From Candidatus Moraniibacteriota bacterium (lineage in GTDB: Bacteria; Patescibacteriota; Minisyncoccia; Moranbacterales; UBA1568), in the NCBI GenBank assembly GCA_016699975.1, contig CP064994.1, positions 193,222-257,221 of the forward strand: a stretch of DNA of 64,000 bases, given 5' to 3'. The notes under the pieces were generated by a model. The model made no database searches. It was not told the DNA's origin and was given only the letters and a program-made list of their open reading frames with translations. Both the position numbers and the translations under genes were made by a program. Below, piece by piece: positions 1 through 64,000 of this stretch. The number at the start of each line of letters is the position of its first letter. Positions within the stretch are counted from its first letter, which is position 1.

Positions 1-414
1 GGAGAGATGATTGAGGCGATCGTTTCTGTAACGCACGCGGAGCTTCCCGCTGTCCTTGTTTCCGAAGAGCGAGGAAAAATGCTTGCAGAATTTGAGCTTC
101 AACTTTCCGAGATCAACACGACACTCGAAGAATTTTTGGAGAAGTCAAAGAAAACGCGAGAGGAACTTGAGGCACAGTGGACAGGGCAGGCAAAAAAGCG
201 CGTCTTGTCGGCACTTGCCCTTGAGAAAATTGCTAAAGATCGCGACATCGAACCGACTCATGAAGAGGTGGAAGCGGAAATGAACCGCGCGCTTCGTTAC
301 TATCGAACGGTGCGGCAAGCAGAAAAAGATATCGATCTTGGTCGGCTTCATGCGTATTCGGCTGGCCGACTTCGGAACGAAAAAGTATTCGAGTATCTTG
401 AGGGAATTCGCTAA
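1..414 (+). CDS. tig: Trigger factor, C-terminal part (5'-partial at window edge)
   Basis: ORF 7..414 sits immediately upstream of clpP (conserved tig-clpP order); its charged helical C-terminal-like sequence fits trigger factor. Confidence 0.5.
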   Translation, partial: GEMIEAIVSVTHAELPAVLVSEERGKMLAEFELQLSEINTTLEEFLEKSKKTREELEAQWTGQAKKRVLSALALEKIAKDRDIEPTHEEVEAEMNRALRYYRTVRQAEKDIDLGRLHAYSAGRLRNEKVFEYLEGIR

Positions 415-495
415 CAAGGAAGCGCGTATTGAGTATATCACTGCCTTCTCTTGTTTCTCGGCTTCTTGATTTTTAGACGCTCACTTCTTTTTTGA

Positions 496-1118
496 GTGTT
501 CCAATGGATTTTTGACCCTTCTATGTTTTCACCGACTCCTCTCGTTATCGAGAAAACGCATTTGGGCGAGCGCGCCTATGATATTTATTCGCGCCTTCTC
601 AAGGAGCGCATCATTTTTTTAAGCGGGCCGATTGATAATGAACTCGCGAACGCTGTTATTGCACAGCTCCTTTTCCTCGATTCGCAGAGCTCCAACGAAG
701 ATATCAAAATGTACATCAATTCGCCCGGTGGAGCGGTCACGGCGGCACTCGCGATCTACGACACGATGCAGCATGTCCGCTCCGACGTCCAGACGATTTG
801 TGTGGGAATGGCGGCCTCAGCGGCGGCGATCATCCTTGCGGCGGGTGCGAAAAAAGCGTCTGATACTTCCGAACAAGCGAAGTCATGATCCATCAGGTCT
901 TGGGTGGTGCCGAGGGTCAAGCGACGGATATCGATATTCATGCCCGTCATATTCTTGCAACTCGAGAGCGTCTCAACCGAATCCTTTCGAAGCATACCGG
1001 CCAAAAAATTTCGAAAATCGCACTTGATACCGAACGTGATCGCTTTATGACTGCTGAGGAAGCTGTTTCGTATGGTATTGTCGACACCATCCTCGAACGA
1101 AAAAGGAGTCTTGGTTGA
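496..1118 (+). CDS. clpP: ATP-dependent Clp protease proteolytic subunit ClpP, interrupted by two +1 frame changes near 850-885 (frame1->frame2->frame3)
   Basis: ORF 496..888 carries FLSGPIDN...[14 protein letters not shown] and ORF 885..1118 carries [24 protein letters not shown], the conserved ClpP halves; a short frame-2 segment KRLILPN bridges them; the A-run gcgaaaaaagcg lies at the first shift. Confidence 0.85.
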
Positions 1119-1198
1119 CATTTTCAAAAAATTCACGTACGATTTTCTTGTTCGTACTGTTCTTTAAATGACTCTTTTCCTCGGTAGAAGGAGGTTGT

Positions 1199-1969
1199 AT
1201 GTCGCGTGATCGTAAAAGAATACTTGTCGCTCCAGAGGGATCGGATATCTTTATTTCTCAAAAAGAGATTCGACTCCCGGCTTTCAAGTCATTTCAAAGC
1301 CTTCCCGCTTATTGTGCAAGGAAAAGGGCAGGTGAACCGGGAAGTTTATGGAGACAAAATTTCATGGACGAGCTTGGAGATGCCCTCGCTTCGCGAAACA
1401 TCATGCCCTTTAATCAATTCCGGAGTGTAAAAGGACCTTTTAGATTTGGGGTAAAGGTATGGCTGTGTCTCAACGGAATCCAAATTCCGGTTCTGATCGA
1501 ATATGATGGCGGTCACCCGATATGTCCTCACCAGTGGGCACTCCCGGGAGGGCTGATAGAGACCGCGTCCGATGCTCAGAGTATTCCAAAACATGCGCTC
1601 CAAGAACTCGCTGAGGAGCTTCTTCCGGTGTATGAGAAAAATGGGGTTTCATATGTTGGCTCATGGCGTTTTGGAGATCGGGTTTTCCGCGCTCCATGGC
1701 TCAATAATTTTTGTCGAAACATGGGCTTTCGGGCAGGGACGCGAGAGTTTGTCCTTGAAAGCGTACTATCACCAGAAAGTTGGTGCGTTTCATTCGGAAG
1801 AACTGATAGAAACGGGGGTGACGGCACTTTTATGGCGCAAGTGATGACCGAACCGAGTACCGGTTCCATTGAATTTGTCTTTTCTCTAAAGGCCGAACTT
1901 CCTTCAGAAGTACGCCTCTTTTGGAGAGAAGTTGATCACCTAAATCACCCCTCCAAAGAAATATCCTAG
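1199..1969 (+). CDS. Hypothetical protein with a degenerate NUDIX-like segment (WALPGG...LQELAEEL)
   Basis: Long ORF with RBS-like ggaggttgtATG; the Nudix box is not canonical. Confidence 0.4.
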   Translation: MSRDRKRILVAPEGSDIFISQKEIRLPAFKSFQSLPAYCARKRAGEPGSLWRQNFMDELGDALASRNIMPFNQFRSVKGPFRFGVKVWLCLNGIQIPVLIEYDGGHPICPHQWALPGGLIETASDAQSIPKHALQELAEELLPVYEKNGVSYVGSWRFGDRVFRAPWLNNFCRNMGFRAGTREFVLESVLSPESWCVSFGRTDRNGGDGTFMAQVMTEPSTGSIEFVFSLKAELPSEVRLFWREVDHLNHPSKEIS

Positions 1970-2105
1970 ATCCAAGGAGCATCGAGCTATATGTTATAGA
2001 CCTCCTTCCATTCAGTAGGAGATGATATAGATATAGAAGATAAACCTTGAAAAAGGCCGCGAGTTTTTTGGAACTCGCGGCTTTCGTCTTTTTGAGATTC
2101 TATTT

Positions 2106-3731
2106 CTATCGGTTGAACACCTCAAGGAGACTTTGACTGTGCATTTCTCGGGGGCGTTCGAGTCCCATGAGTTCGAGAATAGTGGGGGCGACATCGGAGA
2201 GGAGGCCTTCGACTTGAGTTTCCTCGCGCACCATTTCTTCGGCGGTTTTCTCGCGGTGATTGTCTGCGGTGACGAACCAGAGTGGAACCGGATTCTTCGA
2301 ATGTTCTGTGTCAGTTTCTCCTGTTTTGAGATTGCGGATTTCTTCCACATTGCCGTGATCGGCGGTAATAAGGAGCGCGCCGCCCGCTGTGAGAACGGCC
2401 GGAATGAGAAGGGAGAGACACTTGTCGGTCGATTGCACTGCCTCGATCGAGGCTGACTCGTTGCCAGTATGCCCTACCATATCGGGACTCGCATAATTGA
2501 GCAAAATGAAATCATATTTTCCGGATCGTATCGCTTCGATAGTTTTTTCTGTTGTCACTGCGGAACTCATTTCGGGAATTTCATCGAAGTGGGCGACGGA
2601 GGGAGAAGGAATGAGCAGTCGGTCTTCTCCTGGCCACGCGTTTTCCTTTCCGCCGTTAAAGAAGTAGGTGACGTGCGCATATTTCTCGGTCTCTGCGATG
2701 CGGAGTTGTGTTTTCCCATTTCGGCTCAAGATTTCCCCGAGGGCATTGGTAACGTTTTCGGGAGCGAAGGCAACATGGACGGGAAGATTTCGCTCATACT
2801 CCGTCATCGTTACAAAGTCAATGTCGAGCTTCTTGGGACGAGGGAAACCATCAAATTCGGGAAGCGCGAATGCTTTCGTGATTTCTCGGGCGCGATCTTC
2901 GCGATAGTTAAAAAAGACAACAGCATCGCCGTCTCGGACAATTCCCACGGGAACCCCGTCTTTTGAAAGCATGACCGGCTCGATGTATTCATCGGTGACG
3001 CCTTTTCGATAGGACTCTTCGACAAAAGTGAGGAGATCGGTCGTAGAAGGGGTACCTTCGGTCAGGACTCGGTATGCTTTCTCGACACGATCCCAATTAT
3101 TGTTTCGATCCATGCCCCAGTTGCGACCGCCAATGCTTGCTAGAGTGCCTACACTAAGCATATTTGCTCATGCAACGATTTCTTTGAGTGTATGAATGCC
3201 GGATGTCGGGGGTGAATCTCTTCCGTCGGTGAAAGCATGAATGAAGACATTTTTGAGACCATTTTGTGCTGCCATTTGAAGGAGCATATAGAGATGATCC
3301 TTGTTGGAGTGGACCGATCCTTCGCCTACGAGTCCCAGAATATGGAGTGCCCCGCCCGTTTCTTTGACGCGATTCATAGCTCCCATGAAGGCTTCGTTTT
3401 TGTAGAAGGATCCGTCTTGGATCGAGAGGGAAATGCGGGGGAGATTTTGATAAATGACTCGTCCCGCGCCGAGGGTCATGTGACCCACTTCGCTGTTTCC
3501 TGGCGTGTTCCAAGGAAGTCCGACGGCGATGCCGGACGCCTGGAGAGCGGTAAGCGGGTAATATTTATTGAGCTTCTCGATAGTGGGAAGTGTCGCTTCG
3601 CGAATAGGGTTTCCTTGCATCCCAGCGCTGATTCCCCAGCCATCGAGGACGACGAGTACGATAGGTCGGTACATACAATATTTGAGAAGAAATTTTGTCA
3701 GGGTGAAAACATTTTTGAAGAAGTGCCGCAC
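2106..3731 (-). CDS. gpmI: 2,3-bisphosphoglycerate-independent phosphoglycerate mutase, with an in-frame TGA at 3168-3170 splitting it into two same-frame ORFs
   Basis: N-part has VLDGWG...NSEVGH and C-part has ASPDMVGHTG / ITADHGN, the iPGM metal-binding motifs; the two ORFs (3168..3731 and 2106..3161) share one frame across a single TGA. Confidence 0.85.
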
Positions 3732-4145
3732 TTCTTCTTTGAAACACTTTCGCTTTGTTTTCCGGAATCATTCCCTTGCTTTCTTTACCGAAGAAAAAAC
3801 GGCAGGCATGTCCGTTTGGTCACTGCACGCTCTCAAAAAAAGAAAGAAGCACGAACATTTCTCGGAATTTCTTCTATCGTACCACGCTTTGATTTGCTTT
3901 GACAAAACGGTCGGCGCATTTTATGATGAGTCGTACAGTCTAAATTCATATTACCCCGTTTTCAACCGCGAGAGGAAAAGCGAATTCGTTTTTGGTCTAT
4001 GACACTGTTTGATTTCATTTCTTTCTTTTCCGAAGCGATTCCCAGAAAGTTTTCCGGGACGCTCCTTTCCTATTCTCATCTTACGGTGTAAGGGCTTTTT
4101 CCTTACCCTTTTCTCTTTCTGTGGTTGTGAGCGGGTACATTTCTT

Positions 4146-5678
4146 ATGTACTCCGATCTCACGTGGCTTATAACAGCGATGCTCGCTCTGTCGGCGGGCT
4201 CAGTTTTGGGATATTTTGCCCGACAAAGTATCGCGAAACGTCAACTTTCGACGGCCGAGGGAAAGGCGGAGCGAGTGACCTCGGACGCCACCAAACGTGC
4301 CGAAGACATTGTCCTTGAGGCGAAAAAGAAATCCGTTCAGATTCTCGAGGAAGCGAAACGCTCCGAAAAGGAGCGTGAAGATCAGATCGCGCGTCAGGAG
4401 CGAAGAATCGAACACCGGGAGGAAGCGCTCGACAAAAAAACGAGTGAACTTGATCAAACACGCGATTCGCTCGAGAAAAAGGCGGAAGAAATTCTCGCTA
4501 TTCGAAAAGAAGCGGAGAAGGCGCGTGAAGAAGAACTCTTGCGCCTCCAAAATATCGCCGGGCTCGACAAAGAAGAGGCAAAAAATATTTTGTTTGAACT
4601 TACCGAAGAAGAAAATCGCGACGCGCTCCTCGAGCGCATGAAAAAACTTCAAAAAGAAGGTGAAGAAGAAATGGAGCGCAAAGCCATGTCCATCATGGCG
4701 CAGGTGATTCAGCGCTACTCTCGTTCTCACGTTTCGGAATTTACGACGACCACGGTGCCGCTTCCGTCGGACGAGGTGAAGGGAAAGATTATCGGTAAAG
4801 AAGGGCGAAACATTCGCACCCTCGAGCGGTTAACGGGTGTCGAACTTATCGTCGACGATACGCCTGAAACCGTGCTTATTTCCGGATTTGATCCGGTGCG
4901 GCGCGAAACAGCGAAGATTGCCCTTGAGAAACTCATTACGGATGGCAGAATTCATCCCGCGCGAATTGAGGAAGTGGTGGAAGAGGCGAAGAAGGCAGTC
5001 GACGAGAAGATTCGTGAAGCGGGCGAGGCGGCGGCGTATGACGCAGGTGTCACCGGGCTTCATCCGAAACTGCTCTATATTTTGGGTCGCCTCCGATTTC
5101 GCTACAGCTACAAGCAGAACGTGCTCACGCATTCGCTCGAAGTTTCTGCGATCGCGGGGGCGCTTGCGGCGGAGCTTGGAGGAAATGTCGCTGTCGCAAA
5201 GAAAGCTGGCCTCCTCCATGATATCGGGAAAGCGGTCGACCATGAAATCGAAGGGACGCATGTGAAAATTGGAATTCGTATTCTGGAAAAATTCGGTATT
5301 GGGCAGGATGTTATCGCCGCAATGCAGTGCCATCATGACGAATTTCCGCATTCAACGCTCGAGTCTTATATCGTGACAGCGGCAGATGCGATTTCGGCAG
5401 CTCGTCCCGGAGCACGAAAAGAAACTGCGGAAAAATACATCAAGCGTCTTGAAGAACTGGAAGCGCTGATCAATTCTTTTGAAGCAGTAGAGCGATCGTA
5501 CGCGCTTTCCGCAGGGCGCGAAGTGCGCATTTTTGTCAGTCCTGAAAAAACCGACGACTTGGGAGCGATGAAGTTGGCGAAAGATATTTCCAAACGAATT
5601 CAGGATGAACTCAAGTATCCCGGAGAAATAAAAGTGATTGTGTTCCGAGAGACTCGGGCTGTCGAATATGCTCGTTAA
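4146..5678 (+). CDS. rny: Ribonuclease Y
   Basis: N-terminal TM helix, KH domain (GKIIGKEGRNIR) and HD domain (HSLEVS...LLHDIGK). Confidence 0.93.
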   Translation: MYSDLTWLITAMLALSAGSVLGYFARQSIAKRQLSTAEGKAERVTSDATKRAEDIVLEAKKKSVQILEEAKRSEKEREDQIARQERRIEHREEALDKKTSELDQTRDSLEKKAEEILAIRKEAEKAREEELLRLQNIAGLDKEEAKNILFELTEEENRDALLERMKKLQKEGEEEMERKAMSIMAQVIQRYSRSHVSEFTTTTVPLPSDEVKGKIIGKEGRNIRTLERLTGVELIVDDTPETVLISGFDPVRRETAKIALEKLITDGRIHPARIEEVVEEAKKAVDEKIREAGEAAAYDAGVTGLHPKLLYILGRLRFRYSYKQNVLTHSLEVSAIAGALAAELGGNVAVAKKAGLLHDIGKAVDHEIEGTHVKIGIRILEKFGIGQDVIAAMQCHHDEFPHSTLESYIVTAADAISAARPGARKETAEKYIKRLEELEALINSFEAVERSYALSAGREVRIFVSPEKTDDLGAMKLAKDISKRIQDELKYPGEIKVIVFRETRAVEYAR

Positions 5679-5786
5679 TTTTCTTGCATTTGCTTTCTTT
5701 ACGGGAAGAAGTTAGAATGAGCTCGCATAAAAAACACCCCTTGCGAATTTTCTTCGAAGGGAAATCTAGAAAGGCAGGTGGAGACT

Positions 5787-6071
5787 ATGGCAAAGAATAT
5801 TAACAAGGATATGCTGATTCACGCGATTGTGGAAAAGACCGACCTGTCGAAGCGAGACGTGGCAGCGGTGATTGAGTCGTTTGTTGATGTGGTGACCTCA
5901 GAACTTCGTTCGGGAAATAAAATAACCGTGACCGGTTTTGGTACCTTCCGCGTTTCGAAACGAGCCGCGCGCCAGGGTATCAACCCGCAGACCAAAGCAA
6001 AGATCAACATTCCAGCAATGACTGTTCCCAAATTTACGGCTGGCAAGACTCTGAAGGACGCCGTGAAATAA
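5787..6071 (+). CDS. hup: DNA-binding protein HU
   Basis: MAKNINKDMLI...GFGTFRV...PKFTAGK is the HU/IHF fold signature. Confidence 0.9.
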   Translation: MAKNINKDMLIHAIVEKTDLSKRDVAAVIESFVDVVTSELRSGNKITVTGFGTFRVSKRAARQGINPQTKAKINIPAMTVPKFTAGKTLKDAVK

Positions 6072-6091
6072 AGAAAATAAAAGATAGAAAC

Positions 6092-6120
6092 AAAATCTCC
6101 CGAAGAGGGAGATTTTGTTT
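6092..6120 (+). terminator. Rho-independent terminator after hup
   Basis: aaaatctccc-gaaga-gggagatttt hairpin followed by a T-run. Confidence 0.75.
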
Positions 6121-6404
6121 AGGAAAATATACCACAGAGGCGTTTTTCTCTCATGCTATTCGAGTAATATTGATCCACCGAGAACGAACAGTGCTTTCGA
6201 ATTAAAATCTTTCTTCCATATTCTTCGCTCGATTGCGTGGAAGTGCGAAGCCCTGCCTCTTGGCGTGAATGACAAAAAGAGAAAGAGGCGAGAAGATACC
6301 GAGAACATACGGGAGTTTTTCTCTTGCCAATAGTGAGTGAGTCCGTTTTTTCTGTAGCGGTTAGACAGAGATTCTTTTGCTGTGGTACAAAGGAAGTGTC
6401 TCTT

Positions 6405-6478
6405 CGGAGAGTCGTATAGTGGTAGTACGCGTGCTTTGGGAGCATGTAGTCCGGGTTCGATTCCCGGCTCTCCGACCA
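6405..6478 (+). tRNA. tRNA-Pro (anticodon TGG)
   Basis: Hand-folded cloverleaf: acceptor CGGAGAG/CTCTCCG (C1:G72, typical of Pro), anticodon loop TTTGGGA, T-loop TTCGATT, A73, CCA encoded. Confidence 0.8.
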
Positions 6479-6500
6479 AAATGAAACTTCTGGAAAATCT

Positions 6501-7216
6501 ATGCAAACATTTTTCACCCGTGTTCTCGAAAATCGCGAAGTGGCGCGCGGGACGCAAGCGCTTACGCTGGAAAAGCCTTCGGGATTTTCTTTTGTTGCCG
6601 GGCAATATAGTGTCCTCAGCACTGTCGAATTGATGGCGCCTGATCCAAAGGGTCCGCACCGATGTATGTCGATCGCCTCGGCGTCCTTTGAAGAGCATCT
6701 TCTTTTGCAATGCGCCTTTCAGAGAGTGGGTACAAGCAAACGATAGCGAAACTTCTGCCGGGAGACCGTATCGAAGTCGGCGCTCCTTTGGGGCACACCA
6801 CTCTCATTCCGGAAGACCCGCGTCCTGTTGTTTTTTTGATTGGTGGAATTGGGATTACACCCGCACGAAGTATCCTTTTTCAGGCAAATCATGATCGTGA
6901 TGATCGAGAGTTTTTTTTGTTTTATTCGAACTATGATCGGGAAGACGCTGCGTTTTGGGAAGAGCTCGAGCATTTTCCTTTCCTTCGCTACCGATTTATT
7001 CCGACACTTACCGACAGTAAGCTGGGGATGGAGTCATGGGGTGGTGAGCGAGGATTTATTTCTCGAGCTCTCCTCGAGAAATATTTGCCCGACATTCGAA
7101 CTCCACTATACTACCTCGTTGGAACGCTTGGCTTTACTACGGCAATGACGTCAATCCTTATGGAAGCGGGGGTTCAGAAAACAGCAATACGACAGGATCC
7201 TTTTATTGGGTTCTAA
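6501..7216 (+). CDS. FAD/NAD(P)-binding oxidoreductase (ferredoxin-NADP reductase-like), frame changed near 6714-6720
   Basis: N-part has GQYSVLS...RCMSIAS (FAD-binding RxYS motif) and C-part has PVVFLIGGIGITP (NAD-binding); the ORFs 6501..6746 and 6710..7216 overlap. Confidence 0.75.
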
Positions 7217-8008
7217 CGGATTTTTCTTTTCTTTTGGATTTCCTTGACAATAAATTTTGCGAAAATAAGATCCATTCGATCCCATTTCACTGTGTGATAT
7301 TCTGGAAGGGCTTCTTTGTTACGACGTTAAAGAAGTGCCGCGACGTTTTTTTGAGACAAGACCTGAATTTTTCTTCTCACTGTTTCGGAAAAAGTTACGA
7401 CACTTTTTGATGAAGAATGGCTCATATTCCTTCATGACAAGCGTGTTTGAAAAAAGAAAAACTTCCCCTTCATCTTTTTGAAAGGAAGGGGAAAGGGAGT
7501 TTCACGCTTCTCCTTTCTTCCAGCAAGAGAAAAGAGAAGTATCTTTTGATCAGTGTTTTTCTGTCGAGTAATTCAAAAAGTCCCACCATTTTCTTTGGTA
7601 TAAAAATGTTTCCCTCTTGTAAGTCGATAGCGAAGACTCTTCCTGGTCTGAATTTCAGTTCTTTTATTTTCCCTCTATCTTTCCTCTCTTTTTCCATCGG
7701 AAGGCAGGCTCGCTCTCCTGTGATTTTTGTATTCCCGCTCGGAACATCCTCGTGACTATTTTTTGAAAGAGAATCCGTTCGAGAAAGGGGGCTATCACAC
7801 CCCGAGCCTTGTTCGAAGGAAACGATTCTTCGATATCATTTCGTTTTCTGGTATACTGAAAAAAAGTTTTCTGGGAAAATCTTTCGTCATTGAATTTTTT
7901 GAAAAAGTCTCGGGAGAACGAATTTGAAGAAGTCAGTCTATTTTCTCCTTTCTTTTTTCCGATCGAACACTCTTCGCTCAGAGAAAATCGAAATACAAAA
8001 GAAAACCT

Positions 8009-8602
8009 ATGTTAAATTTTTCCTCGCTTCGATCCGCCCCCTCTCTTCCTTCGCGTCCCACAAACTTTTTCGTTCCGTGCCTTGTCTTTCTTTTCGCTGT
8101 TTTCGGTGGACTCATGTGGTACATTCATTTTACAGGACAATCTCTTTCCGCGTGGACTCTTCCTCTCACTCCTCGCGAAAAATCGCCTGTGGATACTTTC
8201 GCTTCTCCCGCAGAGCAAATCCGCTCGCTCTCCAAAGAATCCCGCTCTTTCCTCGGAACAATTGAACAAGTAGTGACCTTGAAGACAACCGGGACGCGCA
8301 TTCTTTCTGTCCGTTCCTCAGTACTTGATGAAGAGAAGTTGGATCAGGTGAATTTTGACTCGGACTCCGTCAACCTTCCACAAAAAGAACATGTTTTCCG
8401 CGTCGCGGTTTCTTCGGATGCGACGCTTCGAGGAAAAGGAGCGACCCTTGAGGCTCTTCGATCTGGCGATATGGTTTCTGTGACGACCAAAGAAACGCTT
8501 TCAGATGCCGAAGAGTTGACCGCGGAAAGTGTGGAGAAAATTATGGAAGGACCTCTTCTTGAAGTGTCTCCAAACAATACTCAGCCAGAGGGGAGTGAAT
8601 AA
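8009..8602 (+). CDS. Hypothetical membrane-anchored protein
   Basis: N-terminal hydrophobic helix FFVPCLVFLFAVFGGLMWYI; no recognised domain. Confidence 0.45.
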   Translation: MLNFSSLRSAPSLPSRPTNFFVPCLVFLFAVFGGLMWYIHFTGQSLSAWTLPLTPREKSPVDTFASPAEQIRSLSKESRSFLGTIEQVVTLKTTGTRILSVRSSVLDEEKLDQVNFDSDSVNLPQKEHVFRVAVSSDATLRGKGATLEALRSGDMVSVTTKETLSDAEELTAESVEKIMEGPLLEVSPNNTQPEGSE

Positions 8603-8855
8603 GAAATTGGGAGAGCTCTTGAGGAGGATTCCACTGTTTGGTACGGAGACGATTGGAAAATTCTTTGGACAAAGAGGAGAGCTTTGACGCTATGTTTGCC
8701 GCGCAATTTTTCCCGTATTTCACCGTAAACGGAAGTGGTCATTGAGAGACAGCGCTCGTCTCTCAAGGAATCTGAAAGAGAGGATGCATGAAATCCCTCC
8801 TTCGTTTGGAATAAAGGAAAGAGATGTTCGGACTGAGTTTGTTCTTCTTGTTTTT

Positions 8856-11800
8856 ATGAATCAGTGTCGATTGTTTCGTGGGTGGTTCTGGAGAGGAGTT
8901 CTTCTCGCCACATTTTTTGGCACCTCGTTTTCGTGTGCGTTTGCGGCGAATGAGCAAACGGTTCGGGTTATTGGCGGGCCCGTCTCTCTTTCCGAGTTGT
9001 GGGGAGGAGCGCTCAATACTGGTTCGTTAGCCGAGTGGGGACAAGGAATCGCTCTCCACCGAATGGAAACCGATCGTGAAAACCTCACGCTTCTTTCGGG
9101 GGGAACGCTTTCGTTTTCCTTTGCTCCCGATAAGCCGACAGCATTTCTTCGGGGAGGTATTTTTTCTGGGACGACGGTTGTCGGCTCGTGGGCGGAAAGT
9201 TTGGAAAGGCGAGATGTCTGCGATGCCACGCCGGCAAATTTTTCTGCGGGCGAGAAAGAATATTCGTTTGCACTCTGTGGGAAGAAACCATCTGTTTCAT
9301 TGCAATCGAGCGATGAAAATATTGTCAGTTGCTCCGGCATGTCGTGCGTGGCACATCAGACGGGCTCTGTTCGGATCACCGCTACTATTGCGCCTACACA
9401 GACGGTGCTGTGGGCGAAGCAGAATACCGAAACCAACTGGCAAAGAGCGGGAACAGTAACACTCTCCGAAGGTGTATTGTCGTGGCCAGTGAGTGTGGCA
9501 TCTCCGCCCACGCTTTCTTTCTCCATGAAGGAAACAAATCCGCTCCCGTTTGGATCGTCGGCGACACTTGTATGGTCAGCGGAGAATGCGGTTCGCTGTG
9601 AAGCATCGGGCGCGTGGCAGGGCACCCGAGAGCTTCAGAGTGGGGGATTCTCGACGGGTCCGATATTCGCTCGGCGCGATTACGGACTCCGATGTTGGGG
9701 GTCGGGAGATGATACAGTTGAGAAAACAGTGAGCGTTTTGGTTGGTTCGCCAACGCGGGGCCCAGTTGTCACGCTGACCGCGGGTTCCACGCTTATTCCT
9801 TATGGCAGCGATACTATTTTGTCTTGGTCGTCCGAAAATGCCGACGTGTGTCAGGCAACGGGCGCCTGGGTAAATCCTGGTCCTGGAACACGGGCTCCAA
9901 CCGGCTCTCAGAGTACCGGCAATCTTCGAAGTGATAAAACCTATATTATTGAGTGTTACGGTTCGGGTGGTTCGCAGGCGAAACAGATAACGGTGCATGT
10001 CATTCCTCCGTCGTCCAAGCCGTCCATACAAACATTTTCGGCGAGCCCGGTGTCCGTCGTGTACAACAAGTCGACGACGCTTTCGTGGACGACGCAGAGC
10101 GCTGCTTCTTGTCGGGCGTATGCCGATCCAGTTCGGAGCGATTGGGATGGCACACGGAATATTGAGGGAAAAGAGACCATCTCTGGGCTCCTTGGTACGA
10201 CGCGATTTTTTCTGGAGTGTACCGGAGCTGGTGGAAAAGTGGTAAAAAGTGTCGATGTGAAAGTAGAGCCTCAGGATTTACCGCCTCCAACACTTTCCTT
10301 TTCGGCCGATGAGTCGGCGCTTCCCTATGGCGGAAGCACAGTGCTTCGTTGGGAGTCTCGCTTTGCGGATACATGTCGTGCGAGTCTCGACTGGTCTGGA
10401 GAGAAAGAGAGAAATGGTTCATTCTCTCAAAATATCGGCCCGCTTTCTACTTCAAAACGATACCAACTCTTCTGTGAGAATGCAGCGGGATCGGTCACGG
10501 CGCTTGTTCAAGTATTCGTGGGCGATCCGACGGGTCAGGTTCGAGTATCGCTTTCCGCGGATCAGAATAAGGTGAGTTTGGGAGGGAGAACTACCGTTCG
10601 GTGGACGACGGAGAATGCTTCGACATGCATCTTAAACAAATACCAAAGCGGTACTTCTCAAATTGTTTCGAGAGAATTGGTGGGAAGCGCGAGTACAGGA
10701 ACGCTCACTTCGTCGATATACTATACGCTCACGTGTTCCAATAAGCTCGGTATCGCTTCGGCTTCTGAACCGGTTGTAATCAATCTTTCTCCTGGAGGAA
10801 CATTTTCGGCGCGCCCGCTCATTTCTTTCCAGCGAGACGCAGGATATATTTCTTATAATACGCCGACCACATTGCGGTGGAAGGCGGAGTATGCAGATTT
10901 TTGTGAAGCGTCTTCCAATGCCGATACCCCTCTTGAAAACTGGAACGGCCGAAAGGATATTTCAGGAGTGTCTTCGACTGGAAATCTCATTGGCACGACC
11001 CGATTTACCCTCACATGCCATGGTTCCGGGGGGACAAGCAGTGCTTCGGTGACGGCGACGGTTGGAGATCCGTCGCAGACAGGACCCTCTCTCAAATTTT
11101 GGGCGGATTCATTTACAGTAAATCCGGGCGAGTCGACGACGCTTCGCTGGGAATCGACCGATGCGACGCGCTGCAGCGCTTCTGCTGGATGGTCGGGCTC
11201 CAAAGGAACAAATTCTGGTCAAGTTTACGCGGAAAAAACTCGAAATCTTACAGAAACAACTACCTTTCTTCTTTCCTGTTCGAGCCCAGGCGGAGGTGTT
11301 TCTCTGTCAGTCACTATTTTTGTCGGCTCTTCGGTTGTCGCGCCGAGTCTTAGTTTGTGGGCTGATGCGGCTGTTGTTAATCCCGGTGAGTCGACGATTC
11401 TCCGGTGGAGTTCCTCGTCCGCAACTTCTTGCCGCGCCTTTTCAGATCCAGAATCTCCTCTATGGAGCGGGGAAATGAGCTTTGCAGGCGCGCGAAGAAC
11501 AGGGCCCCTTACGGGAGATCCTGCCGCGGTTCCTCCGCGCCTTACTCAGACCTATCGATTGGTCTGCGAGGGGCCCGGTGGAGAGGTGTCTACCCAAACA
11601 ACTATTGGTATCGGTGTTGCTTCTGGAATCGGGCCCGAAATTACCAATTTCTCGGCCGATGCGTTTGTGATTCCTTTTGATACCGCTCCTACCCTTAGGC
11701 TCTCGAGCAACAATGCGGATGCCTGTTGTCTTACAACTGACACTCCGGATGCGTGTTGGGACAGTACGAGAACACAGTGGATGGAATTGCCGAGTACGAA

Positions 11801-12395
11801 CGGAACCTTTTCGGGACCGCAGGGAATTCTTCCTCTTCGAAATGAAGCGAAGTATCAAGTTGTGTGCCGGAATGCCTCGCTCCCGGGGATACGAGCCGTC
11901 TCACCGCCCATCTCAATTGATGTCGGGAAACTCCTCCTGTGTCCCGCGACTCCTCCTGCGAATCGCGTGAGTGTGGGAGACACGATTCAGCTCAGTGCTC
12001 ATTACACAACAGATCCCTCTGCTACTTGTTTGTCGGGAGATCGGGGAGTCGATGTTACGAGCGGAGCGACATGGGAAGTGATGTCCGGAAATGAACGGCT
12101 TTCTCTCGAAGCACAAAAAGGTCTTTTTCGCGGCGTTCGCGTGGGAATCGCTCGGGTAAGGGTGAGCTATCTTCCAACTGTTGCCGTAGAAACATTCCGA
12201 TCAGAAGCGGATATATTGGTTTTCGAGTCGCGCGAATGCTATCGCTGTGATTCGGAGACATCTCGCTGTGGTGCGTTTTGGAATCCGAGTACCGATACTC
12301 CGCCCACCTGCCCCACTGAACCGGACGTTTTTAGTTCGCTCTCACTGTGCCGTGTTTCTTGCTTTAAGGATCGCTGGGAGGAAGTTGCGCCTTGA
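8856..12395 (+). CDS. Large secreted protein with about 10 tandem ~90-aa Ig-like repeats, each with a conserved Cys pair, plus a C-terminal Big_2-like domain and a Cys-rich tail
   Basis: Signal peptide MNQCRLFRGWFWRGVLLATFFGTSFSCAFA; repeat consensus TLxWxSxxAxxCxASxxWSGxxxxxGxxSTGxLxxxxxYxLxCxGxGG recurs throughout; ORF 8742..12395 with the likely start at 8856. Confidence 0.8.
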   Translation: MNQCRLFRGWFWRGVLLATFFGTSFSCAFAANEQTVRVIGGPVSLSELWGGALNTGSLAEWGQGIALHRMETDRENLTLLSGGTLSFSFAPDKPTAFLRGGIFSGTTVVGSWAESLERRDVCDATPANFSAGEKEYSFALCGKKPSVSLQSSDENIVSCSGMSCVAHQTGSVRITATIAPTQTVLWAKQNTETNWQRAGTVTLSEGVLSWPVSVASPPTLSFSMKETNPLPFGSSATLVWSAENAVRCEASGAWQGTRELQSGGFSTGPIFARRDYGLRCWGSGDDTVEKTVSVLVGSPTRGPVVTLTAGSTLIPYGSDTILSWSSENADVCQATGAWVNPGPGTRAPTGSQSTGNLRSDKTYIIECYGSGGSQAKQITVHVIPPSSKPSIQTFSASPVSVVYNKSTTLSWTTQSAASCRAYADPVRSDWDGTRNIEGKETISGLLGTTRFFLECTGAGGKVVKSVDVKVEPQDLPPPTLSFSADESALPYGGSTVLRWESRFADTCRASLDWSGEKERNGSFSQNIGPLSTSKRYQLFCENAAGSVTALVQVFVGDPTGQVRVSLSADQNKVSLGGRTTVRWTTENASTCILNKYQSGTSQIVSRELVGSASTGTLTSSIYYTLTCSNKLGIASASEPVVINLSPGGTFSARPLISFQRDAGYISYNTPTTLRWKAEYADFCEASSNADTPLENWNGRKDISGVSSTGNLIGTTRFTLTCHGSGGTSSASVTATVGDPSQTGPSLKFWADSFTVNPGESTTLRWESTDATRCSASAGWSGSKGTNSGQVYAEKTRNLTETTTFLLSCSSPGGGVSLSVTIFVGSSVVAPSLSLWADAAVVNPGESTILRWSSSSATSCRAFSDPESPLWSGEMSFAGARRTGPLTGDPAAVPPRLTQTYRLVCEGPGGEVSTQTTIGIGVASGIGPEITNFSADAFVIPFDTAPTLRLSSNNADACCLTTDTPDACWDSTRTQWMELPSTNGTFSGPQGILPLRNEAKYQVVCRNASLPGIRAVSPPISIDVGKLLLCPATPPANRVSVGDTIQLSAHYTTDPSATCLSGDRGVDVTSGATWEVMSGNERLSLEAQKGLFRGVRVGIARVRVSYLPTVAVETFRSEADILVFESRECYRCDSETSRCGAFWNPSTDTPPTCPTEPDVFSSLSLCRVSCFKDRWEEVAP

Positions 12396-12488
12396 GTTGC
12401 ACTCATTTTCACTGTGTTTACTCCGTATCGCGTGCGTATTTGAGAGGCTTTACAAAAAGGTGTAAGGAATTCTATACTGGAGCTTCAG

Positions 12489-12559
12489 GCGAGAGTAGTA
12501 CAATGGTAGTACACTAGCCTTCCAAGCTAGGTACGCGGGTTCGATTCCCGTCTCTCGCT
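12489..12559 (+). tRNA. tRNA-Gly (anticodon TCC)
   Basis: Acceptor GCGAGAG/CTCTCGC, anticodon loop CTTCCAA, T-loop TTCGATT, U73. Confidence 0.85.
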
Positions 12560-12606
12560 CACGATTTTAGACACGTGCGATCGGCTTTTTCTCCTCATTC
12601 ATTTGT

Positions 12607-12636
12607 GAAAAACAGGATCATTGATCCTGTTTTTTG
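12607..12636 (+). terminator. Rho-independent terminator after tRNA-Gly
   Basis: aacaggatc-att-gatcctgtt hairpin followed by tttttt. Confidence 0.7.
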
Positions 12637-12875
12637 CTTTCAACAGAGAACTTTCTGAAGTTGGACTCATGGTATTTCTCTATCAATCAAAGAGAGATAT
12701 TAAAATTATTATCGAAGAGCTGAGATAGTATTCCAGCGCGCGCTTCTCCCCATTTCCTTTTAAAAAGTAAAAAGAGGAAAAAATTTTTTCTCACTTTTCG
12801 AGAGAATCCGCAGAGCAATTTTTTCCTTTCGAAAGAGGAGTTCGACGAAAGAAGACTTTTTGCTATAGTAGGGAC

Positions 12876-14615
12876 ATGAGTATTTCACCAAATCTTATTC
12901 ACGACAAACAAAAGTCGCGTGCTCGCGAAATAGACTTGGTTACCAAAGAGGTGGACGGGTGGTGGGGACGCAGATTCGTTTCTATACGGCGCATGCGGGT
13001 AAACACCTGGAAGGGGGCGCTTCTTCTTTCTTTTGTGGGAGGGGTAATTGCTGGATGTGTCTGGATTGTTTCTCTCGGAGGAGAGCCAGAGTCCTATGCA
13101 AAAGTGGAGCGGGTGGAACCCGAAAAAACACTTCAAGAAGTGATGCGTCTTCGTGGCTGTATTGCTGACGGTCTTCTTTCAGGATATGGGGGAGACACTC
13201 AGTCTTCGATCGATCTCATTAATCGTTCAGAATGTGTGTATTTGCATCGTGCGCTTGAATCGTGGCTCAATCCTCCGGACTTTGAACTCGCTCGTCGCAT
13301 ACAGGGGCACATCACGCGTCCTGTTGTATACGGAATGTTTCTTTCCGAAGCACTCAATACCGAAGCGGAATACTACTCTTCTACCGAGAACCGTGTTCTT
13401 CGGTTTTCCGATATGTGTGAGCCCGGCAGTCAAGGATTTTGGGGCGAACGTACTTGCAAGGCTTCCCTCAATACGCAGGAATATAAGGCGTATGTGAATG
13501 ATATTACGCGAAAGGCAATGGACATGGGTATTCAGAGTTTTCTCTTCGGGCAAATTTCTTTTCAAGATCCCAAAGGGACGCAGGCCCGAGAGGTGTTGGA
13601 AGAGATGCGTCTCTATGCCGCTCAAAAAGATCAAGAGATAGCGATTGGCGCCCAGACAAATACCATCACCGATAAAGATTACCTTGGTTTGTTCGACTAC
13701 ATAGAAGGAGGCGTCGGCGTTTCGGCGGAAGGAGAAGTAGAAGAAAAGCCCTGTGCTTCACGATACGAAAAGGCAGGATGCTGTTGGGCGCTTCTCTGGC
13801 ACCGAAAATATGCGACGCGCGCCAACATGGTTCTTCTCCATTTGGATTGGAGCGGAATAGAAGGGGATGATATGGCGGTCTTTGCTCGAATGGATGCGGA
13901 GACTCGCGCTCGGACGCTTACTCTCCTTCAAAAGAAATTCAATACCGAACAGGGAAAGACGGGATTTCTTTTTCCTTTTCTCGCGACGCTCTACGAGAAG
14001 AACGATGGCTGTTACGGCGCAAAAAAAAGTTTTTACTCGCCCGACAATCGGTACTCATGTAAAGACGAAGACGTCATGAATTCACTCCTTCGTCTGACAT
14101 CTCTTCCAGAAAATTTCGCAAAGAAAGCCGCGTCTTTTTCTCCGGCACCTCTTCCTCTGCCTCAAAAAGAGGCGGGTTCGATCGCTGAGTCGGGAAAGCG
14201 AGAGGAAAAAAACAATGCCGAGTTTGACGGACAAGACGTTCCTGATACCATGATCGCTGGAAAATCGTACACGGTTTCCGTTTCGATGAAGAATACCGGA
14301 ACAACTGAATGGTCAGATAAAGAAGGGTATCGCCTGGGATCACAAAATCCGCAGGACAATACGACGTGGGGCGGACGAGTTTTTCTGGATCCCAACAAAA
14401 CAACGGAGCCCAAGGAGACGCGGACCTTCACTTTTTCGGTGACTGCTCCCGAGAAACCGGGGCGTTACGAGTTTGAGTGGCGTATGCTCCGCGAAGGAGA
14501 GGCCTGGTTTGGAGAGTCTTCTCGAAACAAAACAATTACGGTCGAAGAGCGTCAAGAAGAGCCAATACCTTCGATGACGCACTCTCTTCCATCGCCGCCT
14601 CCATCAAGCTCATGA
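12876..14615 (+). CDS. Hypothetical membrane-anchored protein (579 aa) with a Pro/Ser-rich C-terminal tail
   Basis: Long ORF with TM helix GALLLSFVGGVIAGCVWIVSLGG; no recognised domain. Confidence 0.55.
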   Translation: MSISPNLIHDKQKSRAREIDLVTKEVDGWWGRRFVSIRRMRVNTWKGALLLSFVGGVIAGCVWIVSLGGEPESYAKVERVEPEKTLQEVMRLRGCIADGLLSGYGGDTQSSIDLINRSECVYLHRALESWLNPPDFELARRIQGHITRPVVYGMFLSEALNTEAEYYSSTENRVLRFSDMCEPGSQGFWGERTCKASLNTQEYKAYVNDITRKAMDMGIQSFLFGQISFQDPKGTQAREVLEEMRLYAAQKDQEIAIGAQTNTITDKDYLGLFDYIEGGVGVSAEGEVEEKPCASRYEKAGCCWALLWHRKYATRANMVLLHLDWSGIEGDDMAVFARMDAETRARTLTLLQKKFNTEQGKTGFLFPFLATLYEKNDGCYGAKKSFYSPDNRYSCKDEDVMNSLLRLTSLPENFAKKAASFSPAPLPLPQKEAGSIAESGKREEKNNAEFDGQDVPDTMIAGKSYTVSVSMKNTGTTEWSDKEGYRLGSQNPQDNTTWGGRVFLDPNKTTEPKETRTFTFSVTAPEKPGRYEFEWRMLREGEAWFGESSRNKTITVEERQEEPIPSMTHSLPSPPPSSS

Positions 14616-14696
14616 TTTTCCCTCTTTCCTTATCGAAATGTTGAGAGAAGCGTGATTTTTTCGAAAATTTCATCATTGGTATTGTTGCGCAAAAAA

Positions 14697-14724
14697 ATCT
14701 CCCGGGAAGTGGGAGATTTTTTTT
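14697..14724 (+). terminator. Rho-independent terminator
   Basis: atctccc-gggaagt-gggagat followed by T8. Confidence 0.75.
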
Positions 14725-15057
14725 CGAAGGGACAATAGCTCTTAGATAAGTCCCGCTTGTCCGAAAAAGGTGAGGACGACGAGGGGCATGAGTGCCAAGA
14801 GAAATGCGAAGGAAAGTTCTTCATGCGATACCCTCGGCATTTCTTTTTGAGGGGAACATTCGCATCCTCCTTCATGTGTACACTGCGTACCCTTCTCTTC
14901 CTCACGCGAGACCATAGTGTGGTCCATAGGCGTTTCTTACTCAATTATACTGCTTTTTTTATTTGGGAGAACAAAAAAACGGACGCAGCCTTTGGGCCTC
15001 ACCCGTTCTTGATCTCCTCACTTCCTTACAAAAACAGTATACAGGATACGGGGTCGA

Positions 15058-17358
15058 ATGTCAACCTTGCCAAAAGTGAAAGGTGATGATACACTTTTGT
15101 GTTCTCGGTTTTTCGTTCGAATAACTATGCGCATTTCTTTTCGGGGGTATTTCCCGACTTTTTTTTGGTATATTCGCGAGGGGCTCTACTGGGGTTTTCT
15201 CGTTTTTCTTGGAAGTGTTCTGGGACTTGTCGGCATTTATTTTGCCGAGTCGACGGATGTGACAGAACTTCTCAATCGGAAACTTTCCGAGACCTCCGTT
15301 CTCTATGATCGAACCGGGACCGTCGTTTTGTATGAACTCCACGGTGAAGAGAATCGGACGATCGTACGCCACGAAGACATTCCCGATGTCATGCGACATG
15401 CCATTATCGCGGCCGAAGATAAAAGTTTCTACGATCACATGGGTATTGATCCTCCCTCGATTCTTCGTGCGGCGTGGAAAAATTTCCAGAGCGATCGCAT
15501 TGAGCAGGGTGCCTCGACCATCACGCAGCAGCTCGCAAGGATCGCGTTCCTTTCTCGAGAGAAAACGTTTATTCGGAAGATTCGCGAAGGAATTCTTGCT
15601 CTCAAAATTGAGCGGACCTTTTCCAAAGATGAAATTCTCGATCTCTATTTAAATACGGTGCCCTTTGGGTCGAACGCCTATGGCATTGAGCGCGCATCCC
15701 GATCTTTTTTTGGAAAATCGGCACAGGAGTTGACGCTCGACGAAGCAGCGCTTCTCGCAGCCCTTCCTCGGGCGACCGCGCATTATTCACCCTATGGTAA
15801 TAATCGGTCGGCGCTCCGCGCCAGGCAGCGCGCGATTCTCATTCATGTAGAAGAGTATGGACTGGCAACGCCGTTCGAGGTTCGAAGAGCGCTCAATGTT
15901 AACACGTTTGCAAAACTTCGCGAACCCGAATCGCCGATACGCGCTCCGCATTTTGTGTTTGCTGTGATTGATGAGCTCGAAAAGCAATACGGACGAGCGT
16001 TTTTGGAGACGCGCGGACTTTCCATTCGAACGACGCTTGACCTCGATCTTCAAAAAGATGCCGAAGAAGCGGTGAGGGCAGGAGTCGCGAGGAATGCTGC
16101 CTTCAATGCCGAAAACGCTGCACTTATCGCGACCGATGTGCACACGGGCGATGTACTCGCTCTGGTGGGAAGTCGCGATTATTTTGATACTCGGATTGAC
16201 GGACAAGTGAATGTGACACTTCGGCCTCGACAACCGGGATCATCATTTAAGCCGTTTGCATACGCGCGGGCGTTCGAAGAAGGCTATGAGCCAGAGACAA
16301 TGCTTTTTGACGTGCCCACAAACTTCGGTCCCGATGGATCCGGCAAGGACTACATTCCAAAAAATTATGACGGTCGGTACCGCGGCATGCTCCCGATGAA
16401 AGAAGCGCTGCCGCAGTCCCTCAATATTCCTGCGGTTCAAACGCTTTCGGTGGTCGGAGTGCCCGATGTAATTGAATTGGCAAGTCGTCTCGGTATTTCG
16501 ACGCTGCGTGACGGTCGACCCTATGGCCTCGCACTCGTTTTGGGCGGTGCGGAAGTGCTGCCGGCCGATATGGCGGAAGCATTCGGATCGTTCGCTTCTG
16601 AGGGAATACGCAGAGAGCGTCGCATGATTCTTTCGATTCACAGTCTGGACGGAACTATTCGCGAGGACTCTCCGGTACGAGAATACCGCGTATTGAATTC
16701 CGAAGTGGCAAGAAAGATCAATACCATTCTTTCGGACAACGCTCTTCGTGCGCGCATTTTTGGATACAATAGCCCGCTGAATTTTCCGAAAGGAACGGTG
16801 GCGGCAAAAACCGGAACAACCCAAAATTTTCATGACGCCTGGACGGTTGGGTACACGAAAGATATTGCTGTTGCGGTGTGGACGGGAAACAACGATAATC
16901 GTCCCATGAAAGCCGGTGCCGACGGAGTGTTTGTTGCGGCTCCTTTGTGGCGAGATTTTATGAACCGCGCTCTCCTTCATTTTCCCCCTTCTTCTTTTGC
17001 CCCGTATACAGTTGTAAAAACTGACCCATTTTCACTTGCCTCGCGATTTGGGAGAGGCACTTCTTTTGATACTTCCTTTTCGGACGATGGACTTATGCCG
17101 TGGGAGTATCCGGAAAAAGATCAAAGAAAAAGAAACGCTGAAACATGCGCAAAGAAACTTATCCGAAAGGAGTTTGAAACCATGGAGGAAACCAGGAAGA
17201 CTCTTTCCAAAAAAACACGAAGAAGAAAAGATATCGCTTTCGACCACATCCCTTATTTTCTTTTCCTTCATCGCCTGCTATTATCTTCGTATGGATTTTC
17301 TCTCTCTCGCACTCATCATACTGGGACTTTTCCTATTCGAAACGGTTTCGAGTATTGA
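15058..17358 (+). CDS. mrcA: Class A penicillin-binding protein (glycosyltransferase GT51 + transpeptidase)
   Basis: EDKSFYDHMGID (GT51), SSFKPF (SxxK), KTGTT; N-terminal TM; low-complexity C-terminal tail that overlaps the next gene. Confidence 0.9.
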   Translation: MSTLPKVKGDDTLLCSRFFVRITMRISFRGYFPTFFWYIREGLYWGFLVFLGSVLGLVGIYFAESTDVTELLNRKLSETSVLYDRTGTVVLYELHGEENRTIVRHEDIPDVMRHAIIAAEDKSFYDHMGIDPPSILRAAWKNFQSDRIEQGASTITQQLARIAFLSREKTFIRKIREGILALKIERTFSKDEILDLYLNTVPFGSNAYGIERASRSFFGKSAQELTLDEAALLAALPRATAHYSPYGNNRSALRARQRAILIHVEEYGLATPFEVRRALNVNTFAKLREPESPIRAPHFVFAVIDELEKQYGRAFLETRGLSIRTTLDLDLQKDAEEAVRAGVARNAAFNAENAALIATDVHTGDVLALVGSRDYFDTRIDGQVNVTLRPRQPGSSFKPFAYARAFEEGYEPETMLFDVPTNFGPDGSGKDYIPKNYDGRYRGMLPMKEALPQSLNIPAVQTLSVVGVPDVIELASRLGISTLRDGRPYGLALVLGGAEVLPADMAEAFGSFASEGIRRERRMILSIHSLDGTIREDSPVREYRVLNSEVARKINTILSDNALRARIFGYNSPLNFPKGTVAAKTGTTQNFHDAWTVGYTKDIAVAVWTGNNDNRPMKAGADGVFVAAPLWRDFMNRALLHFPPSSFAPYTVVKTDPFSLASRFGRGTSFDTSFSDDGLMPWEYPEKDQRKRNAETCAKKLIRKEFETMEETRKTLSKKTRRRKDIAFDHIPYFLFLHRLLLSSYGFSLSRTHHTGTFPIRNGFEY

Positions 17359-18218
17359 TAACGCGATTATAAATGCTCAGGTCCTCGGGACTATGGGCGA
17401 AAAAGCGCGCCGATGGTTCTTGACTTGGGGGCTTTTCTTTGCAGTATTTGTGGTGCGTGGGCTTTTGCCTTGGCTCATCGTTTGGCTGTCAGTTCCTGGG
17501 CTCGGTCCTGTGGAAGCCTTTACTTCAACGCTCTCAAGCGATCCCGCAGTCGTCGAGGCTGTAGAAAAAGCGGCGCCAATCCTCTTGATGGGAGGAGGTA
17601 TTTTTTGGTTTTCCTCTTTTTTCACTGGCTTTTTCTCGAGGAAAAAAATTCGGACTTATGGGCGAGCGCTTCTTTCTTTCGCAAGGCGTGTGGTTTTATG
17701 CTGTTGTTTCGATACTGCTTGCGACGGTTGTATGGTTTTCGATTGATATCAATCCTCTGGCCGCCTTTGGCGCGGTTGTTGGATCGACTGCTTTTTTTAT
17801 TACGCACGGCTTTAAGCAGCAGGCGGAAGAGAGTGAGCGCCGACTTCTCGATTCGAAACGGCCTCTTTCCGATATTAGTAAGCTCCTCTATCTGGAAGCG
17901 ATCGATACCACGTTTTCGATAGATGGAGTGCTTGGCGCATTTGCATTTACTTTTTCTGTGCCGCTTATCTTGCTGGGAAATAGCCTGGGAGCGCTCGCGG
18001 TTCGGCAATTCACTATCGGAAATATCGAACGCATTAAGCGTTACGCATATCTCAAAAACGGAGCGATGTATTCGGTTCTTTCTCTCGGAACCATCATGCT
18101 TCTCGAGGCTTTTGGAGTGCATGTGCCCCCGTTTGTTGCGCCGCTCATTACGTTTATCGTCGTTGGATATTTTTTCTGGAAATCACGGAAGGAATTTTCT
18201 CTGGAAAAAGCACAATAG
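17291..18218 (+). CDS. DUF475-family integral membrane protein, frame changed at the A7 run near 17641-17650
   Basis: Duplicated motifs ETVSSIDNAIINA and DTTFSIDGVLGAFA, as in the two-repeat DUF475 architecture; the two halves lie in ORFs 17036..17746 and 17658..18218. Confidence 0.7.
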
Positions 18219-18544
18219 AAAAGAAAAATATTCAGACACTTCTGTTCTTTTTTCTTTCAAAACTTTCAAAAACAGTGAGGTAACAGTGAGGTGAGACATG
18301 TGTGAGTATTCGAATTCGAAGTTGAAAATGTTAGGGAGAAAAGTTTGGTGTCTTCTTCTTACGGGGCACCGAAAGGAATGGAGTTGTCCCACAGTGGTAT
18401 GGGCAACCTTTTGTTCAAGAGAACAAGCAGGAGAACAAATCTTTGCTTGTTTATGGAAGTGCCCTTTTTGTGAGGGGAGTGGAGCTCGATATATTTCGAT
18501 CCCTTTCAAAAGAGGAGAGACAGTTTGTTTTTTTTGAGAGCGTT

Positions 18545-18591
18545 AAAAAATAATTCCCCTCGAACGAATTGTGTTCGAGGGGATTTCTTTT
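18545..18591. terminator. Bidirectional rho-independent terminator
   Basis: cccctcgaac...gttcgagggg hairpin flanked by an A-run on one side and a T-run on the other. Confidence 0.7.
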
Positions 18592-18844
18592 ATCGTATTT
18601 TCTGATTTCTTCTGCAGTAGTGTCTCCAGCAACTCAGACATCTTACGTGTTTCCCATTTTCTTGCTCACTTCCCCAAGCTCCTAATCCATCCTTTTCCAA
18701 GATATGCTCCATGAGCGCAGTAGCGAGCCGATCGGGGTCTCTTTTTTGTCCATTGGAGAACGATGAATCTATCATTTTTCTTGCGAGCAAGCATTGGAAC
18801 CTCTCCGAAATATGAAGAACAAATCCAGCAAATCTCGTTAACAT
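18590..18844 (-). CDS. Hypothetical small protein
   Basis: 84-aa ORF downstream of thrS. Confidence 0.3.
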   Translation of the reverse strand: MLTRFAGFVLHISERFQCLLARKMIDSSFSNGQKRDPDRLATALMEHILEKDGLGAWGSEQENGKHVRCLSCWRHYCRRNQKIR

Positions 18845-18966
18845 TTCTCTCTCCTTTTTCCTCGTTGTCTCAAGAATAGTCTTGAGACTTTATTTTTGCA
18901 AAAAGGAAGAAGTCATGCAAGGGGAGGATCTTTCGAGAATTGAGCTTCGTGATATCTCCTGAACGA

Positions 18967-20706
18967 TCATTTTCTCTCATCCCGCTCTTTTCGTATTCGC
19001 GATATGAATGATTCGAGAGAGAGGGTCGGGAGCTTTCCCTCGTCTCTCCTTTCGACGGATAGGGTTTTTTCAGCTTCCTCTTTTTTGCCGACCACGATCG
19101 TATAGGGAACTTTTTCGAGTTTTGTTTCGCGTATGCGTTTTCCCAAGCTCTCGTTCGTCTTTATTGAAACGCGGAAGTTTTCGTGTCGAAGTGCCTCGGC
19201 AATCGATGTCGCATAGGATATTTCCCCTTCACCGACTGGGAGAACAGTCACTTGGACCGGTGAAAGCCAGAGGGGGAAAGCGCCCGCATAGTGCTCGATC
19301 AGGGTTGCCATGCATCGCTCAATCGAACCCATAATGGCGCAGTGAATCATAACGATCGGCTCCTTTTCTCCGCGCTCATTGATGCAAGAGAGGCCGAAGC
19401 GGGCGGGTTGGTTGAAGTCGAGCTGAATCGTTGCAACCTGCAGCGTGCGTCCAAGAGAATCTTTGGCAATGAAATCGATTTTTGGTCCGTACATTGCTGC
19501 TTCGCCAAGACCATCGAGAAACGGGATATGGCGCGCATCGAGAATTTTTCGAATGGCATTTTCGGATTTTTCCCACACCTCTTTCGTGCCGAGGTATTTT
19601 TCGAAGGTCTCGGGGTTGTGACGAGAGAAGCGGACTGAGAGATCGAATCCAAAGGTTGAGTAAAATTCACTAATAATGTCCCATATGGAAAACACTTCTG
19701 TTTCGATCTGCGATTCGCGGCAAAAGACGTGCGCGTCATCTTGGGTGATCGCGAGGACGCGTGAAAGACCTGAGAGTTCGCCGGACTGCTCGTCGCGGTA
19801 GACCATGGTTGTTTCGGCATACCGAACTGGCATATCGCGATAGCTTTTTAAAGAAGCCGCGAAAATTTGCGCGTGGTGCGGGCAATTCATCGGCTTCAGG
19901 GCATACTCGTGTTTTTCGCGTGTGCTGACGCGAAACAATTCTTCGGAAAATTTGCTCCAGTGACCGGAAGTTTCGTACAGATCGCATTTGGTTATGTGTG
20001 GGATGGCGACGCGCTCGTAGTTCTTTGCCGCTCTCAGCTCTCGAACGTAGTTGTCGAGAAGATCTCGTATGATCGTTCCTTTGGGTGTAAAAAGCGGAAG
20101 CCCAGGCCCCACCAAATCCGAAAACACGAAGAGGCCAAGTTCCGCACCGAGCTTTCGATGATCGCGTTTTTTCGCTTCTTCTCTTTGCCACTCGTACTTT
20201 TCGAGCTCGGCTTTTGTTCGGAAGGCAACTCCAGTGATGCGGGTGAGTTGTGGTTTCGATTCATCGTTTTTCCAATAGGCTCCCGCGAGTCGGACGAGTT
20301 TGAAGGCATTGGGATCTATCTCTCGGGTGTTGGAAACATGTGGCCCTTCGCAGAGATCTGAGAAGGAGCCTGTAGTATAAATCGATATTGGCTCTTTGCG
20401 AGCCGTGATTTCTTGGATGAGTTCAAGTTTGTATGGCTGGTTCCTGAATCGTTTGCGTGCGTCCTCCGGAGTGATTTCCGTTCGCACGAAATCAATTTCC
20501 TTCTGAAGAAGTGCGCGCATTACTTGTTCGAGTTCGGACAGATCATTTTCGGAACAGGTTGTTCCCGGAGAAAATTCGATGTCATAGAAAAAACCGTTTT
20601 CGGTGGCGGGGCCTGTTCCGAGTTTCGCGCGAGGATCTTTGTGGAGAACGGCGCTTGCGAGAATATGCGCGAGCGAGTGACGAATGGATTCGAGAGGGGC
20701 GTCCAT
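18967..20706 (-). CDS. thrS: Threonyl-tRNA synthetase
   Basis: HSLAHILASAV second-additional-domain motif, class II core motifs, C-terminal anticodon-binding domain. Confidence 0.92.
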   Translation of the reverse strand: MDAPLESIRHSLAHILASAVLHKDPRAKLGTGPATENGFFYDIEFSPGTTCSENDLSELEQVMRALLQKEIDFVRTEITPEDARKRFRNQPYKLELIQEITARKEPISIYTTGSFSDLCEGPHVSNTREIDPNAFKLVRLAGAYWKNDESKPQLTRITGVAFRTKAELEKYEWQREEAKKRDHRKLGAELGLFVFSDLVGPGLPLFTPKGTIIRDLLDNYVRELRAAKNYERVAIPHITKCDLYETSGHWSKFSEELFRVSTREKHEYALKPMNCPHHAQIFAASLKSYRDMPVRYAETTMVYRDEQSGELSGLSRVLAITQDDAHVFCRESQIETEVFSIWDIISEFYSTFGFDLSVRFSRHNPETFEKYLGTKEVWEKSENAIRKILDARHIPFLDGLGEAAMYGPKIDFIAKDSLGRTLQVATIQLDFNQPARFGLSCINERGEKEPIVMIHCAIMGSIERCMATLIEHYAGAFPLWLSPVQVTVLPVGEGEISYATSIAEALRHENFRVSIKTNESLGKRIRETKLEKVPYTIVVGKKEEAEKTLSVERRDEGKLPTLSLESFISRIRKERDERK

Positions 20707-20744
20707 AGAAATATTTCTGAGGGTTATCGCCTGTATAGTTCCAT

Positions 20745-20800
20745 ATTTCGAATCGAAAGAAAAGACCCATCTCTTCGAAAGAAGAAAAAGAGATGGGTCT
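20745..20800 (-). terminator. Rho-independent terminator for the DUF4012 gene
   Basis: agacccatctctt...aagagatgggtct hairpin with a T-run on the minus strand. Confidence 0.7.
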
Positions 20801-20826
20801 TTCCTTCCGTGCTTGTTCGAAGGAAA

Positions 20827-22231
20827 ATGCGCCTGTTAGGACTGGGGCACTTCTGTATCTCGTATTTCGAGAACCAGGTCTTTCCTGAGGTCGGCATGAG
20901 TTGTGAATTCGCCTCTCGACGTTTTGAGGTGAATGGTGACTGGGATAATACCGATTCCTGATTGCTTTTGCACGAGGAGACGATAATTTTCTTCGGTAAT
21001 AGTGGAGGGAAGTTCGTACGAAGGTACGATTCAATTCCGCGTCGTCTTGACTCCCGACACCCCCGGTTTTTTGGCGGCTGTTTTCAATGAAGGTCGATCC
21101 CTTCGGTGTGAAAACGCGTGTATACGTATGGTAGTCGCTTGTTCGCCAGTCGCCTCCCGGGGCTGTATGCTGATAGGTGTAGACCATCGTTGCTTTGGGG
21201 CGCGTCCCCGTCGTAAAGTCGACCGTGTAGTCGAGCTCACGCCGAACAAAGTAATCACTCTTTAATGCGCCCATGTTGGCATCAACAACGAAAATCGAAT
21301 CGTCTGACCACATTTTGGCGACGCTCCCGTCCCAGTGGACGCTCTCGACGAGTGACTGGAGTTTCGGTTCATGAAAAAAGATCATAATATTTTTATCACG
21401 CAGCTCGTTTTGTGCGAGTTCCGCGACTTTTTGGATCGAGTTGAGAGTCGTAAGGCGCGTCAGCATTTCCGTAGCGAGCTTTTTCATAATATTTTTTCGA
21501 CCCTCCTTGACGGTTCCGGGAACGTCGTCCCCGAGATAAGCTTTTTCTACTGTTTCTTCAAGCTTGAGAGCTCCTCCATTCGATGAATAGGTGCCAGGGT
21601 AGCCGGGAATGGTAATAGGACCCGTGAGTTCGAGCAGGTGATCGAATACGGTTGCATTGACAGCAACCACGCCGTCGAATTTTTCGCGACCGCCCCCTAA
21701 TCGGTAGAAGTACTCCGCCTTCGCGGCGTTCGTCGGAAAGTCCGGAGAGAAGTTCGAGTCACGGAGCATCCACCGCTTAATCTGCATGTAACGCGTCAAG
21801 GGCCATGGCGGTGTTACGCGAATATTTGCGTTTTTTATGCGCTGATTAAGGAGGTTCGCATCTTCCACCATGTGCGAAATAACTTCTCCATTTTTGATCT
21901 TTACCACCGAATACTGGCCCAAGAATCCGCCGCCCGGACGAAGTTCGTAGTTGTTTTGCAAGAGAAGAAGAAATGTTCGTGTTCGATTGTCTTTTGCGGA
22001 AAGTTCTTGCACCAATGCATTCACGACTTCAATTTCTTTTTTTGTATCGGGCTCGATCGGAAGAAGTTTGGAAACTTTTTCGATCGCGGCGAGCGTGCTG
22101 GTTGCCACTTCCGTTTTGTGATTTTTTCCATATGAGAAAAGAAAAAATCCCCCGCCGAGGACAAGAATGAGGAGGGCTCCCACGAGGGCATGTTTTCGAT
22201 TGCCAAAGAAAAAAGAAGGGAATGCCTTCAT
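20827..22231 (-). CDS. DUF4012 domain protein, frame changed near 20985-21010
   Basis: LLLQNNYELRPGGGFLGQYSVVKIKNGEV signature; the ORF-track tail to 20582 runs through the terminator and into thrS and reads as R/S-rich junk, whereas the alternative frame gives a protein-like ...TITEENYRLLVQKQSGIGIIPVTIHLK...EVPQS ending at 20827. Confidence 0.75.
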
Positions 22232-22317
22232 AAGAGAATACGAGAATGACGTGAAACGAATTTTCTCTTTGCTATGGTAGCACGGCGCCTCTTTTTGGGG
22301 AATGCTGCGGCTTCTTG

Positions 22318-23394
22318 GGTGAATTCAAACCCCGAAGCCCCTTTTCTGGTATACTCCGGCGTTAACTTCCAAAAACGCTATGAATATGCCAAAAGGAACG
22401 TCCATAACCTTCTTTGAACGAGAGCGAATCAAAGCTTTCTCCGCATGAAGAAAAAGAAAACATGGATCGCGGAGAAACTTGGAAAGATTCTCCGTCATCA
22501 AGCGAGAGATACGAAGAAATTCGAGTCCGCACCTTCCCTATGTTGCCATCCGAGCTGAAGCGTATGCGGAAAGACGAAAGAAAAATACCAACAAAAGAAA
22601 ACTGGAAAATGGCAAAACGAGAAACTGAAAAAGTTTGTCGAAAGCGAACTCCTAAGGGACATTCACCGGAGCAGATAGCCGGCCGGTTGAAAACATCTCC
22701 TCCGAAAAATCTTTCCTCGTGTACGGATACCTCGATAAGTTACGAATCCATCTATGATTACATTTACCGCGGAGAAGGAAGGGTCGGCGGATGGTACAAC
22801 ATCTGCGACGAAAACAGAAGCGGAGACGACCAAAGTTCTCTCGAAAACCGCGAAAAGAGACGATTCCGGATAGAATACCCATTCACGAAAGACCCGCGGT
22901 CATTACCAAGCGTACACCTTGGAGACTGGGAAACCGATTCCGTGATATTCTCAAAACAGAAGTCAGTACTCTCGGTACAGTACGAGCGAAAAATGAAGCT
23001 ATGCCGATTAAAGAAAGTTCCAAACAAAACAGCGGTCGAAAGCGAACGAGCGATACAGGGACATTTCTCTCGGCTTCCGCAGCAATTGAGGAGAAGATTC
23101 GAGAGATAATGGAACGGAGAATGTTTTGCACGGAGAAACGAAACAAAACTTTCTCTTCCTTCCTACTTCTGCGATACCTACAAAAGTTGGCAGAAAGGAG
23201 GTGTGGAAAACTTGAATGGATTGTTACGAGAGTATTTTCCGAAGAAATGCCCGTTTGATAAAATTTCCCAAAAAGAAGTTCGGTCAGTTCAGGACAAACT
23301 CAACAATCGACCGAGGAAAGCGCTTAACTATTTGACGCCGAATGAAGTTTTTGCCAGGGTACTGGAAAAGGGGCATTAAATTCTTGAACTCACC
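22318..23394 (+). mobile_element. IS30-family insertion sequence, copy 1 (1077 bp) with 3-bp TTG target duplication; the transposase is degraded
   Basis: Terminal inverted repeats GGTGAATTCAA / TTGAACTCACC; flanking ttg|...|ttg; transposase motifs HSPEQIAGRL, GDWETDSVIF, NGLLREYFPK...NNRPRKALNYLTPNEVF spread over three frames. Confidence 0.85.
22375..23370 (+). pseudogene. IS30 transposase with multiple frame changes
   Basis: Comparison with copy 2 shows copy-1-specific deletions at about 22433, 22795 and 22925, plus two frame changes shared by both copies at A-runs. Confidence 0.75.
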
Positions 23395-23444
23395 TTGAAG
23401 GATCGAAAAGGGAATGATAGAGTGAGGCAAGAAAAGCCCGAGAA

Positions 23445-23515
23445 GCGAGTGTAGTATAATGGTAGTACATAACCTTCCCAAGGTTGGGGCACGGGTCCGA
23501 TTCCCGTCACTCGCT
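23445..23515 (+). tRNA. tRNA-Gly (anticodon CCC)
   Basis: Acceptor GCGAGTG/CACTCGC, anticodon loop TTCCCAA, T-loop TCCGATT, U73. Confidence 0.85.
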
Positions 23516-23536
23516 CACATTTTTACGTCAATACAT

Positions 23537-24074
23537 TATGAAGGAGGTGTTCTTGGCGGTGCTGGTGTTTGTGGCGCTCGGGAGCGGCACCCTTCTTTTT
23601 CTTGAGTATCGTCGCGAAGCCGAAAAAACTTCCGATGTGCGACCCTCGATTTCTGAAGGAACGCTTTCCTCGATACCTGGCTCCTCGGAATCTGTTCCTC
23701 GTTTGGCAGAAGAAGAAGGTGATTCAGCTTCTGATGAAGAGGGGGATTCTCCTCCTCCACCTCCTCCCGGAAAGCTCGAGGATGCGGAAACACTCCCTGT
23801 TCTTGTGTTGAATGGCGGAGCTGCCGGAGGAAGCGCGGGAAAGATGGTGTCGTATCTCAAAACGAACGGATATGTGAAGGCTCAGGCCGGAAATATAGAT
23901 GGCTCTCACCGTGGTACGGTGGTGTACTTTTCTTCGGAGAGGGAAAGCGAAGCAAAAGCGCTTCAACTCATTCTGCTCAAGCAGTATTCGGGCGTTACTG
24001 CTAAACCAGCCGCCGAATCTTCTCTTCCCGAAATTCGGTCCGCGTCGCTCTCTGTGGTCATGGGCTCGCAATAG
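23537..24074 (+). CDS. LytR_C domain membrane-anchored protein
   Basis: N-terminal TM; PVLVLNGGAAGGSAGKMVSYLKTNGYVKAQAGNIDGSHRGTVVYF resembles LytR_C. Confidence 0.6.
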
Positions 24075-24383
24075 TACTCCCGAAAAGAATGAGAAAACCG
24101 TATCGGAATTTACGATATGCACGAAAAGCGAAAGTCACCTCTTTCGTTTTTTTGTTCCTTCATTCATTACGGCATCTCTCTCTTCCTGTGAAAGGAGAGA
24201 GCTCCATTTTTTCGAAAATCTTTTCGCTTGTTTGACACGGATCTCTTGCTCTTGCATGAAAGGCTATTGATTTTTTATGATCTTCATTGGAAGATTTTCA
24301 TAATTGATTCAGCATTATCTTGACTGAACCCTCTTTTGATCGAACTAGTTGTCTTTTGGAGAGAAAAGGGGTATGGTAAAGCC

Positions 24384-26240
24384 ATGAATACTGAGGTAGA
24401 GGACATAAAAGCACGGCTTTCGGTACGGGAAGTGATTACCGGATATATTCCGCTTACGAAAATGGGCGCGAGTTGGAAGGGACTGTGCCCGTTTCATCAT
24501 GAAAAGACTCCTTCCTTTGTCGTGAACGAAGAACGGGCCGGTTGGCATTGCTTCGGCTGCAATAAAGGAGGCGATGTCTTCACTTTCGTGATGGAAATGG
24601 ACGGACTCTCTTTTCCTGAGGCGCTCGAGCTTCTTGCTGCGCGCGCCGGCGTCGTTTTGGAACGTCGTGCCCCTCCTTTTCACGGCGAGTCTCGAGGCGC
24701 ATCTTCCGAGGCCTCATCCTCCGAAGCGGTTTCGAAGTTACGACTGGTTGCTCTTCTTGACCTCTCGAGTAAGTTTTTCGAGAAACAGCTTTTTGATGGG
24801 GCGGGAAAAAAAGAAGCGCTCCCCTATTTATTGGATCGGGGTCTTTCGGAAGCGTCGATTCGACTTTTTCGGATTGGTTTTGCGCTTCCGGGGTGGCGGA
24901 CACTCTCCGATTTTTTGGTATCGAAGCATTTTTCGCTCGCGGACATGGAGCAAGCGGGCATGGTGGTGAGAAAATCCCGGGAAGATTTTTCGGGGAATGA
25001 ATCTCGATCCCAAGAAGGGTGGTATGATCGTTTTCGAGCGCGCATTACTTTTCCGATCTTCGATGCAAGTGGACGTATACTTGGTTTTTCCGCACGGGTT
25101 CTTCCTGGTGCCGACGATGCACAGGCGAAGTATGTGAACACGCCCGAAACGGTGTTGTATCACAAATCTCGTGCGCTCTACGGATTTTTCCAGGCGAAAC
25201 GAGCCATTCGCGAAGCGGGTCACGCGATTCTCGTCGAGGGAAATACGGATGTGATCGCGATGTATCAGGCGGGATTTCGAAATACGGTGGCGGTCTCGGG
25301 TACCGCGCTCACCGAGGAGCACCTTCGCTTCCTTCGGCGCTCGACCGATACGCTTAAACTTTTTTTTGATATGGATAGCGCCGGGCAAATTGCTGCGCGA
25401 AAGAGTGCGGAGATGGCGCTTCTTCTTGGATTTTCGGTGTCGATCGTTGCTCTTTCTTCTGGAAAAGACGCTGCGGAAATTGCACGAACGGATCCTCGGT
25501 CGCTCGAGGCGGCGCTTCTTGGGGCGCTTCCCGCGCCGGAATATTTTTTGCATCGCACGCTCCTTGAACACTCGACTCGAACGGCGGAAGGAAAGCGACG
25601 AGCCGCCGAAAGTATGGCAGGTATAGTGCGCGCTCTTACTCACGCTATCGAACGCGCCCACTGGGTCAAACATGTTGCTGAACGAATCGGGATATCAGAA
25701 GCGTCATTCGACTCCGTCGTGCGATCGGTACGCTCAGATCTTTCTTTTGCTCAATCTCCGGAACCAATGAATTCTCTCGAACGTGAGGAGCGATTCGAAG
25801 AGCCGTCACGAAAGATTCTTCTTGATATCACAAGCGTCCTTCTCGCTGCTCCTCATCTCCTCCCTTTTTCGGTTGAAGACTTCGAAGACCGGGCACTACG
25901 GGCAGTGTCCGAGCTGCCACTCCTCTCTTTCCTTTCTGGAATTTCTGCGGCAGAATTTTCTTTTCGAACGATTCCGGAAGACATGAAATCCGAAGCCGCG
26001 CGGTATGCGTTTTTCGGAGAAAAACTTCTAGGAGTTTCTGTCTCCGAGGGCGAGGCATCCGCCGCTCCCGAAAAAGCGCGCTCACTTCTTGCGGAATTGG
26101 TGGCGCGCTTTCGAAGTGAACTCCGCAAAGAGGAAATGAGGGCTCTCGAACGCGCGATGCGCATCGCTCGGGAAGCGGGGAATTTTTCCGAGGAACGCGA
26201 ACTCGCCGAGCGCCTCATGGCAGTGGGAAGAGAAGGGTAA
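24384..26240 (+). CDS. dnaG: DNA primase
   Basis: CHC2 zinc finger CPFHHEKTPSF...WHCFGC; TOPRIM AILVEGNTDVIAMYQAG...VAVSGTALT. Confidence 0.92.
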   Translation: MNTEVEDIKARLSVREVITGYIPLTKMGASWKGLCPFHHEKTPSFVVNEERAGWHCFGCNKGGDVFTFVMEMDGLSFPEALELLAARAGVVLERRAPPFHGESRGASSEASSSEAVSKLRLVALLDLSSKFFEKQLFDGAGKKEALPYLLDRGLSEASIRLFRIGFALPGWRTLSDFLVSKHFSLADMEQAGMVVRKSREDFSGNESRSQEGWYDRFRARITFPIFDASGRILGFSARVLPGADDAQAKYVNTPETVLYHKSRALYGFFQAKRAIREAGHAILVEGNTDVIAMYQAGFRNTVAVSGTALTEEHLRFLRRSTDTLKLFFDMDSAGQIAARKSAEMALLLGFSVSIVALSSGKDAAEIARTDPRSLEAALLGALPAPEYFLHRTLLEHSTRTAEGKRRAAESMAGIVRALTHAIERAHWVKHVAERIGISEASFDSVVRSVRSDLSFAQSPEPMNSLEREERFEEPSRKILLDITSVLLAAPHLLPFSVEDFEDRALRAVSELPLLSFLSGISAAEFSFRTIPEDMKSEAARYAFFGEKLLGVSVSEGEASAAPEKARSLLAELVARFRSELRKEEMRALERAMRIAREAGNFSEERELAERLMAVGREG

Positions 26241-26354
26241 TATTTCCTTTCCCCGGCTTTAAACGGCGTCATTTTTTGACGAGGGGGGGTCTCTCGTGTA
26301 CCATGGACCCATATTCTCGAAGAGAAAAGTTCACTTCTTCTTTCTTCTCTTTTT

Positions 26355-27815
26355 ATGAGACGCTCCCGAACCGCTCCCCGCGCTTCAAAGGGAAAGAAAC
26401 CGCGGAAGCCCGCTCGCTCCACTTCTTCCACCAAGAAAAAAAAGATGCCAAAAAAAGCTTTTTCTCTTCACCGTTCTTCCGAAAAGAAACGAACAACTCC
26501 TTCCGGAAAAGGTCGCAGCGCTCACGCCAAAAAAGCGATACGAAAACCATCCCGATCGGCAGCGAAAACGAAACGCCCTTCGAAATCTTCGTCACGCCCT
26601 CCTTCTCGAGAGAAGCAGTCCCGAGACACTCACAAGAAGCTCCCTGCTCCCGAGTCTCCCCTCGAGGTGAAGCCCGAAGAGAAAGAGATACGAAGGGTGA
26701 ATGCGTTCGAAGAACTTCTCTTTCGTGGTCGACAGCGAGGCTTTGTTACGGAAGACGAAATTATTCATATTTTGCCGGACATCGAGCATGATCTCGAGAA
26801 TCTTGAAAATCTCTATGAGAAATTTGAGACGAGCGGCGTGAAAGTGGTCGACTCGAGCGATATGCTGAAGCTTGAGACCGACAAGATTGGAGAGGAATTT
26901 TCTGGAAAGAAAAAGAACGCCAAGAAGAAAGAAAAGGAAACATCAATTCTTGGTGGTCCTGAAAAAACCGAGGAAGAAGCGGGTGATTCCGCTGACCTGG
27001 TGCAAATGTATCTGCGGGAAATTGGGCGCGTCCCTCTTATTTCGGGACAAGAGGAAGTACGACTGGCAAAGCAGATCGAAGCAGGAGATGCCTCTTCCAA
27101 GCAGCGCCTTACCGAAGCGAACCTGAGACTTGTGGTCTCGATCGCCAAAAAATATGTGGGACGGTCTCACAATCTTTCGCTGCTCGATTTGGTGCAGGAA
27201 GGAAATATCGGACTCTTTCGCGCCGTTGAAAAATTTGATTTTCGGAAGGGATTCAAGTTCTCGACTTACGCAACGTGGTGGATTCGCCAGGCAATTACGC
27301 GCGCACTTGCCGATCAATCGCGCACGATTCGCATTCCTGTTCACATGGTCGAAACGATTAATAAATATAGCCAAGTGACACGTCGTCTCGTTCAAGAGCT
27401 TGGCAGAGAGCCGCTTCCCGAGGAAATTGCCGTTGAGATGGGAGTCGAAGTTGAAAAGATTCGTCACATCCAAAAGATTTCCCAAGAAACAGTTTCTCTT
27501 GAGACGAGTGTGGGTTCCGATGACGACGAAAGCGTGCTTGGCGATTTTATTGAGGATACGGAGACGGTCATGCCGCATCAGGCGGCTGCGCGAAAATTGC
27601 TTTCCTCGCATATTGCAGAAGTGCTGGATGAGCTTTCGCCACGTGAGCAAAAGATTCTGAAGATCCGCTTCGGTCTCGAAGACGGAGTGGTTCATACGCT
27701 CGAAGAGGTGGGGCAGGAATTTGGCGTGACTCGCGAGCGTATTCGCCAGATCGAAGCGAAGGCGCTCGAGAAAATTCGCGAGCACGATATCGTAAAGAAA
27801 CTGAAAGATTATTGA
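26355..27815 (+). CDS. rpoD: RNA polymerase sigma-70 factor with about 110 aa of Lys/Arg/Ser-rich N-terminal extension; the start codon is uncertain
   Basis: Region 1.2 [11 protein letters not shown]; region 2 [33 protein letters not shown]...[10 protein letters not shown]; region 4 [20 protein letters not shown]. Confidence 0.9.
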
Positions 27816-27830
27816 AAGAGGCACTTAGGA

Positions 27831-28349
27831 GTGTCGAGGGAATCCGCTTTGCCTATGCCGCACATCCACACCAAACCGGGACAGATTGATTTCATCGCGG
27901 AAGTTTTTTGTGTCTACCAGGATAGGGTTTTGTTTCGTTTTCATGAGAAAGCGCGCCTCTGGATCGCGCCTGGCGGACACATTGAGCTCCATGAAACGCC
28001 GGAAGAAGCAGCTATCCGCGAAGTAAAAGAAGAAACTGGTTTGGACGTCACTCTGTTTTCTGGAAAGAAAGAAACAAGCGAGCACGAACCTGTTGGGACG
28101 AACTTGCTTGGAGATTGCCGAGAGCTTCTGGTGCCTGCTTTTCTGAATGTTCACGCAATAAATGCTGAGCATCGGCATATAAGCCTGGTCTACTTTGGCA
28201 CGGTCATAACCGACCACATCATTCAACCCGAGAATCATGAGAAGGCAGAGTGTCGCTGGCTCACTCGAGAACAAGTTCAGAGTGACACTGCCATTACGCC
28301 TCTCATGAAAAAGTACGCTCTCGTTGCACTTGAGACCTTGTCTCATTGA
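27831..28349 (+). CDS. NUDIX hydrolase
   Basis: Canonical Nudix box GGHIELHETPEEAAIREVKEETGLDV. Confidence 0.85.
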   Translation: MSRESALPMPHIHTKPGQIDFIAEVFCVYQDRVLFRFHEKARLWIAPGGHIELHETPEEAAIREVKEETGLDVTLFSGKKETSEHEPVGTNLLGDCRELLVPAFLNVHAINAEHRHISLVYFGTVITDHIIQPENHEKAECRWLTREQVQSDTAITPLMKKYALVALETLSH

Positions 28350-28402
28350 GAGAGTGCCTAGTTCCTTTGTAATGTGCCCTTTAAAGGGCGAGGAGAAGAG
28401 AA

Positions 28403-28651
28403 ATGTGTCTTGCGGTCCCAGTCTTGATCGTAGAGCTTCTGGAAAACGAAGAAGCAATAGTTGACATGGGAGGTGTTCGGAAAAAGATTTCTACCGCACT
28501 TCTGGATGGAGTAGCGGTGGGAGAGTACGTAATCGTCCATGTCGGCTACGCACTCAGCCGAATTGATCCCGAAGAAGCTAAAAAAACGCTTCGGCTCATG
28601 CAGAAAGGAGCAGTGAACGACTCTCTTTCCGAGTTCGAATCAGCGGCGTGA
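28403..28651 (+). CDS. hypC: HypC/HybG-family [NiFe]-hydrogenase maturation chaperone (orphan)
   Basis: N-terminal MCLAVP signature with Cys2, ~80 aa, beta-barrel-like pattern. Confidence 0.7.
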   Translation: MCLAVPVLIVELLENEEAIVDMGGVRKKISTALLDGVAVGEYVIVHVGYALSRIDPEEAKKTLRLMQKGAVNDSLSEFESAA

Positions 28652-28929
28652 ACGTCCCGCCTTCCCGAATATCGCGATATTCGGGAAGGCTTTTTGATAA
28701 AAGTTGCGGAATCCTTTCGAACCTTGTTGCCTTTCCAATTGTCCAAGTGTTTTCCGAAGAGAGGAATCACGGAAGAGTCAGAGGGAGCTTTCCTAGATTT
28801 CTTCCCACCTGGTTGAGAGTCCCGTTTCTCTTTTTGGATGTTTGGTTCGATGCTTGGTTCTTTCGCTTGCCAATGTGAATCTTCTTTCCTATACTGGCCA
28901 TGCATCTTTTGCAACGTGAGAAAATGTAT

Positions 28930-29001
28930 TCCGGCGTAGCTCAGCGGTAGAGCGAGGGACTGTTAATCCCCAGGTCGCAGGTTCGAATCCTGCCGCCGGA
29001 G
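28930..29001 (+). tRNA. tRNA-Asn (anticodon GTT)
   Basis: Acceptor TCCGGCG/CGCCGGA, D-arm GCTC/GAGC, anticodon loop CTGTTAA, T-arm GCAGGTTCGAATCCTGC, G73. Confidence 0.85.
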
Positions 29002-29115
29002 CATCATAGGACTCTGAGCATATTCTGCCCAAAGTTTTGTTTTATCAGAGCCAAAACCGAGAGGTTCTAGGTGAAACCGTCTTTTTATTTTATATAAGCC
29101 ACTAATAATAAAAAA

Positions 29116-29640
29116 ATGGAAAATGCGACAACAGATGTTAGCCAAAATGTTTCAAGTCAAAGCGTAGCAATCCCAGAAAAAAAGCACGATATGGCTTGGG
29201 TAATTTCTCAAATTATTCTTAGGGAGTTCATAGTTGGATTTCCGATAATTATGGTGTTGATGATAATTGCAGGAATTATAGTTGTTAGCAGTGGCGTAAA
29301 CATTGAAGCACTATTGCAAAGAGCACAAGCAGAACCAGAATTTGCAAAACAATTAGCTATGCTAAATCAGCTTGTTAGTGCAGTATTATTTCCAATTTCC
29401 TATATCGGAACACGCTGGGGATGTAAATATGTGACAAAAGCACTTATATTGAGGAAAAGGATTTTGGAAAAATAGGATATTGGATCGGACTTATTCCAAT
29501 TGCTTTTGGATTGATAAGTGGAAGTGTTATGTTAGGGGCAGCTTTCTTTGGTATTTTTGTTACACCAAAATTAGTAAAGAAGTGGCTTGCAAAGTTTAGT
29601 GCTGAAAATAATTCATTAGACCTGTTGCCTTTTAAGCAAC
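29116..29640 (+). CDS. Hypothetical multi-TM membrane protein; frame changed near 29465 and its 3' end runs into the IS terminal repeat
   Basis: ORF 29116..29475, then an alternative frame IGYWIGLIPIAFGLISGSVMLGAAFFGIFVTPK... that continues into the IS left inverted repeat. Confidence 0.45.
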
Positions 29641-30652
29641 ACTGTTAAAATTGAGTTATCCTAAAAACAAACATAAAACCATGATAAACATCCAGCGAGT
29701 ATTGAAGAATCCAAGGGCAATGTCAGCATTAACAGGTGCAACAGCAACGGAATTCAAGCAGCTTCTTCCTGATTTTATCAAAACGTGGGAAAGTTCAAAA
29801 CGTTATCAACACAGACGAGATGCTGGAGTCAGAAAAATCGGAGCAGGCAGAAAGGGTTTTCTAAAATCCATGGAAACAAAACTGTTCTACGTCCTTTTTT
29901 ACTACAAATGTTATCCAACCTATGACCTTCTCAGTATCATTTATGATTGCAATCGCTCCAATGCTTGCAGACGACAATTTGAGTTAGGAAATCTTTTGGA
30001 AAAAACCTTGGGCAGAAAGCGAGTTCTTCCAGAAAGGAAAATGAGAAAACTCGAAGAGTTTTTCAAAGCTTTTCCGGAGGCGCGAGAAGTCTTCATTGAT
30101 GGCACGGAACGTCCCATTCAGCGTTCAAAAGACAAGGAAAAACAGGAAGAAAACTACTCCGGCAAGAAAAAGAAACATACCCGAAAAAACATTGTTATTA
30201 CTGACAAGAAAAAACGAATTGGTTTTTTGAGTAAGACTGAAGGAGGAAAAAATCATGATTTTCCGATGCTCAAAAGATACGCTTCTCCTGACAATATGCC
30301 AACCAAAATCAAGAAACATTTGGATTTGGGATTCAAGGGGTTTCAAAATCAGTTTCCTGGTCACAAAGTATCAATGCCCAAGAGAAAACCAAGGACAAAA
30401 GAACTCACTGAATTTTCCAAAGAACAAAACAAGAAAAAATCTGCAATCAGAGTCTTGGTTGAAAATGCTCTTGCCGGTGTTAAAAGACTCAGAATTGTTA
30501 CGGATGTATTTCGCAACAAGAAAAAGAATTTCGACGATCAAGCAATGTTCATTTCCTGCGGACTCTGGAATTACCATTTATCAGTAAAATGGTAATTCCA
30601 GAATCTTCATGGAGATTCTTGTTAATTTAAGTTGCTATTAAGCAACAGGTCT
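29618..30652 (+). mobile_element. IS5/Harbinger-like insertion sequence (DDE_Tnp_4 transposase) with 24-bp imperfect terminal inverted repeats and a 3-bp ATT direct repeat
   Basis: Left end agacctgttgccttttaagcaac vs right end gttgctattaagcaacaggtct; flanked by att on both sides. Confidence 0.75.
29651..30595 (+). CDS. DDE_Tnp_4-family transposase
   Basis: N-terminal HTH_Tnp_4-like LTGATATEFKQLL...GAGRKGFL; catalytic YSGKKKKHTRKNIVITDKKKRIGFLSKTEGGKNHDFPMLK. Confidence 0.8.
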   Translation: MSYPKNKHKTMINIQRVLKNPRAMSALTGATATEFKQLLPDFIKTWESSKRYQHRRDAGVRKIGAGRKGFLKSMETKLFYVLFYYKCYPTYDLLSIIYDCNRSNACRRQFELGNLLEKTLGRKRVLPERKMRKLEEFFKAFPEAREVFIDGTERPIQRSKDKEKQEENYSGKKKKHTRKNIVITDKKKRIGFLSKTEGGKNHDFPMLKRYASPDNMPTKIKKHLDLGFKGFQNQFPGHKVSMPKRKPRTKELTEFSKEQNKKKSAIRVLVENALAGVKRLRIVTDVFRNKKKNFDDQAMFISCGLWNYHLSVKW

Positions 30653-30711
30653 ATTAGATAAAATCCCACTTAGGGATTTTATTGTGTCCAAAAATTTACT
30701 AAAATATAAAT

Positions 30712-31172
30712 ATGTGGAATAAAGTAACAAAATTTATACCAGAAAATTTTAGAATTGTTGCCACATTGGTTACATTTTCAATTATAACCTTCATAAATGA
30801 GGGGTCTGGGGGTAGTTTTTCAATGAATAAGTTTACAGATAGTGGATTTGCGGGTTTTTCTTTGGAAAATGCTCTCAAAGGAACATTGATGACATACCTC
30901 TATCTTTTTGAAGGGTTATCTATTCTTGGAGTGCTTATTGTTATTATGTGGCGCGTGATCGCTGGATATTGGATTTGGAATATGAAGGATCACACAAAAA
31001 TGTCAGAAAACAAAGCGAAGAAGAGTTTACAGAAAACAATACTAAGGCATTCAATTACATTATAAAACTCGCATTGATTGCGGGGTTGGTAACTGGCGTA
31101 TTTGTAATTATAATCGGATTTGCACTCAAGTTCTATATTCATTATAAAACTGGCAGTTGGTGGTTAGAATAA
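30712..31172 (+). CDS. Hypothetical small membrane protein, frame changed near 30950
   Basis: ORFs 30712..31065 and 30948..31172 overlap; both halves are hydrophobic. Confidence 0.4.
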
Positions 31173-31410
31173 ATTATTGAAATGCAAAAGTGTTCAAAAA
31201 AAGTTCTAAATCTGCCCTGAATTTGAGCGATTTCAGTTCTGAATATAGCAAATTGGCGGAGCCAAACTCGGATTAGGAGCAGCGAAATCTGCTTCTTTTC
31301 CTTTTACAGGGTCTTGAGCTGCATGTTCGAGTGTACCTATTTTTTTCAATTTCAATGAACATGAAAGCGAGACCGTCTTTGATGATGGAGAACGGTTCTT
31401 TCGCGTTTGT

Positions 31411-31475
31411 CCACTAGGCGGAGCAGCCAAAACAAGGCTTGAGCGGGCCTTGTTTTTGTATATCCTCTGTTGGAG
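31411..31475 (+). repeat. Hairpin repeat family, copy A (truncated, abutting IS30 copy 2)
   Basis: ccactaggcGGAGCAGccAAAACAAGGCttgagcggGCCTTGTTTTtgtatatcctctgttggag; about 90% identical to copy C. Confidence 0.8.
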
Positions 31476-32561
31476 GGTGAGTTCAAGAATTTAATGCCCC
31501 TTTTCCAGTACCCTGGCAAAAACTTCATTCGGCGTCAAATAGTTAAGCGCTTTCCTCGGTCGATTGTTGAGTTTGTCCTGAACTGACCGAACTTCTTTTT
31601 GGGAAATTTTATCAAACGGGCATTTCTTCGGAAAATACTCTCGTAACAATCCATTCAAGTTTTCCACACCTCCTTTCTGCCAACTTTTGTAGGTATCGCA
31701 GAAGTAGGAAGGAAGAGAAAGTTTTGTTTCGTTTCTCCGTGCAAAACATTCTCCGTTCCATTATCTCTCGTAATACTTCTCCTCAATTGCTGCGGAAGCC
31801 GAGAGAAATGTCCCTGTATCGCTCGTTCGCTTTCGACCGCTGTTTTGTTTGGAACTTTCTTTAATCGGCATAGCTTCATTTTTCGCTCGTACTGTACCGA
31901 GAGTACTGACTTCTGTTTTGAGAATATCACGGAATCGGTTTCCCAGTCTCCAAAGTGTGTACGCTTGGTAATGACCGCGGGTCTTTCGTGAATGGGTATT
32001 CTATCCGGAATCGTCTCTTTTCGCGGTTTTCGAGAGAACTTTGGTCGTCTCCGCTTCTGTTTTCGTCGCAGATGTTTGTACCATCCGCCGACCCTTCCTT
32101 CTCCGCGGTAAATGTAATCATAGATGGATTCGTAACTTATCGAGGTATCCGTACACGAGGAAAGATTTTTCGGAGGAGATGTTTTCAACCGGCCGGCTAT
32201 CTGCTCCGGTGAATGTCCCTTCAGGAGTTCGCTTTCGACAAACTTTTTCAGTTTCTCGTTTTGCCATTTTCCAGTTTTCTTTTGTTGGTATTTTTCTTTC
32301 GTCTTTCCGCATACGCTTCAGCTCGGATGGCAACATAGGGAAGGTGCGGACTCGAATTTCTTCGTATCTCTCGCTTGATGACGGAGTAATCTCTTCCAAG
32401 TTTCTCCGCGATCCATGTTTTCTTTTTCTTCATGCGGAGAAAGCTTTCGATTCGCTCTCGTTCAAAGAAGGTTATGGACGTTCCTTTTGGCATATTCATA
32501 GCGTTTTTGGAAGTTAACGCCGGAGTATACCAGAAAAGGGGCTTCGGGGTTTGAATTCACC
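31476..32561 (-). mobile_element. IS30-family insertion sequence, copy 2 (inverted, 1086 bp); no target duplication; transposase degraded
   Basis: Near-identical to copy 1 with the same terminal repeats; the fragments (ORFs 32248..32499, 32118..32399, 31655..32188) carry HTH MPKGTSITFFERERIESF...REIRRN and the core ...GDWETDSVIF...SITRDNGTEN; flanks gag / gtg do not match. Confidence 0.85.
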
Positions 32562-33614
32562 GTGATTTATTTACCATCATTTAAAAAGCCTGTAACAATC
32601 AAGCCAGTAGCTCTAAATGAACTTGGAGAACAGCTAAGTATTTCTATTCCAGATGTGAGGGTGCCAAAGATTGAATTAGAAGAAAAAGAGCAAGAAAAGA
32701 TTGTAAACGATACGATTAAGTTTGTGTTTGGTACCTCACCTAAAGATGCTCTATCTAAAAGTGAATTTGAGAAGAGGTGTTTGATTTTTGCAAGGCATAT
32801 CGGAGAAAAATGGGAAGAGATACTGACAAGTTCTCATCATCCTATCGAGGAAAAACTTCCTGAAGTTATAGCAAAGATGGAAGCGGAGAGTTTTCGACTA
32901 CTGGTTCTATCTGGAGTTTTAGCGATCTATGGTACCGAGGAGCAAATAAAAGTGTTTGTAGAAACTCTTTCAGAGGTTTTGAAGTTAGCAAAAGGTAAAT
33001 CAGGGATTGTTGCAATTATTGCGGTTCCTGAGGTTATTGTTCTTTTGACGATATATATATTTACCTTGCTCGCATTAGCAACTCGAGACTTTAGTCGGTT
33101 AAAGGTATTTACCAATACCAGAGTCTATGGTTGGGTATACGATGGTGAGCCACCAAAAATCCTAGCCCTGAATCACGTTCACTACACCAGCGCATTAACC
33201 GGACATGCCGATAAAGTTGCGGACTTTGTTAGATCTAGACTTGAATCTATGAAGTGGTTAAAGTCTCTACACCCAAGACTGGAGAATATTCAAGATGTCC
33301 AAATACAAGCCAGTTTTCTTCTTAGTATGCTTATGCGCCACAATGATATTAGGACTTGGCCTGATTTTGGAAGATGGTACGCTCAAAGAATCACCTCTAT
33401 CGTAGAAAGGATAAAATATGATGATCAATATGTTAAACAAATAGCCAGTCTTTTTGATGTTCAATCCAAGGATTTGAGGTTGAAATTTTCGGAGTATCTT
33501 ACCGACTTTCGAAAGGCTGGGATGGCTCAGTATCACTGGGAATCCATCAGTCAGAAAGCACTCTTTACACCCGAGGAACTTACAAAGATGAAAGAGGAGA
33601 ACTTAGGAGATTAA
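32562..33614 (+). CDS. Hypothetical protein (350 aa, AT-rich), probably 5'-truncated by IS30 copy 2
   Basis: The ORF opens exactly at the IS boundary; first ATG is about 107 codons in; internal TM segment; no recognised domain. Confidence 0.45.
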   Translation: MIYLPSFKKPVTIKPVALNELGEQLSISIPDVRVPKIELEEKEQEKIVNDTIKFVFGTSPKDALSKSEFEKRCLIFARHIGEKWEEILTSSHHPIEEKLPEVIAKMEAESFRLLVLSGVLAIYGTEEQIKVFVETLSEVLKLAKGKSGIVAIIAVPEVIVLLTIYIFTLLALATRDFSRLKVFTNTRVYGWVYDGEPPKILALNHVHYTSALTGHADKVADFVRSRLESMKWLKSLHPRLENIQDVQIQASFLLSMLMRHNDIRTWPDFGRWYAQRITSIVERIKYDDQYVKQIASLFDVQSKDLRLKFSEYLTDFRKAGMAQYHWESISQKALFTPEELTKMKEENLGD

Positions 33615-33909
33615 GACATAATTTATGTGGTCTTTGGATTTTACTTTTGGAAAAACGAGCTAAAATTGAAACAAAAAATCGGTTAGGTAGGCGTCTAAAC
33701 TAGTCTAATTTCATGGACAACGCTTTCGTTTTTGGAGATGGAGGGGTAATTACTGGAGAAGATTGTTGGGCGAGTGAGAGGAAATAGTGAGGGATTTTAA
33801 CCGCGAGGATTTTGGGGCGACCCTTGCATAATATCAAGCTCCATGTTATCGTCCGCTGTCTGGTTCCTTGACAATTCATGTTCAACAATTCACCTATCGG
33901 AGGTGCAAA

Positions 33910-34741
33910 GTGGCTACTGTAGAAAAGAGTATTCGTCCCATGATATTCAGTGCTCCGGCTATTGGGGAGCGTGAAACGGTTTTTCCCTTGGCTCGAGAGC
34001 TGGTTCGTATTCAAGTTCCGGAAGCACTGATCAAAGATATCCTCGAAGCCTGCGATGGTCAGAGAACTTTGGATATGGTGCTGGAATTGCTTGAATCTAA
34101 GTGGGATCGCGATACATTAGAGAGCTTCTTGCGGCACTTGCACGAGAAAGGGGTGCTGTATGATAGCTCAAACTTGAGCGGTTTCGTTTGGCCGTTCGTT
34201 TCAAATCCGAGTCACTTCTCAAAAGCGGTGACTGATCTTCAGGTAGCTGAGATGGTTGAGCGAGCGTGCTTGAGGCAACGGAATCTTCCATCAAATATGT
34301 TTTTCACGGTGAAGGAGTATTATCCTTTCCAACGATTGGTTTCCAATCGGAAATCGGAACGATCCTTTTCAGGGAAAGTGATTAGCATGGAGCGTGTTGT
34401 TCAAATGCTGTGGGCGGGATATGGAGTTATTGCCGAATCTCAATCAGGAGTGGGCTTTGACCGTCATACCGTTCCGTCGGCGGGAGCATTGTATCCGTGG
34501 CGTGGTGATTGTGAATGGGTCGTTTAGTGTAGGGGAAGAGAAATATGGCAACAGGTCGCTCCTCTATGTTCCGCTTGAAGCGGGGCATGTCGCGCAGAAC
34601 ATTCTTTTGGAAGCGACAGAGTGCGGTGTTGCGACGGTGGAGATTGGCGGATTTCTCGAAGAGCCGATGCGAGACGCATTACGATTGCCGACGGAATTCG
34701 TTCCGTTGACCACCGTGGTGTTTGGCGATTCTGCCGGTGGT
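33910..34741 (+). CDS. SagB-type dehydrogenase (McbC-like nitroreductase-fold, TOMM 'B' protein), frame changed near 34508-34515
   Basis: SERSFSGKVIS...TVPSAGALYP hallmark motif, followed in the next frame by VVIVNGSFSVGEEKYGNRSLLYVPLEAGHVAQNILLEA...GGFLEEP; GGAGG RBS then GTG at 33910. Confidence 0.8.
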
Positions 34742-35970
34742 GGGGATCATGGACATCACCTGCCATGCGGATTCGAAGTTTGGTGGGCATATCCAAAAGC
34801 AAATGGATACGTGTTGCCGTTCAATCTCGTGTTTGCTCGATTGGCAAAAGCTTCCGGTGGAAGCGAAGAGTGGTCATGCGGGCGTTCTTCCGATCCTTTC
34901 GTGGCGTATGAAAAAGCGACTGCGGAAGTGCGGGAGTGGGCGGCATGCAGTCTTCCGCATAACCTTGTGAAGTCGAATATCGGATCGCTTGCGAGTGCGG
35001 TAGCGCCGGACAGCATAGTGGCGTTTCATCCCGATCAGTACGCTTCGCCGAGTTTTCCGTTCTTTCCCTTGAACAAGAAGGGGTCTACGAATGGAAGGAA
35101 GCCACAGACGTGGTAACGTGTGAAATACATTTCATTCTGGCTGACTGTATCTACTTCCCCTACTATCCGGAGTATCCGCGCTGTGCAAGTGCGAATTCTT
35201 CCGGAGCGGCTGCGTATCCCACAAGGATTGGCGCAGTTCGGCGCGGGGTGTTGGAGTTGATCGAGCGAGATGCCTTCATGATCGTGTGGCTCAACCGTTT
35301 GGTGATGCCAACGATCGCTGGTGGTAGTTTTCCGGATGATGTTCGGTGTCGTATTCGCAACTTGGAAGAAGCGGGTTTTGAAGTGATCATCAAGGATGCG
35401 ACACTTGATTTGGCTCCGGTTGTGTTGGTATTCGCGCAGAGCGAAGACTTGCATTACACAACGTGCTCCGCTTGCTGTTCTTTCAATGTTGACAGGGCGC
35501 TGAATCATGCTTTACTGGAGGTCGAAGCGGCGGTGTATTGTCGTTTGGCATTCGGCTCTTCAGAGCCGATGCTTCCCGAAGATGTGCGGATGACGCAGGA
35601 TCACGGGAAGCTGTACGAGCAAGAAGCTTTTTTCCGACAAGCGGATTTTCTGAAAGAGTCTCGGCTCTTGAAAGACTTGAGTGAAGTCGGCGAGGGCGCT
35701 TGCTTTCACTGGGAAATGCTGTTGGTGCGTATCGCGGAACAAGGAAGGAACGTTCTGGTGGTCGATCTTGAAAATCCGCATGTGGACGGTATTCAGTCAA
35801 ATCTGTTCATAGTGAAAACTTTTGTGACAGGATTGGTGCCGATAAGCTTCGGGTACAGAGAAGAGCCGTGCGGGATGCAAAGAATCTACGAAGTCCCTGT
35901 GACTTTTGGATTCCGTTCCGACCCGATTCGTTACGACGAACTCAACAGGTTCCCGCATCTTTACACATAG
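34742..35970 (+). CDS. YcaO cyclodehydratase domain protein (TOMM 'D' protein), frame changed near 35045-35075; contiguous with the SagB reading frame with no intervening stop
   Basis: N-part SCGRSSDPFVAYEKATAEVREWAACS; core SSGAAAYPTRIGAVRRGVLELIERDAFMIVWLNRL (YcaO ExxERD motif). Confidence 0.8.
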
Positions 35971-35993
35971 CTTGCGAAAGGGGGTGATGATCC

Positions 35994-36158
35994 ATGCAAG
36001 CAGGAAAAGCCGCGAAGGGGCAATCCTTCGAATGGTGCGTCACGGTTGAACCGCGGCGTTCGGGTAGAGGGCACGAAGCACTCTCGAGCAAAGGGAGCAG
36101 CAGCTCCGGTTCGTGTCAGCGTTCCAACAGCTGTCGGGCAAGCGCGATTCAACGCTAA
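35994..36158 (+). CDS. Candidate TOMM/RiPP precursor peptide (54 aa): MQAGKAAKGQSFEWCVTVEPRRSGRGHEALSSKGSSSSGSCQRSNSCRASAIQR
   Basis: Not in the ORF track because it is under 60 aa; RBS aaggggg 9 nt upstream; Ser/Cys/Gly-rich C-terminal core; immediately downstream of YcaO and followed by two strong hairpins. Confidence 0.5.
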   Translation: MQAGKAAKGQSFEWCVTVEPRRSGRGHEALSSKGSSSSGSCQRSNSCRASAIQR

Positions 36159-36174
36159 TCGCAACGGTTCGGCA

Positions 36175-36232
36175 GACTAAAGCGCTTTAGTCTCAACAAG
36201 GGGTCTTGGTCATGATGATCACGACCCCCCTT
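36175..36232. terminator. Tandem hairpins (20-bp perfect palindrome agactaaagcgctttagtct, then ggggtc...gacccc + T-run) between the convergent precursor and peptidase genes
   Basis: Read directly from the sequence. Confidence 0.7.
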
Positions 36233-37078
36233 TCATTTCCCAAATTCTGATTTTTCGTAAATTTTTTTTGGTGTGAGCTGGACGATATCGTTCCATGATG
36301 TGTCAGGATGTCGCTTTCGATACGCTTCAACCATTTGGTAGCCGATCGCATAGCCTGCCCAGAGAGGGTATTCTTTTCCTTCCAAGAAGACAGGATAGTA
36401 CATCTTTGTATTGCGAAACCGCTTCTTGAATTTTTCATACCACACGAGTGCTTCTTTGAACGGGAGGGCTTGCGAGGGCATATGTGCCTTCACGCCGAAG
36501 AGAAAGGAAACAAAACTTTCCGCTACTCCCTCAAAGACGAGGTCGTCCAAAAGATTTTTTCTCTCGTAGTGGTTATCCATTACCGTGTGCATGAACTCGT
36601 GACAGATCGTTTCGGTGAGCGCTTCTTTCCATCGCTCAGTTTCCTGCGGTGAAACATACAAGAGCAGGGTATTTTTGTAAGGAGTATAGCCCGAGACGCC
36701 ACCCATTTTGTCTTTGACGAAGGTGCTAAAGGTTGGGAAAAGAAATATATTGGTTGGTGAGGTGGAAACGTTTTTGTGACAAAGTTGGAGAGCTTCTTTT
36801 ATGGTGCGTAGCAATTCTGATTCCGAAATACTGAACGCTTGATGTTGAGTATTGGCATTCTCGAAGTCGGGAATATTATACGTGAGATTATCGTGGAGGT
36901 GTTTCTTTTTGGTGAATCCGGCGTAACCGATTGCTTTTGAGTAGGGAACTTCTTTGACGAAATTTCCAATGAGAGTCTCGTTATCGAACGCGGGATCGTA
37001 TTTTGTGAAAAGTTGAAGCGTTCCAATGTTACCCGATTTTCCCTTTTTCTGTATGTCAGTAATGGTGTGTGCTTGCAT
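36233..37078 (-). CDS. Putative zinc metallopeptidase (HExxH; DUF2268-like)
   Basis: TICHEFMHTV motif; 281 aa; AT-rich. Confidence 0.6.
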   Translation of the reverse strand: MQAHTITDIQKKGKSGNIGTLQLFTKYDPAFDNETLIGNFVKEVPYSKAIGYAGFTKKKHLHDNLTYNIPDFENANTQHQAFSISESELLRTIKEALQLCHKNVSTSPTNIFLFPTFSTFVKDKMGGVSGYTPYKNTLLLYVSPQETERWKEALTETICHEFMHTVMDNHYERKNLLDDLVFEGVAESFVSFLFGVKAHMPSQALPFKEALVWYEKFKKRFRNTKMYYPVFLEGKEYPLWAGYAIGYQMVEAYRKRHPDTSWNDIVQLTPKKIYEKSEFGK

Positions 37079-37182
37079 AGGGTTTTGGCAATAGATGGTT
37101 TATCCTTATAATTTCTTGAGGAAAGACTAGCACTTTTTCGGAGAAGTGTATATCGAAGAAGTCTTCTTCGGAACACATTTTT

Positions 37183-38865
37183 CTAGAAAGCAAAGATGAG
37201 AAGCTTACTTATTTGAGCCAAAGTTCCTTCCGGATACGGTATCGCTTGCTCCCATTCAAAGGTTCGGAAGCTGTCCCGCCAAGCGAGCACTAGTGAAGAA
37301 CTGGAGTATGAAAGCTCCAGTTTTTCTTTATCTGAAGGGTTTTTCAGAGGTTCGAACCTTTGAGAAATAGAATTTACCTGGAATGAGAACCCTTGAAGCT
37401 TTAAAATCGGATTTGTGGCTTCTATCAAGAACTTTCTTTCTTTGATAAAGAGGTTCGAACCTAGGCCATTTATGATGAGTTTTTTGGTTTCCTCATTTCC
37501 TTCCTGAAATCTATCTTTAATATCTTCAGCAATACTTAAAGTTTTCTCTAATCGATCAATCCATGTTTCTGAGGCCTTCTCAGAATCAGCTAGTATCTTT
37601 TTGAGTCTATCCCTGTCTTGTAAGATGGCTTCTCGCTTAGGCGTAAAAACCGCTTCAGGGATCTCGTTACTTAGTCGGAGCTCCAGTAACCTATCCAGTT
37701 TATCTTCCACGCTCTTTAAGGCTCGTTTCTGGCTTTCTAGAAGTCTTTGCTGCTCTTCAATGCTTGATGCCTCTTTGCTCCTAAAATAGCGTACAGCCCA
37801 CTCCTTAAAGCTTGCAGGGATGCTTATGGATTCAAGTAAACTGCCAATTTGGCTTTCTAGTTCCTTTTCCTCAATTACCTTTTTAGGGCAATCGGGATTC
37901 TTCTTCCCCGTACAGTGATAGTAAGTATAAAAGTGAACATTGCCATTCTTATTTCTCTTCACTTTATTTTCAGCCGTGATCATGGCGCCACAGCTACCGC
38001 ATTGAATAGTTCCTCTATAGGTGAAATCGTATTTATCTGGCCGAGTAGTGCCTCTCTTTCCTAGTATCGTTTGAATCCTTAAGAACTCTGCTTTGGTGAT
38101 TATGGGAACATGCTTCCCTGAATACCAGTTCCCGCTTCCTAGCGGATACTCAAACTCTCCGTAATAAAAAGGATTATTCAACATTGCATACCATGTACTA
38201 TTAGCGATAGGACTTCCGTTTCGATTTCTCAATCCCCATTCTTTCGTGGCTAATTGATATGCCTTCATTGGTGTGTATTCACCAGAAGCTATCCCCTTAA
38301 ACGCTTTCCTGATCACATCGAAACGTTCAGGGTCGGTAAGCACCTCCTTGTCTCCTTTGAGTTTCATCGGATTAGCGGCATACCCATAAGGGGCTACTCC
38401 AGGGAACCAGCCTCGCTCTGCCTTAGCCCGAAGTCCTCTTTTGGTATCTGTACTTAAGTCTCGGATGAACTGGTTAGCCATTCCCAGCTCCACATTCATA
38501 AGGAGTACATTGTCAGAAGGGTAGTAATCTCGGCCTTGGGTCTTTATGTTTGTGATAAAGCCCTCCTGCAACAAGTGGCTAATCATTCCGCCATCAAGGG
38601 CGTTACGAGTGAGACGGTTAATTTTCCAACAAAGAATACCATCGGCCTCTCTTTTTTGGATTTTGCTAATCATTTGATTGAAGACAGGTCTTCCAATCGC
38701 TTTTGCAGACATGGATTCAGTAAGTACCTCAATCACGTTTAGATCATACTGAGTAGCTATCTTTTGAAGCTCATGAACCTGAGATTCAATAGAGGCCATT
38801 TGCCTATCCTCGGATTCGCTCGACTTACGAGCGTAAAGAATGTATTTATTTGCTTTCTCATACAT
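37183..38865 (-). CDS. Large serine recombinase (phage-integrase type)
   Basis: N-terminal resolvase domain YARKSSESEDRQMASIESQ...R; recombinase domain; zinc ribbon CGSCGAM...YYHC; coiled-coil C-terminal region. Confidence 0.88.
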   Translation of the reverse strand: MYEKANKYILYARKSSESEDRQMASIESQVHELQKIATQYDLNVIEVLTESMSAKAIGRPVFNQMISKIQKREADGILCWKINRLTRNALDGGMISHLLQEGFITNIKTQGRDYYPSDNVLLMNVELGMANQFIRDLSTDTKRGLRAKAERGWFPGVAPYGYAANPMKLKGDKEVLTDPERFDVIRKAFKGIASGEYTPMKAYQLATKEWGLRNRNGSPIANSTWYAMLNNPFYYGEFEYPLGSGNWYSGKHVPIITKAEFLRIQTILGKRGTTRPDKYDFTYRGTIQCGSCGAMITAENKVKRNKNGNVHFYTYYHCTGKKNPDCPKKVIEEKELESQIGSLLESISIPASFKEWAVRYFRSKEASSIEEQQRLLESQKRALKSVEDKLDRLLELRLSNEIPEAVFTPKREAILQDRDRLKKILADSEKASETWIDRLEKTLSIAEDIKDRFQEGNEETKKLIINGLGSNLFIKERKFLIEATNPILKLQGFSFQVNSISQRFEPLKNPSDKEKLELSYSSSSLVLAWRDSFRTFEWEQAIPYPEGTLAQISKLLIFAF

Positions 38866-38923
38866 AAGCTAACCAATTATGTATTACAGATCCAGAATAA
38901 TCTTTTCAGTCAAAAACTGCTAT

Positions 38924-39430
38924 TTATTCAATCAGGCCTCTTTCTCTTCGGGATTTTAAGATCATCTCACCCAGCTTAGTAAAATCGAATGTATTAACTA
39001 GCTCCAGCTTCTTTTCCATTGGTTTAGGCTCAAAAATGCCTAATCTTTCCATAAAGCGGTCGTAATCATCATAGTCTCCCTCCTCAACCTTCTTTCTTCC
39101 AAGACGCATAGCCTCTAAAATTCCAAACCCATCTGCTTCTAAGACTGCATTATTCAAAAGTTGAAGTTTTTTGTAATTTTGAGAGCCAATTTTTGCGGCT
39201 GTTGCATAATCGTCTGTATCGTAAACAGCGAGGGCGCACCTTACTCGATTGCCAAAGTAGGCCTTATTCGATTTATCTAGAAAAAGGGATGTCCAAAGTT
39301 TAAATTTTTCAGATTGCGCCTGCATAAGTTTAATAGGGGAGATAGTTTTGGCTTGTTCCTTGATCTTTAAAAGTTCTCTCTTGGCCTCGTTCTGGTTCTT
39401 TACCCCGTCGATTTTTTTAGGATTAGACAT
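38924..39430 (-). CDS. Hypothetical protein
   Basis: 168-aa ORF co-oriented with the recombinase. Confidence 0.45.
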   Translation of the reverse strand: MSNPKKIDGVKNQNEAKRELLKIKEQAKTISPIKLMQAQSEKFKLWTSLFLDKSNKAYFGNRVRCALAVYDTDDYATAAKIGSQNYKKLQLLNNAVLEADGFGILEAMRLGRKKVEEGDYDDYDRFMERLGIFEPKPMEKKLELVNTFDFTKLGEMILKSRRERGLIE

Positions 39431-39767
39431 ATTAGTTAACTTCTCGGACTTTATAAGTTTCTCTAAGAAGATTTAAAAATTGCTCAGTATACCTGGCAGC
39501 CTCTACTTCTGATAGCTTCATTCCAAATTCCTTTAGGAATAAGGCCTGAATTTCTTCTATTTCTTTAGGTGTAAACATAGAACTGTAGGCACTTACCTAC
39601 AGTCTAGAGTTCTTTCTTTTAAGTTCAGAGCACATTATGTGTACTACATATCTTGCCGTTTTTTGGCTTCACGAGAGACAATTCTTCTAATTTCTCCCAT
39701 ATAGAACTTCTCATTAAAATACTTTTTTACCAACTCTCGAATTTCAACTTCTGGTAAATGACGGTTT

Positions 39768-40097
39768 TCATAAATAAATCTGTTTCGCTCCTGTTTTTTT
39801 TAAGTCTTTTTTCTTTGTCTTTCCAAGCTTTTCTTTTTTTGAATCCTTTTTATCCAATTTATCTTCAACCGTTTTCCAGTTAGCTTTTATAAAATCAACT
39901 ACGTCTCTCTGCGTGGCAAATGGACTAATGCGAATAATGACGGGGTAGTATTTATTTTCACCCTTTAAATGGTTGAAGAAAGATTCATTCGTTTTTTTAT
40001 TCCCTGGTTGGTAATCTTCCCATTCTTCTTCTGTGTCAATGATCTTACAAACTCCCTCACTGGCAAAAAGATAGACTGCGAACTCAATATCATACAA
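39768..40097 (-). CDS. Hypothetical protein
   Basis: 109-aa ORF; Lys-rich C-terminus. Confidence 0.4.
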   Translation of the reverse strand: MYDIEFAVYLFASEGVCKIIDTEEEWEDYQPGNKKTNESFFNHLKGENKYYPVIIRISPFATQRDVVDFIKANWKTVEDKLDKKDSKKEKLGKTKKKDLKKTGAKQIYL

Positions 40098-40163
40098 ATC
40101 GAATAGAGCAAATAACCGGAGAGTAATGCTAATACTTTCAAAGTTCCTTATGGGTATTCTCTC

Positions 40164-40496
40164 TTATATTGGCCGTATTCTGTCTCGGAATTCTTTAATA
40201 AGTGAGTAACCTTCAGTGGGAAGGTAAAAGGGATGCGCTAATATCTCCTTTAAAATCATTGATTCCAACTCTAATCCCTCTTCTGGTATATCGAAATTTT
40301 TTCTCAACAAGGAAATCTGCTTTAACACCTCTTCTTTAACAAGAAGATCATTAAGGAAATAAGCCGTTTTGAGTGCTGCCTGTGTAACCCTTATCCCTCT
40401 TTTTTGACAGTCCTGTATGTAGGGTTGGAGAAGCTCCCTTTGGCGCTTTCTCTTCTCGTGAGGTTCTAAGACAGCTTCTTTTCCTGATCTCTTCAT
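40164..40496 (-). CDS. Hypothetical protein
   Basis: 110-aa ORF. Confidence 0.4.
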   Translation of the reverse strand: MKRSGKEAVLEPHEKRKRQRELLQPYIQDCQKRGIRVTQAALKTAYFLNDLLVKEEVLKQISLLRKNFDIPEEGLELESMILKEILAHPFYLPTEGYSLIKEFRDRIRPI

Positions 40497-40561
40497 ACGC
40501 TTTTACCCTTAGTATGAGCCAAAGTTTGCCTTCAATAAAGCCCGGGGTTATCATTGATAAC

Positions 40562-40695
40562 GGTTAGCTACTACAAGGGTTTTTGCGGAGAAAGATGTCT
40601 TTGCATCTTTTTTCCTACTTGTTGCCCGAAAGGGGCGCCGACGCCGCAAGTAGGTTCCGCAAGGATCCCGAAAGTAGCTAACCAAGTCGGCGTCC
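40562..40695 (+). ncRNA. Candidate structured RNA or cis-regulatory element (nested inverted repeats, GNRA-type hairpin, terminator-like 3' end)
   Basis: 11-bp closing helix GGTTAGCTACT/AGTAGCTAACC; inner helices TGCGGA/TCCGCA and CCTACTTG/CAAGTAGG; gccc-gaaa-gggc hairpin; gggcgccgac can pair alternatively with gtcggcgtcc followed by tttttgttttg. Confidence 0.4.
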
Positions 40696-40730
40696 TTTTT
40701 GTTTTGATAATTTTTTAATATAAGCGATTT

Positions 40731-40979
40731 ATGGTCATCGTTGCTGCCGTTATAATTACAGCCGTAGTGGTTTCTCTTTGGAGTAAGTATGCTTACACAA
40801 AAGGGAACAAGAATACCTATGTGGCTTTTGAGGCTCTAATTAATGAACTGAATAACATGGCCAAAGAGAATGGACATGTAGATGTTTACAGTTATTGGGT
40901 AGAAACTAAAGGTAAAGAATATGCCGATAAAGCAAAAGAAAACTTAGATAGTACCCTCAAGTTTCTTAGGGAAGGATAG
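40731..40979 (+). CDS. Hypothetical small membrane protein
   Basis: 82-aa ORF with N-terminal TM. Confidence 0.4.
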   Translation: MVIVAAVIITAVVVSLWSKYAYTKGNKNTYVAFEALINELNNMAKENGHVDVYSYWVETKGKEYADKAKENLDSTLKFLREG

Positions 40980-40984
40980 TTTGT

Positions 40985-41170
40985 ATGATCTCTACAAACG
41001 AAGCTAGAAGTCTCCTACCGAATGGCGCCTCCTACTCCGATCAAGAAGTTGAGAAGATCCTTGAAGACCTTTATTTTCTAGGGAACCTTTCGTTGAAGGC
41101 GTACCTTGATGAGCGTTCTAGTTCTCACGAACTTTTATTAAAAAGCCTTCGAAATCCTCCTGCAAGTTAA
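40985..41170 (+). CDS. Hypothetical small protein
   Basis: 61-aa ORF with RBS. Confidence 0.3.
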   Translation: MISTNEARSLLPNGASYSDQEVEKILEDLYFLGNLSLKAYLDERSSSHELLLKSLRNPPAS

Positions 41171-44100
41171 ACTCGAATCTTTCGAAAACATGTATAAGTA
41201 TCCTTTCCATGAGGTAGTTTTCTTGATTTTTTTGGCTACCTTCTTTGCTAAGCCAATCAGGTGGATTTTGTAAGAACTTTTTCATTAGTTCTGATTCTGG
41301 AAGAAATTCTTGAACATTTATTTTAAAGATATCAATTTTAAGTGATTCACTGTCCGTAGCCTCTAAGGGAGAGTATTGAGTTAAGATCCCCAGCCTATTT
41401 TTATTGAGAACAAGAATATAGGAATCTCTTTTATTATCGTAAAGCTCGTAAACGGGTATATCCTTATCTTTAACCTTATAAAAGCCGTTTATTTCCTTAG
41501 GAAGACTGCCTTCAGCGATGTTTAAACGCCATTTAGGAGTGTATTTTTCATTCTGGTTTGCTTCAAAGAAGGATCTCCAGCTGGCATTATTTACTGCAAT
41601 AATAATTGCCTCACCAGTGGTGGAAATATCCGCTATTTTTTGATCCAAGTCAGCAGCACTTATGACTGCGGAGCGATCCTTAATTTTCTTTAACAGATCC
41701 GTGTTTTCTCCTATTACCATGTTCCTGCCAAACTCAAATCCTTCTTCCATTCCTAAAACATGAACGTGCCAGGATACGGAATCATCGAAGAAACCGGCTT
41801 TATCAAATAAAGTGTTTACTCCTAGACTTTTGAGATCACCTGAATATGGTTCGTTGCTCTTATCTTGAAACAGACTGTAGTGGCGGAGAATACTTCGAAG
41901 TTGATCATTATCGTAAAAATCTTTCACTACGCTTTTTTTAAAAATCGCTACCTTTTTCGGGGAAATTCTTAATCTTCTTTTTTTATCTATTTCTTCATTT
42001 TCTTGGCTTTCTTTAGCACGTACTAGAAGATCCTTGAAGCTATCTACTTTCTCTAATGCTTTCCCATCCAGTAAAAAGCTCCAGTTACTAGGATTGGCTT
42101 TCATGTCTTCTAGAGTACCCAATAAACTTCTTGTCCCTTCAGCAAGGTATGCCAAATCTCTACTGTGAGGCAGGTTAATGCCCGCTATTTCATCGGGAGT
42201 TTTCTCCTTTAAGATTTCTAATGAATATACTGCATAAAGCCTTTCAAGTTTTGAAAGAATATCAATCGTATGTGCTTCACCTTCTTCTTGTCCTTCCATT
42301 TCCCAGTTATCCCAGCCCCAGAAGCTTTCTACTGCAAAGTCATGAACAACGGAGAAGAGCTTAGTAAAATCATTAATTTCGCTAGGAAGTTTTCTTTTTA
42401 CTTCATCATAAAATTCTTTCACCTTTTCGTTATCTTTGTCTTGTTCTAACTCGTATAAAATCCAGCTAGCTACACCAAAGAACATCTCCTTTCTCTTTCC
42501 ATCAAGATAATCGTAAAGTTTCTCATCCTCATCAGAATCAGATCGGCCAGAATCCCGAATATCTTTGAATAACTTTGAGGTAACAAGCAGAAACTTTTGA
42601 AAGTTCAAAGTATCTCTATTGCTAAATGAAGCTTTTAATAAGCTTTGAAAAATCTTCAATATTTCCTCTGCAAAAAGTTTTATCTCTTCCTTTGAGTAGT
42701 TCTTATCTTCGAGCTTTTCTTCCAAAGGATGTCTTGATAGGTCATTGAGATATCTCCATATCCTGTCGAAAATGAAGGCTGCTCTCGTCTCATCATTTTT
42801 TCTTTTGGCCTCTATAGCAATGTGGTAAAAGCGTAGGGGATAATATGCAAACTCTTGAAATATTAGGTGGTCTTTATGGTCAATCGCCTCTTGAAGAAGC
42901 CGGATGGGTAAGTACATTACGTAGCGATTAATATCCTTACTTACAGAACTTAACCCATTTTCAATAACTTCGCTTATGTCTTTTGAGATCCAGGAAACTG
43001 ACTTAAAGCCCCCAAACGCTATTTCAAACCTCATATCGCTAGCTTGCTTTGCAGAAAATCCTCCTCCGTGCTGTTCCAAATAAGAGTAAAACTCCTTGAT
43101 TAACTCGATGTAGAAATCGGTGATTTCTCCCAACTCCTTAGTCTTCTGTTGCTGAATAAATTCATAACAACGAAGTTTAATCTCAGAAATCTCATTTTGG
43201 ATCTCATCATAGTCAGTGCTATTTCGTTTGATCACGAACAGCTTATTGGCCATTTCTGAGACTTTTGCTTTTTCTGACGGCGATTTAATTAAATCCTTGT
43301 GTATCCATAGGAGATTTCCTTCGCCTTTCTCAAGATATGATAAGTATCGTGGAACAATCCAGAAATAGGGATCTCTTCCTTTGTATTCCTCATCAGTGTT
43401 TGAAACCTCATCTGAGTTTTTGAGAAGAGCGCTGTAGTCTTCAGGTAATCTTTTCTGAAATCTTAAAAGAAAACTATTTAGCTTATTTAGTTTAAAATCG
43501 TAGAATGTACCAGTTTTAAGTGTTTTTATTGGAATAAATCTATTTTTATTCACAGGAGAAAAAGGGCTGACTTCAACTACCTTTTTGAACCTTTTAAGTT
43601 TTTTGTTGAGGACGCCATCTCCTATTAACTGGGTTACTTCGTTATCTAATAAATTAAGAAACCGGATCTTAATAGCATGTAAAAACTCCTTCCTTTCTTT
43701 TTTAAAGCTAAAATTATTCGAAAATAGGTTTAAAGTCTGAAATAGAGAGTAGATTGTTCCCGCAGCTATAAGCACCAAAGGAATAACCCCGAAGAAATTA
43801 ATGTTTCCCCACCAAATGTAGTACAGGAAGTAAAGAACCTCAGCTATTATTAAAAGTGGGAAAAATTTACTCCTTTTCAATAAAATTCTTCCCCTGTAAG
43901 GATTCTCGTTAGCTATCTCTTGGGCAATGAAAAATGCCAATCCAATTAAAACTGCGCCTATTCCTGCATGGATCGTGATTAAGTTTTGAAAATGGTTTTC
44001 TTCTCGTAATATCTCGGAGAGGTTGCTGAATTTGTTTTCGATCCAATAAGATAGATTTTCACAGCATATATTATTGAACTGATGAAGAATTCCATTAATC

Positions 44101-44369
44101 CAATTGGAATGGGAGAGCACAAAGAAAAAGGCCAATACCAAGACAACTGCAAGAATTTCCCACCCTGATAACCATAAAAGTGTAAGCTTTGAGTTTATAA
44201 GTTCCTTATGATCTTTTCTTAACTTTTTCTCTTCTTTGACTAAGCTAAGTAAGGAAGGTTCTCTTTCCCAAGAAAAGACTTTTAGGATCGCTTTTAAAAC
44301 TTGTACTGTCTTCAATTCTTCTTTCATTGTCGTGTAGTCAAACAAGGGGTAATCAGGGCATTTTCTCAA
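41118..44369 (-). CDS. Large hypothetical protein (1083 aa) with an N-terminal 4-5 TM region and a long soluble domain
   Basis: Uninterrupted 3.25-kb ORF in the AT-rich island; no motif I can assign. Confidence 0.7.
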   Translation of the reverse strand: MRKCPDYPLFDYTTMKEELKTVQVLKAILKVFSWEREPSLLSLVKEEKKLRKDHKELINSKLTLLWLSGWEILAVVLVLAFFFVLSHSNWINGILHQFNNICCENLSYWIENKFSNLSEILREENHFQNLITIHAGIGAVLIGLAFFIAQEIANENPYRGRILLKRSKFFPLLIIAEVLYFLYYIWWGNINFFGVIPLVLIAAGTIYSLFQTLNLFSNNFSFKKERKEFLHAIKIRFLNLLDNEVTQLIGDGVLNKKLKRFKKVVEVSPFSPVNKNRFIPIKTLKTGTFYDFKLNKLNSFLLRFQKRLPEDYSALLKNSDEVSNTDEEYKGRDPYFWIVPRYLSYLEKGEGNLLWIHKDLIKSPSEKAKVSEMANKLFVIKRNSTDYDEIQNEISEIKLRCYEFIQQQKTKELGEITDFYIELIKEFYSYLEQHGGGFSAKQASDMRFEIAFGGFKSVSWISKDISEVIENGLSSVSKDINRYVMYLPIRLLQEAIDHKDHLIFQEFAYYPLRFYHIAIEAKRKNDETRAAFIFDRIWRYLNDLSRHPLEEKLEDKNYSKEEIKLFAEEILKIFQSLLKASFSNRDTLNFQKFLLVTSKLFKDIRDSGRSDSDEDEKLYDYLDGKRKEMFFGVASWILYELEQDKDNEKVKEFYDEVKRKLPSEINDFTKLFSVVHDFAVESFWGWDNWEMEGQEEGEAHTIDILSKLERLYAVYSLEILKEKTPDEIAGINLPHSRDLAYLAEGTRSLLGTLEDMKANPSNWSFLLDGKALEKVDSFKDLLVRAKESQENEEIDKKRRLRISPKKVAIFKKSVVKDFYDNDQLRSILRHYSLFQDKSNEPYSGDLKSLGVNTLFDKAGFFDDSVSWHVHVLGMEEGFEFGRNMVIGENTDLLKKIKDRSAVISAADLDQKIADISTTGEAIIIAVNNASWRSFFEANQNEKYTPKWRLNIAEGSLPKEINGFYKVKDKDIPVYELYDNKRDSYILVLNKNRLGILTQYSPLEATDSESLKIDIFKINVQEFLPESELMKKFLQNPPDWLSKEGSQKNQENYLMERILIHVFERFEFNLQEDFEGFLIKVREN

Positions 44370-44455
44370 AATGAGGATCTATTTACAAGGTACACCCTAA
44401 TTAGGTGAAAATACCATTAACTCTGGGGAGACAGAGGCTATTTTCCTTTTCAGAC

Positions 44456-44548
44456 AGGTTCGAACTTCCTCCAGTCCGCGGAGCAGGCAAAACGAGGCTG
44501 AACAGCGCCTTGTTTTTTGTTACCCCTTGTCGGAGTTCGAACCTCTTA
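44456..44548 (+). repeat. Hairpin repeat family, copy B
   Basis: GGTTCGAACttcctccagtccgcGGAGCAGgcAAAACgAGGCtgaacagcGCCTTGTTTTttgttaccccttgtcggaGTTCGAACctc. Confidence 0.8.
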
Positions 44549-44635
44549 ATTAAATTGTATGATACACAATAATAAATTATTGACAAACGATAAGTAATAG
44601 AATAGGATAAAGATGTAAATATTAGAGGATTTTTT

Positions 44636-45121
44636 ATGAAAAAAAGTTCAATACTATTTCTCCAGGGGGTGATTATACTAATTGGTATCGTCAGTTTCGT
44701 TCTGATGCTTTGGGAGCCTCATCTGGAGGGAAGGAACGTAAATGCTACGCTATTTGAAATCTATTTTAATGATCCTTTCTTAGCCTATGCATATGCTGCC
44801 TCAATTGCTTTTTTTGTAGCACTTTATCAAGCATTCAAATTATTAGGATATGCAGATAAAAACAAAATATTTTCCCAATCTGCTGTGAAGTCTTTAAGAA
44901 ATATAAAATATTGCGCTTTGATCCTGGTTGCATTTGTTATCGGAGCCGAAGGTTACTTATTTCTTGTTGTACGAAAAGTGGAAGAAGATATTGCAGGGGG
45001 CGTTATGATGGGTCTGGTTATGGTCTTTGTCTCTGTAGTTGTAGCCACGGCAGCAGCGGTATTTGAAAAACTTCTGCAGAGTGCTGTCGATATGAAGTCA
45101 GAGAATGAATTAACTATATAG
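44636..45121 (+). CDS. DUF2975-like membrane protein
   Basis: 4 TM helices; lies upstream of and overlaps a YozG-like HTH gene, the conserved DUF2975-HTH pairing. Confidence 0.55.
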   Translation: MKKSSILFLQGVIILIGIVSFVLMLWEPHLEGRNVNATLFEIYFNDPFLAYAYAASIAFFVALYQAFKLLGYADKNKIFSQSAVKSLRNIKYCALILVAFVIGAEGYLFLVVRKVEEDIAGGVMMGLVMVFVSVVVATAAAVFEKLLQSAVDMKSENELTI

Positions 45122-45126
45122 CGTGT

Positions 45127-45330
45127 ATGTCTATCGTAATCAACATTGACGTAATGCTCGCTAGAAGAAAAATGAGTGTAACTGAGCTTGCAGAAAGAGT
45201 GGGGATAACCATCGCCAATATTTCTGTGTTGAAAAATGGCAAGGCTCGTGCTATTCGATTCTCGACACTGGAAGCAATTTGCGCTGCTTTAGACTGTCAG
45301 CCTGGAGATATTTTGGAGTACAAGAAATAA
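45127..45330 (+). CDS. XRE-family (Cro/C1-type, YozG-like) HTH transcriptional regulator
   Basis: MSVTELAERVGITIANISVLKNGKARAIRFSTLEAICAALDCQPGDIL. Confidence 0.8.
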   Translation: MSIVINIDVMLARRKMSVTELAERVGITIANISVLKNGKARAIRFSTLEAICAALDCQPGDILEYKK

Positions 45331-45391
45331 TTGATCGATAAAGCAGAAAGATGATTAAGATTTACGAAGAAAGAGGAATTAAGCAGCTTCA

Positions 45392-45516
45392 GAGGTTCGA
45401 ACACTTTCCATTTATCCCTCCACCCCTCTATAGGACAAGGTTCGAACTTCATCCAACAGGTGGAGCAGCTAAAACAAGGCTTGAGCAGGCCTTGTTTTTG
45501 TATATCCTCTATTGGA
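45392..45516 (+). repeat. Hairpin repeat family, copy C (two GGTTCGAAC motifs plus the hairpin)
   Basis: aGGTTCGAACac...cctccacccctctataggacaaGGTTCGAACttcatccaacaggtGGAGCAGctAAAACAAGGCttgagcagGCCTTGTTTTtgtatatcctctattggag. Confidence 0.8.
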
Positions 45517-45593
45517 GTTTGGATTTGGTATAGACAAAACTTTTAAATATGCGATTATTATAAATCGTTCTTTTCCATCCGTACCTATATTTA

Positions 45594-46229
45594 TTGATAT
45601 TGGGACGGGACTTTCCAGTTCATTTCAACAGAGAGGAATCAATAGTGAAAGAACTCGCTTTCGGATTGAATATCTTCGGCGCCGTTCTTGGTTCGCTTGC
45701 TGCTTGCCTGTACGCCCTACGTGTCTGGCAGAAGAAGGAGCGAGCCAACCTCGCCACTTGGTCAATCGTTCTCGTCCTTGATGTGGCTGGGCTCTACCTG
45801 GCCTACGCTACTGGCAATAAGGAACCTTACATCCAGGCTGGCTGGTGTATCGCGGTGCTACTCATCTTCATTGCGACATGGAAGCGTAAGGGTGACTGGC
45901 AGTGGACGAAAACCGAGTCTACGGTGCTCGCCATTTGTGTGCTGTCGGTCGTTGTTTGGCTCACAAGTCAGGCTGTTCTTATTTCCTTGCTCGGCTATTT
46001 AACAGCCGCTTTTCTCTCGGCTTGGCCGCAGGCCAAGGATTACCTCCGGCATCCGGAGGTGGCACGGAAGAGTGCCTGGGTGTGGCAAGTCAGCATCGTC
46101 GCTATCTTGTTTCCACTTATTGCCAAGCTCGTCGAGGGTAAGTACGATGTCGAACACACGCTGATCTACTGTGCGCTGATCGGTCTCAATGTGATCATGG
46201 CTGCTCTCTGCATGCGCCGACCTCCGTAG
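45594..46229 (+). CDS. Hypothetical polytopic membrane protein (higher GC); the true start may be the GTG near 45654
   Basis: Multiple hydrophobic helices. Confidence 0.55.
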   Translation: MILGRDFPVHFNREESIVKELAFGLNIFGAVLGSLAACLYALRVWQKKERANLATWSIVLVLDVAGLYLAYATGNKEPYIQAGWCIAVLLIFIATWKRKGDWQWTKTESTVLAICVLSVVVWLTSQAVLISLLGYLTAAFLSAWPQAKDYLRHPEVARKSAWVWQVSIVAILFPLIAKLVEGKYDVEHTLIYCALIGLNVIMAALCMRRPP

Positions 46230-46337
46230 CGGTTCGAAGGATAGCAACGGAAGTTTTTTGCGCCATGAGGCTGCTTATCTTAACGGAAGGCAGCCTTTTT
46301 CTTTTCTTAAACATCAGGACAGGTTTTTATAAAACAG

Positions 46338-46430
46338 TTTCTCACTTCCTTCAACAGTCGGAGCTAAGAAAATAGAAGCTCTTATAAGCCTCTATTTTTG
46401 TTACCCCGGACTGGTGTTCGAATCTCTTAT
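46338..46430 (+). repeat. Hairpin repeat family, copy D (diverged)
   Basis: cttccttcaacagtcGGAGCtaagAAAAtAgAaGCtcttataaGCcTCTaTTTTtgttaccccggactggtGTTCGAAtctc. Confidence 0.65.
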
Positions 46431-46431
46431 G

Positions 46432-47028
46432 TCAAAGTTTATTTCCGTATTTCTCAATAAAGTATTTGACAGGATAGACCAGCTCTTTTTCTAGCGCTTC
46501 TTCCAGAGTGAGCCATACTGGTTTGACTCCTTCATCGTTTATTTTTATCTCGCCGATATTTTCAACTTTGGTGGTGTAGAGATGCCACTTGTGATTATCA
46601 GCACCGCGACGACACTCATCGCCGATGACATCTTCTTCCGAAAAGAGTCTTACACTATGAGCCTCAATACCTGCTTCTTCCTGCAATTCTCGCTTTGCAG
46701 CTGTTGCTGCATCTTCTCCAGTATCTAGATGCCCTGCTGGAATAGCGAAAGCGAAGGGGTAGATAGTGCGTTCAAAAAACAGAGCTTTGCCGTCTTCATT
46801 GAACACAAAAACACCCACGCTTTCGTGCCAGTATTCTTTTGTTGATTCGTCTACCCACCAGACTGTCTTGGGGTCAATGACAATGAGACGAGGTGATTTA
46901 TCGCCACAGCTATCGCAGAGGTAAAAAGTCTTCTCCCCTTCGAAAACCCGATTGATGCTTTCGGAGTGACACTTTGAGCAGTATTGATGGAACTGGTTAT
47001 CCGTTGGCAGAGGGAAGGCAATCTTCAT
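46432..47028 (-). CDS. NUDIX hydrolase with an N-terminal zinc-ribbon
   Basis: CSKCHS...CDSCGD; Nudix box GHLDTGEDAATAAKRELQEEAGIE. Confidence 0.8.
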   Translation of the reverse strand: MKIAFPLPTDNQFHQYCSKCHSESINRVFEGEKTFYLCDSCGDKSPRLIVIDPKTVWWVDESTKEYWHESVGVFVFNEDGKALFFERTIYPFAFAIPAGHLDTGEDAATAAKRELQEEAGIEAHSVRLFSEEDVIGDECRRGADNHKWHLYTTKVENIGEIKINDEGVKPVWLTLEEALEKELVYPVKYFIEKYGNKL

Positions 47029-47134
47029 AAAGCAGTAAAGTTAAGTCTTGTCTTTCTAGTAAACTCGTGTTACAGTATTTTGTCAAAGTTACGGTGATTT
47101 TGACGAGTTACTTCACATTACGAGGAGAGCAGAG

Positions 47135-48289
47135 ATGAAGGTTTTTCAGACAGACTGTCGTGAGTGGGAGGGATACAAACCCTGCCGCAAGCAGAAGGTT
47201 GGATTGACAGAAGGGTGCCAAGAATGTCGGTTCTACACCCCGATACAGGAGAATATCCTGGTTATCGAAGCAGGAGGACTGGGGAGTGCCCTCCGAACGA
47301 GCGTTGTTACAAAGGAACTCAAGAGGAGAAGCCCGAACAGCCGCATCCAGTGGCTCACCAATGAACAAGTCGTGGGGCTTGTCAGTGGTAATGTTCCGAG
47401 TGTGGACAGGGTTTATCCCACGACGTGGGAAAGTTTGGTGGTCTTGGGTGGCCAGGCGTTCACCCAAATCATCAACTTTGAGTCCAATCCGCTCTATCTG
47501 TCGTTCGTGAACGAACTGCTTCTCAAGAAGAGGGGATTCGCAATGAACGAACTGGGCAACCTGGTTCCGGCATCGCGTTCCGCAGAGGAGTTTCTCTGGT
47601 TGCAGACCAACGACCGGTTTCGTCGGCGTGAAAACAAGAAGTCGATGCAGCAAATCCTCCTGGAAACGGCGGGACTCCAGTGGGAAGAACAGCCTTACGA
47701 CCTGATGATGAAGCCAGAGGACGACGAGTGGGCGCGGGCATTCCTTACCCAGCTTGGCATTACCGAGACAGGCATTCTGGTTGGCCTCAATATCGGCAGC
47801 AGTTTGCGGCATAGCGCCAAAAGGTGGCCACCGGAACGCTTTCACGAACTGGCCAAGTTGTGCCAAGCGTCTCACCCAGAGTGGAAACTGCTCGTCTTGG
47901 CGGGGCCGGAAGACACGGATACTTACCAGGCAATCGCCAACCTCAACCAGCGTGAGCCGATGGATAATTTGGTGTTTACCGGCCATAACCACTCGATCAG
48001 CCAGTTCATCTCTTTGGTGAGCTGCATCCCGCTGGTGGTATCTGCCGATACATTCGGCCTGCACGTCGCGCTTGGTTTGGGCAAGAAGGTTATTTCGCTC
48101 TGGGGGCCGCAACCGGAGAACGAAACATATGGTTACGGAAGGGAGAGCAGGCTGAGTCTGGGACTCGAATGCGCGCCTTGTTTTGCGGGGAAGCCAGAGA
48201 GGTGCACGAATCCGAATCCGCTTCAGTGTATGCGGGGAATCAGTGCTTTGACGGTGTATCAAACTTTGGAGCGGGAGCTTTCGCAATGA
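47135..48289 (+). CDS. Glycosyltransferase family 9 (ADP-heptose:LPS heptosyltransferase-like) with an N-terminal Cys cluster
   Basis: NILVIEAGGLGSALRTSVVTKELKRRSPNSRIQWLTN...LGKKVISLWGPQ... is the GT9 fold signature. Confidence 0.7.
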   Translation: MKVFQTDCREWEGYKPCRKQKVGLTEGCQECRFYTPIQENILVIEAGGLGSALRTSVVTKELKRRSPNSRIQWLTNEQVVGLVSGNVPSVDRVYPTTWESLVVLGGQAFTQIINFESNPLYLSFVNELLLKKRGFAMNELGNLVPASRSAEEFLWLQTNDRFRRRENKKSMQQILLETAGLQWEEQPYDLMMKPEDDEWARAFLTQLGITETGILVGLNIGSSLRHSAKRWPPERFHELAKLCQASHPEWKLLVLAGPEDTDTYQAIANLNQREPMDNLVFTGHNHSISQFISLVSCIPLVVSADTFGLHVALGLGKKVISLWGPQPENETYGYGRESRLSLGLECAPCFAGKPERCTNPNPLQCMRGISALTVYQTLERELSQ

Positions 48290-48508
48290 TGGAACTCGCC
48301 CCTTGTCTCGGAGCTGCTATGCGGTTACCGAGACTTTTCTTTTTCAGAAGTGAAGTAGTGAATAGTGGGGTGGGGTAAACTCTACGCACTTTTTTCCATA
48401 AACTTCTTTAGTCCGAATTAGTAGAGCTTTTATGCTTTATCCTTCTGTCCCAGGTTCTACTAATTTAGTTAGTGTTCAGTAGGCGGAATTAAAACAAAAG
48501 ACAATCAA

Positions 48509-48548
48509 GTCAGACACCACCGCATTTGCGGTGGTGTCTGACTTTTTA
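48509..48548 (+). terminator. Strong rho-independent terminator
   Basis: gtcagacaccaccgc-attt-gcggtggtgtctgac followed by ttttt. Confidence 0.8.
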
Positions 48549-49476
48549 GCTGTTATTTATTATTAAATAAGCTCTAGACGAGTACTTTAAGAATTCAGAC
48601 ACCGCCGAACGATTCCTTTCAACTCTGCTTCAGAGAGTTTGATCTCCTTTCCGTACTGCTATTCGCATTCTTTGAGATGGAGTTCAAAGTTCATTCAAAG
48701 TTCAATGGAGTGAAAGTCAATTCTAAATCTATACCAAATCCATACCAAGGAATGCGAGTGCGATATGGGAAGAATGTTGTGTTGATTGATTATAGAGCTG
48801 AAAAGATTACGAAACACTAATTGAATGGTTCATCATAGGTATTTAGTCAAGAATCTTGATAATTAAAAGGTAACGAGGGGATTTCCTTAAATTCGAAGTC
48901 CTAAAAATATCATTTGGAGTTTGCCACTTCTCCTTAAAAAGTGGCTTTTTCTTTTTTACTTTACCCCAGTTAATTTCTCTAAAATACCTTTCCAATGCAG
49001 AGTTTCAAATTTGTCTATCATTGGAGACATTTACAAAAATTGAATTCAACAGGGTTTTCGTTTTTTGTTAGATGGTTTTAAGAAGTTTGAGTGTTCCCAA
49101 AACAGGCCTTACATAGAGAAGTTCAAATGCCAATCATGATTTACAGAAGAAATAAGAACTATCTTGGATTGCTTTGAAGTATTGCTGGGGGATGATACGC
49201 ATATTTTCATTTAGGAATAAGGGCATGAGAATGACTTTTTGATAATAAGAACTCCTCTTTCGATGGCACTTGTTTCGGAAGATAAACTTCTTTCCCTGCA
49301 GAAGACTCATGGAATATTTCGTAGAGCGTTTTTTGTGTGCTTGAGAAGACCTTCGAATCTGTATAGACAAAATAGAGTAAGTATTGTACTTTTTACTGTC
49401 GGTTGAAATGACTGATCAGTGTCGGGATGCCCGCACTGCTTTCCTGAAATCTTGAAATTGAAAGAGGAGTGGAGCA

Positions 49477-49977
49477 ATGTCCCTTAAAAAATATAAACTT
49501 TCTCATCTCCCTGTATCTCTATTGGAAACAGCAAGGAGAGCTCTTTTGTTTATCTGGCCTGAACAAGTTGCCATTATCTGGGCTCAATTTGAGAGGGAAA
49601 AAAATTTTTGGATTTCTGAGCTTCTCGTTAACCTATGCTGTAAACTAGGGGTAGGGGACAACTGTTTTGAGAGCATGCTCGTTCTTATTTCAGTAGTGAT
49701 GGACGAATCTGTTCTATCTGCACCTGGCAGTGGAGAGATCCTTGTTCAAATCGAGCTGATCCATGAAGAGTTAGAAAACGAGCGTGCCGAAGTCTTTCTT
49801 TGGAAGTTTCCGCGTGATCTCCGTGGAAAGTCTGCCCCCGTAGATGCCTGCGAAGGCCCGATCCTTGTTCTCGAGTACGAGAGAGAATGCTTAGAGAAGA
49901 TGAGAACCATTGTTCAGGAGAGATTTGAAAAAATAAGCAGAATATCTAATCAGAGGAGGGAGAAAGCAGAATCATAA
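49477..49977 (+). CDS. Hypothetical protein
   Basis: 166-aa ORF followed by an imperfect terminator-like hairpin plus T6 at 49996-50030. Confidence 0.5.
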   Translation: MSLKKYKLSHLPVSLLETARRALLFIWPEQVAIIWAQFEREKNFWISELLVNLCCKLGVGDNCFESMLVLISVVMDESVLSAPGSGEILVQIELIHEELENERAEVFLWKFPRDLRGKSAPVDACEGPILVLEYERECLEKMRTIVQERFEKISRISNQRREKAES

Positions 49978-50293
49978 CGAGATTAAATTAAAAAACAAGC
50001 GGTAAGGTTTCACGACCGAGCCGCTTTTTTCATAGGTAAAGCGCAAAGCTTGCCTCCTTAATTGGAATTTGTTTATCAAAGACTTCAAAATTCTTGTGAC
50101 AACAAATACACTCGCCAAGGTTTGATGACCAAAGGCGAGTTTTTTATTGGATTTGGCAAGCCGCCTCGGCAAAGCGCTTCTGCCAAAGAGGTTCCATTTT
50201 GTTTGCAGGGGTATTCTCATTCATATAGGATAGAAGAAGAAAGTCATGAAGAGAAAGGTGGATTAAATAAATAAACACATTCCATTTACTTCT

Positions 50294-51241
50294 ATGTCCA
50301 CGAGACGAACTACTCTCATTTTTCTCCTCGTTCTTGCCACCTTTGCTGTTTTCATTCTTGGAGCGAAGCTTTTTTTGCTCAGCCCAAAACCATCTCTGGA
50401 AAGACCAAGTCCAACGACGACCCAAGAGATTTCACCGCAGGAGGCGGCAGATACCACGCTGCAAGCGGCGACTCGTACCACAGAAGAATTTTCTCGCTCC
50501 AATAAAACGCTTTCTCGTCACACCATAACCGGCGTGAAAGACCTTGACGGGCCATATAAAGAAGTGACGGTGGGGAATAGCGCCGTTACGTTTTCTTTCG
50601 AAGTTCCGGATCGGTGGCTTACGGAAACTCGAAACTCGGGAGAAGTGGAAATGAATGCAGAGGAGATGCGAGAATTTTTGGGAACAAATTATGATGGAGA
50701 TATACGAGCGGAAAAAGTTTGTACAGATGAGCGCGTCCCTGACTCGAGAGGAAACGTGACAATAGAGAAAATTTGCGGGAAGCCGTCTTCTGACTATGCC
50801 GATCTAGATTGGGATACACTCAAAAACATGTCTCCCGAAGATATGCGGAAGCGATTTGGAATGCGCGGTGATTTTTCTCTTGGATTCCCGAATGCGACTG
50901 TAACACCTGACAGCGAAATTGTGTATGCGGATATCGGATGGGACCAGGTGCATTTTTACATTCTCGATGAAGAAATAAATGCATCATACCTTTCGGACGT
51001 TTCCTTTTCAAAGACTATTGCGGAGACCCGAGAAAAATATCGAATTTCTGAGGATAAATTCCTCAAGGAAGTGGAAAGGGATAAAGAGGGAAGACCCATG
51101 GCAGACAAGGGAAATCTGGGAGGATTTGTTGATTTTATCAAGCACAAAAATTACGTAGTTCGCATCTGGAAAGAAGCCTACGTCGAAGGAGAGTTCGAAA
51201 CAGGATTCACGCATATTCTGGAAACGCTTTCGTTTGAATGA
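50294..51241 (+). CDS. Hypothetical secreted or membrane-anchored protein
   Basis: 315-aa ORF with a signal-anchor LIFLLVLATFAVFILGAKLFLL. Confidence 0.55.
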   Translation: MSTRRTTLIFLLVLATFAVFILGAKLFLLSPKPSLERPSPTTTQEISPQEAADTTLQAATRTTEEFSRSNKTLSRHTITGVKDLDGPYKEVTVGNSAVTFSFEVPDRWLTETRNSGEVEMNAEEMREFLGTNYDGDIRAEKVCTDERVPDSRGNVTIEKICGKPSSDYADLDWDTLKNMSPEDMRKRFGMRGDFSLGFPNATVTPDSEIVYADIGWDQVHFYILDEEINASYLSDVSFSKTIAETREKYRISEDKFLKEVERDKEGRPMADKGNLGGFVDFIKHKNYVVRIWKEAYVEGEFETGFTHILETLSFE

Positions 51242-51469
51242 GCTGTTTTTTTGCAGCTCAGAATGCAAATGGCGAAACCGAAACAATTGAGGTCCTGCGA
51301 GTCATGAGACCCAAAGGGCTTTTAAATTTTTGAGTGGGTATTTTTATCTTCAGATATTTCTGCTCCACCAAAAGCACTCTGTTTCGAATAAAAATCTCTC
51401 GATAGTTTCCTTGGAAATGGTTCGGTAGAGTGAAGAAGTTCGACGTTGGTATTATCAGCGAGACAGATT

Positions 51470-51922
51470 TTACTCGCATTCGCTTCGAAGGTGAGAGGAA
51501 GAAATGTTCCAACTTCCCGGCAGTGAAACGAAGATTTCTTGAACCTCTTTCGAGAAGTTCGGATTTTGAAATGCGAGACTTTGGTTGTCTGAACCCTCTC
51601 GATGAAAGACATAAATCTTCGTTTCTGTTGACCGGAAGCTTCGAAGTACATTTTGAAGTTCATGCATGCTGCTGTAGTACTTCGGATCCAAGATGCGGTG
51701 TGCGGTATCAATACCGACCGCGAAGTGCGCTCCCGGATAGCACAAGGCTTTTTCTTTGAAGAGTCCTGCATCCGATCGAAAAATTCCGGGCCAGTGACTC
51801 TGGAATTGCCATGCTCTTTCTTGGAACAGGCTCTCGAGGGCGTCAATCATGAACAAGAGAATCAATGAGAAATAGCAAAAAAAGGATTGCTCCGGAAATC
51901 TTGAAAAAGAGGACGGGAGCAT
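51470..51922 (-). CDS. Hypothetical protein; a second overlapping minus-strand frame (51322..51846) suggests another frame change
   Basis: 150-aa ORF; the C-terminal ...WNISSSHLRSE weakly resembles the ISSTxIR motif of nucleotidyltransferases. Confidence 0.3.
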   Translation of the reverse strand: MLPSSFSRFPEQSFFCYFSLILLFMIDALESLFQERAWQFQSHWPGIFRSDAGLFKEKALCYPGAHFAVGIDTAHRILDPKYYSSMHELQNVLRSFRSTETKIYVFHREGSDNQSLAFQNPNFSKEVQEIFVSLPGSWNISSSHLRSECE

Positions 51923-52198
51923 TTTTGCGAAGCTCTTTACTGGTTTTATCTTTCAAACAAGAGGTGTGGTGTTTTCAACTCACGTTATTTGAGAGGAAGG
52001 CAAAAATTGTTGTGTAGCAACCGTCCAAAACAGCATTTGAAAATTTTTATCAGAGCTCTTCCTGAGTCATGTTTAGGGAAGAAGTTTCTGTATATCATAC
52101 CCCTCTCTTCTTGAGACAAAAATCGAGACCGAGAGAAGGGATGAGTGTATTTCCATGGCTTTATTAAGCCAAATTTAATAAAAAGAAGGCGATAATTA

Positions 52199-52227
52199 TT
52201 GACAAAATCGTTTCTGGGTGATATAAT
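52199..52227 (+). promoter_or_regulatory. Consensus sigma-70 promoter (TTGACA-17 nt-TATAAT)
   Basis: ttgaca at 52199-52204, 17-nt spacer, tataat at 52222-52227. Confidence 0.7.
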
Positions 52228-52300
52228 CCAGCGTTAATTCGTTATAAATTGCGACTTCGCTTTGAGAGAAACATGTCTTTCAAAATGAAGCGAAACGATC

Positions 52301-53463
52301 ATGTCTCATATACTTTCTCGAAAATCCGGAACTTTATTTTCGGCTTTTCTTTTCGGGGGAATGTTGTTTGGAGTGTTTCTTTCCGACACGGCTCAGGCGG
52401 CGCTTCCTGTTTGTGGAAGTTCGAATGGGCGCTCGTTCGCAGAGGCTCCGCGGAGCGGCTTGTGTGCCTCCGGAGACGCGAGCGCTGTCAATCGTTCGGC
52501 AAACGACTGGGTGTGGAGCTGTGTCACAGATACCGGAGTGGTCGTGAGCCCTTCGCCTCCTCCTCAGGTCATCAACTGTCGTGCCTCGGTATTGGTTTCT
52601 GTTTCTGTCCCTCCCGTGTGTGGAAGCGCGAGTGGAAAAGAATCAAAGGATGCCCCGACCAGCAATTTGTGTTCGGCAGGGGATGCATCGTCAGTAACTC
52701 GCTCGGGGATAATTGGAAGTGGAATTGTGTTGAGTCAGTCTCGGGCCCGGTCGTGAGTCCTGCTCCTCCGTCACGAGTGGTTTCGTGTGAATCGAAGGTT
52801 CAGAAACCGGTTGTAATTCCTCCAACTCCTCCGGTACTTCAGCCGGTATGTGGGAATATGAAAAAAGAAGCGAACGAACAGTGCGATGACGGGAACACCA
52901 GAAATGGTGATGGTTGTACCGCACAGTGTATTCTTGAAATTGAAACTCCGAAGCCTATAGTTGTCCCGACTTTGGTGCCACAGCCTACGCCCGAGCCCAC
53001 AGAAGAACCGAAGAAGGAAGAGAAGCATGAATCATGCGACGGCTCTCTCGGGGATTTTGTTTGGAATGACCGAAACAAGAATGGAGTGCAGGATCCTGGA
53101 GAAGAAGGATTGGGCGGAGTGACGGTGAAACTTATTCATGGGAATCGGGTCGATAAAGATACGACCGATAAAAATGGAAAGTACAAATTTGATGATCTGT
53201 GCAAACGAAACTATACCGTTACGGTCGATGCGAGCGACGTGAAGTCGTGCCAACCGACATTTGATAAGGATGGAAAACTTGATCACTCGACCAATGTTGA
53301 TCTCGGTCGAGATGAGGAATATAAGAAAGCCGACTTTGGATATGCTTGCAGTGCTGCGAAATCGGCACCGCGTACCGGAGCGGGGGCGGTAGGAATATCG
53401 CTTGCAGGAGCACTTGCTTCCGCGGCTGTCTGGGGAGTACGACGATACCTGCCGTTTGGATAA
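52301..53463 (+). CDS. Cell-surface protein with Cys-rich N-terminal repeats, an SdrD-B/Cna-B-like domain and a C-terminal sortase-like sorting signal (APRTG + TM + RRY); frame changed at the G4 run near 52706
   Basis: Signal peptide; repeat CxSGDASxVxRSxxDNWxWxCVxxxGxVVSPxPP; [28 protein letters not shown]...DKNGKYKF; ORFs 52301..52756 and 52249..53463. Confidence 0.7.
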
Positions 53464-54016
53464 TTGTTTTCTCTCTCGCACAGTGATGGTTTTCAAAAAG
53501 GACTCGATATCCCGAGTCCTTTTTGCGTTCTCAGTATTTTCAAACGAATCAAAGGGGGATATTCATAAGGAAGGATGAAGCTTGAAGAAAATTGGAGGCA
53601 AACTGAGAGTTTCCCTCCACAGCGTTTCCCTTACTTACTGAAAAATTTTCACTGTCGAGTCACTCAATTTTCTGACATGGGCTTCAGGCTACAGAGAGCA
53701 CTTTTATAGAAGAGTAATGAGCGGATGAGCAGAGGAATTTTATAGAAAAGTGAAATCACTCTCGTTTCTTGATGAGACTGTTTCCGTATTCTCAGCACAG
53801 AAGCCTCTTTTTGCGGTGAAGAATTCTTCACCGATTCGTTTTTTGGTATAGTAGGAGAAGGGGTTTTGCCCAAGGGAGTGGAGAGGGCGCTCAGCTCAAC
53901 ATTTTTTCCTGAAAGGAATTTTTGCTTCTCTGGAATCTAACACTTCCTCTCTCAAAAATTCTCATCATTGATTTAGTCTAAGCTTTTTGAAAGGATTCAC
54001 GGTGAAGACAAGAATC

Positions 54017-54481
54017 ATGAAATCACATCATCATTTTTTTGAATCGGCAGAAGCGCTTTCTCGTTTTGGAGAAGGTCTTTCCGCCTCGCTTGGGCCAGGG
54101 GTGCTCGCGCTTTCCGGAGAGTTGGGAGCGGGGAAAACCACCCTTGCCCGGGGAATTTTGCAAGGCATGGGCGCTTCCGGGCCATTTTCGAGTCCGACGT
54201 TTGTTCTGATGAAAGAATATCCCGTTCTACTTTCACAAAGAGGAGTCGAAAGGATCTATCATGTTGATTCGTACCGCGTTCAATCTGCAGAACTTCTGTC
54301 GCAAGGGTTTTTGGAATGGGTAAACGATCCCCATGGATTGATGCTCCTTGAATGGCCCGAGCGGGTCGAACATTTGTTGCCACCCGACACTCTTCGTCTC
54401 GCACTCTCGGTCGAAGGATCAGGGAGACGTCTTGAATTCCTTTCTGATGACAAAGAAACATTCATTTTCCCAGAGCCATAA
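54017..54481 (+). CDS. tsaE: tRNA threonylcarbamoyladenosine biosynthesis protein TsaE
   Basis: P-loop LSGELGAGKTTLARG and TsaE-like length. Confidence 0.8.
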   Translation: MKSHHHFFESAEALSRFGEGLSASLGPGVLALSGELGAGKTTLARGILQGMGASGPFSSPTFVLMKEYPVLLSQRGVERIYHVDSYRVQSAELLSQGFLEWVNDPHGLMLLEWPERVEHLLPPDTLRLALSVEGSGRRLEFLSDDKETFIFPEP

Positions 54482-54564
54482 TCTTGCTCCGCTTCTTCGA
54501 GTCTCTTCCTTGGCTCTCTGCTTCTCATCTACCTTGATTTGATGACTATTATTTATCTCTTTTT

Positions 54565-56451
54565 ATGAAGAGAGAAATATTCCGTTACCGCCTTCTTTTT
54601 GGAATCACGGCGGTGATAGTATTTTTTCTTACTCCTTCTTCATCTTTTGCTGCGCCTTCCATTGCTTCTGTTTCGGGGACCTTCTCTCCTGGAGAAATGA
54701 TCACGATTTCGGGAAGCGGTTTTGGAACCAAGGCTCGTCCCGGGCCGATTCTCTGGGATACTTTCGAAAGCGGAGCAGCGGGCGATGTTGTTGCGAACGA
54801 GACGGGTGGTGCTCAACCCTTTCTTCACGAAGGTGACCTTGCCTCATACGGCACTTGGATACTTGCCGGTCGCGGTGCAGTTTCGGGAAATCAAGTCGTT
54901 TTAAATGGAGCTGCGCCAAAGCCAGGGTCAACGCTTCATGCACGCGCCACGTTTTTGAGCGATCAATATACCGGTCTCGGTCTCTTCGTTCCGTTCTCCC
55001 GATTTGCAACTGGGCAGGACCTCTATATTTCCTATGCGTATCGATTTACTCGAACCGGTGCCAGCTTTCCTCGACGAACTTCGGCTTTCTCTCTCGTTCA
55101 CGAAGCCGGAGCGGAAGCTCTTTCTTTTGGGACTGCATACGGATCGTGCGAAACGGGCGGATACCGACAGCGTGTGGAATCTCTCGGGACCGAATACCCC
55201 CTTAATACTGATGGGACTTCGATAAATGGAGAGTGGGTTCGTTTTGAACAATCGCTTCAGCAGTCGGGTGATGGAGCAGCAAATGGCAGCTGGGTGAGTA
55301 CGATCTATCGCTCTTCGCCGCCTTCAAAGGATATGCGCGTTTCACTTCGGCAAATTTTGAGAACGTCGTCGGCAATTCCTTCCGCGATTGTTCTTGGAGC
55401 GGTGCGGTATGAGATGTGCGGGAATGATCCGGGAACGATCGATATCGATGATGTGTATATCGATACGACGCCTGCTCGTGTTGAGCTCTGCGATACTCCA
55501 ACGTGGGCGGCGCGCAACGAGTGTGAGGCGGGACTCCCATCTTTGTGGAACGAGGAACGTATCAATCTCACGCTTCGGGGAGGAAGTTTTTCTTCGGGAA
55601 CAAGGTATCTTTACGTTATCGACGCCTCAGGTGCGGTGAATACGGTTGGCTTTCCCATTTCTTTCGGAGAGACTCGGCTTGCCGACGAGACCGCGCCTCT
55701 TCCTCCAAGCGCTCTTCTTGCGTCTCCTCGTGCTTCGTCGGTTTCGTTGTCGTGGATGCCCTCAACTGACCGCGATATTTCGGGGCAGGTGGTTTCGGGC
55801 TTTGATCATTATAGTTTGGAGCGATGCGAGGGGAGTTCGTGCGAAAATTTTTCGGAGATCTCTTCGGTTTCTTCTGACTCTTTCGTGGATCGCAGTCGTG
55901 CGCCGAGCACCGCCTATGCGTATCGAATACGGGCGATTGATCGCGCAGGAAATGCTTCGTCATGGTCGGATATTGTTCGAGTGACGACGCTTCCTCTTTC
56001 GTTTGTTTCGTGTGAGACGGTCAATCAAACGAATTTTTCGGAGTCACTCTACAGCGGATACGGTGCTCCGTACGATGTTTTTTCTCCTCAGACGATCCTT
56101 CTTTCGACGAGTTGCCAAGAAGGAAATATTCATACGGTCAAGCCGACGGTCGGCGTTCCGGGAGATATGGCGAGAATTGTCTATACGACGGGGTATCGCT
56201 ACGATCCGACGGTCTGTGCATGGCAGCCGTTTTCTCTTGACTGTACGGGTGTTCAAAACGGAAAGTGGTGCCAAGGTTTTGCGACGACCACCCTCACCAA
56301 TGAAACTCTTTTTACTGCTACCGCCTCGACGCCTGCTTATGTCGCGGGGATGACCTGCTCTGTACAAAATGGCTCCTGGAAATGCGGATGTCGTGATGCG
56401 AATTGTTCCACCTTTTCGTGGCAAATACAAGGAGCGAAAAAAGAATATTAG
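54565..56451 (+). CDS. Secreted protein with an IPT/TIG-like and a fibronectin type III domain and a Cys-rich C-terminus
   Basis: Signal peptide; SIASVSGTFSPGEMITISGSGFG (IPT); LSWMPSTDRD...YAYRIRAIDRAGNASSWS (FN3). Confidence 0.65.
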   Translation: MKREIFRYRLLFGITAVIVFFLTPSSSFAAPSIASVSGTFSPGEMITISGSGFGTKARPGPILWDTFESGAAGDVVANETGGAQPFLHEGDLASYGTWILAGRGAVSGNQVVLNGAAPKPGSTLHARATFLSDQYTGLGLFVPFSRFATGQDLYISYAYRFTRTGASFPRRTSAFSLVHEAGAEALSFGTAYGSCETGGYRQRVESLGTEYPLNTDGTSINGEWVRFEQSLQQSGDGAANGSWVSTIYRSSPPSKDMRVSLRQILRTSSAIPSAIVLGAVRYEMCGNDPGTIDIDDVYIDTTPARVELCDTPTWAARNECEAGLPSLWNEERINLTLRGGSFSSGTRYLYVIDASGAVNTVGFPISFGETRLADETAPLPPSALLASPRASSVSLSWMPSTDRDISGQVVSGFDHYSLERCEGSSCENFSEISSVSSDSFVDRSRAPSTAYAYRIRAIDRAGNASSWSDIVRVTTLPLSFVSCETVNQTNFSESLYSGYGAPYDVFSPQTILLSTSCQEGNIHTVKPTVGVPGDMARIVYTTGYRYDPTVCAWQPFSLDCTGVQNGKWCQGFATTTLTNETLFTATASTPAYVAGMTCSVQNGSWKCGCRDANCSTFSWQIQGAKKEY

Positions 56452-56826
56452 TTCTTCCTCCATCGGAAAAATATCTTGTTTTAAAAATTTCCTGATCCAT
56501 GCTTGTGTCTTTGTCGTGTCCCAAGACTTCAATCGAGATCGGATTTTTATGCATTTTCTTGCCCAATTTTTTCTTCCTCGCTTCAAAAATGCTTGCCAAT
56601 AATTTCCTCATATTTTTTAGAACAAGTGTGAAGCGTGAGTTCCGAAATTTTTCGAAGTGAGAAAATTGCTCGACGAAATTTCTGAAAAGAGCAATTCATT
56701 CGCTTCGAATATCTCGAATATTTTGAAGAAGTTGTTTCCTCTTGGTGCCACGATTTCTGGGATCAGAAAAGGCCAGCCGATAAAGGGGCTGGCCTTCTAG
56801 TCTCGAATGACGTTGCATCCGTGCAA

Positions 56827-57192
56827 CTAGCGTGCGCCGAGGAGGATACGATCACTCGACTCGGCTTCGAAGTAGGCGGTTTTTCCGCTTTCGAGGAGGG
56901 ATTCCTCGATCTCGGCTGCCGCTTCGAAGGCACCTGCGACGCCATGCGAATGATACTCTTTCCCCAGGAAAGAAATCGTCGCGCCGGCGGCGAGTGCTCG
57001 CACAAGTTTCAGGGAAAGCTCTTGACTTTCCCAAAGATCCCGTTCTTCCACGGTGGCGTCGGTATAGTCGACATTCCACTCGTGGCGATAGCCCGCGATT
57101 CCGCAGAGAATATCCTGTGGAGTCACAAGCCCGAACGGAGCTTCTATCACTTGCCCGGCATAGGGGCCAGCAAGCATGGAAACCCGCACCAT
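56827..57192 (-). CDS. Hypothetical protein (121 aa)
   Basis: Most protein-like of three overlapping ORFs in a GC-rich stretch; divergent from polA. Confidence 0.35.
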   Translation of the reverse strand: MVRVSMLAGPYAGQVIEAPFGLVTPQDILCGIAGYRHEWNVDYTDATVEERDLWESQELSLKLVRALAAGATISFLGKEYHSHGVAGAFEAAAEIEESLLESGKTAYFEAESSDRILLGAR

Positions 57193-57381
57193 AGAGGTGA
57201 ATTTAATAATTATTAATGTTCTTTACTCCCTCCCGAGTGAACAGTATACGTTTGCAGAATATTTTGTCAAGGAAGAAAAACAATTTTCTTGTTCGCATTC
57301 TGAAGAGGAGGGAGTATTTTTTGTTACCGAGGAGCGTGGCAGAGAACCCTCCTTTCTTTTCAGGAGTTTTGTTTTGGTGGT

Positions 57382-60027
57382 ATGCTCTTTGGTATGGAAC
57401 GCACCAACACGACACTCATCATCTTTGACGGGAACGCGCTCGTTCACCGGGCTTATCATGCGCTTCCTCCTCTCTCTTCGCCTTCAGGAGAATCCGTGAA
57501 TGCGGTGTATGGAGTTGCACTTACCTTGCTCTCGGTTCTTGAAAAATTTCACCCCGAATATGTCGTTTCGTCGTTCGATCTTCCGGTGCCTACTTTTCGG
57601 CACGCGAAGTTTGCGGATTACAAAGGAACACGTACCAAAACTCCCGAAGAGCTCTCCCTCCAAATTCCTCGAGTGAAAGAACTCATGTCTGCATTCGGTA
57701 TTCCGATTTTCGAACGAGCGGGATATGAGGCGGATGATTGTGTCGGAACGCTCGCTGCTCTCGCGCTCACTGCCGATCCCTCGATTCACGTTGTTATCGT
57801 GACGGGTGACAACGATGCGCTTCAACTTGTGAATGATCGAACGAGCGTCTTTACGCTTCGCAAGGGCATTAAGGATACTGTAGTGTACGACGAACGCGCG
57901 GTCGTTTCGAAATACGGATTCCCTCCCAAAACACTCGTCGAATTTAAGGGCCTTCGTGGTGATGCTTCTGATAATATTCCTGGAGTTCCGGGTATAGGCG
58001 AAAAGGGCGCTACCGATCTTTTGATTCGGTACGGGACGCTCGAAAATATTTTCGCGCACCTTTCGGAGTTGTCTCCTTCGATACGTGCAAAATTGGAATC
58101 GGGGCGCGACTTGGCGTTTCTTTCGCGTGAGCTCGGCACCATCGATACAACAGTTCCTCTCACATTTGACCTTCCCTCTGCTTCTCTCAGTGCGCTCGAT
58201 CCCAAAGTTGTTGAAACGTTTTTTCGTCGTTTCGGATTTTTGAGTTTACTGAAGAAAATTCCGGGCGCTTCTTCGAAAGCGGCGAGCCGAAAAAGTCTTT
58301 CCGAAGAAGTGTCATCCACTCTTTCGTCTCTGGAAGAAGGGAATGCTTTCTTGGCGCGATGGGATCATGCGGAGCGCGCCGCATTTCTCATTCGTCCGGA
58401 GGCAGGAACGCTCTTCGAGGCGTCGCGTTTTTCCTGTGACATCGCATTTCAAAAGGGTGAAACGCGCGAGAGTATTCGTCTTTCGTCCGATGAGTCGTAT
58501 CGGGCGCTTCTCCGAAAATTCTTCGGCAGCTCAATTCCCAAAATAACGTATGACGCGAAAAGCGCCATGAAGCTTCTCAAGACTCTTGATATTTCTCTCG
58601 AGGGTCTTGAGTTTGACATTCTTATTGCGGGATACCTTTTAAACGCCGGAGGAGCACTTTCCTTGGAGCATCTCTTCCTCGAAAATGCACAAGCTCTTCA
58701 AGGCGGAAGTGAGGCGCCTTCTGCGCGAGAACTTTTTTCGCTTCGGATGAGTCTGTTAAAAAAGCTGGAGGCAGTCGCAGCGACACAAGTTCCCGGGAAA
58801 ACAATCCTTGAAGTGTTCTTCTCTCTCGAAATGCCGCTCATTCGTATTCTCTGCGATATGGAGGAAATGGGGATTTGTCTCGAGGGTTCCATCTTGACTG
58901 ATCTATCGAAAGAAATGGAGCGAGAAGTTCGATCGATTGAGCGGGAGATTGTTCTTCTTGCGGGTCGCGAGTTTAATGTGGGCTCTCCGAAGCAGCTTTC
59001 CGAAGTCTTGTTTGAAGAGCTGCATATCCCGACCGACCGGCTCAAGCGAACGAAGACCGGTATTTCGACCGCGTCTTCCGAGCTCGAGAAATTGAAAGAT
59101 GAGTATCCGATCGTACAACTTGTCGAGGACTACCGCGAGCGTGTCAAACTCCGCTCGACCTATCTTGATGTTTTGCCGCGCCTTGTGGATCAAAATTCGC
59201 GACTTCATACCACTTTTCAGCAGGCGCATACGGCAACGGGGCGACTTTCTTCGATTGAGCCAAATCTCCAAAATATTCCCATCCGAAGCGTCTGGGGCGA
59301 GCGGATTCGAAGCGCATTTGTCGCTTCACCGGGCAAACTTTTTGTGGGCGGCGATTACTCGCAGATTGAGCTTCGCGTGGCCGCTCATCTTTCCGAAGAT
59401 AAAGAAATGTGCGCGGCGTTTTCTCGTGGAGAAGATATTCATCGGCGGACGGCGGCGATTGTCTACGGCGTTTCGCCCGAGGTGGTGAGCGATGAAATGC
59501 GACGGAAAGCGAAGGTATTTAACTTTGGTATTCTCTATGGCATGGGAGCGTTCGGGCTTTCCCAAGCAGCGGGCATGTCGCGCGAAGAAGCCGCGACATT
59601 TATTGAGGAATACCTCGAGCATTTTTCGGGCATACGCTCATTTATGGAAGCGATGAAGGAGCGTGCGCGAGAATACGGATACATCGATACCGAACTGGGG
59701 CGTCGTTGTCTTCTTCCGGAGAGCGGGAGCGATAATCGACAAATCGCGGCTGCGGCGGACCGAATGGCGATCAATATGCCGGTTCAGGGACTCGAAGCGG
59801 ATATCGTGAAACTCTCCATGATTGCGACTGATCAACTTATTCGCAAAACGTTTCTGGGGAAAGCAAGTCTCTTGCTACAGATTCACGACGAACTCATTTT
59901 CGAAGTAGATGAGTCTCTTGCTTCTCAATTTCAAGAGGCGGTACGAACGTCGATGGAATCGGTCTATCTGCTTCGTGTCCCGCTGGTTGTCGATGTTTCT
60001 GTTGGCAAAAACTGGGGGGAGATATAA
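57382..60027 (+). CDS. polA: DNA polymerase I
   Basis: 5'-3' exonuclease LIIFDGNALVHRAYHA; polymerase motifs DYSQIELR, RRKAKVFNFGILYGM, QIHDELIFE. Confidence 0.93.
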   Translation: MLFGMERTNTTLIIFDGNALVHRAYHALPPLSSPSGESVNAVYGVALTLLSVLEKFHPEYVVSSFDLPVPTFRHAKFADYKGTRTKTPEELSLQIPRVKELMSAFGIPIFERAGYEADDCVGTLAALALTADPSIHVVIVTGDNDALQLVNDRTSVFTLRKGIKDTVVYDERAVVSKYGFPPKTLVEFKGLRGDASDNIPGVPGIGEKGATDLLIRYGTLENIFAHLSELSPSIRAKLESGRDLAFLSRELGTIDTTVPLTFDLPSASLSALDPKVVETFFRRFGFLSLLKKIPGASSKAASRKSLSEEVSSTLSSLEEGNAFLARWDHAERAAFLIRPEAGTLFEASRFSCDIAFQKGETRESIRLSSDESYRALLRKFFGSSIPKITYDAKSAMKLLKTLDISLEGLEFDILIAGYLLNAGGALSLEHLFLENAQALQGGSEAPSARELFSLRMSLLKKLEAVAATQVPGKTILEVFFSLEMPLIRILCDMEEMGICLEGSILTDLSKEMEREVRSIEREIVLLAGREFNVGSPKQLSEVLFEELHIPTDRLKRTKTGISTASSELEKLKDEYPIVQLVEDYRERVKLRSTYLDVLPRLVDQNSRLHTTFQQAHTATGRLSSIEPNLQNIPIRSVWGERIRSAFVASPGKLFVGGDYSQIELRVAAHLSEDKEMCAAFSRGEDIHRRTAAIVYGVSPEVVSDEMRRKAKVFNFGILYGMGAFGLSQAAGMSREEAATFIEEYLEHFSGIRSFMEAMKERAREYGYIDTELGRRCLLPESGSDNRQIAAAADRMAINMPVQGLEADIVKLSMIATDQLIRKTFLGKASLLLQIHDELIFEVDESLASQFQEAVRTSMESVYLLRVPLVVDVSVGKNWGEI

Positions 60028-60073
60028 ATATTATTATAATGTTTATATTAAAAATAAGTTGAAATTTGAGCAT

Positions 60074-60736
60074 ATGAAAGAGTCATATTTTGGAAATTTT
60101 GATATTCCACCTGGAGAAACGATGACAAGTTTTCGTGAAAAGTTTCTGAAATGGAATAAAGCATTTAGCGGTAAAGCGGAGAATAAAGTGGAGAAGTTTT
60201 CCTCTGGTGATATGTTTCTTCTTGTTTTAGACCAGATTCGTCAAGCTCATCTTCAAGAGGAATTTTCTTCTAATGCAGACTTCATTAAAAATTTGGAAAA
60301 GAAAAAAGAGATAGCATTGAATTTACTGAAATCACTTATTGAATATGTAATTCGATATACAGCACAGATACGGAGATTTGATAAAGCGAGGTTTGAAGTA
60401 GAAAGTGAGCGGGGGGGGGATGAATTCAAGTTGGCTGATTTTGCAAGAAAATCTGCACATGATGCACTTATTGCTCATATTCAAATAACGATTCGTTTCA
60501 TACGGGAGAATTTTATTGAGGTCGATAACAGAGGCGCTCAAGAGGATTCGGAAGAGAAGTGGTCTGTTCTCCCAATAGAAAATATTTCATTTCCAAATCG
60601 TAATCCTTCTCGAATTTTTCTTCCGAGTTACGTAGATTTAAGTAAGCGAGAAACCGTAACTGTTTGGGCGCAGGAGATTCAAAAAGATCTCTCAAAAATA
60701 GATTTTCAAGAAAAAAGCCCCAATGAAAAACATTGA
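60074..60736 (+). CDS. Hypothetical protein (AT-rich)
   Basis: ORF 59909..60736; the first Met after the polA stop is at 60074. Confidence 0.45.
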   Translation: MKESYFGNFDIPPGETMTSFREKFLKWNKAFSGKAENKVEKFSSGDMFLLVLDQIRQAHLQEEFSSNADFIKNLEKKKEIALNLLKSLIEYVIRYTAQIRRFDKARFEVESERGGDEFKLADFARKSAHDALIAHIQITIRFIRENFIEVDNRGAQEDSEEKWSVLPIENISFPNRNPSRIFLPSYVDLSKRETVTVWAQEIQKDLSKIDFQEKSPNEKH

Positions 60737-60744
60737 AGCGAAGT

Positions 60745-61002
60745 TTAGATGATATTGACTATACCGCGGATTACCTCGTTATAGAGAGTCTCATCTGGAA
60801 TATCTGTGAGTTTAAGGGAGGTATTTTCCTCCTGAACTTTTCTCCGGAACTCTTTTAGAAGTGGTTGTATTTCACCCACACTGAAGGTGCCGGCAACTTT
60901 TTCTAAAATCACTGTTTCTATGATTTTTTGGGCCATTTCTCGAATTGCTTCTCTTTGGGAGCATTCTTGAACGACACTTTTGATGAGCAGAGAGGTGGAC
61001 AT
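60745..61002 (-). CDS. Hypothetical small protein
   Basis: 85-aa ORF, convergent with the gene at 60074..60736. Confidence 0.35.
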   Translation of the reverse strand: MSTSLLIKSVVQECSQREAIREMAQKIIETVILEKVAGTFSVGEIQPLLKEFRRKVQEENTSLKLTDIPDETLYNEVIRGIVNII

Positions 61003-61205
61003 TTTATTTGTCTCCTTGTGCCGTGGGTTGCCTACGAAAAAGAGCAGACTTCTATACTCATAATTAAATTCTGATGTACTTTATGTCTCAAAAAATTCCT
61101 GAAAAAGAGGAATGCACATTAAAGCATGAGAAAAATTACATGTCAATACTTTTTCTAAATCGAGTTTTATAGTATAGTGCTCGTATGAAGCATTAATCCC
61201 TTCTT

Positions 61206-62396
61206 TTGTTTCTTATGTCTCCAGGGAAAAAAATTGCGATTGGATTAGGAATTTTCTTTTTAGTGCTGGGAGGATGGTATTCGTCGGGAATCTGGCCGTT
61301 TCAAAAAGCGCCGCGCCAAACCATTGAACTCGAAAATGGCAAAGAAAAGCCCACTCCTTCGAATGACGTAAAACCGATTCAGAATACGGGGCCGGTGAGC
61401 CCTATTACCGGAGTGGCGTGTGATAATTGGAACAAGCGGCCGATTGCCGTTATGCAGCCTGCCGACAGAACTGCGCGTCCTGCGGCGGGTTTTTCGGATG
61501 CGGATATCGTTTTCGAAATGCCAGTTTTCACGAATTCCAACACGCGTCTCATGGGAATTTATCTCTGCACTATCCCTAAGGATATTGGTTCCATGAGGAG
61601 CGCGCGTCATGATTATTTGCCCCTCGCGAAAAGTTTCGACGCGGTGTTTGTGCATTGGGGATATTCGAAATTTGCAGAAACGCTCCTTTCTCAAAAGGTG
61701 ATCGATAACATCAACTGTCTCACCATGTCGTGTCCTCGGTGGCCGCGAACGGGTATGATGAAACTAGAAGATACGGGTCACATTACTGCGGAAGGAATAG
61801 ACCAGGCAATGAAAAAATTCGGCTACAAAACAGAAGGAACTTTTTCTGGCTATCCTCACCAAGAAGAAGCGTCACTCGAAAATCGGCCACAGTCGGGAAC
61901 GCTCCGAGTCTCTTTCCCGAATCCGTATGATGTGACCTATACCTACGATCGCGCCACCAACTCGTATCTGCGCACGTGGGATAAAGATCCTGATACCGAC
62001 AAAAACAATGGGAAGCGAATTGCGCCGAAGAATGTGGTGGTGATGGTTGCGGAGTCGGAACAGATTCGCCTCGATATCGATTATGCTGCTCGCGGCGTCA
62101 AAAATCCCTGGGACTTGGTTCCTGAGGAAGATCGAGCGGGTCTCAACTATGGCGGAGTCGGTCGCTACAACAATATCAATATGGGTGATCCGTGGTTCGA
62201 CACCAAGGACAGTGGAGAAGCATATTTCTACATGAACGGCAAAGAAACACGTGGCACTTGGAAAAAAGACAAGAAGAGCCTCGAAAGCAAACTCACGTTT
62301 CTTGATGAAGCCGGAAAAGAAATCATGTTCGTTCCGGGGCAAATCTGGGTCGAAGTGCTGGAGCCCGGTCAGGGTCGTAAGTGGCAAGCGCAATGA
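61206..62396 (+). CDS. DUF3048 domain secreted protein or lipoprotein
   Basis: Signal peptide; PITGVACDNWNKRPIAVMQPADRTARP...DIVFEMPVFTNSNTRLMGIY. Confidence 0.65.
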   Translation: MFLMSPGKKIAIGLGIFFLVLGGWYSSGIWPFQKAPRQTIELENGKEKPTPSNDVKPIQNTGPVSPITGVACDNWNKRPIAVMQPADRTARPAAGFSDADIVFEMPVFTNSNTRLMGIYLCTIPKDIGSMRSARHDYLPLAKSFDAVFVHWGYSKFAETLLSQKVIDNINCLTMSCPRWPRTGMMKLEDTGHITAEGIDQAMKKFGYKTEGTFSGYPHQEEASLENRPQSGTLRVSFPNPYDVTYTYDRATNSYLRTWDKDPDTDKNNGKRIAPKNVVVMVAESEQIRLDIDYAARGVKNPWDLVPEEDRAGLNYGGVGRYNNINMGDPWFDTKDSGEAYFYMNGKETRGTWKKDKKSLESKLTFLDEAGKEIMFVPGQIWVEVLEPGQGRKWQAQ

Positions 62397-63371
62397 TTCT
62401 CTTTTTCTTCGGGGAAGACGCTTTCCGTATTCGAGAGCGGCGCCTCGAGTTAATACGTGCCTTTTTCGAAAAAAACCCGGGTTCCTCGGGTTTTTTCGAA
62501 TTTGATTTTTCGGATGGGGCTTCTTTGAAGGACCTTACTTCTTGCCTTTCGCAATCAGGTCTTTTTGCAGCCAAAAAATTCGTTATTGCGGGGAATATTT
62601 TTGACGCTCCTCTCGAAGTACGACGCCTCCTTTCGGAATATCTTGATGTGGAAGGGGAGATGATCGCTCGAGATTCGCAACGCATTCTCCTTTTTTTTCA
62701 AAATGGTGAGCCAAAAAAGAATGAGAAGTTGTGGAAATCTCTTTCATCGAATTTCGTGAAGTCGCAGGCATTTCCGCTTCTCTCAGGAAACGAACTCCAT
62801 CAATTTCTTTCTTCTCTCATCACAACGTTTCACGGAAGGGGGATTGAGGCACCGGCACGCGCGCTTCTTCTTGAACGGTGCCAAAAACGACTTGTTTCGT
62901 CTCCGAGAAGAAGCGCGAAAACTCGTGGCTTTTCGCGCAGGCGAGATGATTCGTGAAGAAGATGTGCGTCTCCTTCTTCCCTTTGCTCCGGAAGAAGAAA
63001 GTGTTTTTCGCGCGCTTGACCTTTTGTTTTCCGGGAACAGGAAGGAAGCAATGATGGTATTCTCGCGACTGGGAGTTCCGGGAGAAGCCCTCGGCCTTCT
63101 TGGGATGTGCGCGTGGCAGCTCAAGAATATCATTCGCGTGAAGGGTGCTCTTCTTGATGGAAGTCTGAAGAATGCAGCTGAAGCGGCTCGACTCTTGGGC
63201 ATGCATCCCTTTGCTGCGACAAAGTGTTTTGATATCGCCAGTCGACTGACCCTTAAAGCGGCGGAAGATTTATTTCTTCGACTGACTCGGCTCGATCGTG
63301 AAGCGAAAAGCGGGGTTCGAGACCCCGACGATGCCCTGCGCGCGTTTGTGCTTGAAGAGTCATGTTTTTAA
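62393..63371 (+). CDS. holA: DNA polymerase III delta subunit, frame changed at the A5 run near 62905
   Basis: MILFFFGEDAFRIRE N-terminus; ORFs 62381..62956 and 62844..63371 overlap; ATGA overlap with the upstream gene. Confidence 0.7.
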
Positions 63372-63537
63372 AATCTTCAAAAGATTTTGATGACGCATGA
63401 CATTTCCTTGGAAAAAAGAGAGACAGAAAGTTCATTTGAGAAAGTTTTGCCCGAACAGTTCTCTCTTTGGAAGTAAAGAAATCAAACTCCGAAGAGGTAT
63501 CGAATGAGATATCTACAACTTTACTTAACTGGCAATT

Positions 63538-63569
63538 TCAAAAATTCCTTCCCGAATTTGGGAAGGAAT
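63538..63569 (-). terminator. Rho-independent terminator of rpsT
   Basis: attccttccc-gaattt-gggaaggaat with a T-run on the minus strand. Confidence 0.7.
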
Positions 63570-63627
63570 CTTGAGGGGTCAGGAAATGAATCCAGTAAGG
63601 AAACGACTCCTGGTGAGAGCCTTGCTC

Positions 63628-63900
63628 CTACTTTCCCAATGCTTCTTTTTTGACGAGAGGATTGAGACGGGATTTTTTTCGCGCCGCCGTATTTTTCTTG
63701 ATAATATTTTTTTCCGCGGCCTTGTCGAGGCTTTTTATAGCGAGTCGAAGCTCTTTCTGTGCCGTGTCGATATCGTTTGCTTTTACGGCTTCGCGCGTTT
63801 TCTTGATGGCGCTTTTGGCAACCCCTTTCACTCCCTTATTTCTCACGGTCTTTCGCGCGGTAACGCGCATGTATTTCTTGGCGGAATTCTTGATGGGCAT
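63628..63900 (-). CDS. rpsT: 30S ribosomal protein S20
   Basis: Basic 90-aa protein MPIKNSAKKYMRVTARKT...AIKSLDKAAEKNIIKKNTAARKKSRL. Confidence 0.9.
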   Translation of the reverse strand: MPIKNSAKKYMRVTARKTVRNKGVKGVAKSAIKKTREAVKANDIDTAQKELRLAIKSLDKAAEKNIIKKNTAARKKSRLNPLVKKEALGK

Positions 63901-64000
63901 AGCGAGAGTTCTTAAGAGATAGACGGAAGATGTTCTTTCCTTGTACCATGTGGGATATCTTTTGGCAAGAGACGAATTCGTGTGGTAGAGTGAAGGCTAT

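Follow-up and report, generated by a model that had tools for sequence, protein, structure and literature searches.

The numerous frame breaks in the stretch of genome CP064994 analysed here (64,000 nucleotides, positions 193222-257221; hereafter the window) are very probably leftover consensus errors of the deposited assembly, and the organism itself would not carry the mutations. About 15 genes within these 64 kb are frame-disrupted or stopped, and roughly a quarter of the window's genes are thus broken. The breaks are judged to be error rather than biology because every testable gene is intact in same-strain short-read assemblies, and none of the tested disruptions is carried by any independent contig or protein examined. 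The breaks are an artefact, and the underlying biology is ordinary. Taken as a whole, the frame disruption reported in a preliminary description of the window was partly confirmed: its count of at least ten affected genes holds, and its preferred explanation, systematic sequencing or assembly error of the uncorrected long-read kind, is supported by the coverage, the same-strain contig, the repaired proteins and the repeated insertion sequence described below.

Source assembly and comparison sequences

CP064994 is the metagenome-assembled genome (MAG) Hirt_18-Q3-R61-65_MAXAC.378, a circular sequence of 1,048,819 bp assigned to the Moranbacterales (Patescibacteria) and recovered from a Hirtshals sample (PMC8012365). 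It was assembled with CANU from Nanopore metagenome reads, with a Nanopore coverage of 10.93 and an Illumina coverage of 5.38 (Singleton et al., 2021; PMC8012365, Supplementary Data 3), and was polished with Racon (Nanopore), twice with medaka, and finally with one Racon Illumina pass run with --include-unpolished (PMC8012365). Poisson-distributed depth with a mean of 5.4x leaves about 10% of positions with two or fewer reads.

For comparison, we used contigs of short-read assemblies from Logan and ENA, all derived from samples other than Hirtshals; strain-level comparators cover 27.2 kb, or 42% of the window. The most informative is L113, a same-strain contig from Logan SRR32934939 that was aligned over window positions 1-2492 and is identical to it except in two short clusters (849-875 and 1848-1946); no SNP was found, whereas the clusters, each spanning at most 100 bp, together contain eight events (indels or substitutions). 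The Logan contig L001 represents a slightly different strain, and the ENA contig L002 shows a single SNP in 3 kb relative to the window outside an intergenic cluster. L112 (99.88% identical to the window) and L111 (99.8%) carry a few SNPs and are therefore close relatives, though not provably the same clone.

Disrupted genes and their counterparts in independent assemblies

The 5' end of the window holds three disrupted genes:

523..1118, + strand, clpP; A6 at 850-855 (A8 in same-strain and sister contigs) and an extra A at 875
1199..2025, + strand, hypothetical gene of 275 aa; error cluster at 1848-1946
2109..3674, - strand, 2,3-bisphosphoglycerate-independent phosphoglycerate mutase (iPGM); in-frame TGA at 3168-3170

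In clpP, the net shift is -1 and the coding sequence is spread across three frames, with Pfam CLP_protease matching at profile positions 3-99 and 106-181 in two different frames. Both L001 and L113 encode an intact ClpP of 198 aa, and repair of the window's gene yields exactly P0032. The two changes claimed earlier for this gene do exist, the first event being an A8 read as A6. The cluster in the 275-aa gene consists of two mismatches, a gain of TT at 1919-1920, a loss of TG after 1925 and a loss of A after 1946, which leave the final 25 aa out of frame (tblastn frame switch at about 1942-1951); the L113 copy is intact, and the contigs of two different strains, L001 and L113, agree against the window. 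L001 has the L113 sequence at all error sites of clpP and the 275-aa gene although it comes from a different strain; since the two contigs agree against the window, the window's state at these sites is unique. The iPGM stop falls within a group of four closely spaced substitutions (3141, 3155, 3170 and 3171) and divides the Pfam match into 2109-3167 and 3171-3767. The single comparator at this site, the slightly different strain L001, has CGA (Arg) instead of TGA and an intact gene; the stop stands in place of R169 and a Ser in place of G174, and both residues are retained in a species with 77% DNA identity. The truncated ClpP and iPGM products were not found in a collection of 15 billion proteins.

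Six further genes lie outside the mobile island:

6501..7216, + strand, FNR-like NAD-binding oxidoreductase; frame switch at T4, 6703-6706, where T5 would restore the frame
15058..17141, + strand, class A penicillin-binding protein (PBP; transglycosylase and transpeptidase); A5 at 17114-17118, A6 in sister contig L112
17291..18218, + strand, DUF475/TerC-like membrane protein; two shortened homopolymers, at 17601-17606 (T6 for T7) and at 17642-17648 (A7 for A8)
20836..22231, - strand, DUF4012 protein (Pfam DUF4012); one G at 21023 in place of 54 sister-contig bases
52301..53463, + strand, Cys-rich surface protein with SdrD B-like domain (Pfam); putative frame switch at G4, 52705-52708
62393..63371, + strand, holA (DNA polymerase III delta subunit); 32-bp deletion between 62887 and 62888

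The PBP reading frame runs on in the wrong frame to 17358 and is annotated in the deposit as a protein of 743 aa (QQS21100.1), while repair gives 694 aa and an exact match to P0180, which occurs in Logan and ENA assemblies. The Pfam DUF475 match is split at profile positions 1-97 and 124-286; L112 has T7 and A8 at the two sites, and the repaired protein (309 aa) is identical to P0060. For holA, the alignment with L111, which has 32 bp more, places the deletion immediately after A5 at 62883-62887, and the Pfam N and C domains lie in two frames; restoring the 32 bp gives a protein of 336 aa that matches P0182 (Logan) exactly, the missing segment of 11 aa is present in orthologues, and the deposited annotation lists two hypothetical proteins instead (QQS21142.1 and QQS21143.1). 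The DUF4012 gene has a net loss of 53 bp relative to L112, which puts its C-terminal 61 aa out of frame. In sum, ClpP, DUF475, PBP, DUF4012, HolA and the 275-aa gene are intact in same-strain or sister short-read contigs, and once the window-specific indels are undone, ClpP, DUF475, PBP and HolA are identical to the proteins of independent short-read assemblies.

The remaining two genes would each be repaired by a single base. A 238-aa orthologue of the FNR-like protein aligns with residues 1-80 in frame 3 and residues 69-238 in frame 2, and Pfam NAD_binding_1 matches the C-terminal piece; at this site, which lies outside the same-strain contigs, we infer one missing T at 6703-6706. A frame change at G4 in the surface-protein gene is plausible: G5 would give an ORF of 387 aa, and with the added G the second copy of an internal repeat (CGS..G...NLC..GDAS.V....W.W.C) aligns with the first. 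No verbatim match was obtained in the protein search for the repaired forms of the surface, FNR-like, DUF4012 and small membrane proteins.

The list of genes in the preliminary description thus held for those that could be tested, including the essential clpP and holA, and it missed PBP, the 275-aa gene and iPGM. Several of its positions and event types have to be revised: the frame switch of the FNR-like gene is real but falls at 6703-6706 rather than 6714-6720; the A7 of the DUF475 gene is indeed a shortened run, and the T7 contraction nearby had been overlooked; the single-base change near 20990 in the DUF4012 gene and the A5 length change near 62905 in holA gave way to the 53-bp and 32-bp deletions, respectively.

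The IS30 pair and the mobile island

A mobile island at 29-46 kb follows tRNA-Asn (28930-29002), has a lower GC content and differs between strains. Its disrupted features, together with a second IS30-family copy elsewhere in the window, are as follows:

22318..23394, + strand, IS30-family element, copy A; transposase split over several frames
31476..32561, - strand, IS30-family element, copy B; better preserved, yet split into three frames
29116..29650, + strand, small membrane protein 1; probable 1-base deletion in 29425-29473
30712..31172, + strand, small membrane protein 2; probable 1-base deletion in 30910-31063
33868..35970, + strand, SagB-type dehydrogenase and YcaO; reading spread over three frames, switching near 34500 and near 35080

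Both transposases are frame-broken, as had been reported. Assignment to the IS30 family follows from a score of 144.9 bits for 31658-32317 against the NCBIfam model NF033563 (curated cut-off 80), while the C-terminal fragments reach 79.8 bits against the same cut-off (profile pieces 27-210 and 198-267). Self-BLAST and global alignment gave nine 1-base deletions in copy A relative to copy B and no substitution over 1086 columns. Directly adjoining copy B, a 5'-truncated Peptidase_C14-family gene starts at 32562, exactly where homology to a 592-aa gene of contigs L108-L110 begins.

The frame changes of SagB/YcaO and of the two small membrane genes are plausible readings of the sequence. In a three-frame reading and single-base repair scan, one added base would turn the first small membrane gene into an ORF of 177 aa and one added base the second into an ORF of 153 aa; three repaired versions of the former and two of the latter were searched verbatim without a match. 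The SagB Nitroreductase match (Pfam) is split at profile positions 2-40 and 94-166, and that of YcaO starts at profile position 70. The ends of three independent sister contigs of 92% identity lie at 35072-35130, and upstream their sequences diverge. Judging from the accessions QQS21113-21115, which lie between QQS21112 and QQS21116, SagB/YcaO appears to have been deposited as three separate proteins.

Error spectrum and probable origin

The enrichment at homopolymers that had been claimed is real, and contraction depends on run length. Contraction was found in 5 of 85 homopolymers of at least 6 bases, versus a length change in none of 489 runs of 4-5 bases (Fisher P = 6e-5), and 5 of 17 indel events fall within runs of at least 5 bases, a class that accounts for 4.7% of the sequence compared (P = 9e-4). 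Among the events of the sister-contig alignments and of the IS30 pair, there are about 22 deletions to 4 insertions. The term pervasive fits the number of genes but not their distribution: events are grouped in stretches of at most 100 bp, and compared regions totalling about 10 kb are indel-free, with no indel at 8617-15276 or 25420-29003 relative to short-read contigs. The densest cluster is intergenic, i.e., errors occur irrespective of coding:

3701..3774, no strand, intergenic cluster upstream of iPGM; about nine indel events in 75 bp

Here, two independent short-read assemblies (L001 from Logan and L002 from ENA) agree against the window. Substitutions of the kind that relaxed selection would leave alongside indels were not found in L113 outside the clusters, in the IS30 pair or in the repaired proteins. 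Limited polishing with accurate reads, independent assemblies free of the indels and a matching error spectrum, the marks of a long-read artefact, were thus found together.

We propose that the Nanopore consensus would stay unaltered wherever the Illumina depth at a site was too thin, and likewise wherever reads mapped to more than one place, as with the two IS30 copies. Nanopore errors surviving at such sites would form short clusters of shortened long homopolymers, scattered deletions of 1-2 bases, a few substitutions and the dropouts of 32 and 53 bp; an error within a gene would split it, and the annotation would then list fragments or read-through products. Long homopolymers are known to be difficult for Nanopore sequencing (PMC9716684). 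The window resembles R9-era Nanopore assemblies with residual indels after incomplete short-read polishing in its length-dependent shortening, deletion bias and short clusters, in that a repeat (here IS30) is worst affected, and in its split or read-through gene calls. It differs from typical residual Nanopore errors in containing, besides errors of 1-2 bases, two longer dropouts (32 and 53 bp), and in the cluster at 3141-3171, where substitutions create a stop codon. Deletions of 32 and 53 bp are atypical of homopolymer error and require a rarer failure of consensus or polishing, which counts against error as the explanation for these two sites.

Alternative explanations

Genomes undergoing reductive evolution can be rich in pseudogenes, as in Mycobacterium leprae and recently host-restricted symbionts, and like them the window combines many genes interrupted by frameshifts or stops with IS elements. 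A Hirtshals population that genuinely carries the indels in clpP, holA, PBP, DUF475 and other genes, through very recent pseudogenisation in a reductively evolving, host-dependent CPR lineage, would fit the small genomes and presumed host dependence of CPR bacteria (PMC8012365), and the comparator contigs come from other samples and do not sample that population directly. This reading is nevertheless very unlikely. About one gene in four is broken, yet the pieces still match intact genes of the same strain or close relatives at 99-100% identity, and unlike in pseudogene-rich genomes the indels come without substitutions, as in the eight events without a SNP relative to L113 and the nine indels of the IS30 pair, while core genes (clpP, holA) are affected and events of the same kind occur in non-coding DNA; the scaling of contraction with homopolymer length, the deletion bias, the intergenic position of the densest cluster and the documented 5.4x of polishing reads argue against it as well. 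If restricted to the holA 32-bp and DUF4012 53-bp deletions and the island breaks (SagB/YcaO and the small membrane genes), the proposal that these are true Hirtshals alleles is exceedingly unlikely. Were it true, a free-circulating CPR lineage would survive with a disrupted clamp-loader delta subunit or, alternatively, the deletions would mark a dying subpopulation caught by long reads.

Rescue of frame by poly(A) transcriptional slippage is known in endosymbionts, and programmed ribosomal frameshifting in prfB and dnaX. Programmed recoding of either kind at poly-A/T, restoring full-length proteins, would agree with the frame changes at A/T runs in some genes, including five verified sites in runs of 5-7 bases. 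Its probability is practically negligible. Unlike in such systems, neither the arrangement nor the slip sites are conserved: close relatives encode the same proteins in one frame, and ClpP, FNR-like, DUF475 and HolA orthologues are single ORFs in all relatives seen. Several genes need two or three separate corrections, of mixed direction within one gene (clpP requires +2 and then -1) or repeated (DUF475 requires +1 twice), efficient transcriptional slippage is known from longer runs than the 5-7 bases present here, and slippage cannot rescue a 32-bp deletion, a 53-bp deletion or a TGA stop. Both pseudogenisation and slip-tolerant translation, which the preliminary description had left open, are thus contradicted at the testable sites.

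A mixed origin deserves more weight, if only tentatively: core-gene breaks would be assembly errors, while some disruptions in the island would reflect real decay of accessory genes, the candidates being SagB/YcaO, the two small membrane genes, breaks common to both IS30 copies and the truncated Peptidase_C14-family gene. The island's position after tRNA-Asn, its lower GC and its strain variability speak for such decay, as does the junction at 32561/32562, where copy B of IS30 gives way to sequence homologous to the 592-aa gene, a difference in structure rather than an indel. The three 92%-identity contigs whose ends or points of divergence lie close to the frame change in YcaO also speak for it. 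Against it, the same error process operates within the island, where copy B belongs to the pair with nine gaps and no substitution, a single added base repairs each small membrane gene, and the island breaks are seen in no comparator from an independent assembly.

Significance

The value of the finding lies in a curation warning. CP064994 was deposited as a circular, high-quality MAG. The damage has passed into public annotation for holA and PBP and, apparently, for SagB/YcaO, and the same caution applies to other low-coverage genomes of this data set. The low CheckM completeness of CP064994 (67.7%) may be due in part to consensus errors, although some marker genes are genuinely absent from CPR genomes. 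Pseudogene counts, metabolic reconstructions, completeness estimates and claims of gene loss in the CPR that rest on CP064994 would be misled.

Frame breaks as residual consensus errors

The frame breaks in this window are real in the deposited sequence but not in the organism; they are residual errors of a Nanopore consensus. Approximately 15 genes are affected in 64 kb, three of which, encoding a class A penicillin-binding protein (PBP), a 275-aa protein, and 2,3-bisphosphoglycerate-independent phosphoglycerate mutase (iPGM), were absent from the preliminary description. The list of broken genes given there is right, with splits in clpP, holA and the DUF475, SagB-type nitroreductase, and FNR-like genes confirmed by Pfam or orthologue alignments, and its preference for sequencing or assembly error is borne out by intact short-read contigs, repairs that reproduce known proteins, an IS30 control, and the error spectrum.

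CP064994 is the MAG Hirt_18-Q3-R61-65_MAXAC.378_cln, a single circular contig of 1,048,819 bp (Singleton et al., 2021, PMC8012365, Supplementary Data 3), classified as Patescibacteria; Paceibacteria_A; Moranbacterales; UBA1568, with a CheckM completeness of 67.73% and contamination of 0.99% (PMC8012365). The coverage behind it was 5.38x Illumina and 10.93x Nanopore; Nanopore reads were assembled with CANU v1.8 and polished with Racon (Nanopore reads) and two rounds of medaka v0.6.5, followed by one final Racon pass with Illumina reads and the option --include-unpolished (PMC8012365). Given this pipeline and coverage, the window is a long-read consensus built at low depth and only thinly polished with short reads. 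With Illumina depth Poisson-distributed around a mean of 5.4x, about 3% of positions are expected to carry at most one Illumina read and about 10% at most two, a fraction that fits short unpolished patches. We infer that the error clusters coincide with low Illumina depth; in repeats such as the IS30 copies, polishing would fail through ambiguous mapping of short reads. Six ORFs of the window exactly match deposited proteins (range QQS21093–QQS21136, locus tags IPL87_*).

Short-read comparators

Illumina-type contigs (Logan, ENA) from this strain or a nearly identical one, retrieved via exact or near-exact protein look-ups, cover 27.2 kb (42%) of the window. With ThrRS as query, no close genome was found in the species-representative set, whose contigs yielded relatives only at ≤59% identity (Patescibacteria MAGs), and exact protein look-ups gave no match for the window ThrRS (18967–20706), an 881-aa ORF (57382–60027), or the database protein P0018. 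Contigs of the cluster of another database protein, P0003, belong to a different species (77.6% nucleotide identity) and served as protein orthologues only. The errors are clustered rather than uniform, since 8617–15276 and 25420–29003 align to short-read contigs without any gap, SNPs being present. The ThrRS of an unrelated Saccharibacteria MAG (CAZCWH010000014.1) needs two frames to align with the window ThrRS, so other public MAGs contain split genes as well.

Genes restored by comparison

In clpP, CLP_protease profile positions 3–99 and 106–181 lie in different frames (Pfam). The Logan contig L113 (SRR32934939) equals the window over 1–2492 except in two clusters: at 849–875, the window has A6 where L113 has A8, and an extra A at 875; at 1848–1946, it shows two mismatches, +TT, −TG, and −A. 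The first clpP event, previously taken for a single-base change, is thus a loss of two A's from an A8 run. In L113, both ClpP (198 aa) and the 275-aa protein are intact; in the window, the final 25 aa of the latter are out of frame. L001, a short-read contig from a slightly different strain, has 11 further SNPs relative to the window in this region and carries the L113 sequence at every cluster site, so the state of the window at these sites is unique. Undoing the window-specific indels yields a ClpP identical, residue for residue, to the database protein P0032; no truncated ClpP product was found in the protein collection searched.

Three further genes were resolved with L112 (SRR15021097), which is 99.88% identical to the window over 15129–21959. 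In the PBP gene, A5 (17114–17118) replaces the A6 of L112 and the true stop is read through; with A6 restored, the protein has 694 aa and is identical to P0180, whereas the deposited QQS21100.1 has 743 aa. The DUF475 gene, with profile positions 1–97 and 124–286 split across frames (Pfam), had been assigned one event in an A run; the break stands, but the run (A7, 17642–17648, versus A8 in L112) is accompanied by a second contraction from T7 to T6 (17601–17606), and undoing both reproduces P0060 residue for residue. The DUF4012 gene is likewise broken, not by a single base at about 20990 but by a 53-bp deletion, a single G at 21023 standing where L112 has 54 bases. For the FNR-like gene (a NAD-binding oxidoreductase), residues 1–80 of a 238-aa orthologue align in frame 3 and residues 69–238 in frame 2, which upholds the break and moves its site from 6714–6720 to 6703–6706. 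The repaired FNR-like and DUF4012 proteins, without a verbatim match in the protein look-up, are predicted forms.

The N and C domains of holA also lie in different frames (Pfam). The ENA contig L111 (ERZ27239125), 99.8% identical over 59871–63681, carries 32 bp more between window positions 62887 and 62888, and the 11 aa encoded by this segment are present in HolA orthologues. The break had been attributed to a length error of an A5 at about 62905; the A5 is at 62883–62887, and the lesion is the 32-bp deletion beside it. With the segment restored and the window's own Val kept, HolA has 336 aa and is identical to P0182, while the deposited annotation gives two hypothetical proteins, QQS21142.1 (187 aa) and QQS21143.1 (141 aa).

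The iPGM gene contains an in-frame TGA at 3168–3170, arising from four substitutions within 31 bp (3141–3171) and no indel; the stop replaces Arg169 and a Ser replaces Gly174, and both residues are conserved even in a species with 77% DNA identity. No truncated iPGM product was found in the protein collection searched. Reading TGA as a sense codon was rejected: no other in-frame TGA occurs, the sister contig reads CGA at this codon, and the Arg encoded there is conserved. This substitution-type cluster is unlike the others, and its comparator coverage is L001 only. Nearby, the intergenic stretch 3701–3774 holds about nine indel events; L001 and L002, assembled independently, share one version there and the window has another. 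Outside this stretch, a single SNP in 3 kb separates L002 from the window.

Two IS30 transposases had been described as frame-split, and both are (NCBIfam NF033563 matches):
22318–23394, + strand, IS30 copy A, split
31476–32561, − strand, IS30 copy B, split

Over 1086 aligned columns, they show nine 1-base gaps, each a base missing from copy A, and not one substitution. Real divergence of the copies would include substitutions; even with indels at 30% of real differences, the chance of all nine being indels would be 2e-5. Homopolymers of the sister contigs are shortened in the window in 5/85 cases at ≥6 bases (2/8 at length 8), and at 4–5 bases a change of length is seen in 0/489 (Fisher P = 6e-5). 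Five of 17 indel events fall within runs of ≥5 bases, which make up 4.7% of the compared bases (P = 9e-4), and the listed events, IS30 pair included, comprise about 22 deletions and 4 insertions.

Genes with predicted repairs

One further break concerns the following gene:
52301–53463, surface protein with two Cys-rich repeat copies (CGS..G...NLC..GDAS.V....W.W.C), a DUF4215 motif, an SdrD B-like domain, and a C-terminal hydrophobic anchor

Adding one G at G4 (52705–52708) aligns the second repeat copy with the first, and the frame break predicted there is well supported by the sequence itself. In each of two small membrane genes, a single base added somewhere within 50–150 bp mends the frame. 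The protein look-up gave no verbatim match for the repaired surface protein or for five candidate repairs of the small membrane proteins, and these repairs are putative. At 51322–51922 (− strand), two ORFs (174 and 150 aa) overlap on the same strand in different frames, with coding potential changing frame near 51600; they may be a further split gene. Many short ORFs, this pair included, had no Pfam match.

Alternative explanations

Errors in the short-read contigs were ruled out, as several independent assemblies agree and their versions encode full-length conserved proteins. Genuine recent pseudogenization, in which the organism itself would carry the lesions, is very improbable: two clusters of ≤100 bp would have to hold eight events while the rest of the 2.5 kb has no SNP, the IS30 copies would have to differ by nine indels and no substitution, the events would have to depend on homopolymer length, and clpP and holA would have to bear damage that looks lethal. 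For this same genome, only 5.4x polishing reads are documented. We give even less credence, next to none, to programmed frameshifting or transcriptional slippage restoring the frames during expression, since the same proteins are single ORFs in relatives, more than one correction would be required in several genes, in differing directions, and the 32-bp and 53-bp deletions, like the nonsense codon, are beyond slippage.

A strain-variable mobile island

A tRNA-Asn gene (28930–29002) directly precedes a low-GC (~35–42%), strain-variable mobile island that extends to about position 46000 (28930–46000) and includes, besides IS30 copy B:
29651–30595, DDE_Tnp_4 transposase
37183–38865, − strand, large serine recombinase
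41118–44369, − strand, 1083-aa ORF

In sister strains (contigs L097 and L108), other islands, likewise with recombinases, occupy this tRNA site. An att-like repeat of the tRNA-Asn 3′ end marking the far end of the island was sought and not found. Within the island, the SagB-type nitroreductase is split (profile positions 2–40 and 94–166), and YcaO begins at profile position 70 (Pfam). For the YcaO/DUF2268 segment, relatives were found only at 92% identity; they end or diverge at about 35072–35130, near one of the two SagB/YcaO frame changes. In these relatives (L098–L107), the neighbours of the DUF2268 gene are Fic, LigB, FMN reductase, GT2, and RND efflux genes in place of the recombinase island; homology to them ends at 37289, a point within the recombinase ORF some 100 bp from its 3′ end, which may be an island boundary.

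The end of IS30 copy B abuts the start (32562) of homology to a 592-aa Peptidase_C14-family gene. The window gene, IPL87_01105, encodes 350 aa; the 242 aa at the N terminus, with the caspase-like domain, are missing and were not found elsewhere in the window. This is a structural truncation and not an indel. In L108–L110 (L108 10001–13392), an ATP-grasp MvdD-like enzyme comes after the 592-aa protein and a 42-aa ORF; in the window (32562–35970), homology over this conserved stretch stops at 33968 inside the 42-aa ORF, and SagB/YcaO follow instead. This looks like a variable RiPP-type locus. That at least one disruption in the island is genuine seems possible, if on balance doubtful.

Implications

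The high-quality circular MAG CP064994 and its annotation contain many false gene fragments, which calls for caution in their use. In a CPR bacterium, the exchange of modification enzymes next to a small ORF that the window and L108–L110 have in common may merit separate study.

Follow-up and report, generated by a model that had tools for sequence, protein, structure and literature searches.

Single-base frameshifts in two inverted IS30-family copies of a Moranbacterales genome: probable consensus errors in a multicopy repeat

When two copies of an insertion sequence (IS) are broken at the same places, they may descend from an element that was already defective before it duplicated, or they may record errors of the assembly in which they are read. 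This question is raised by a 64,000-nucleotide stretch of DNA, hereafter the window, from CP064994, a circular metagenome-assembled genome (MAG) of Moranbacterales (Patescibacteria) that was obtained from a Danish wastewater plant and measures 1,048,819 bp (about 1.05 Mb). A preliminary description had reported two inverted IS30-family copies in the window, and both lie exactly where it placed them:

22318-23394, plus strand: IS30-family copy 1, 1077 nt as assembled (true element 1088 nt), forming an inverted repeat with copy 2
31476-32561, minus strand: IS30-family copy 2, 1086 nt as assembled

The title of that description called the shared frame changes ancestral, and its text named systematic error as an alternative. 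The evidence favours the alternative, and the consensus of the element is intact. With a probability of roughly 0.88, judged from assembled sequence rather than raw reads, the frameshifts are residual single-base consensus errors in the IS repeats of a low-coverage Nanopore assembly.

The element, its relatives and the reference sequence

The reference for the element is a 1088-nt sequence that recurs unchanged in nine short-read contigs, assembled independently from sewage and wastewater metagenomes. This consensus contains one uninterrupted transposase ORF of 336 aa (nt 63-1073). The repaired transposase matches NF033563 transpos_IS30, an NCBIfam equivalog, with E = 3e-73 and 246.8 bits (cutoff 80), and covers the profile end to end (positions 1-267 of 267); PF13936 HTH_38 is found at its N-terminus (residues 5-48; 30.1 bits, cutoff 27). 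Its DDE triad comprises D189, D246 and E280, separated by 56 and 33 residues (D-56-D-33-E). Triads of the IS30 family are spaced by about 55 residues from D to D and by 33 from D to E. The triad motifs DWETD, TRDNG and GGVEN align to HWEGD, TWDRG and GTNEN of IS30. The terminal inverted repeats, GGTGAaTTCAA and GGTGAgTTCAA (GGTGAATTCAA / GGTGAGTTCAA), are identical at 10 of 11 positions, and an extra GCCCCTTTTC block lies inside both element ends, 1 nt out of register. The length of 1088 bp falls inside the family range of about 1.0-1.7 kb, and the 3-bp target-site duplication (TSD) of copy 1 agrees with the 2-3 bp of the family.

By its sequence, the element classifies as a full-length, ordinary IS30-family insertion sequence. 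It resembles the E. coli prototype IS30 in the full profile match, HTH_38, DDE triad, single ORF, inverted repeats and 3-bp duplication, and differs from it in its host, a candidate-phyla-radiation (CPR) bacterium of the Moranbacterales. Compared with the IS30 family it is compact, at the low end of the size range, and has short inverted repeats that do not match perfectly. Other Patescibacteria MAGs carry IS30-family elements (L001-L012; P0001, P0003-P0021) with 55-93% aa identity to it, which are likewise single ORFs of 330-340 aa; these are distinct species-level elements, and none has the two shared frame changes. Some occur in several copies, such as L007-L012, which are six copies of one sequence, identical throughout, within a single Moraniibacteriota contig of 1.3 Mb. 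A single ORF is present in every relative examined (L002, L004, L005, L007-L012, and P0001-P0021 at 336 aa), and in relatives with 55-65% aa identity one ORF runs over both shared lesion sites. CP064994 holds at least seven copies of the 1088-bp element, the two in the window being inverted, and the element is active in the Moranbacterales population. Neither an abutted IRR-IRL junction, as in a circular or (IS)2 intermediate, nor an inverted-repeat-targeted insertion of IS into IS was seen in the short-read contig flanks, and a plasmid database search with the element gave no match.

CP064994 was built with CANU, Racon and medaka v0.6.5, with a last Racon round on minimap2-mapped Illumina reads; the authors also circularised the contig and checked it (PMC8012365). 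It corresponds there to MAG Hirt_18-Q3-R61-65_MAXAC.378, from the Hirtshals sample. Its coverage is given as ilmcov 5.38 and npcov 10.93 (Supplementary Data 3, PMC8012365; Singleton et al., 2021). The errors left over in long-read assemblies are mostly of homopolymer length and survive short-read polishing in repeats, according to the Polypolish paper (PMC8812927). Short-read assemblies of multicopy repeats collapse to the majority path, under which a lesion in one of at least seven copies could be hidden. Left and right flanks across the IS are joined arbitrarily in short-read contigs, as in L019 and L025, which have the same right flank and different left ones; such contigs are therefore uninformative about the TSD rule of the element.

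Single-base lesions and their origin

The two copies were aligned base by base, a check suggested in the preliminary description, and the only differences between them are nine deletions of one base each, every one of them in copy 1; there are 0 substitutions and 0 insertions. These deletions come after positions 22430, 22484, 22489, 22653, 22799, 22917, 22920, 23096 and 23099. Against the 1088-nt consensus, copy 1 has eleven 1-nt deletions and copy 2 has two (A5 to A4 in both cases), again with 0 substitutions in either copy. Two lesions are common to both:

22602-22612, plus strand: lesion 1 in copy 1, CTGGAAAATGG; consensus A5
32264-32274, minus strand: lesion 1 in copy 2, A5 to A4 against the consensus
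23142-23152, plus strand: lesion 2 in copy 1, AACAAAACTTT; consensus A5
31718-31728, minus strand: lesion 2 in copy 2, A5 to A4 against the consensus

The need for the same pair of frame corrections in the two copies had been recognised from the outset, but the first lesion had been misplaced. Rather than at the stop after KLENGKTRN, it lies about 17 nt upstream, in the context CTGGAAAA(A)TGG, where the bracketed A is lost (full-length allele CTGGAAAAATGG); the intact protein and its relatives read KLEKWQNEKL at this site. The context of lesion 2 is CAAAA(A)CTT, also with loss of the bracketed A (full-length allele AACAAAAACTTT), and the intact protein sequence there is HGETKQKLSLPSYFCD. Further deletion variants, GAATCAAAGC and CCTAAGGG, have the full-length counterparts GAATCGAAAGC and CCTGAAGGG, respectively. 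The first ORF of copy 2 (32499-32248) is identical to the annotated protein QQS21111.1 (P0128, 83 aa). As for copy-specific indels, the copies do differ as assembled, but all nine indels belong to copy 1 and look like the same kind of noise. What had been read as a +1 in cctgaaggg of copy 2 turns out to be the loss of one base (-1) from copy 1, the two bases lost near 22925 represent two separate -1 events instead of a single -2, and the pairs 22484/22489 and 23096/23099 had been overlooked. The concentration of all nine private lesions in copy 1 has a binomial p of 0.004, and 7/11 copy 1 deletions fall outside homopolymers.

Lesions in the sister copies of CP064994 were deduced by threading annotated proteins onto the 1088-nt consensus, not read from sister-copy DNA. 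One annotated copy is intact (QQS21378.1 = P0121). The annotated fragment P0002 is broken near ISref positions 138, 154, 224 and 969, P0123 near 270, P0125 near 318 and P0126 near 395, the last by a +1. No amino-acid substitution is present in the sister-copy fragments, several of which keep the frame at the "shared" sites; 7/9 A5 runs of the element are hit in at least one copy. Broken transposase products are confined to the NCBI record of CP064994, and the intact product is found on at least 12 contigs. Over 3592 nt of unique DNA, comparison with related strains gave 33 substitutions and 0 indels; a second comparison, of 1865 nt, gave 65 and 0. Set against this unique DNA (98 substitutions, 0 indels), the IS copies differ both in the kind of difference (Fisher, p = 3e-17) and in indel rate (p = 8e-8).

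Systematic error is favoured as the source of the shared lesions because the population consensus is intact, because the sister copies keep the frame there and lose it at different A5 runs, and because the lesions are without exception 1-nt indels, with 0 substitutions, in a source of 10.9x Nanopore and 5.4x Illumina coverage. In the mechanism proposed, short-read polishing would have corrected unique sequence, the multicopy repeat lying beyond its reach. The two shared lesions would then be recurrent A5 homopolymer under-calls instead of inherited mutations, and the true element would carry one intact 336-aa DDE transposase gene in both window copies. The pattern is like that of repeat errors in hybrid-polished long-read assemblies (PMC8812927): 1-nt indels in a multicopy repeat, homopolymer-enriched and differing between copies, with clean unique flanks. 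It is unlike pure homopolymer error in the seven copy 1 errors outside homopolymers, which are more like a thin (~11x) early-chemistry Nanopore consensus. Conjecturally, the excess of lesions in copy 1 might reflect thinner read support where an insertion is polymorphic, or multi-mapping reads that were placed unevenly.

Were the lesions real, a copy with both A-run frameshifts would have duplicated, mobilised in trans, and copy 1 would then have lost nine more bases. The presence of the same two lesions in copies 1 and 2 speaks for such a history, for which the intact CP064994 copy could supply transposase in trans and whose minority alleles could hide under the collapsed short-read consensus; neighbouring genes (caspase-family, DUF4012) are disrupted too. 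We nevertheless regard it as quite unlikely. The 13 lesion instances include 0 substitutions, whereas lineage divergence runs at 98 substitutions to 0 indels, and the sister copies, which keep the frame at the shared sites but are interrupted at different A5 runs, form a pattern of noise, not of phylogeny. Copy 1 is young, with a perfect TSD and polymorphism among 99.5%-identical strains, but on this view it would have decayed the furthest. Broken products appear in no other assembly, and the coverage of this one is only 10.9x Nanopore and 5.4x Illumina. Other disrupted genes nearby would also fit a process in this CPR bacterium that makes genuine 1-nt deletions and targets repeated DNA preferentially, such as error-prone repair, gene conversion among IS copies or a RIP-like, substitution-free transposon defence; we hold this to be very improbable.

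Recoding of transposase is known from the IS1, IS3 and IS630 families, and both shifts seen here are -1 and lie in A-rich sequence. The idea that -1 ribosomal frameshifting or transcriptional slippage at the A-runs sets the transposase level is scarcely credible all the same, for the consensus and the annotated CP064994 copy carry A5 at each of the two sites within one unbroken ORF, the runs span no more than 4-5 nt, and the data require neither a conserved slippery heptamer nor a downstream structure. Programmed frameshifting of the IS1/IS3/IS630 type, with two overlapping ORFs, was rejected on the grounds that the consensus, the sister copy and all relatives are single-ORF. An alternative code in which UGA is sense was rejected by inspection, as other types of stop occur further along the frame after UGA.

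Insertion sites and the bracketed segment

The copies were said to bracket tRNA-Gly, dnaG, rpoD, hypC and tRNA-Asn. All of these were located, and a NUDIX gene as well:

20582-22231, minus strand: DUF4012 gene (Pfam), adjoining copy 1; the empty-site allele P0144 reads across the insertion point
22315-22317: TTG target duplication, left flank of copy 1
23395-23397: TTG target duplication, right flank of copy 1
23445-23516, plus strand: tRNA-Gly(CCC), first gene within the bracket
24336-26240, plus strand: dnaG (primase; Pfam Zn_ribbon_DnaG, DNAG_N, Toprim, DnaB_bind)
26355-27815, plus strand: rpoD (sigma-70; Pfam Sigma70 r1_1 to r4), protein identical in the related strain L017
27831-28349, plus strand: NUDIX hydrolase gene
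28403-28651, plus strand: hypC/hupF-family gene (PF01455, 89.8 bits)
28930-29002, plus strand: tRNA-Asn(GTT); strain collinearity stops just past it
29003-31475: strain-variable low-GC (36-41%) segment, ending in a 66-nt terminator repeat
29651-30595: DDE_Tnp_4 transposase gene, inside the strain-variable segment 29003-31475
32562-33614, plus strand: caspase-family (Peptidase_C14) gene, 3' 350 codons of about 592, cut by copy 2

Copy 1 is located 86 nt upstream of the DUF4012 gene; its distance to tRNA-Gly is 50 nt. The TTG duplication reported at this copy is genuine, since an empty-site allele, P0144, exists: its residues 1-26 correspond to 23470-23393 and its residues 26-456 to 22315-21023, and in-silico removal of copy 1 together with one TTG gives the P0144 N-terminus residue for residue. 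Copy 1 is a recent simple insertion that is polymorphic between strains of 99.5% identity. A search of metagenome contigs for the empty site with an exact 20-mer returned four matches (L031-L034), which were dismissed as chance, their flanks being unrelated to the window. Separately, the DUF4012 gene, which is unique sequence, has a 53-nt deletion, and several genes (nitroreductase, YcaO, holA) are apparently split; both observations could reflect real gene decay in this strain instead of assembly noise.

Copy 2 had been described as flanked by gag and gtg, without a target duplication; GAG and GTG are indeed its plus-strand flanks, and the duplication is missing because the two flanks are of different origin. 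On one side, a 66-nt terminator-bearing repeat (31410-31475) abuts the element. On the other, the alignment of the intact caspase allele begins at 32562 exactly, and its 5' 874 nt are nowhere in the window; a reciprocal junction, at which the end of the caspase 5' half, ...TCAAAAGGGGTG (...GGGGTG), would meet an IS end, is not present in the window. When the D1 repeat was used to rebuild the copy 2 target, the likeness among D1 copies stopped at the junction. Copy 2 unites two unrelated flanks, the terminator-bearing repeat and the middle of a caspase-family gene. An adjacent deletion mediated by the IS may have produced its junctions, or else recombination with a third copy. Low Nanopore coverage, together with the mis-joined flanks of short-read contigs of the element (L019 vs L025), could suggest an assembly chimera instead, in which wrong flanks were joined over the repeat and biological rearrangement played no part. 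We consider this unlikely: Nanopore reads span a 1.09-kb repeat easily, and the contig was circularised and author-checked.

Inversion of the intervening segment by the inverted copies, raised in the preliminary description, holds as a general possibility only. Nothing indicates that this segment was inverted, given the matched TSD of copy 1, its left junction, which is ancestral by comparison with the empty-site P0144, and a GC skew that is positive throughout and does not flip at either IS boundary. The dnaG-rpoD segment is probably in its ancestral orientation. A search for att-like direct repeats around the segment after tRNA-Asn found none.

Implications for insertion sequences in CPR genomes

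In hybrid-polished, low-coverage long-read MAGs, 1-nt indels in multicopy insertion sequences can pass for pseudogenisation or for "shared ancestral" lesions. Read-level checks are therefore needed before such assemblies are used to draw conclusions about IS decay, pseudogene counts or genome reduction in CPR bacteria. The locus also offers a modest positive result: an intact IS30-family element maintained as identical copies, at least seven in 1.05 Mb, with a strain-polymorphic insertion and a disrupted caspase-family gene.

The element and the genes it brackets

Two inverted copies of one insertion sequence lie exactly where the preliminary description placed them, with no others within the 64 kb:

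22318-23394, + strand: IS30-family copy 1, 1077 nt as assembled
31476-32561, - strand: IS30-family copy 2, 1086 nt as assembled

The element starts with GGTGAATTCAA, and its other end is the reverse complement of GGTGAGTTCAA. Translated after two frame repairs, copy 2 encodes a 336-aa transposase. This protein fits the NCBIfam IS30 equivalog model along the full length of the profile (246.8 bits, cutoff 80) and has an N-terminal HTH_38 domain and a DDE triad of D189, D246 and E280 (spacings 56 and 33). Profile match, HTH, DDE spacing, single ORF, inverted repeats, 3-bp target site duplication (TSD) and size all agree with the IS30 family, and the GenBank product annotation already reads "IS30 family transposase". 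Relatives are confined to Patescibacteria MAGs (Paceibacterota and Moraniibacteriota). The element is an undescribed yet ordinary IS30-family member from a CPR host. On JAXHLG010000002.1, a 1.3-Mb Moraniibacteriota contig polished with Polypolish, a related element of the IS30 family (55% amino acid identity) has no fewer than six copies, all identical and intact (matches L007-L012). L001, L013 and L014 match in several frames, indicating copies that are decayed or mis-assembled. Moranbacterales may commonly host expansions of IS30-family elements.

All of the genes first reported between the copies were found there, namely tRNA-Gly(CCC), dnaG, rpoD, hypC and tRNA-Asn(GTT), together with genes for a LytR_C protein and a NUDIX hydrolase. 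The hypC/hupF-family gene (28403-28651; PF01455, 89.8 bits) adjoins the NUDIX and rpoD genes, an arrangement kept in the related-strain contig L017; no other hydrogenase-maturation genes were found beside it among the ORFs scanned.

Junctions of the two copies

The flanks read earlier, TTG on both sides of copy 1 and GAG and GTG (+ strand) around copy 2, were recovered. For copy 1, the comparison comes from P0144, a DUF4012 protein from an independently made Logan assembly that shares 99.5% identity with the window protein. Its residues 1-26 map beyond the element (23470-23393) and residues 26-456 before it (22315-21023). In-silico removal of the element and one TTG gives a translation identical to the P0144 N-terminus; P0144 is therefore an empty-site allele, and the proposed TTG duplication is genuine. 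Copy 1 is thus a simple, recent insertion that varies between near-identical strains, and the bracketed segment has an ancestral left junction (DUF4012 beside tRNA-Gly). The likely true start of the DUF4012 protein (MKAFPSFF...) lies 53 codons downstream of the start in the Logan call, whose residues 1-53 region (23393-23470, - strand) runs antisense through tRNA-Gly. The called start is probably over-extended, and the call was used solely for the sequence that it gives across the empty site. The DUF4012 gene carries a lesion of its own:

20582-22231, - strand: DUF4012 gene, lesion near 21022

It is about 53 nt shorter than P0144, lacking residues 457-474, and residues 475-535 resume in another frame (21021-20839). 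A TCGTAC direct repeat borders the gap on either side, and the read-through shares 125 nt with the ThrRS ORF. The loss may be genuine in this strain or may stem from the assembly.

Copy 2 lies between two unrelated sequences:

32562-33614, + strand: caspase-family (Peptidase_C14) remnant, ORF opening exactly at the copy 2 boundary
31410-31475, 44470-44535, 45452-45517: 66-nt repeat family, 74-91% identity

The remnant corresponds to the C-terminal 350 residues, the non-catalytic part only, of a ~592-aa caspase-family protein. Intact alleles in three other assemblies (L028-L030) align from exactly 32562 onward (96.5-98.5% identity, 0 gaps), and nothing in the window corresponds to their 5' 874 nt. 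On the other side, the repeat, which also occurs at 44470 and 45452 and holds a terminator-like hairpin (AAAACAAGGC...GCCTTGTTTTT), stops exactly at the copy 2 boundary. Since the flanks are of different origin, copy 2 is not a simple insertion. Adjacent deletion and inter-copy recombination are both known outcomes of IS30-family activity, and we infer that copy 2 arose by an adjacent deletion that the IS mediated or by recombination involving a third copy. The intact 592-aa alleles come from other wastewater assemblies; the remnant has a weak NCBIfam match to the EACC1-associated caspase type, below cutoff, and an Rfam search with the 66-nt repeat gave no match.

Inversion with copy 1 was also considered as the origin of copy 2 and rejected, as it would have split the copy 1 TSD. 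Recombination between two inverted repeats of 1.09 kb is possible in principle, as had been suggested, but TSD, left junction, strain collinearity and GC skew gave no evidence that the bracketed segment has inverted. The copy 1 TSD is matched, and the left junction ancestral. From dnaG to tRNA-Asn, the bracketed interior and a related strain are collinear, and GC skew is positive across 14-37 kb with no flip at either copy.

Collinearity between strains stops directly after tRNA-Asn (28930-29002). The low-GC segment that follows was not listed in the preliminary description:

29003-31475: low-GC segment (36-41% GC)
29651-30595: DDE_Tnp_4/HTH_Tnp_4 transposase gene, unrelated to the IS30 copies

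This transposase has only a weak IS5-type match, below cutoff. At the same place L017 carries a 527-aa serine recombinase (3544-5127; Resolvase/Recombinase domains). The differing cargo suggests that tRNA-Asn is an integration hotspot; a search for att-like direct repeats around the segment gave none.

Origin of the frame changes

Both copies had been described as sharing two ancestral A-run frame changes. Relatives at 55-65% identity (L002, L004, L005, L007-L012) have a single ORF over both sites, and 10 short-read contigs, assembled independently from metagenomes of sewage and wastewater, encode exactly the intact 336-aa protein. Nine contigs, those with both element ends, carry one identical 1088-nt element. 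Neither copy has a single substitution against this consensus. Copy 2 lacks one nucleotide at each of two places, where A5 has become A4 (positions 296 and 842); copy 1 has eleven 1-nt deletions, these two and nine of its own (114, 169, 175, 341, 488, 607, 611, 788, 792). Aligned base by base, the copies differ by these nine alone. Within the same genome, the annotated proteins include an intact sister copy (QQS21378.1) and fragments that match it exactly in sequence and are broken at other sites: P0123 in the A5 run at 267, P0125 at 315, P0126 at 393 (+1), and P0002 at 135, 964 and two more sites. Several stay in frame at both "shared" sites. P0128 (QQS21111.1, 83 aa) is exactly the first ORF of copy 2, an identity that links the window to this genome. 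Seven of the element's nine A5 runs are miscalled in at least one copy, and the intact transposase occurs on at least 12 contigs, its broken products in no other assembly. Relatives, independent assemblies and sister copies, three independent lines, show that the frame changes are not a property of the element; the "shared" lesions are very probably recurrent A5 under-calls.

CP064994 is the MAG Hirt_18-Q3-R61-65_MAXAC.378 (1,048,819 bp; Patescibacteria, Paceibacteria_A, Moranbacterales, family UBA1568), with 5.38x Illumina and 10.93x Nanopore coverage (Singleton et al., 2021, PMC8012365, Supplementary Data 3). Nanopore reads were assembled with CANU and polished with Racon, then two rounds of medaka v0.6.5, and lastly one more Racon round with minimap2-mapped Illumina reads (PMC8012365). 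Residual long-read errors are mainly in homopolymer length, and repeats keep them because short-read alignment is unreliable there (PMC8812927).

Compared with two related strains that were assembled independently, unique window DNA has 33 substitutions over 3592 nt (L017) and 65 over 1865 nt (L028), with 0 indels in either case, whereas the two IS copies together show 0 substitutions and 13 one-base deletions over 2163 nt (Fisher's exact test, p = 3e-17 for kind of difference, p = 8e-8 for indel rate). This contrast is as expected of residual errors in repeats. Natural decay, even in a mismatch-repair-deficient lineage, would not yield indels without substitutions, nor would it account for the seven non-homopolymer deletions of copy 1. 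Assembly error is also the best explanation for the copy-specific changes, all nine of which fall in copy 1 (binomial p = 0.004) and not, as reported, in both copies. We conjecture that this excess may reflect thinner read support where an insertion is polymorphic, or polishing reads that map to several places and were distributed unevenly.

Several unique genes also appear split or truncated (33868-35970; 62381-62956; 17658-18218; 6710-7216). A Nitroreductase domain is divided over a pair of overlapping ORFs that differ in frame (profile positions 2-40 and 94-166), YcaO begins at profile position 96 and DUF475 at 125, holA stops early, and an NAD_binding_1 ORF is without its usual N-terminal domain. 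Residual errors, at an Illumina coverage of 5x, would fit this pattern, as would real decay of the genes.

The transposase gene is very probably intact in both copies of the real genome (probability close to 0.9). Apparent IS pseudogenisation in low-coverage hybrid MAGs thus needs read-level confirmation.

Follow-up and report, generated by a model that had tools for sequence, protein, structure and literature searches.

Directly behind the tRNA-Asn(GTT) gene of a Candidatus Moraniibacteriota (CPR) MAG the GC content falls from 0.49 to 0.36-0.39 and the 19.5 kb downstream form a mosaic, which raises the question of how such a region came together at the end of a tRNA gene. Within the window, i.e. 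the whole 64-kb stretch of DNA that was analysed, a tandem arrangement of seven or more units is the reading that fits this region best, probably built by repeated site-specific integration at the tRNA-Asn 3' end via a family of large serine recombinases (LSRs) that is very common in CPR bacteria; the comparison of sequences makes this array model as a whole likely.

Layout of the island

A sequence-only reading of the same DNA had described a mosaic, AT-rich island of about 19.5 kb that begins with a sharp drop in composition behind the tRNA. The island is real, and segment GC and tetranucleotide distance agree on the drop, the distance from the backbone being about 2x in the two AT-rich blocks. 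The islets of higher GC that had been noticed merely have the GC of the backbone:

1-29002: GC 0.489
29003-33700: GC 0.388
33701-37100: GC 0.492
37101-45560: GC 0.380
45561-48556: GC 0.495

The word GGTTCGAAC occurs 8 times (0.74 expected), and 8/8 occurrences lie within the island. The features, with the units as proposed here, are as follows:

28930-29002, + strand: tRNA-Asn(GTT) (ARAGORN, Rfam)
29003-31262, + strand: unit 1, small membrane-protein ORFs (29116-29475, 30712-31065); end arm at 31235-31262 (28 nt, AGTTCTGAATATAGCAAATTGGCGGAGC)
29618-30652, + strand: IS5-like element with a DDE_Tnp_4/HTH_Tnp_4 transposase (29651-30595)
31263-31424, - strand: unit 2, a relic (remnant of a serine recombinase 3' end), ending at the arm of site C
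31388-31490, + strand: junction site C, GGAGC at 31420-31424, right arm cut by the IS30 at 31476
31425-37288: unit 3, 350-aa ORF (32562-33614), SagB-type dehydrogenase and YcaO, DUF2268 protease-like gene (36233-37078, - strand); end arm at 37261-37288 (GGTTCGGAAGCTGTCCCGCCAAGCGAGC)
31476-32561, - strand: IS30-like element, frameshifted (HTH_38 match)
37183-38865, - strand: LSR, 560 aa, with Resolvase, Recombinase and zinc-ribbon domains
37289-44484: unit 4, recombinase element, GC 0.38; start at 37295-37358 (hairpin, T-run, GAGGTTCGAACC) inside the recombinase 3' end; end arm at 44457-44484 (GGTTCGAACTTCCTCCAGTCCGCGGAGC)
41118-44369, - strand: cargo protein of unit 4, 1083 aa (1069 aa from the annotated start)
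44485-45466, + strand: unit 5, DUF2975 (44636-45121) and Cro/C1-type HTH (45127-45330); end arm at 45439-45466 (GGTTCGAACTTCATCCAACAGGTGGAGC)
45467-46364, + strand: unit 6, membrane protein (45645-46229)
46365-48489: unit 7, NUDIX (46432-47028, - strand) and GT9 (47135-48289, + strand)
48507-48544: perfect 18-bp hairpin, directly after the last arm

The serine recombinase and the DUF2975/HTH, membrane-protein, NUDIX and GT9 genes are present as they had been reported. In the TOMM module of the earlier reading, the YcaO and SagB-type dehydrogenase genes (33868-35970) are both frame-broken (split over three frames) and have backbone GC. The 1083-aa cargo protein combines an N-terminal membrane region, helical repeats and an HK97-like fold domain, and its homologues adjoin restriction-modification genes. 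The unit 2 relic (peptide ...KGKEADFAAPNPS) shares 81% DNA identity with the tRNA-proximal end of a relative, L106, and the fact that this LSR 3'-end remnant (31263-31404) lies behind an arm shows that an earlier occupant lost its place next to the tRNA.

Superimposed on the array are two IS elements and several pseudogenes. The IS at 29618-30652 has an 11-nt terminal inverted repeat (AGACCTGTTGC) and, as first noticed, ATT at both flanks; this is its target duplication, and the element is a later insertion into unit 1. It is not an IS30; its transposase is of the DDE_Tnp_4/HTH_Tnp_4 type. The inverted, degraded IS30 copy was recovered at 31476-32561 and shares 99.1% identity with another copy (22318-23394), both being frameshifted. 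The IS5-like and IS30-like insertions, the YcaO/dehydrogenase decay and the nonsense mutation that gene 39768-40496 carries would all represent later damage.

Anatomy of the junction sites

Every junction consists of a tRNA-3'-like arm (GGTTCNAA...GGAGC), the crossover, a hairpin with T-run and a distal GTTCGAA box. The crossovers are placed after 29002, 31262, 31424, 37288, 44484, 45466, 46364 and ~48489, at a resolution of GGAGC(A). Seven junctions fit one architecture, in which MAFFT puts a 5-nt gap in the three tRNA junctions. The hairpin repeat family of the earlier reading is made up of these junctions between units and is more than a side feature. The 3' arm of tRNA-Asn itself (GGTTCGAATCCTGCCGCCGGAGC, 28980-29002, terminal GGAGC) would be an attB-type half-site, with the crossover at or beside the terminal GGAGC.

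The spacing from GTTC to GAG is 21 nt in 15/15 tRNA arms (plus 4 pseudo-tRNA arms) and 26 nt in 10/10 internal arms, two arms having been corrected by eye owing to a second GTTC match; tRNA arms are therefore exactly 5 nt shorter than internal ones. In the LI/A118 serine integrase system the ZD (zinc-ribbon-domain) motif likewise lies 5 bp nearer the centre in attB than in attP (PMC3783163), and the correspondence of the two offsets supports sites of the serine-integrase type. As to the suspected partial repeat of the tRNA 3' end, tRNA-like arms do exist, exact copies do not (the arms are 5 nt longer than the tRNA arm), and no long exact repeat of that end was found anywhere in the 64-kb window; GTTCGAATC, earlier located at 46408-46416, lies at 46416-46424.

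The arm complementarity is nested: the arm ahead of unit 5 pairs best with the right arm behind unit 6 (-30.1 kcal/mol), and the two ends of unit 5 pair with each other (-26.7 kcal/mol). With 50-65 nt between it and the crossover, the distal GTTCGAA box is out of reach of a 25-bp half-site, and a search for a symmetric motif on that side of the crossover found no clear one. On the right, the boundary suggested at about 48.5 kb matches the last recognisable junction (48452-48489), just ahead of the hairpin at 48507-48544. The end arm of unit 7 is degenerate there (GGAAT for GGAGC, plus an insertion), and this is the weakest boundary of the array; the hairpin behind it possibly represents the terminator or flank that tRNA-Asn had at first.

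Comparison with relatives and alternative readings

The content behind the tRNA varies between strains. A near-identical strain (L001, 99.1% identity to window 25420-29002) diverges exactly at the tRNA 3' end, where it continues with a different LSR of 527 aa (24% identity to that of the window). L106, in which the tRNA-Asn has a compensatory change in the T-stem, carries between that gene and the DUF2975-HTH unit a 7-kb element with phage-like genes (order: tRNA-Asn end, 562-aa LSR of 35% identity, Gp49/HTH/ClpP/Terminase_2 genes, DUF2975-HTH unit). Two relatives thus have different elements at the same tRNA, which supports the earlier suggestion of several acquisition events at one hotspot; the same gene content in synteny at this tRNA was looked for in relatives and not found. 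An excised circle or empty site was not observed among the sequences compared.

Unit 5 (1 kb) recurs in five other contexts (L106, L107, L108, L109, L110) at 97.5-99.2% identity, around which the GT9 block is just 88.6% identical or the flanks are unrelated. Its identity begins at or just before GGAGC and stops at the next GGAGC, so that, with contexts changing around it, unit 5 behaves as a discrete unit. L108 has a NUDIX gene in the position, between sites B and D, that the membrane-protein gene of unit 6 occupies in the window. Contigs from independent assemblies also stop at predicted crossovers (L002 starts at 37285, L194 ends at 37289); three others (L108, L112, L113) start at the GAGC of site A, and that of L010 ends at the tRNA-Asn ...GGGAGC. 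The sample ERZ27239125 may contain more than one strain.

Could the hairpin sites instead be ordinary intergenic terminators or REP-like repeats, the mosaic having arisen by homologous recombination and unrelated transfers, with a recombinase that moves its own 7-kb element only? The hairpins do resemble intrinsic terminators (A-tract, stem, T-run), their stems stay paired through compensatory changes, and the consensus structure in situ is supported for the apical stem only. Units 6 and 7, moreover, are present in every strain seen, which leaves their mobility putative, and since GT9 and NUDIX are common to all these strains, they are array members by site architecture only. This explanation is nevertheless unlikely, because in five contexts unit 5 loses its identity, to the left and to the right, at one and the same 5-nt box, this box also terminates the tRNA and sits within the LSR reading frame, arm spacing is strict (26 nt vs 21 nt), and homologous recombination would need a longer shared stretch than this box.

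An integron-like platform, with attC-type folded single-strand sites and cassettes exchanged by a tyrosine recombinase, would account for imperfect palindromes of ~90-100 nt that start ...AAC, end GTT..., share one orientation and bound gene units swapped between genomes, as in integron cassette arrays. We consider it very improbable: no tyrosine recombinase (IntI) is among the ORFs scanned (24-56 kb), the breakpoint is the GGAGC of the left arm rather than G|TT in the right-hand box, RYYYAAC/GTTRRRY does not fit the outer boxes, and the units are multi-gene, with genes on both strands and promoter-like sequences of their own. The left arm resembles a tRNA and passes without a break into the signature of the serine recombinase family. 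A tyrosine integrase as the island's enzyme was likewise rejected in favour of the serine recombinase.

Equally doubtful is a single island acquired en bloc that IS elements and deletions scrambled later, with the internal repeats as its leftovers. Two IS elements and several pseudogenes are indeed present, and the two IS30 copies, which lie inverted on either side of the tRNA region, could cause rearrangements there; against this stand the alternation of GC between 0.38 and 0.49, the finding of unit 5 alone in unrelated contexts, its occurrence in L106 behind another 7-kb element, and the relic of a second recombinase at 31263-31404. An assembly artefact or chimeric contig is extremely improbable, even though the contig comes from a MAG, the two IS30 copies are set apart by 1-2 nt indels of the kind that consensus errors produce in repeats, and 29003-36135 is known from one assembly only (also a counter-point to the array model), since independent short-read contigs match 25420-29002, 36136-37289 and 37285-55435 at 98.9-100%, almost indel-free.

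Proposed mechanism and related systems

To return to the array model, the tRNA 3' arm (GGTTCGAAT...GGAGC) would act as the attB-type half-site, and each mobile unit would bring an attP in two parts, namely a tRNA-like arm 5 nt longer (GGTTCNAAC-N14-GGAGC) and, across the crossover, a short hairpin, T-run and distal GTTCGAA box, the latter half lying, in LSR-bearing units, within the 3' end of the LSR gene itself. Integration would leave the tRNA intact, place the unit's hairpin and T-run right behind it, possibly as a replacement terminator, and move its long arm to the unit's far end; repeated events would build up the series tRNA / unit / arm / unit / arm etc. As a point against the model, a terminator scan recognised only some of the junction hairpins and gave no enrichment relative to shuffles. 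Those units that lack an LSR (DUF2975-HTH, membrane protein, NUDIX-GT9) may have been moved in trans or may be deletion derivatives. The recombination itself, its catalysis by the island's own LSR and the exact crossover dinucleotide are inferred.

For canonical serine integrases the only reaction is that between attP and attB. The array could grow only by way of hybrid sites (a tRNA arm or arm, plus a unit half), a departure from that rule; use of hybrid sites has been reported for the Ccr recombinases of SCCmec. By analogy, the SCCmec-type composite island is also the closest counterpart. SCCmec/SCC elements of staphylococci use Ccr large serine recombinases and the 3' end of rlmH/orfX, and common to both systems are an LSR, insertion (as proposed here) at the very 3' end of a conserved gene that is kept intact, tandem units separated by repeated integration-site sequences, recombinase-less units in the same array, and accessory or defence-type cargo. 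They differ in that here the target is a tRNA gene instead of a protein gene, the LSR, at most a putative Ccr orthologue, is a single gene instead of a ccrAB pair, the attP half would sit in the 3' coding end of the recombinase itself, each repeated site is a hairpin-bearing structure of ~100 nt, and the host is a CPR bacterium. In the literature searched, no description of such an insertion system was found.

An attP inside the integrase gene is known from myxophage Mx8 (intP/attP) and SSV1-type integrases, both tyrosine integrases. In Mx8, as it would here, integration alters the 3' end of the integrase frame, and the C-terminus differs between the integrated and free states; here, by contrast, the enzyme is a serine recombinase, and its tail of about 33 aa is replaced by 11 residues (RRQDSNLRPGD) when the gene adjoins the tRNA.

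Phage serine integrases (A118/LI, Bxb1, phiC31) share the Resolvase, Recombinase and zinc-ribbon architecture and a distal motif 5 bp nearer the crossover in attB than in attP (PMC3783163). They differ in that known examples target mostly protein-coding genes (the large survey PMC10083194 leaves tRNA targets unmentioned), whereas the proposed attP here overlaps the integrase gene and has an extra distal box and hairpin, and the arrays imply hybrid-site use. With tRNA-gene islands and tandem arrays (Islander/TIGER concept; PMC4383910, PMC7192596) the locus shares a tRNA 3'-end hotspot of strain-variable occupancy; in those tandem arrays the site core is regenerated at unit ends, permitting more integration (PMC7192596), as it would be here. 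Islander-type islands, however, are ascribed to tyrosine integrases (PMC4383910), and in them the tRNA fragment that is displaced recurs as an exact repeat, whereas here the enzyme is a serine recombinase and the tRNA-like arms are 5 nt longer.

The association with tRNA genes extends to the LSR family, which comprises 3,710 proteins at E<=1e-30, many named Moranbacteria, Parcubacteria or Nomurabacteria. In the window the LSR reading frame crosses the junction, its last 35 codons lying past the crossover in unit 3; with an attP half inside the LSR 3' end, the C-terminal tail would vary with the sequence across the junction. Among the best 120 of the 3,710 matches, sorted by regex plus hand assignment, ~41 (about a third) finish with a peptide read antisense from a tRNA (RRQDSNLRPGD* corresponds exactly to the antisense of the window's tRNA-Asn), ~30 have long-arm tails and ~36 stop 1-2 residues past the crossover. 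A convergent tRNA lies <=150 nt from the LSR stop in 34 of 80 JGI metagenome loci (tRNA types near the stop: Asn 21, His 5, Trp 3, Gln 2, others 4). A site covariance model found 8 further sites in these 80 loci, all in the expected orientation and 7 of them on the expected side of the LSR, 4-10 kb away. This LSR family, which is widespread in CPR bacteria, appears to use the repeated tRNA-like sites at which the units are joined.

The proposed array at tRNA-Asn and its cargo

We read the 19.5 kb that follow tRNA-Asn(GTT) as a tandem array of seven units, a reading that draws on sequence comparison. The local backbone up to this tRNA is as follows:

24336-26240, dnaG
26355-27815, rpoD
27855-28349, a NUDIX gene, after rpoD
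28403-28651, a HupF/HypC-like gene (Pfam, 1.2e-25)
28930-29002, tRNA-Asn(GTT)

The succession of rpoD and tRNA-Asn was also found in three more distant CPR MAGs. The hydrogenase-maturation chaperone homologue (HupF/HypC family) is odd in this place, there being no hydrogenase gene among the ORFs scanned. The sharp change in composition that the sequence-only reading had described directly behind the tRNA is borne out, as GC drops from 0.489 to 0.388 (29003-33700) and then alternates between 0.492 (33701-37100), 0.380 (37101-45560) and 0.495 (45561-48556); the tetranucleotide profile agrees, its distance to the backbone being about double in the AT-rich blocks. The gene content listed in that reading also stands, apart from details of the insertion sequence (IS) copies, of the YcaO/dehydrogenase frames and of the tRNA repeat, which are corrected below.

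The same gene content at this tRNA in related genomes would speak against an island; two relatives carry different DNA there. A near-identical strain (L001) matches the window at 99.1% identity from 25420 to the final base of the tRNA and is unrelated beyond, where it encodes a large serine recombinase (LSR) of 527 aa that is only 24% identical to that of the window. The contig of a second relative (L106) begins within a tRNA-Asn whose T-stem has a compensatory change and continues with genes for a 562-aa LSR (35% identical), Gp49, HTH, ClpP and small terminase, and, after 7 kb, with the same DUF2975-HTH genes as are found at 44.6-45.3 kb of the window. Integration at the 3' end of a tRNA that is left intact, with a content that differs between close relatives, is what is expected of a tRNA-linked tandem island array, and these comparisons point to it. 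The segment 29003-36135 is known from a single assembly. The closest species-level genome in GTDB (RpoD identity only 73%) has no synteny beyond dnaG-rpoD and is hence uninformative as to an empty site; an unoccupied tRNA-Asn was found on one contig in this search (L044).

The array is divided as follows:

predicted crossovers after 29002, 31262, 31424, 37288, 44484, 45466, 46364 and ~48489, delimiting seven units
unit 2, 162 nt, relic of another LSR element
unit 4, 7.2 kb, GC 0.38, the only unit with an intact LSR
units 5-7, without recombinase
29618-30652, first IS: DDE_Tnp_4 transposase, terminal inverted repeats of 11 nt, ATT duplicated at its flanks
22318-23394 (+) and 31476-32561 (-), IS30-like copies, 99.1% identical and inverted, with ends defined by the two copies

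From their site architecture, units 6 and 7 are predicted to belong to the array, and the right boundary is placed on the same grounds. Past the last junction, at 48557-49476, lie ~0.9 kb of GC 0.36 with only one ORF of at least 60 aa (78 aa); this sequence is 99.9% conserved in four other assemblies.

By its transposase, terminal inverted repeats and target-site duplication the first IS classifies as an IS5-like (DDE_Tnp_4) element. The IS30-like copies have an HTH_38 match (1.7e-7) and a C-terminal motif, NRPRKALNYLTPNEVF, that we take to be IS30-like, while Pfam detected no DDE (rve) domain in the frameshifted ORFs; both copies are frameshifted by indels of 1-2 nt, and these might reflect errors of the consensus within repeats. 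The inverted pair brackets tRNA-Gly, dnaG, rpoD and tRNA-Asn and could be able to invert the 8-kb segment between the copies. One of the unit junctions (site C) has the second copy within its right arm.

Unit 3 opens with a 350-aa ORF (32562-33614) that weakly matches (PADLOC, 8.9e-9) the C-terminal part of the candidate defence protein PDC-S65; PADLOC otherwise returned only generic HTH matches. Further on, the YcaO ORF covers only positions 96-324 of the profile and the nitroreductase-type dehydrogenase is split over two frames, the two genes together being spread over three. Few indels occur in unique DNA covered by independent contigs, so that these frameshifts are probably real. An intact TOMM cluster (i.e. 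intact YcaO cyclodehydratase, partner or dehydrogenase, and precursor) is thus not what the YcaO and dehydrogenase part appears to encode; 33868-35970, where a SagB-type dehydrogenase and YcaO look like one long fused frame with two frameshifts, is probably what is left of a TOMM-type cluster after decay, a cargo that would be unusual in a CPR genome. In the spacer between YcaO and DUF2268 (36090-36190), GGTTCG...TTCCAACAGCTGTCGGGC and a hairpin (GACTAAAGCGCTTTAGTC) resemble a decayed junction with the wrong spacing, and unit 3 may therefore be two older units.

In unit 4, a 1083-aa protein (41118-44369) had no match in Pfam, PHROG or PADLOC. Its family comprises ~35 clusters, and the three homologues whose gene neighbourhoods were inspected lie beside an EcoRI-type methylase and GmrSD, type I R-M and Abi, and methylases and a nuclease, respectively. 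A 242-aa gene (39768-40496, minus strand) is intact on another contig (L002) and split by a stop codon in the window copy, with substitutions at 40123 and 40166, which looks like strain-level pseudogenisation inside this unit. A prophage can be dismissed for unit 4, where the integrase is the sole PHROGs match.

Junctions between the units

When the tRNA junctions of the window, L001 and L106 are aligned with four internal junctions, one pattern emerges: a left part with (A)GGTTCNAA, a spacer and GGAGC, followed by ~10 nt, a short hairpin and a T-run, and a second box, (G)AGTTCGAA, 50-65 nt past the crossover. The hairpin repeat family of the sequence-only reading is indeed present, not as a separate feature but as these unit junctions. 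A covariance model built from eleven junction sites recovers the first four features below, as well as four sites in series on another contig (L107):

31388-31490, plus strand, junction site
44448-44550, plus strand, junction site
45430-45531, plus strand, junction site
46328-46430, plus strand, junction site
31235-31262, arm of a junction of the same layout and different sequence, followed by an LSR 3'-end relic 81% identical to the start of L106
37261-37358, junction of the same layout and different sequence, lying within the LSR gene of the window, in its 3' end
48452-48489, degenerate arm, homologous to a working arm in L107

In a tRNA-linked tandem island array, each unit would be expected to finish distally in an exact direct copy of the tRNA 3' end. 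No such copy is present here, a repeat search of the window having found none of at least 16 nt with at most 3 mismatches. In place of the partial direct repeat proposed earlier there are tRNA-like arms with a conserved GGTTCNAA...GGAGC frame.

That these junctions delimit exchanged DNA is suggested by unit 5 (the DUF2975-HTH unit, 44485-45466). Its 67-aa HTH protein is unchanged on at least 23 contigs, and L106, L107, L108, L109 and L110 all carry the stretch between 44456/44481 and 45466/45501, at 97.5-99.2% identity and with flanks that are unrelated or far more diverged (GT9 88.6% in L108, NUDIX 82% in a further contig, L112). Base by base, the identity starts at the GGAGC box 44480-44484, or a base or two earlier, and stops at the next GGAGC (45462-45466); between the following two sites the window has a membrane-protein gene and L108 a NUDIX gene. 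These breakpoints locate the crossover only to within GGAGC(A), and neither a circular unit nor an empty site was seen. Contig ends that fall at predicted crossovers are independent pointers to recombination there: of two contigs from one sample, L002 begins at 37285 and L194 stops at 37289; L108, L112 and L113 all begin at the GAGC of one junction (site A), and L010 ends at the ...GGGAGC of its own tRNA-Asn. The divergent first 55 nt of L002 are still homologous, and we regard them as a variant allele plus a contig end, by themselves no clean att junction. On L107, four serial sites (1-6478) enclose a Fic and NUDIX unit, the DUF2975-HTH unit and a unit of 3.6 kb with a Band_7 protein at its end; the hairpin of the third site (2745-2879) is different and longer.

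On the unit side of the crossover no convincing symmetric half-site motif was found. Pairing of left and right arms in situ was considered and discarded, as RNAalifold backs only the apical stem and pairing across units fits better (3-4 sites). The arm that closes unit 4 pairs best with the right arm that opens unit 7 (-30.1 kcal/mol) and the ends of unit 5 are complementary to one another (-26.7 kcal/mol), a nested complementarity that would be the expected outcome if units 5 and 6 inserted into an older junction, although the sites are few. A terminator and promoter scan gave no enrichment over shuffles; the terminator consensus flags hairpins at 31275-31296, 37295-37326 and 48507-48544. Directly behind the tRNA, a hairpin with its T-run would replace the tRNA terminator.

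Among known systems, an integron fits poorly: the ORFs scanned at 24-56 kb have no Phage_integrase match (IntI), and where attC sites have RYYYAAC/GTTRRRY boxes with a crossover at G|TT, the boxes here are GGTTCGAAC and GTTCGAACC and the breakpoints lie at GGAGC, in the left arm. The closest analogue is, as we see it, the SCCmec-type composite island, with which the array shares units (some without a recombinase), repeated integration-site sequences and a location at the 3' end of one conserved gene; as for the Ccr-type recombinases of SCC, the window enzyme shows the general LSR domains. As a general concept, tandem arrays that form where the core of the site is regenerated are already established (PMC7192596). 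In contrast to those arrays, the recombinase here is of the serine class, the arms are tRNA-like and non-identical, the attP half lies inside the recombinase gene, and small units without recombinase recur almost unchanged in other genomes.

The recombinase family and its predicted half-sites

The window LSR (37183-38865, minus strand, 560 aa) matches Resolvase (3.7e-18), Recombinase (6.5e-8) and Zn_ribbon_recom (4.8e-7) in Pfam and an integrase in PHROG (1.5e-64), i.e. it has the N-terminal resolvase catalytic, Recombinase and zinc beta-ribbon domains of a large serine recombinase; R13, S15, S16 and the cysteines are invariant in an alignment of 26 LSR sequences. Serine integrases catalyse integration between attP and attB, and excision needs a directionality factor. 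No candidate for such a factor was identified among the small ORFs at 38924-41170.

Relatives number 3,710 at E<=1e-30, those that are named coming from Moranbacteria, Parcubacteria, Nomurabacteria and similar groups. Common to all family members is a C-terminal motif, ...RFEP..KEKLEL.YSSSP.LL, which is encoded by the DNA of distal box, hairpin and crossover. The sequence after LL was classified, by regular expression and hand assignment, in the best 120 of the 3,710 relatives: ~41 have antisense-tRNA peptides, ~30 have long-arm peptides (AWRDSFRTFEW..., RLCDNIRT...) and ~36 have a stop at most two residues past the crossover. RRQDSNLRPGD* is the exact antisense reading of the window tRNA-Asn, up to the TAA in the anticodon loop, and the long-arm tails are in another frame because their arm has 5 nt more. 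With its final 35 codons in unit 3, the window LSR falls into the long-arm class. Six other members keep its tail type as protein, which suggests that only the arm-to-unit (attP-like) configuration provides the full-length C-terminus.

GTTC and GAG are 21 nt apart in all 15 tRNA arms and in four pseudo-tRNA arms, and 26 nt apart in all 10 internal arms (29 arms, two of which were corrected by eye for a second GTTC match); MAFFT itself put a 5-nt gap into the tRNA rows. In the Listeria LI/A118 integrase, the motif for the zinc-ribbon domain lies 5 bp nearer the centre in attB than in attP (PMC3783163). The two spacings match this shift, and the tRNA arm thus has the behaviour of a B-type half-site and each internal arm that of a P-type one, in line with a serine integrase whose predicted attB has its distal motif 5 bp nearer the crossover. 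At four loci (L119, L123, L128, L134) the recombinase gene reads into tRNA-Asn-like sequences with a mutated anticodon region (e.g. CGTGTAATC), which have no ARAGORN call and in which the spacing is still 21 nt; these may be decoy sites or fragments of a displaced tRNA.

A convergent tRNA lies at most 150 nt from the LSR stop in 34 of 80 JGI metagenome loci, with tRNAs for Asn (21), His (5), Trp (3), Gln (2) and Met, Ser, Tyr and Leu (one each). The site model found eight further junctions in the JGI loci, all in the predicted orientation; seven of the eight lie on the predicted side of the LSR, at a distance of 4-10 kb. IMG/VR held seven loci with recombinase relatives, six of them shorter (~420-440 aa) or cut by a contig end and without tRNA; in the remaining one, a 39%-identical LSR lies directly beside tRNA-Gln, and hairpin, T-run and box recur there. 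More distant LSRs (L126, L127, L146, L149, L141, L144, L154, L171, L186) abut tRNA-Trp, His, Gln, Met, Ser, Tyr or Leu, not Asn, so that the choice of target appears to have moved between tRNAs within the family.

A possible integration platform

A wider reading, which we put forward tentatively and hold to be somewhat less than probable, is that of an undescribed integration platform that spans the CPR/Patescibacteria, with tRNA-targeting LSRs in the thousands, arrays of exchanged units and a tail swap as a possible directionality switch. Thousands of LSRs that have attP in their own 3' coding end would target tRNA 3' ends, chiefly of tRNA-Asn, and build SCC-like or integron-like arrays in which recombinase-less units would be exchanged between genomes at the GGAGC crossover. 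Integration would swap the tail of the LSR, from ~33 aa in the free or internal state to 11 tRNA-encoded residues at the tRNA, and this swap could be a built-in directionality switch. It is unusual for a serine integrase to use hybrid sites. A literature search of incomplete coverage returned no paper that links CPR bacteria with serine recombinases or tRNA integration, and none on this system. Genomic islands have been reported in CPR bacteria (PMC12455944), in a study that names neither an integrase or recombinase nor a tRNA target in its main text.

The locus offers a testable mechanism of accessory-gene gain in CPR, in which enzyme family, target (the 3' end of tRNA-Asn) and site grammar are all defined. 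CPR genomes measure ~1 Mb. The reading would widen the target range of serine integrases to tRNA genes at a large scale and would supply hundreds of natural attB/attP half-site pairs that obey a 5-bp offset rule derived from one crystal structure, while the antisense-tRNA tails of the recombinases would make the protein sequence sufficient for calling att sites. Serine integrases that are compact and have a universal, conserved target could, finally, serve the genetics of CPR bacteria, for which tools are scarce.

Follow-up and report, generated by a model that had tools for sequence, protein, structure and literature searches.

What are the hairpin-rich repeats that punctuate this 64,000-nucleotide stretch of a Moraniibacteriota genome (hereafter the window), for which the first-pass annotation had variously suggested the recombination sites of a cassette array, a MITE or small-RNA family, or remnants of tRNA 3' ends left by repeated integrations? 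Our analyses indicate that the repeats are the joints of mobile segments inserted serially at the very 3' end of a gene for tRNA-Asn, with a large serine recombinase (LSR) as the apparent agent.

The array and its repeat units

The repeats lie in a low-GC array of 17.5 kb that starts at the 3' tip of tRNA-Asn, GGAGCA. Directly behind this gene GC drops from about 0.49 to 0.36, and it remains low up to about 45 kb (GC profile; Table 1). The four copies originally described, A to D, are present where they had been placed and are non-random, as the pattern GGAGCNNNNAAAAYN{18,26}TTTTTGT matched exactly A-D and nothing in 100 shuffles. A repeat search grouped A (31410-31475) with B (44470-44535, 74% identical to A) and C (45452-45517, 91%), in agreement with the roughly 90% noticed for A and C, and placed B (44507-44548) and D (46388-46429) in a separate group at 76%, which bears out the variant attributed to that pair. 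The sequence GTTCGAAC occurred six times in the 64 kb (2.0 expected; at least six in 1 of 100 shuffles), always within 37350-45447.

The 10-bp stem with 8-nt loop was read correctly for A, B and C, and D forms the same hairpin with compensatory changes. A T-run follows the terminator stem. The flanking inverted motifs are likewise real, and the fold of each unit is one extended, imperfect hairpin, with z between -2.7 and -4.0 in A-C. Covariation, proposed earlier as a check, was evident across 16 units from five contigs, in which 93% of cells are paired and double changes occur in 13, a result equalled by 0 of 500 shuffles.

Sequence E had been listed as related to these copies, which it is, but it is more than that: a complete, diverged junction, the fifth in number and belonging to a second class (37261-37358 plus the palindrome at 37452-37461), sitting within the 3' end of the opposite-strand LSR ORF and sharing its layout with L148, L151, L152, L163, L164 and L166 among the related loci (numbered L). 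The 12-bp palindrome reported there, AGGTTCGAACCT, has two occurrences, 37348-37359 and 37451-37462. A sixth junction, J0, which the first-pass annotation did not list, lies directly at tRNA-Asn. It carries a minus-strand remnant of an LSR C-terminal tail (tblastn, P0003 residues 472-532 against 29136-28978, 38% identity, E=4e-5), a decayed GGTTCtAGG (29063-29071) located exactly 59 nt past GAGCA, and TCATaGGA, which matches TCATTGGA of L164.

Table 1. Features of the tRNA-Asn array, in window coordinates.
Feature	Positions	Strand	Content and basis
tRNA-Asn(GTT), array anchor	28930-29002	+	ARAGORN; Rfam tRNA 71.8 bits; sequence; spacing table; GGTTCGAA 28980-28987, 11-nt spacer, GAGCA 28999-29003
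Junction J0	28999-29136	+	tRNA tip and decayed end of LSR-type element; tblastn, sequence match, +59 offset
Segment 1	29004-31420		GC 0.36 (GC profile); ORFs of 119 aa, IS transposase (DDE_Tnp_4, 29651-30595) and 117 aa; no intact recombinase (Pfam)
Unit A	31396-31475	+	left arm degenerate, no intact GGTTCGAA; GGAGCA 31420-31425; hairpin 31429-31456 (10 bp, 8-nt loop); T-run; TGTATATCCTCTGTTGGAG
Segment 2	31421-37284		unknown ORFs; broken YcaO and nitroreductase genes (33868-35970); DUF2268 (36233-37078, minus strand); no recombinase (Pfam)
LSR, 560 aa	37183-38865	-	Pfam Resolvase, Recombinase, Zn_ribbon_recom
Unit E, LSR-class junction	37261-37461	+	left arm GGTTCGGA 37261-37268; 16-nt spacer; GAGCA 37285-37289; hairpin 37295-37326; GGTTCGAACC 37349-37358 (+59) and 37452-37461 (+162)
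Segment 3, ~7.2-kb LSR element	37285-44480		LSR; small ORFs; 1083-aa ORF (41118-44369, minus strand)
Unit B	44457-44543	+	left arm is P arm of LSR element; GGTTCGAA 44457-44464; 16-nt spacer; GGAGCA 44480-44485; hairpin 44489-44516; TTGTTACCCC...; GTTCGAACC 44535-44543
Segment 4, cassette	44481-45462	+	B right arm; promoter-like TTGACA-17-TAGGAT 44580-44608; DUF2975 (44636-45121); XRE/HTH_26 (45127-45330); additional T-loop-like motif 45394-45402; C left arm
Unit C	45439-45534	+	GGTTCGAA 45439-45446; 16-nt spacer; GGAGCA 45462-45467; hairpin 45471-45498; TGTATATCCTCTATTGGAG; TGGTATAGA (-10-like)
Segment 5, cassette	45463-46360	+	C right arm; 211-aa membrane protein (45594-46229); GGTTCGAAG 46231-46239; hairpin and T-run ~46268-46296 (by eye; absent from terminator scan list); D left arm
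Unit D	46337-46425	+	degenerate GTTTCTCA 46337-46344; 16-nt spacer; GGAGCT 46360-46365; hairpin 46369-46398, compensatory changes; TTGTTACCCCGGACTGGTG; GTTCGAATC 46416-46424; right arm either original downstream flank or end of older element

Hybrid architecture and half-site spacing

Every unit is a hybrid, with a left arm from the left-hand segment and a right arm from the right-hand segment joined at the core G-GAGC(A), which corresponds to the tRNA 3' tip and is the breakpoint. The left arm mimics the tRNA T-loop/T-arm (GGTTCGAA), mostly 16 nt from GAGC, while the right arm comprises the bases that complete the tRNA, an intrinsic-terminator hairpin and then, at a set offset, a GTTCGAACC-type palindrome, followed in most cassettes by a promoter-like element. 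This palindrome starts at +49/50 in cassettes and at +60 in LSR-type arms, about one helical turn apart. Where an ordinary 25-bp half-site would be expected to mirror GGTTCGAA, the right arms have no such motif; the palindrome at +49/50 or +59 is found instead.

Spacing separates these left arms from the tRNA itself, as GGTTCGAA and GAGCA are 11 nt apart in 10 of 10 tRNA-Asn genes, whereas 9 of the 10 non-tRNA left arms possess a 16-nt spacer (spacing table). Among 24 distinct nhmmer hits, 14 had the 16-nt and eight the 11-nt spacing (two of the eight weak or duplicate), the two outliers being unit A of the window (19 nt) and a minus-strand hit to unit u2 of L034 (15 nt). Because of this difference, we interpret the left arms as attP-type mimics of the T-arm rather than leftover tRNA 3' ends. 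The zinc-ribbon-domain motifs of serine integrases are shifted by 5 bp between attP and attB (PMC3783163), and the +5 bp offset of the left arms agrees with this rule. The earlier idea of tRNA remnants thus holds for serial integration at a tRNA, given that tRNA-Asn marks the start of the array and has GGAGCA as its tip, and fails for the left arms; that the copies could not be folded into a tRNA was also accurate, since neither a tRNA nor any Rfam family was scored for a unit copy.

The recombinase and related loci

The window's LSR has 100% identity to a Moraniibacteriota protein at NCBI and 62% identity to P0003 as far as residue 532, with its tail encoded by unit E and adjoining DNA. The family is widespread in Patescibacteria, and in one segment class the 3' ends of the LSR genes overlap the junction. 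Nine homologous LSR genes, the window's included (47-62% identity), adjoin the same kind of junction, seven lying against an intact or intron-containing tRNA-Asn (L148, L150, L152, L163, L164, L166, L179) and the other two, in the window and in L151, against internal junctions; in the homologous elements the LSR occupies the tRNA-proximal end. The +59 motif is missing from the LSR-type arms of L179 and L173. We infer that the LSR is probably the enzyme behind the insertions, and the recombinase left unnamed by the first-pass annotation is most likely this serine recombinase, which it had noticed.

At the orthologous loci L034 and L182, tRNA-Asn runs directly into a B-type right arm, with 85% identity to the window over 88 nt in L034 and 93% DNA identity over 903 nt in L182, where DUF2975-XRE is part of the match directly behind tRNA-Asn. 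The L182 array lies between tRNA-Asn and the gene that directly follows tRNA-Asn in L169, and comprises six units, between which lie five segments that hold one to three genes each and no recombinase; three units are found in L180, a complete genome, and two in L034. Unit C of the window and unit u2 of L182 have a common left arm and diverge from GGAGC on, the right arm of the latter matches window D, and the P0226 cassette combines one right arm with four left arms. Contigs with an identical NUDIX protein and an identical tRNA-Asn carry four unrelated sequences right after ...CGCCGGAGC(A). The reassortment of left with right arms falls precisely at GGAGC.

These observations uphold the suggestion of a cassette array with recombination sites: the segments are modular, the same segment has different neighbours in other genomes, and breaks fall exactly at GGAGC. 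Wherever a contig extends to a tRNA-Asn gene or fragment, the array begins there (L186, L188, L189 and L191 extend to none); at the start of L184 there is a bare tRNA fragment of 26 nt, which falls outside the model's prediction. We consider it very likely that the units are site-specific recombination junctions at a single hot spot, the tRNA-Asn tip.

Alternatives, proposed mechanism and known systems

Tandem arrays with partial tRNAs between their elements are well known, and ordinary tyrosine-integrase islands at the tRNA gene, with the repeats as displaced and decayed tRNA-Asn 3' fragments, would explain an array at a tRNA 3' end, its low GC, and the GGAGCA and GGTTCGAA held in common with the tRNA. 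We judge this very unlikely, as neither Phage_integrase nor another tyrosine recombinase was matched by Pfam in the 20 array ORFs scanned (29116 to 47028), the recombinase associated with the junctions belongs to the serine type, tRNA identity extends only to 5-6 nt plus the T-loop motif, and a 16-nt rather than 11-nt spacer over many lineages argues for conserved design over decay. Even less plausible, to the point of being extremely improbable, is the chance clustering here of a small-RNA gene family or of a dispersed palindromic element of the MITE or REPIN kind, for all that the units are long imperfect palindromes with a terminator-like apex and copies 74-91% identical. Left and right halves reassort independently, target-site duplications are absent at the units, Rfam gave no match, and the window copies all lie inside the tRNA-Asn array, with none found by nhmmer --max in the other 46 kb and no unit hit seen in the array-flanking core genes across 524 kb of related loci.

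The conserved terminator and promoter-like sequences would also fit modules carried with transferred genes in arrays shuffled by homologous recombination with no dedicated recombinase, and 60-90 nt of unit similarity could support such exchange. Breakpoints at one 5-nt core (GGAGC) between dissimilar arms are too short and too precise for this, which would also explain neither the 11/16-nt geometry of the half-sites nor why the arrays are anchored at a tRNA, and we regard it as distinctly unlikely. A site-specific system in which a non-LSR enzyme, such as an unsampled chromosomal recombinase, moves the LSR-less cassettes draws on the lack of any LSR in the retrieved DNA of the L182 and L180 arrays and on the different right arms of cassettes and LSR elements. 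It is nonetheless unlikely, since both classes have the same left-arm architecture (e.g., CTTCCTCCATCGCTCG in L191 and CTTCCTCCAGTCCGCG in window B) and a common core, their palindromes are in phase (+60 and +49/50), and no recombinase other than the LSR was seen beside any array.

The best reading overall, and in our view a likely one, has LSR-type elements integrating one after another at tRNA-Asn; for the LSR-less cassettes of one to three genes, mobilisation in trans by an LSR is the favoured candidate, at slightly less than even odds. Under serial integration, LSRs would catalyse the insertions using the tRNA T-arm/acceptor as the attB-type half-site and the +5-shifted mimic as the attP-type half-site, with crossover near the GG of CC-GG-AGCA. 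Each new insertion would enter between the tRNA and its previous neighbour and shift older segments outwards, which in the window would give five segments behind tRNA-Asn: two that have decayed, the first of them an LSR element, then the intact 7.2-kb LSR element, the DUF2975-XRE cassette and the membrane-protein cassette, with A, E, B, C and D as the separating units. The right-arm terminator may insulate each segment from its neighbour, and the copy beside the tRNA may end the tRNA transcript. Recombination of attP with attL is not known for classical serine integrases, so repeated insertion at a tRNA/right-arm hybrid would need a putative non-discriminating right half-site. Also weighing against this reading are the missing mirror motif in the right arms, the lack of any LSR in the retrieved L182 and L180 DNA, the degenerate left arm of unit A, the tRNA fragment of L184 and the missing +59 motif in L179 and L173.

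Composite islands of the staphylococcal cassette chromosome (SCC), which insert at the 3' end of rlmH/orfX through the Ccr large serine recombinases, resemble this system in targeting the 3' end of one conserved gene, in forming tandem arrays that include recombinase-less pseudo-elements and in having segments delimited by repeated att-type sequences. Here the target is instead a tRNA gene, the host a Patescibacteria lineage, and the segments go down to single genes of about 1 kb with their own terminator and promoter and with T-arm-mimicking left arms. Phage-type serine integrases (A118/LI, Bxb1, phiC31) are alike in domain architecture, in a recombinase gene adjoining the att site, in a 5 bp motif shift between half-site kinds and in very short junction identity; in our array the shift affects the left half-site only, palindromes are added at +49/59 and about +160, and repeated insertion at a hybrid site would be needed, which is not known for classical enzymes. 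Use of tRNA genes by serine integrases has been termed previously unreported and rare, at 4.9% of elements (PMC7192596). Tycheposons of Prochlorococcus and other tandem integrative-element arrays also insert at tRNA genes and leave older elements outward, together with degenerate elements and att remnants, but with tyrosine recombinases and true partial tRNAs in place of a serine recombinase and +5-shifted mimics. Integrons (IntI, attI, attC) likewise have one-sided arrays of small, mostly single-gene cassettes, imperfect palindromic sites and a fixed anchor, whereas our array has no IntI or tyrosine recombinase match and no attC consensus (RYYYAAC/GTTRRRY), is anchored at a tRNA 3' end, and holds cassettes with their own terminators and promoter-like elements. 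The system is integron-like, yet with an unusual target and, apparently, an unusual enzyme.

Repeat units of the array and their hairpin

The array behind tRNA-Asn is a hot spot at the tip of that tRNA, built of modular cassettes separated by hybrid units (each a left arm, a GGAGC(A) core and a right arm), associated with a large serine recombinase (LSR) and carrying an 11/16-nt geometry in its left arms. GC content falls from ~0.49 to 0.36 right after the 3' end of the tRNA and stays low to ~45 kb; a second trough (0.365) at 60001-61000 lies remote from the array. Evaluating gene content (see table), we found that the small genes listed in the first-pass annotation are also part of the array, that the broken YcaO and nitroreductase genes look like a decayed thiazole/oxazole-peptide cluster, and that a scan of 20 ORFs between 29116 and 47028 gave no match to a tyrosine recombinase (Phage_integrase).

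Coordinates of features in the window and of intron-split tRNA-Asn genes at related loci (L-numbers)
Feature	Position	Strand	Remarks
tRNA-Asn(GTT), 3' end	29002
IS transposase (DDE_Tnp_4 + HTH_Tnp_4)	29651-30595		decayed segment adjoining tRNA-Asn
Unit A	31410-31475		reference of alignment
YcaO cyclodehydratase + nitroreductase-family genes	33868-35970		three overlapping ORFs; segment 2
DUF2268 protease			in array
Large serine recombinase, 560 aa	37183-38865	minus	Resolvase PF00239 (E=3.7e-18), PF07508 Recombinase, PF13408 zinc-ribbon
Region E, GAGCA	37285-37289
Region E, hairpin	37295-37326
1083-aa ORF	41118-44369		weak ABC-3C CTD8 match; LSR-element cargo
Unit B	44470-44535		74% identity to A
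Unit B, right half	44507-44548		76% identity to right half of D
Promoter-like TTGACA-17-TAGGAT	44580-44608		downstream of right arm of B
DUF2975 protein	44636-45121
Unit C	45452-45517		91% identity to A
Unit D, right half	46388-46429
Group I intron-split tRNA-Asn	L034:1434-1722
Group I intron-split tRNA-Asn	L150:5100-5373
Group I intron-split tRNA-Asn	L163:11626-11831
Group I intron-split tRNA-Asn	L166:11621-11913
Group I intron-split tRNA-Asn	L179:12527-12792
Group I intron-split tRNA-Asn	L180:11518-11820

The first-pass annotation had placed its four repeat copies (A to D) correctly, and its estimates of about 90% identity between A and C and of a variant common to B and D both agree with our alignment, the right halves of the latter pair forming a separate family. 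A core pattern of GGAGC, 4 bases, AAAAY, 18-26 bases and TTTTTGT matched exactly A to D and had no match in 100 shuffles, and the rest of the 64-kb window held no copy outside the array. The units end in GGTTCGAAC ... GTTCGAACC; GTTCGAAC occurs six times in the 64 kb (~2 expected), always within 37350-45447.

The units are hairpin-rich as described earlier, with the 10-bp stem and 8-nt loop forming the apex of one long imperfect hairpin per unit. Pairing over the 10 stem pairs was 93% in a set of 16 units (five contigs), with 13 cells changed on both sides (in three pairs), values reached by none of 500 shuffles and dropping to 29-63% paired in slid controls, such that compensatory change in the hairpin is supported. 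A run of 5-6 T's follows directly 3' of the stem, and the covarying stem and T-run together give each unit the shape of an intrinsic (Rho-independent) terminator, at which termination is predicted. Further downstream, several right arms bear promoter-like elements, as at B and, in the form TGGTATAAT, at the related loci L180 and L034.

The tRNA-Asn tip, the serine recombinase and half-site geometry

Scanning genome contigs with the pattern GGAGCAGNNAAAACN{18,26}TTTTTGT returned at least 118 loci, most of which by far were random matches or tRNA-plus-terminator sites of no relation to the family, with L034 as the sole family member among the matches listed. This locus is syntenic with the window (the NUDIX protein upstream of the tRNA is 62% identical), and its tRNA-Asn, interrupted by a group I intron, ends in ...GGTTCGAATCCTACCGTCGGAGCA joined straight to sequence 85% identical to unit B. 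Because the tRNA end runs directly into unit-B-like sequence, GGAGCA is the tRNA's own 3' tip, and in this arrangement hairpin and T-run are predicted to terminate the tRNA transcript. L034 (CAZLQC010000011.1) was deposited as 'uncultured Bdellovibrionales bacterium', though its NUDIX-tRNA-Asn synteny, intron and units fit Moraniibacteriota loci; it may be mis-binned or mislabelled.

Upstream of the tRNA, relatives carry NUDIX, sigma-70 and DnaG genes. Their group I introns (Rfam RF00028, 47-78 bits) sit in the anticodon loop of tRNA-Asn, several with an internal ORF, and the split tRNAs are missed by ARAGORN; such introns in Patescibacteria tRNA-Asn have already been described (PMC13011429). 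At L164:11690-12060 the intact tRNA-Asn is preceded by two partial copies of the tRNA-Asn 5' part, each broken by the palindrome CTCCGCCAGCTGGCGGAG; a small ORF separates the two. The array at L184:5822-5850 starts with a 26-nt tRNA-Asn 3' fragment (GGTGGTTCGAATCCAGCCGTCGGAGC, tRNA-type 11-nt spacing) with neither tRNA body nor intron upstream, a bare fragment that our model would not predict.

An NCBI protein from a Candidatus Moraniibacteriota MAG is identical to the window LSR, which places the source organism among the Patescibacteria. On contigs with LSR homologues (47-62% identity), the LSR gene is convergent with tRNA-Asn and has its end at or within the tRNA 3' end (L148, L152-154, L163, L164, L166-168, L179), the tRNA-Asn being intron-bearing in L150, L163, L166 and L179 (Rfam-confirmed); nine homologues end at or overlap an att-type junction, placing the recombinase gene at the element end. 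Past GAGCA the layout is constant, a hairpin being followed by GGTTCGAACC at exactly 59 nt and by a further copy at +151 to +162, and it is kept even where the intervening sequence is unrelated. The two palindromes encode GSNL and RFEP in the LSR tail, and because both lie past the stop codon in L152, they are conserved as DNA. Region E, noted earlier as related, palindrome-bearing sequence, carries exactly this LSR-type junction layout, with palindromes at +59 and +162. A decayed copy of the same junction lies behind the window's own tRNA-Asn (TCATAGGA versus TCATTGGA in L164), with GGTTCtAGG at +59 and an LSR-tail remnant (E=4e-5); the IS transposase of this tRNA-adjacent element may have destroyed its LSR gene.

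Scans of viral contigs yielded no intact attP or right arm of an LSR element, and the right-arm pattern gave chance matches only, or none, in metagenome and viral contigs. IMG/VR relatives of the LSR are 36-43% identical, none adjoining tRNA-Asn and one adjoining tRNA-Gln: at L160:4026-5515 an LSR of 39% identity stops 95 nt short of the 3' end of tRNA-Gln, the two genes being convergent, so that the tips of other tRNAs may serve related serine recombinases. The cargo of LSR elements is of defence type (L148:3534-7325, L151:1-2616, L152:661-3262, L164:1-6540, L166:328-6960 and window 41118-44369), comprising, beyond the 1083-aa ORF, PIN-TPR-GreABC, KAP NTPase + QatB, DpnII restriction-modification, a giant NACHT protein and a type I restriction-modification system.

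Evaluating the left arms, we found that a GGTTCGAA-like motif stands 11 nt from GAGC in 10/10 true tRNA-Asn genes and 16 nt from it in 9/10 non-tRNA left arms (B, C, D, E and units of L034, L180, L179 and L151). Among 24 distinct nhmmer matches in 524 kb, 22 had one of these spacings (8 at 11 nt, 14 at 16 nt); degenerate unit A accounts for the 19-nt outlier, and the 15-nt one is a minus-strand match to the second unit of L034, which reads 16 nt on the plus strand. Serine integrases place the zinc-ribbon-domain (ZD) motif at positions 16-24 of the attP half-site and 5 bp nearer the centre in attB (PMC3783163), and the 11/16-nt difference shows this same relation. The 16-nt spacing of E marks a P-type arm and rules out a decayed tRNA stub. 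Sites of serine integrases are compact (~40-50 bp), with a central dinucleotide between two similar inverted half-sites. No mirrored GGTTCGAA was seen within 25 bp right of the core; the palindrome lies at +49/50 or +59, motif starts that differ by about one helical turn. The only inverted repeat seen in a reconstructed B-left + E-right site was CTCCAGT/ACTGGAG, and a second T-loop-like motif lies ~45 nt upstream of cassette left arms. From ZD geometry we infer a crossover at the GG of CC-GG-AGCA (the GG of CCGGAGCA), which would account for the GAGC at the start of each right arm, as the right arm must complete the tRNA.

Exchange of cassettes at GGAGC

A tblastx comparison of the window array with other loci found the LSR as the only shared cargo, and the cassette between B and C (DUF2975-XRE) was found by later protein-based comparison. 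Its DUF2975 protein has a 96%-identical homologue on L182, a contig that starts inside a true tRNA-Asn 3' end (11-nt spacing) and is 93% identical in DNA to window 44457-45359 over 903 nt, so the same cassette stands directly at the tRNA in L182 and behind the LSR element's 16-nt arm in the window. L182 carries six units and five recombinase-less segments (DUF2975-XRE-95 aa, 248-aa protein, polysaccharide deacetylase, DnaJ, Arr), the cassette at L182:4256-4945 encoding an Arr-ms rifampin ADP-ribosyltransferase homologue. After its array comes a giant Kelch-repeat gene that, in the different species of L169, follows tRNA-Asn directly (68% nt identity), and the complete genome L180 has three units behind tRNA-Asn. 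The first-pass annotation had proposed checking whether cassettes bounded by the repeats vary; the DUF2975 segment has different neighbours in L182 and the window.

These rearrangements break at the core. Window C and the second unit of L182 have a common left arm up to GGAGC and diverge beyond it, the L182 right arm resembling window D; the P0226 version of the cassette (82% identity; Pacebacteria and others) combines one right arm with four different left arms; and, past GGAGC(A), four unrelated sequences are found on contigs whose NUDIX and tRNA-Asn are identical. Since the arms around the 5-nt core at which exchange occurs are dissimilar, site-specific rather than homologous recombination is indicated. 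The DUF2975 protein is 70-82% identical to proteins labelled Pacebacteria, Niyogibacteria, Komeilibacteria, Campbellbacteria and Uhrbacteria, as well as Acidobacteria/Blastocatellia, which suggests a very recent spread of the cassette across phyla. At L189:2528-5255 it adjoins a CBASS pair (SMODS + SAVED).

A serine-recombinase model, its rivals and known systems

We propose that LSRs would insert elements directly behind the tRNA, ahead of whatever had followed it, by attP x attB recombination, giving the five window segments (29004-31420, 31421-37284, 37285-44480, 44481-45462 and 45463-46360, with A, E, B, C and D as their joints), and that recombinase-less cassettes may be moved in trans. 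The model predicts the joints ...CAAGGTTCGAACTTCATCCAACAGGTG to GAGCAGGCAAAACGAGGCTGAACAGC... for circular cassette 4, ...ACAGGTTCGAACTTCCTCCAGTCCGCG to GAGCACTAGTGAAGAACTGGAG... for the circular LSR element and, for deletions, for example tRNA ...CTGCCGCCG to GAGCAGGCAAAAC...; it calls for serial insertion at a hybrid site, against the classical rules for serine integrases. A bolder and tentative extension, which we lean slightly against, makes the system a Patescibacteria serine-recombinase counterpart of the integron, with a fixed tRNA-Asn site regenerated by insertion, unlimited arrays and cassettes moved by LSRs in trans. Small self-contained cassettes (terminator, promoter, gene(s) and T-arm-mimic half-site, without a recombinase) would then be captured, excised and exchanged between phyla; target and donor would be distinguished by the left half-site alone (11 versus 16 nt), and integration and excision could be one reaction needing no directionality factor.

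Of the readings offered in the first-pass annotation, a cassette array with recombination sites and repeated integrations at a tRNA both proved essentially right, given modular segments that break at GGAGC and an array at the tRNA-Asn tip. A dispersed MITE or REP-type repeat, with copies at many unrelated sites and target-site duplications, is not supported: no copies lie outside the array in 64 kb, and left and right arms reassort. A small-RNA family is not supported either, Rfam giving no credible RNA family in any unit even at permissive thresholds. The resemblance to a tRNA T-arm had raised the idea of tRNA remnants, yet units have only GAGCA and the T-loop motif in common with tRNA-Asn, at different spacing, which likewise argues against a tyrosine-integrase island with true tRNA 3' copies. 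Nor are the units decayed pseudo-tRNAs: ARAGORN and Rfam found a tRNA in none of them, in line with the earlier failure to fold one, and decay is rejected because the 5-nt 'insertion' is the same across lineages.

Serial integration anchored at tRNAs is known for tyrosine recombinases. Serine integrases, by the account of Mageeney et al. 2020, had not been known to use tRNA genes; their survey saw this in only 4.9% of such elements and called for experimental proof (PMC7192596). Against this presumed avoidance, a whole LSR clade, widespread in the Candidate Phyla Radiation (CPR), appears dedicated to the tRNA-Asn tip. The window array belongs with known site-specific integrative arrays, here apparently the work of a serine recombinase acting on the tip of a tRNA in CPR bacteria; the papers searched on Patescibacteria/CPR held no account of arrays like these, which does not itself prove absence. 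The arrays show how accessory genes are acquired and shuffled in ultra-small Patescibacteria genomes (~1 Mb), the cargo including defence systems, the Arr homologue and the DUF2975-XRE pair 70-82% identical across phyla. The predicted half-sites are readable, hence synthesisable and directly testable, and the system would supply new serine integrases whose natural target is defined and conserved; if recombinase-less cassettes are moved in trans, the arrays would be a second, independently evolved cassette-capture system beside integrons.

Like integrons, the arrays consist of small cassettes separated by palindromic recombination sites (window B, C and D; L182), but there is no IntI match (0/20 ORFs match Phage_integrase) and no attC consensus RYYYAAC ... 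GTTRRRY, the C at position 4 of GTTCGAA breaking GTTRRRY. The closest analogue is the SCC composite island, in which the 3' end of rlmH is the target of a Ccr serine recombinase and some elements of the arrays lack a recombinase; the window array likewise has recombinase-less segments, here anchored at the tRNA-Asn tip.
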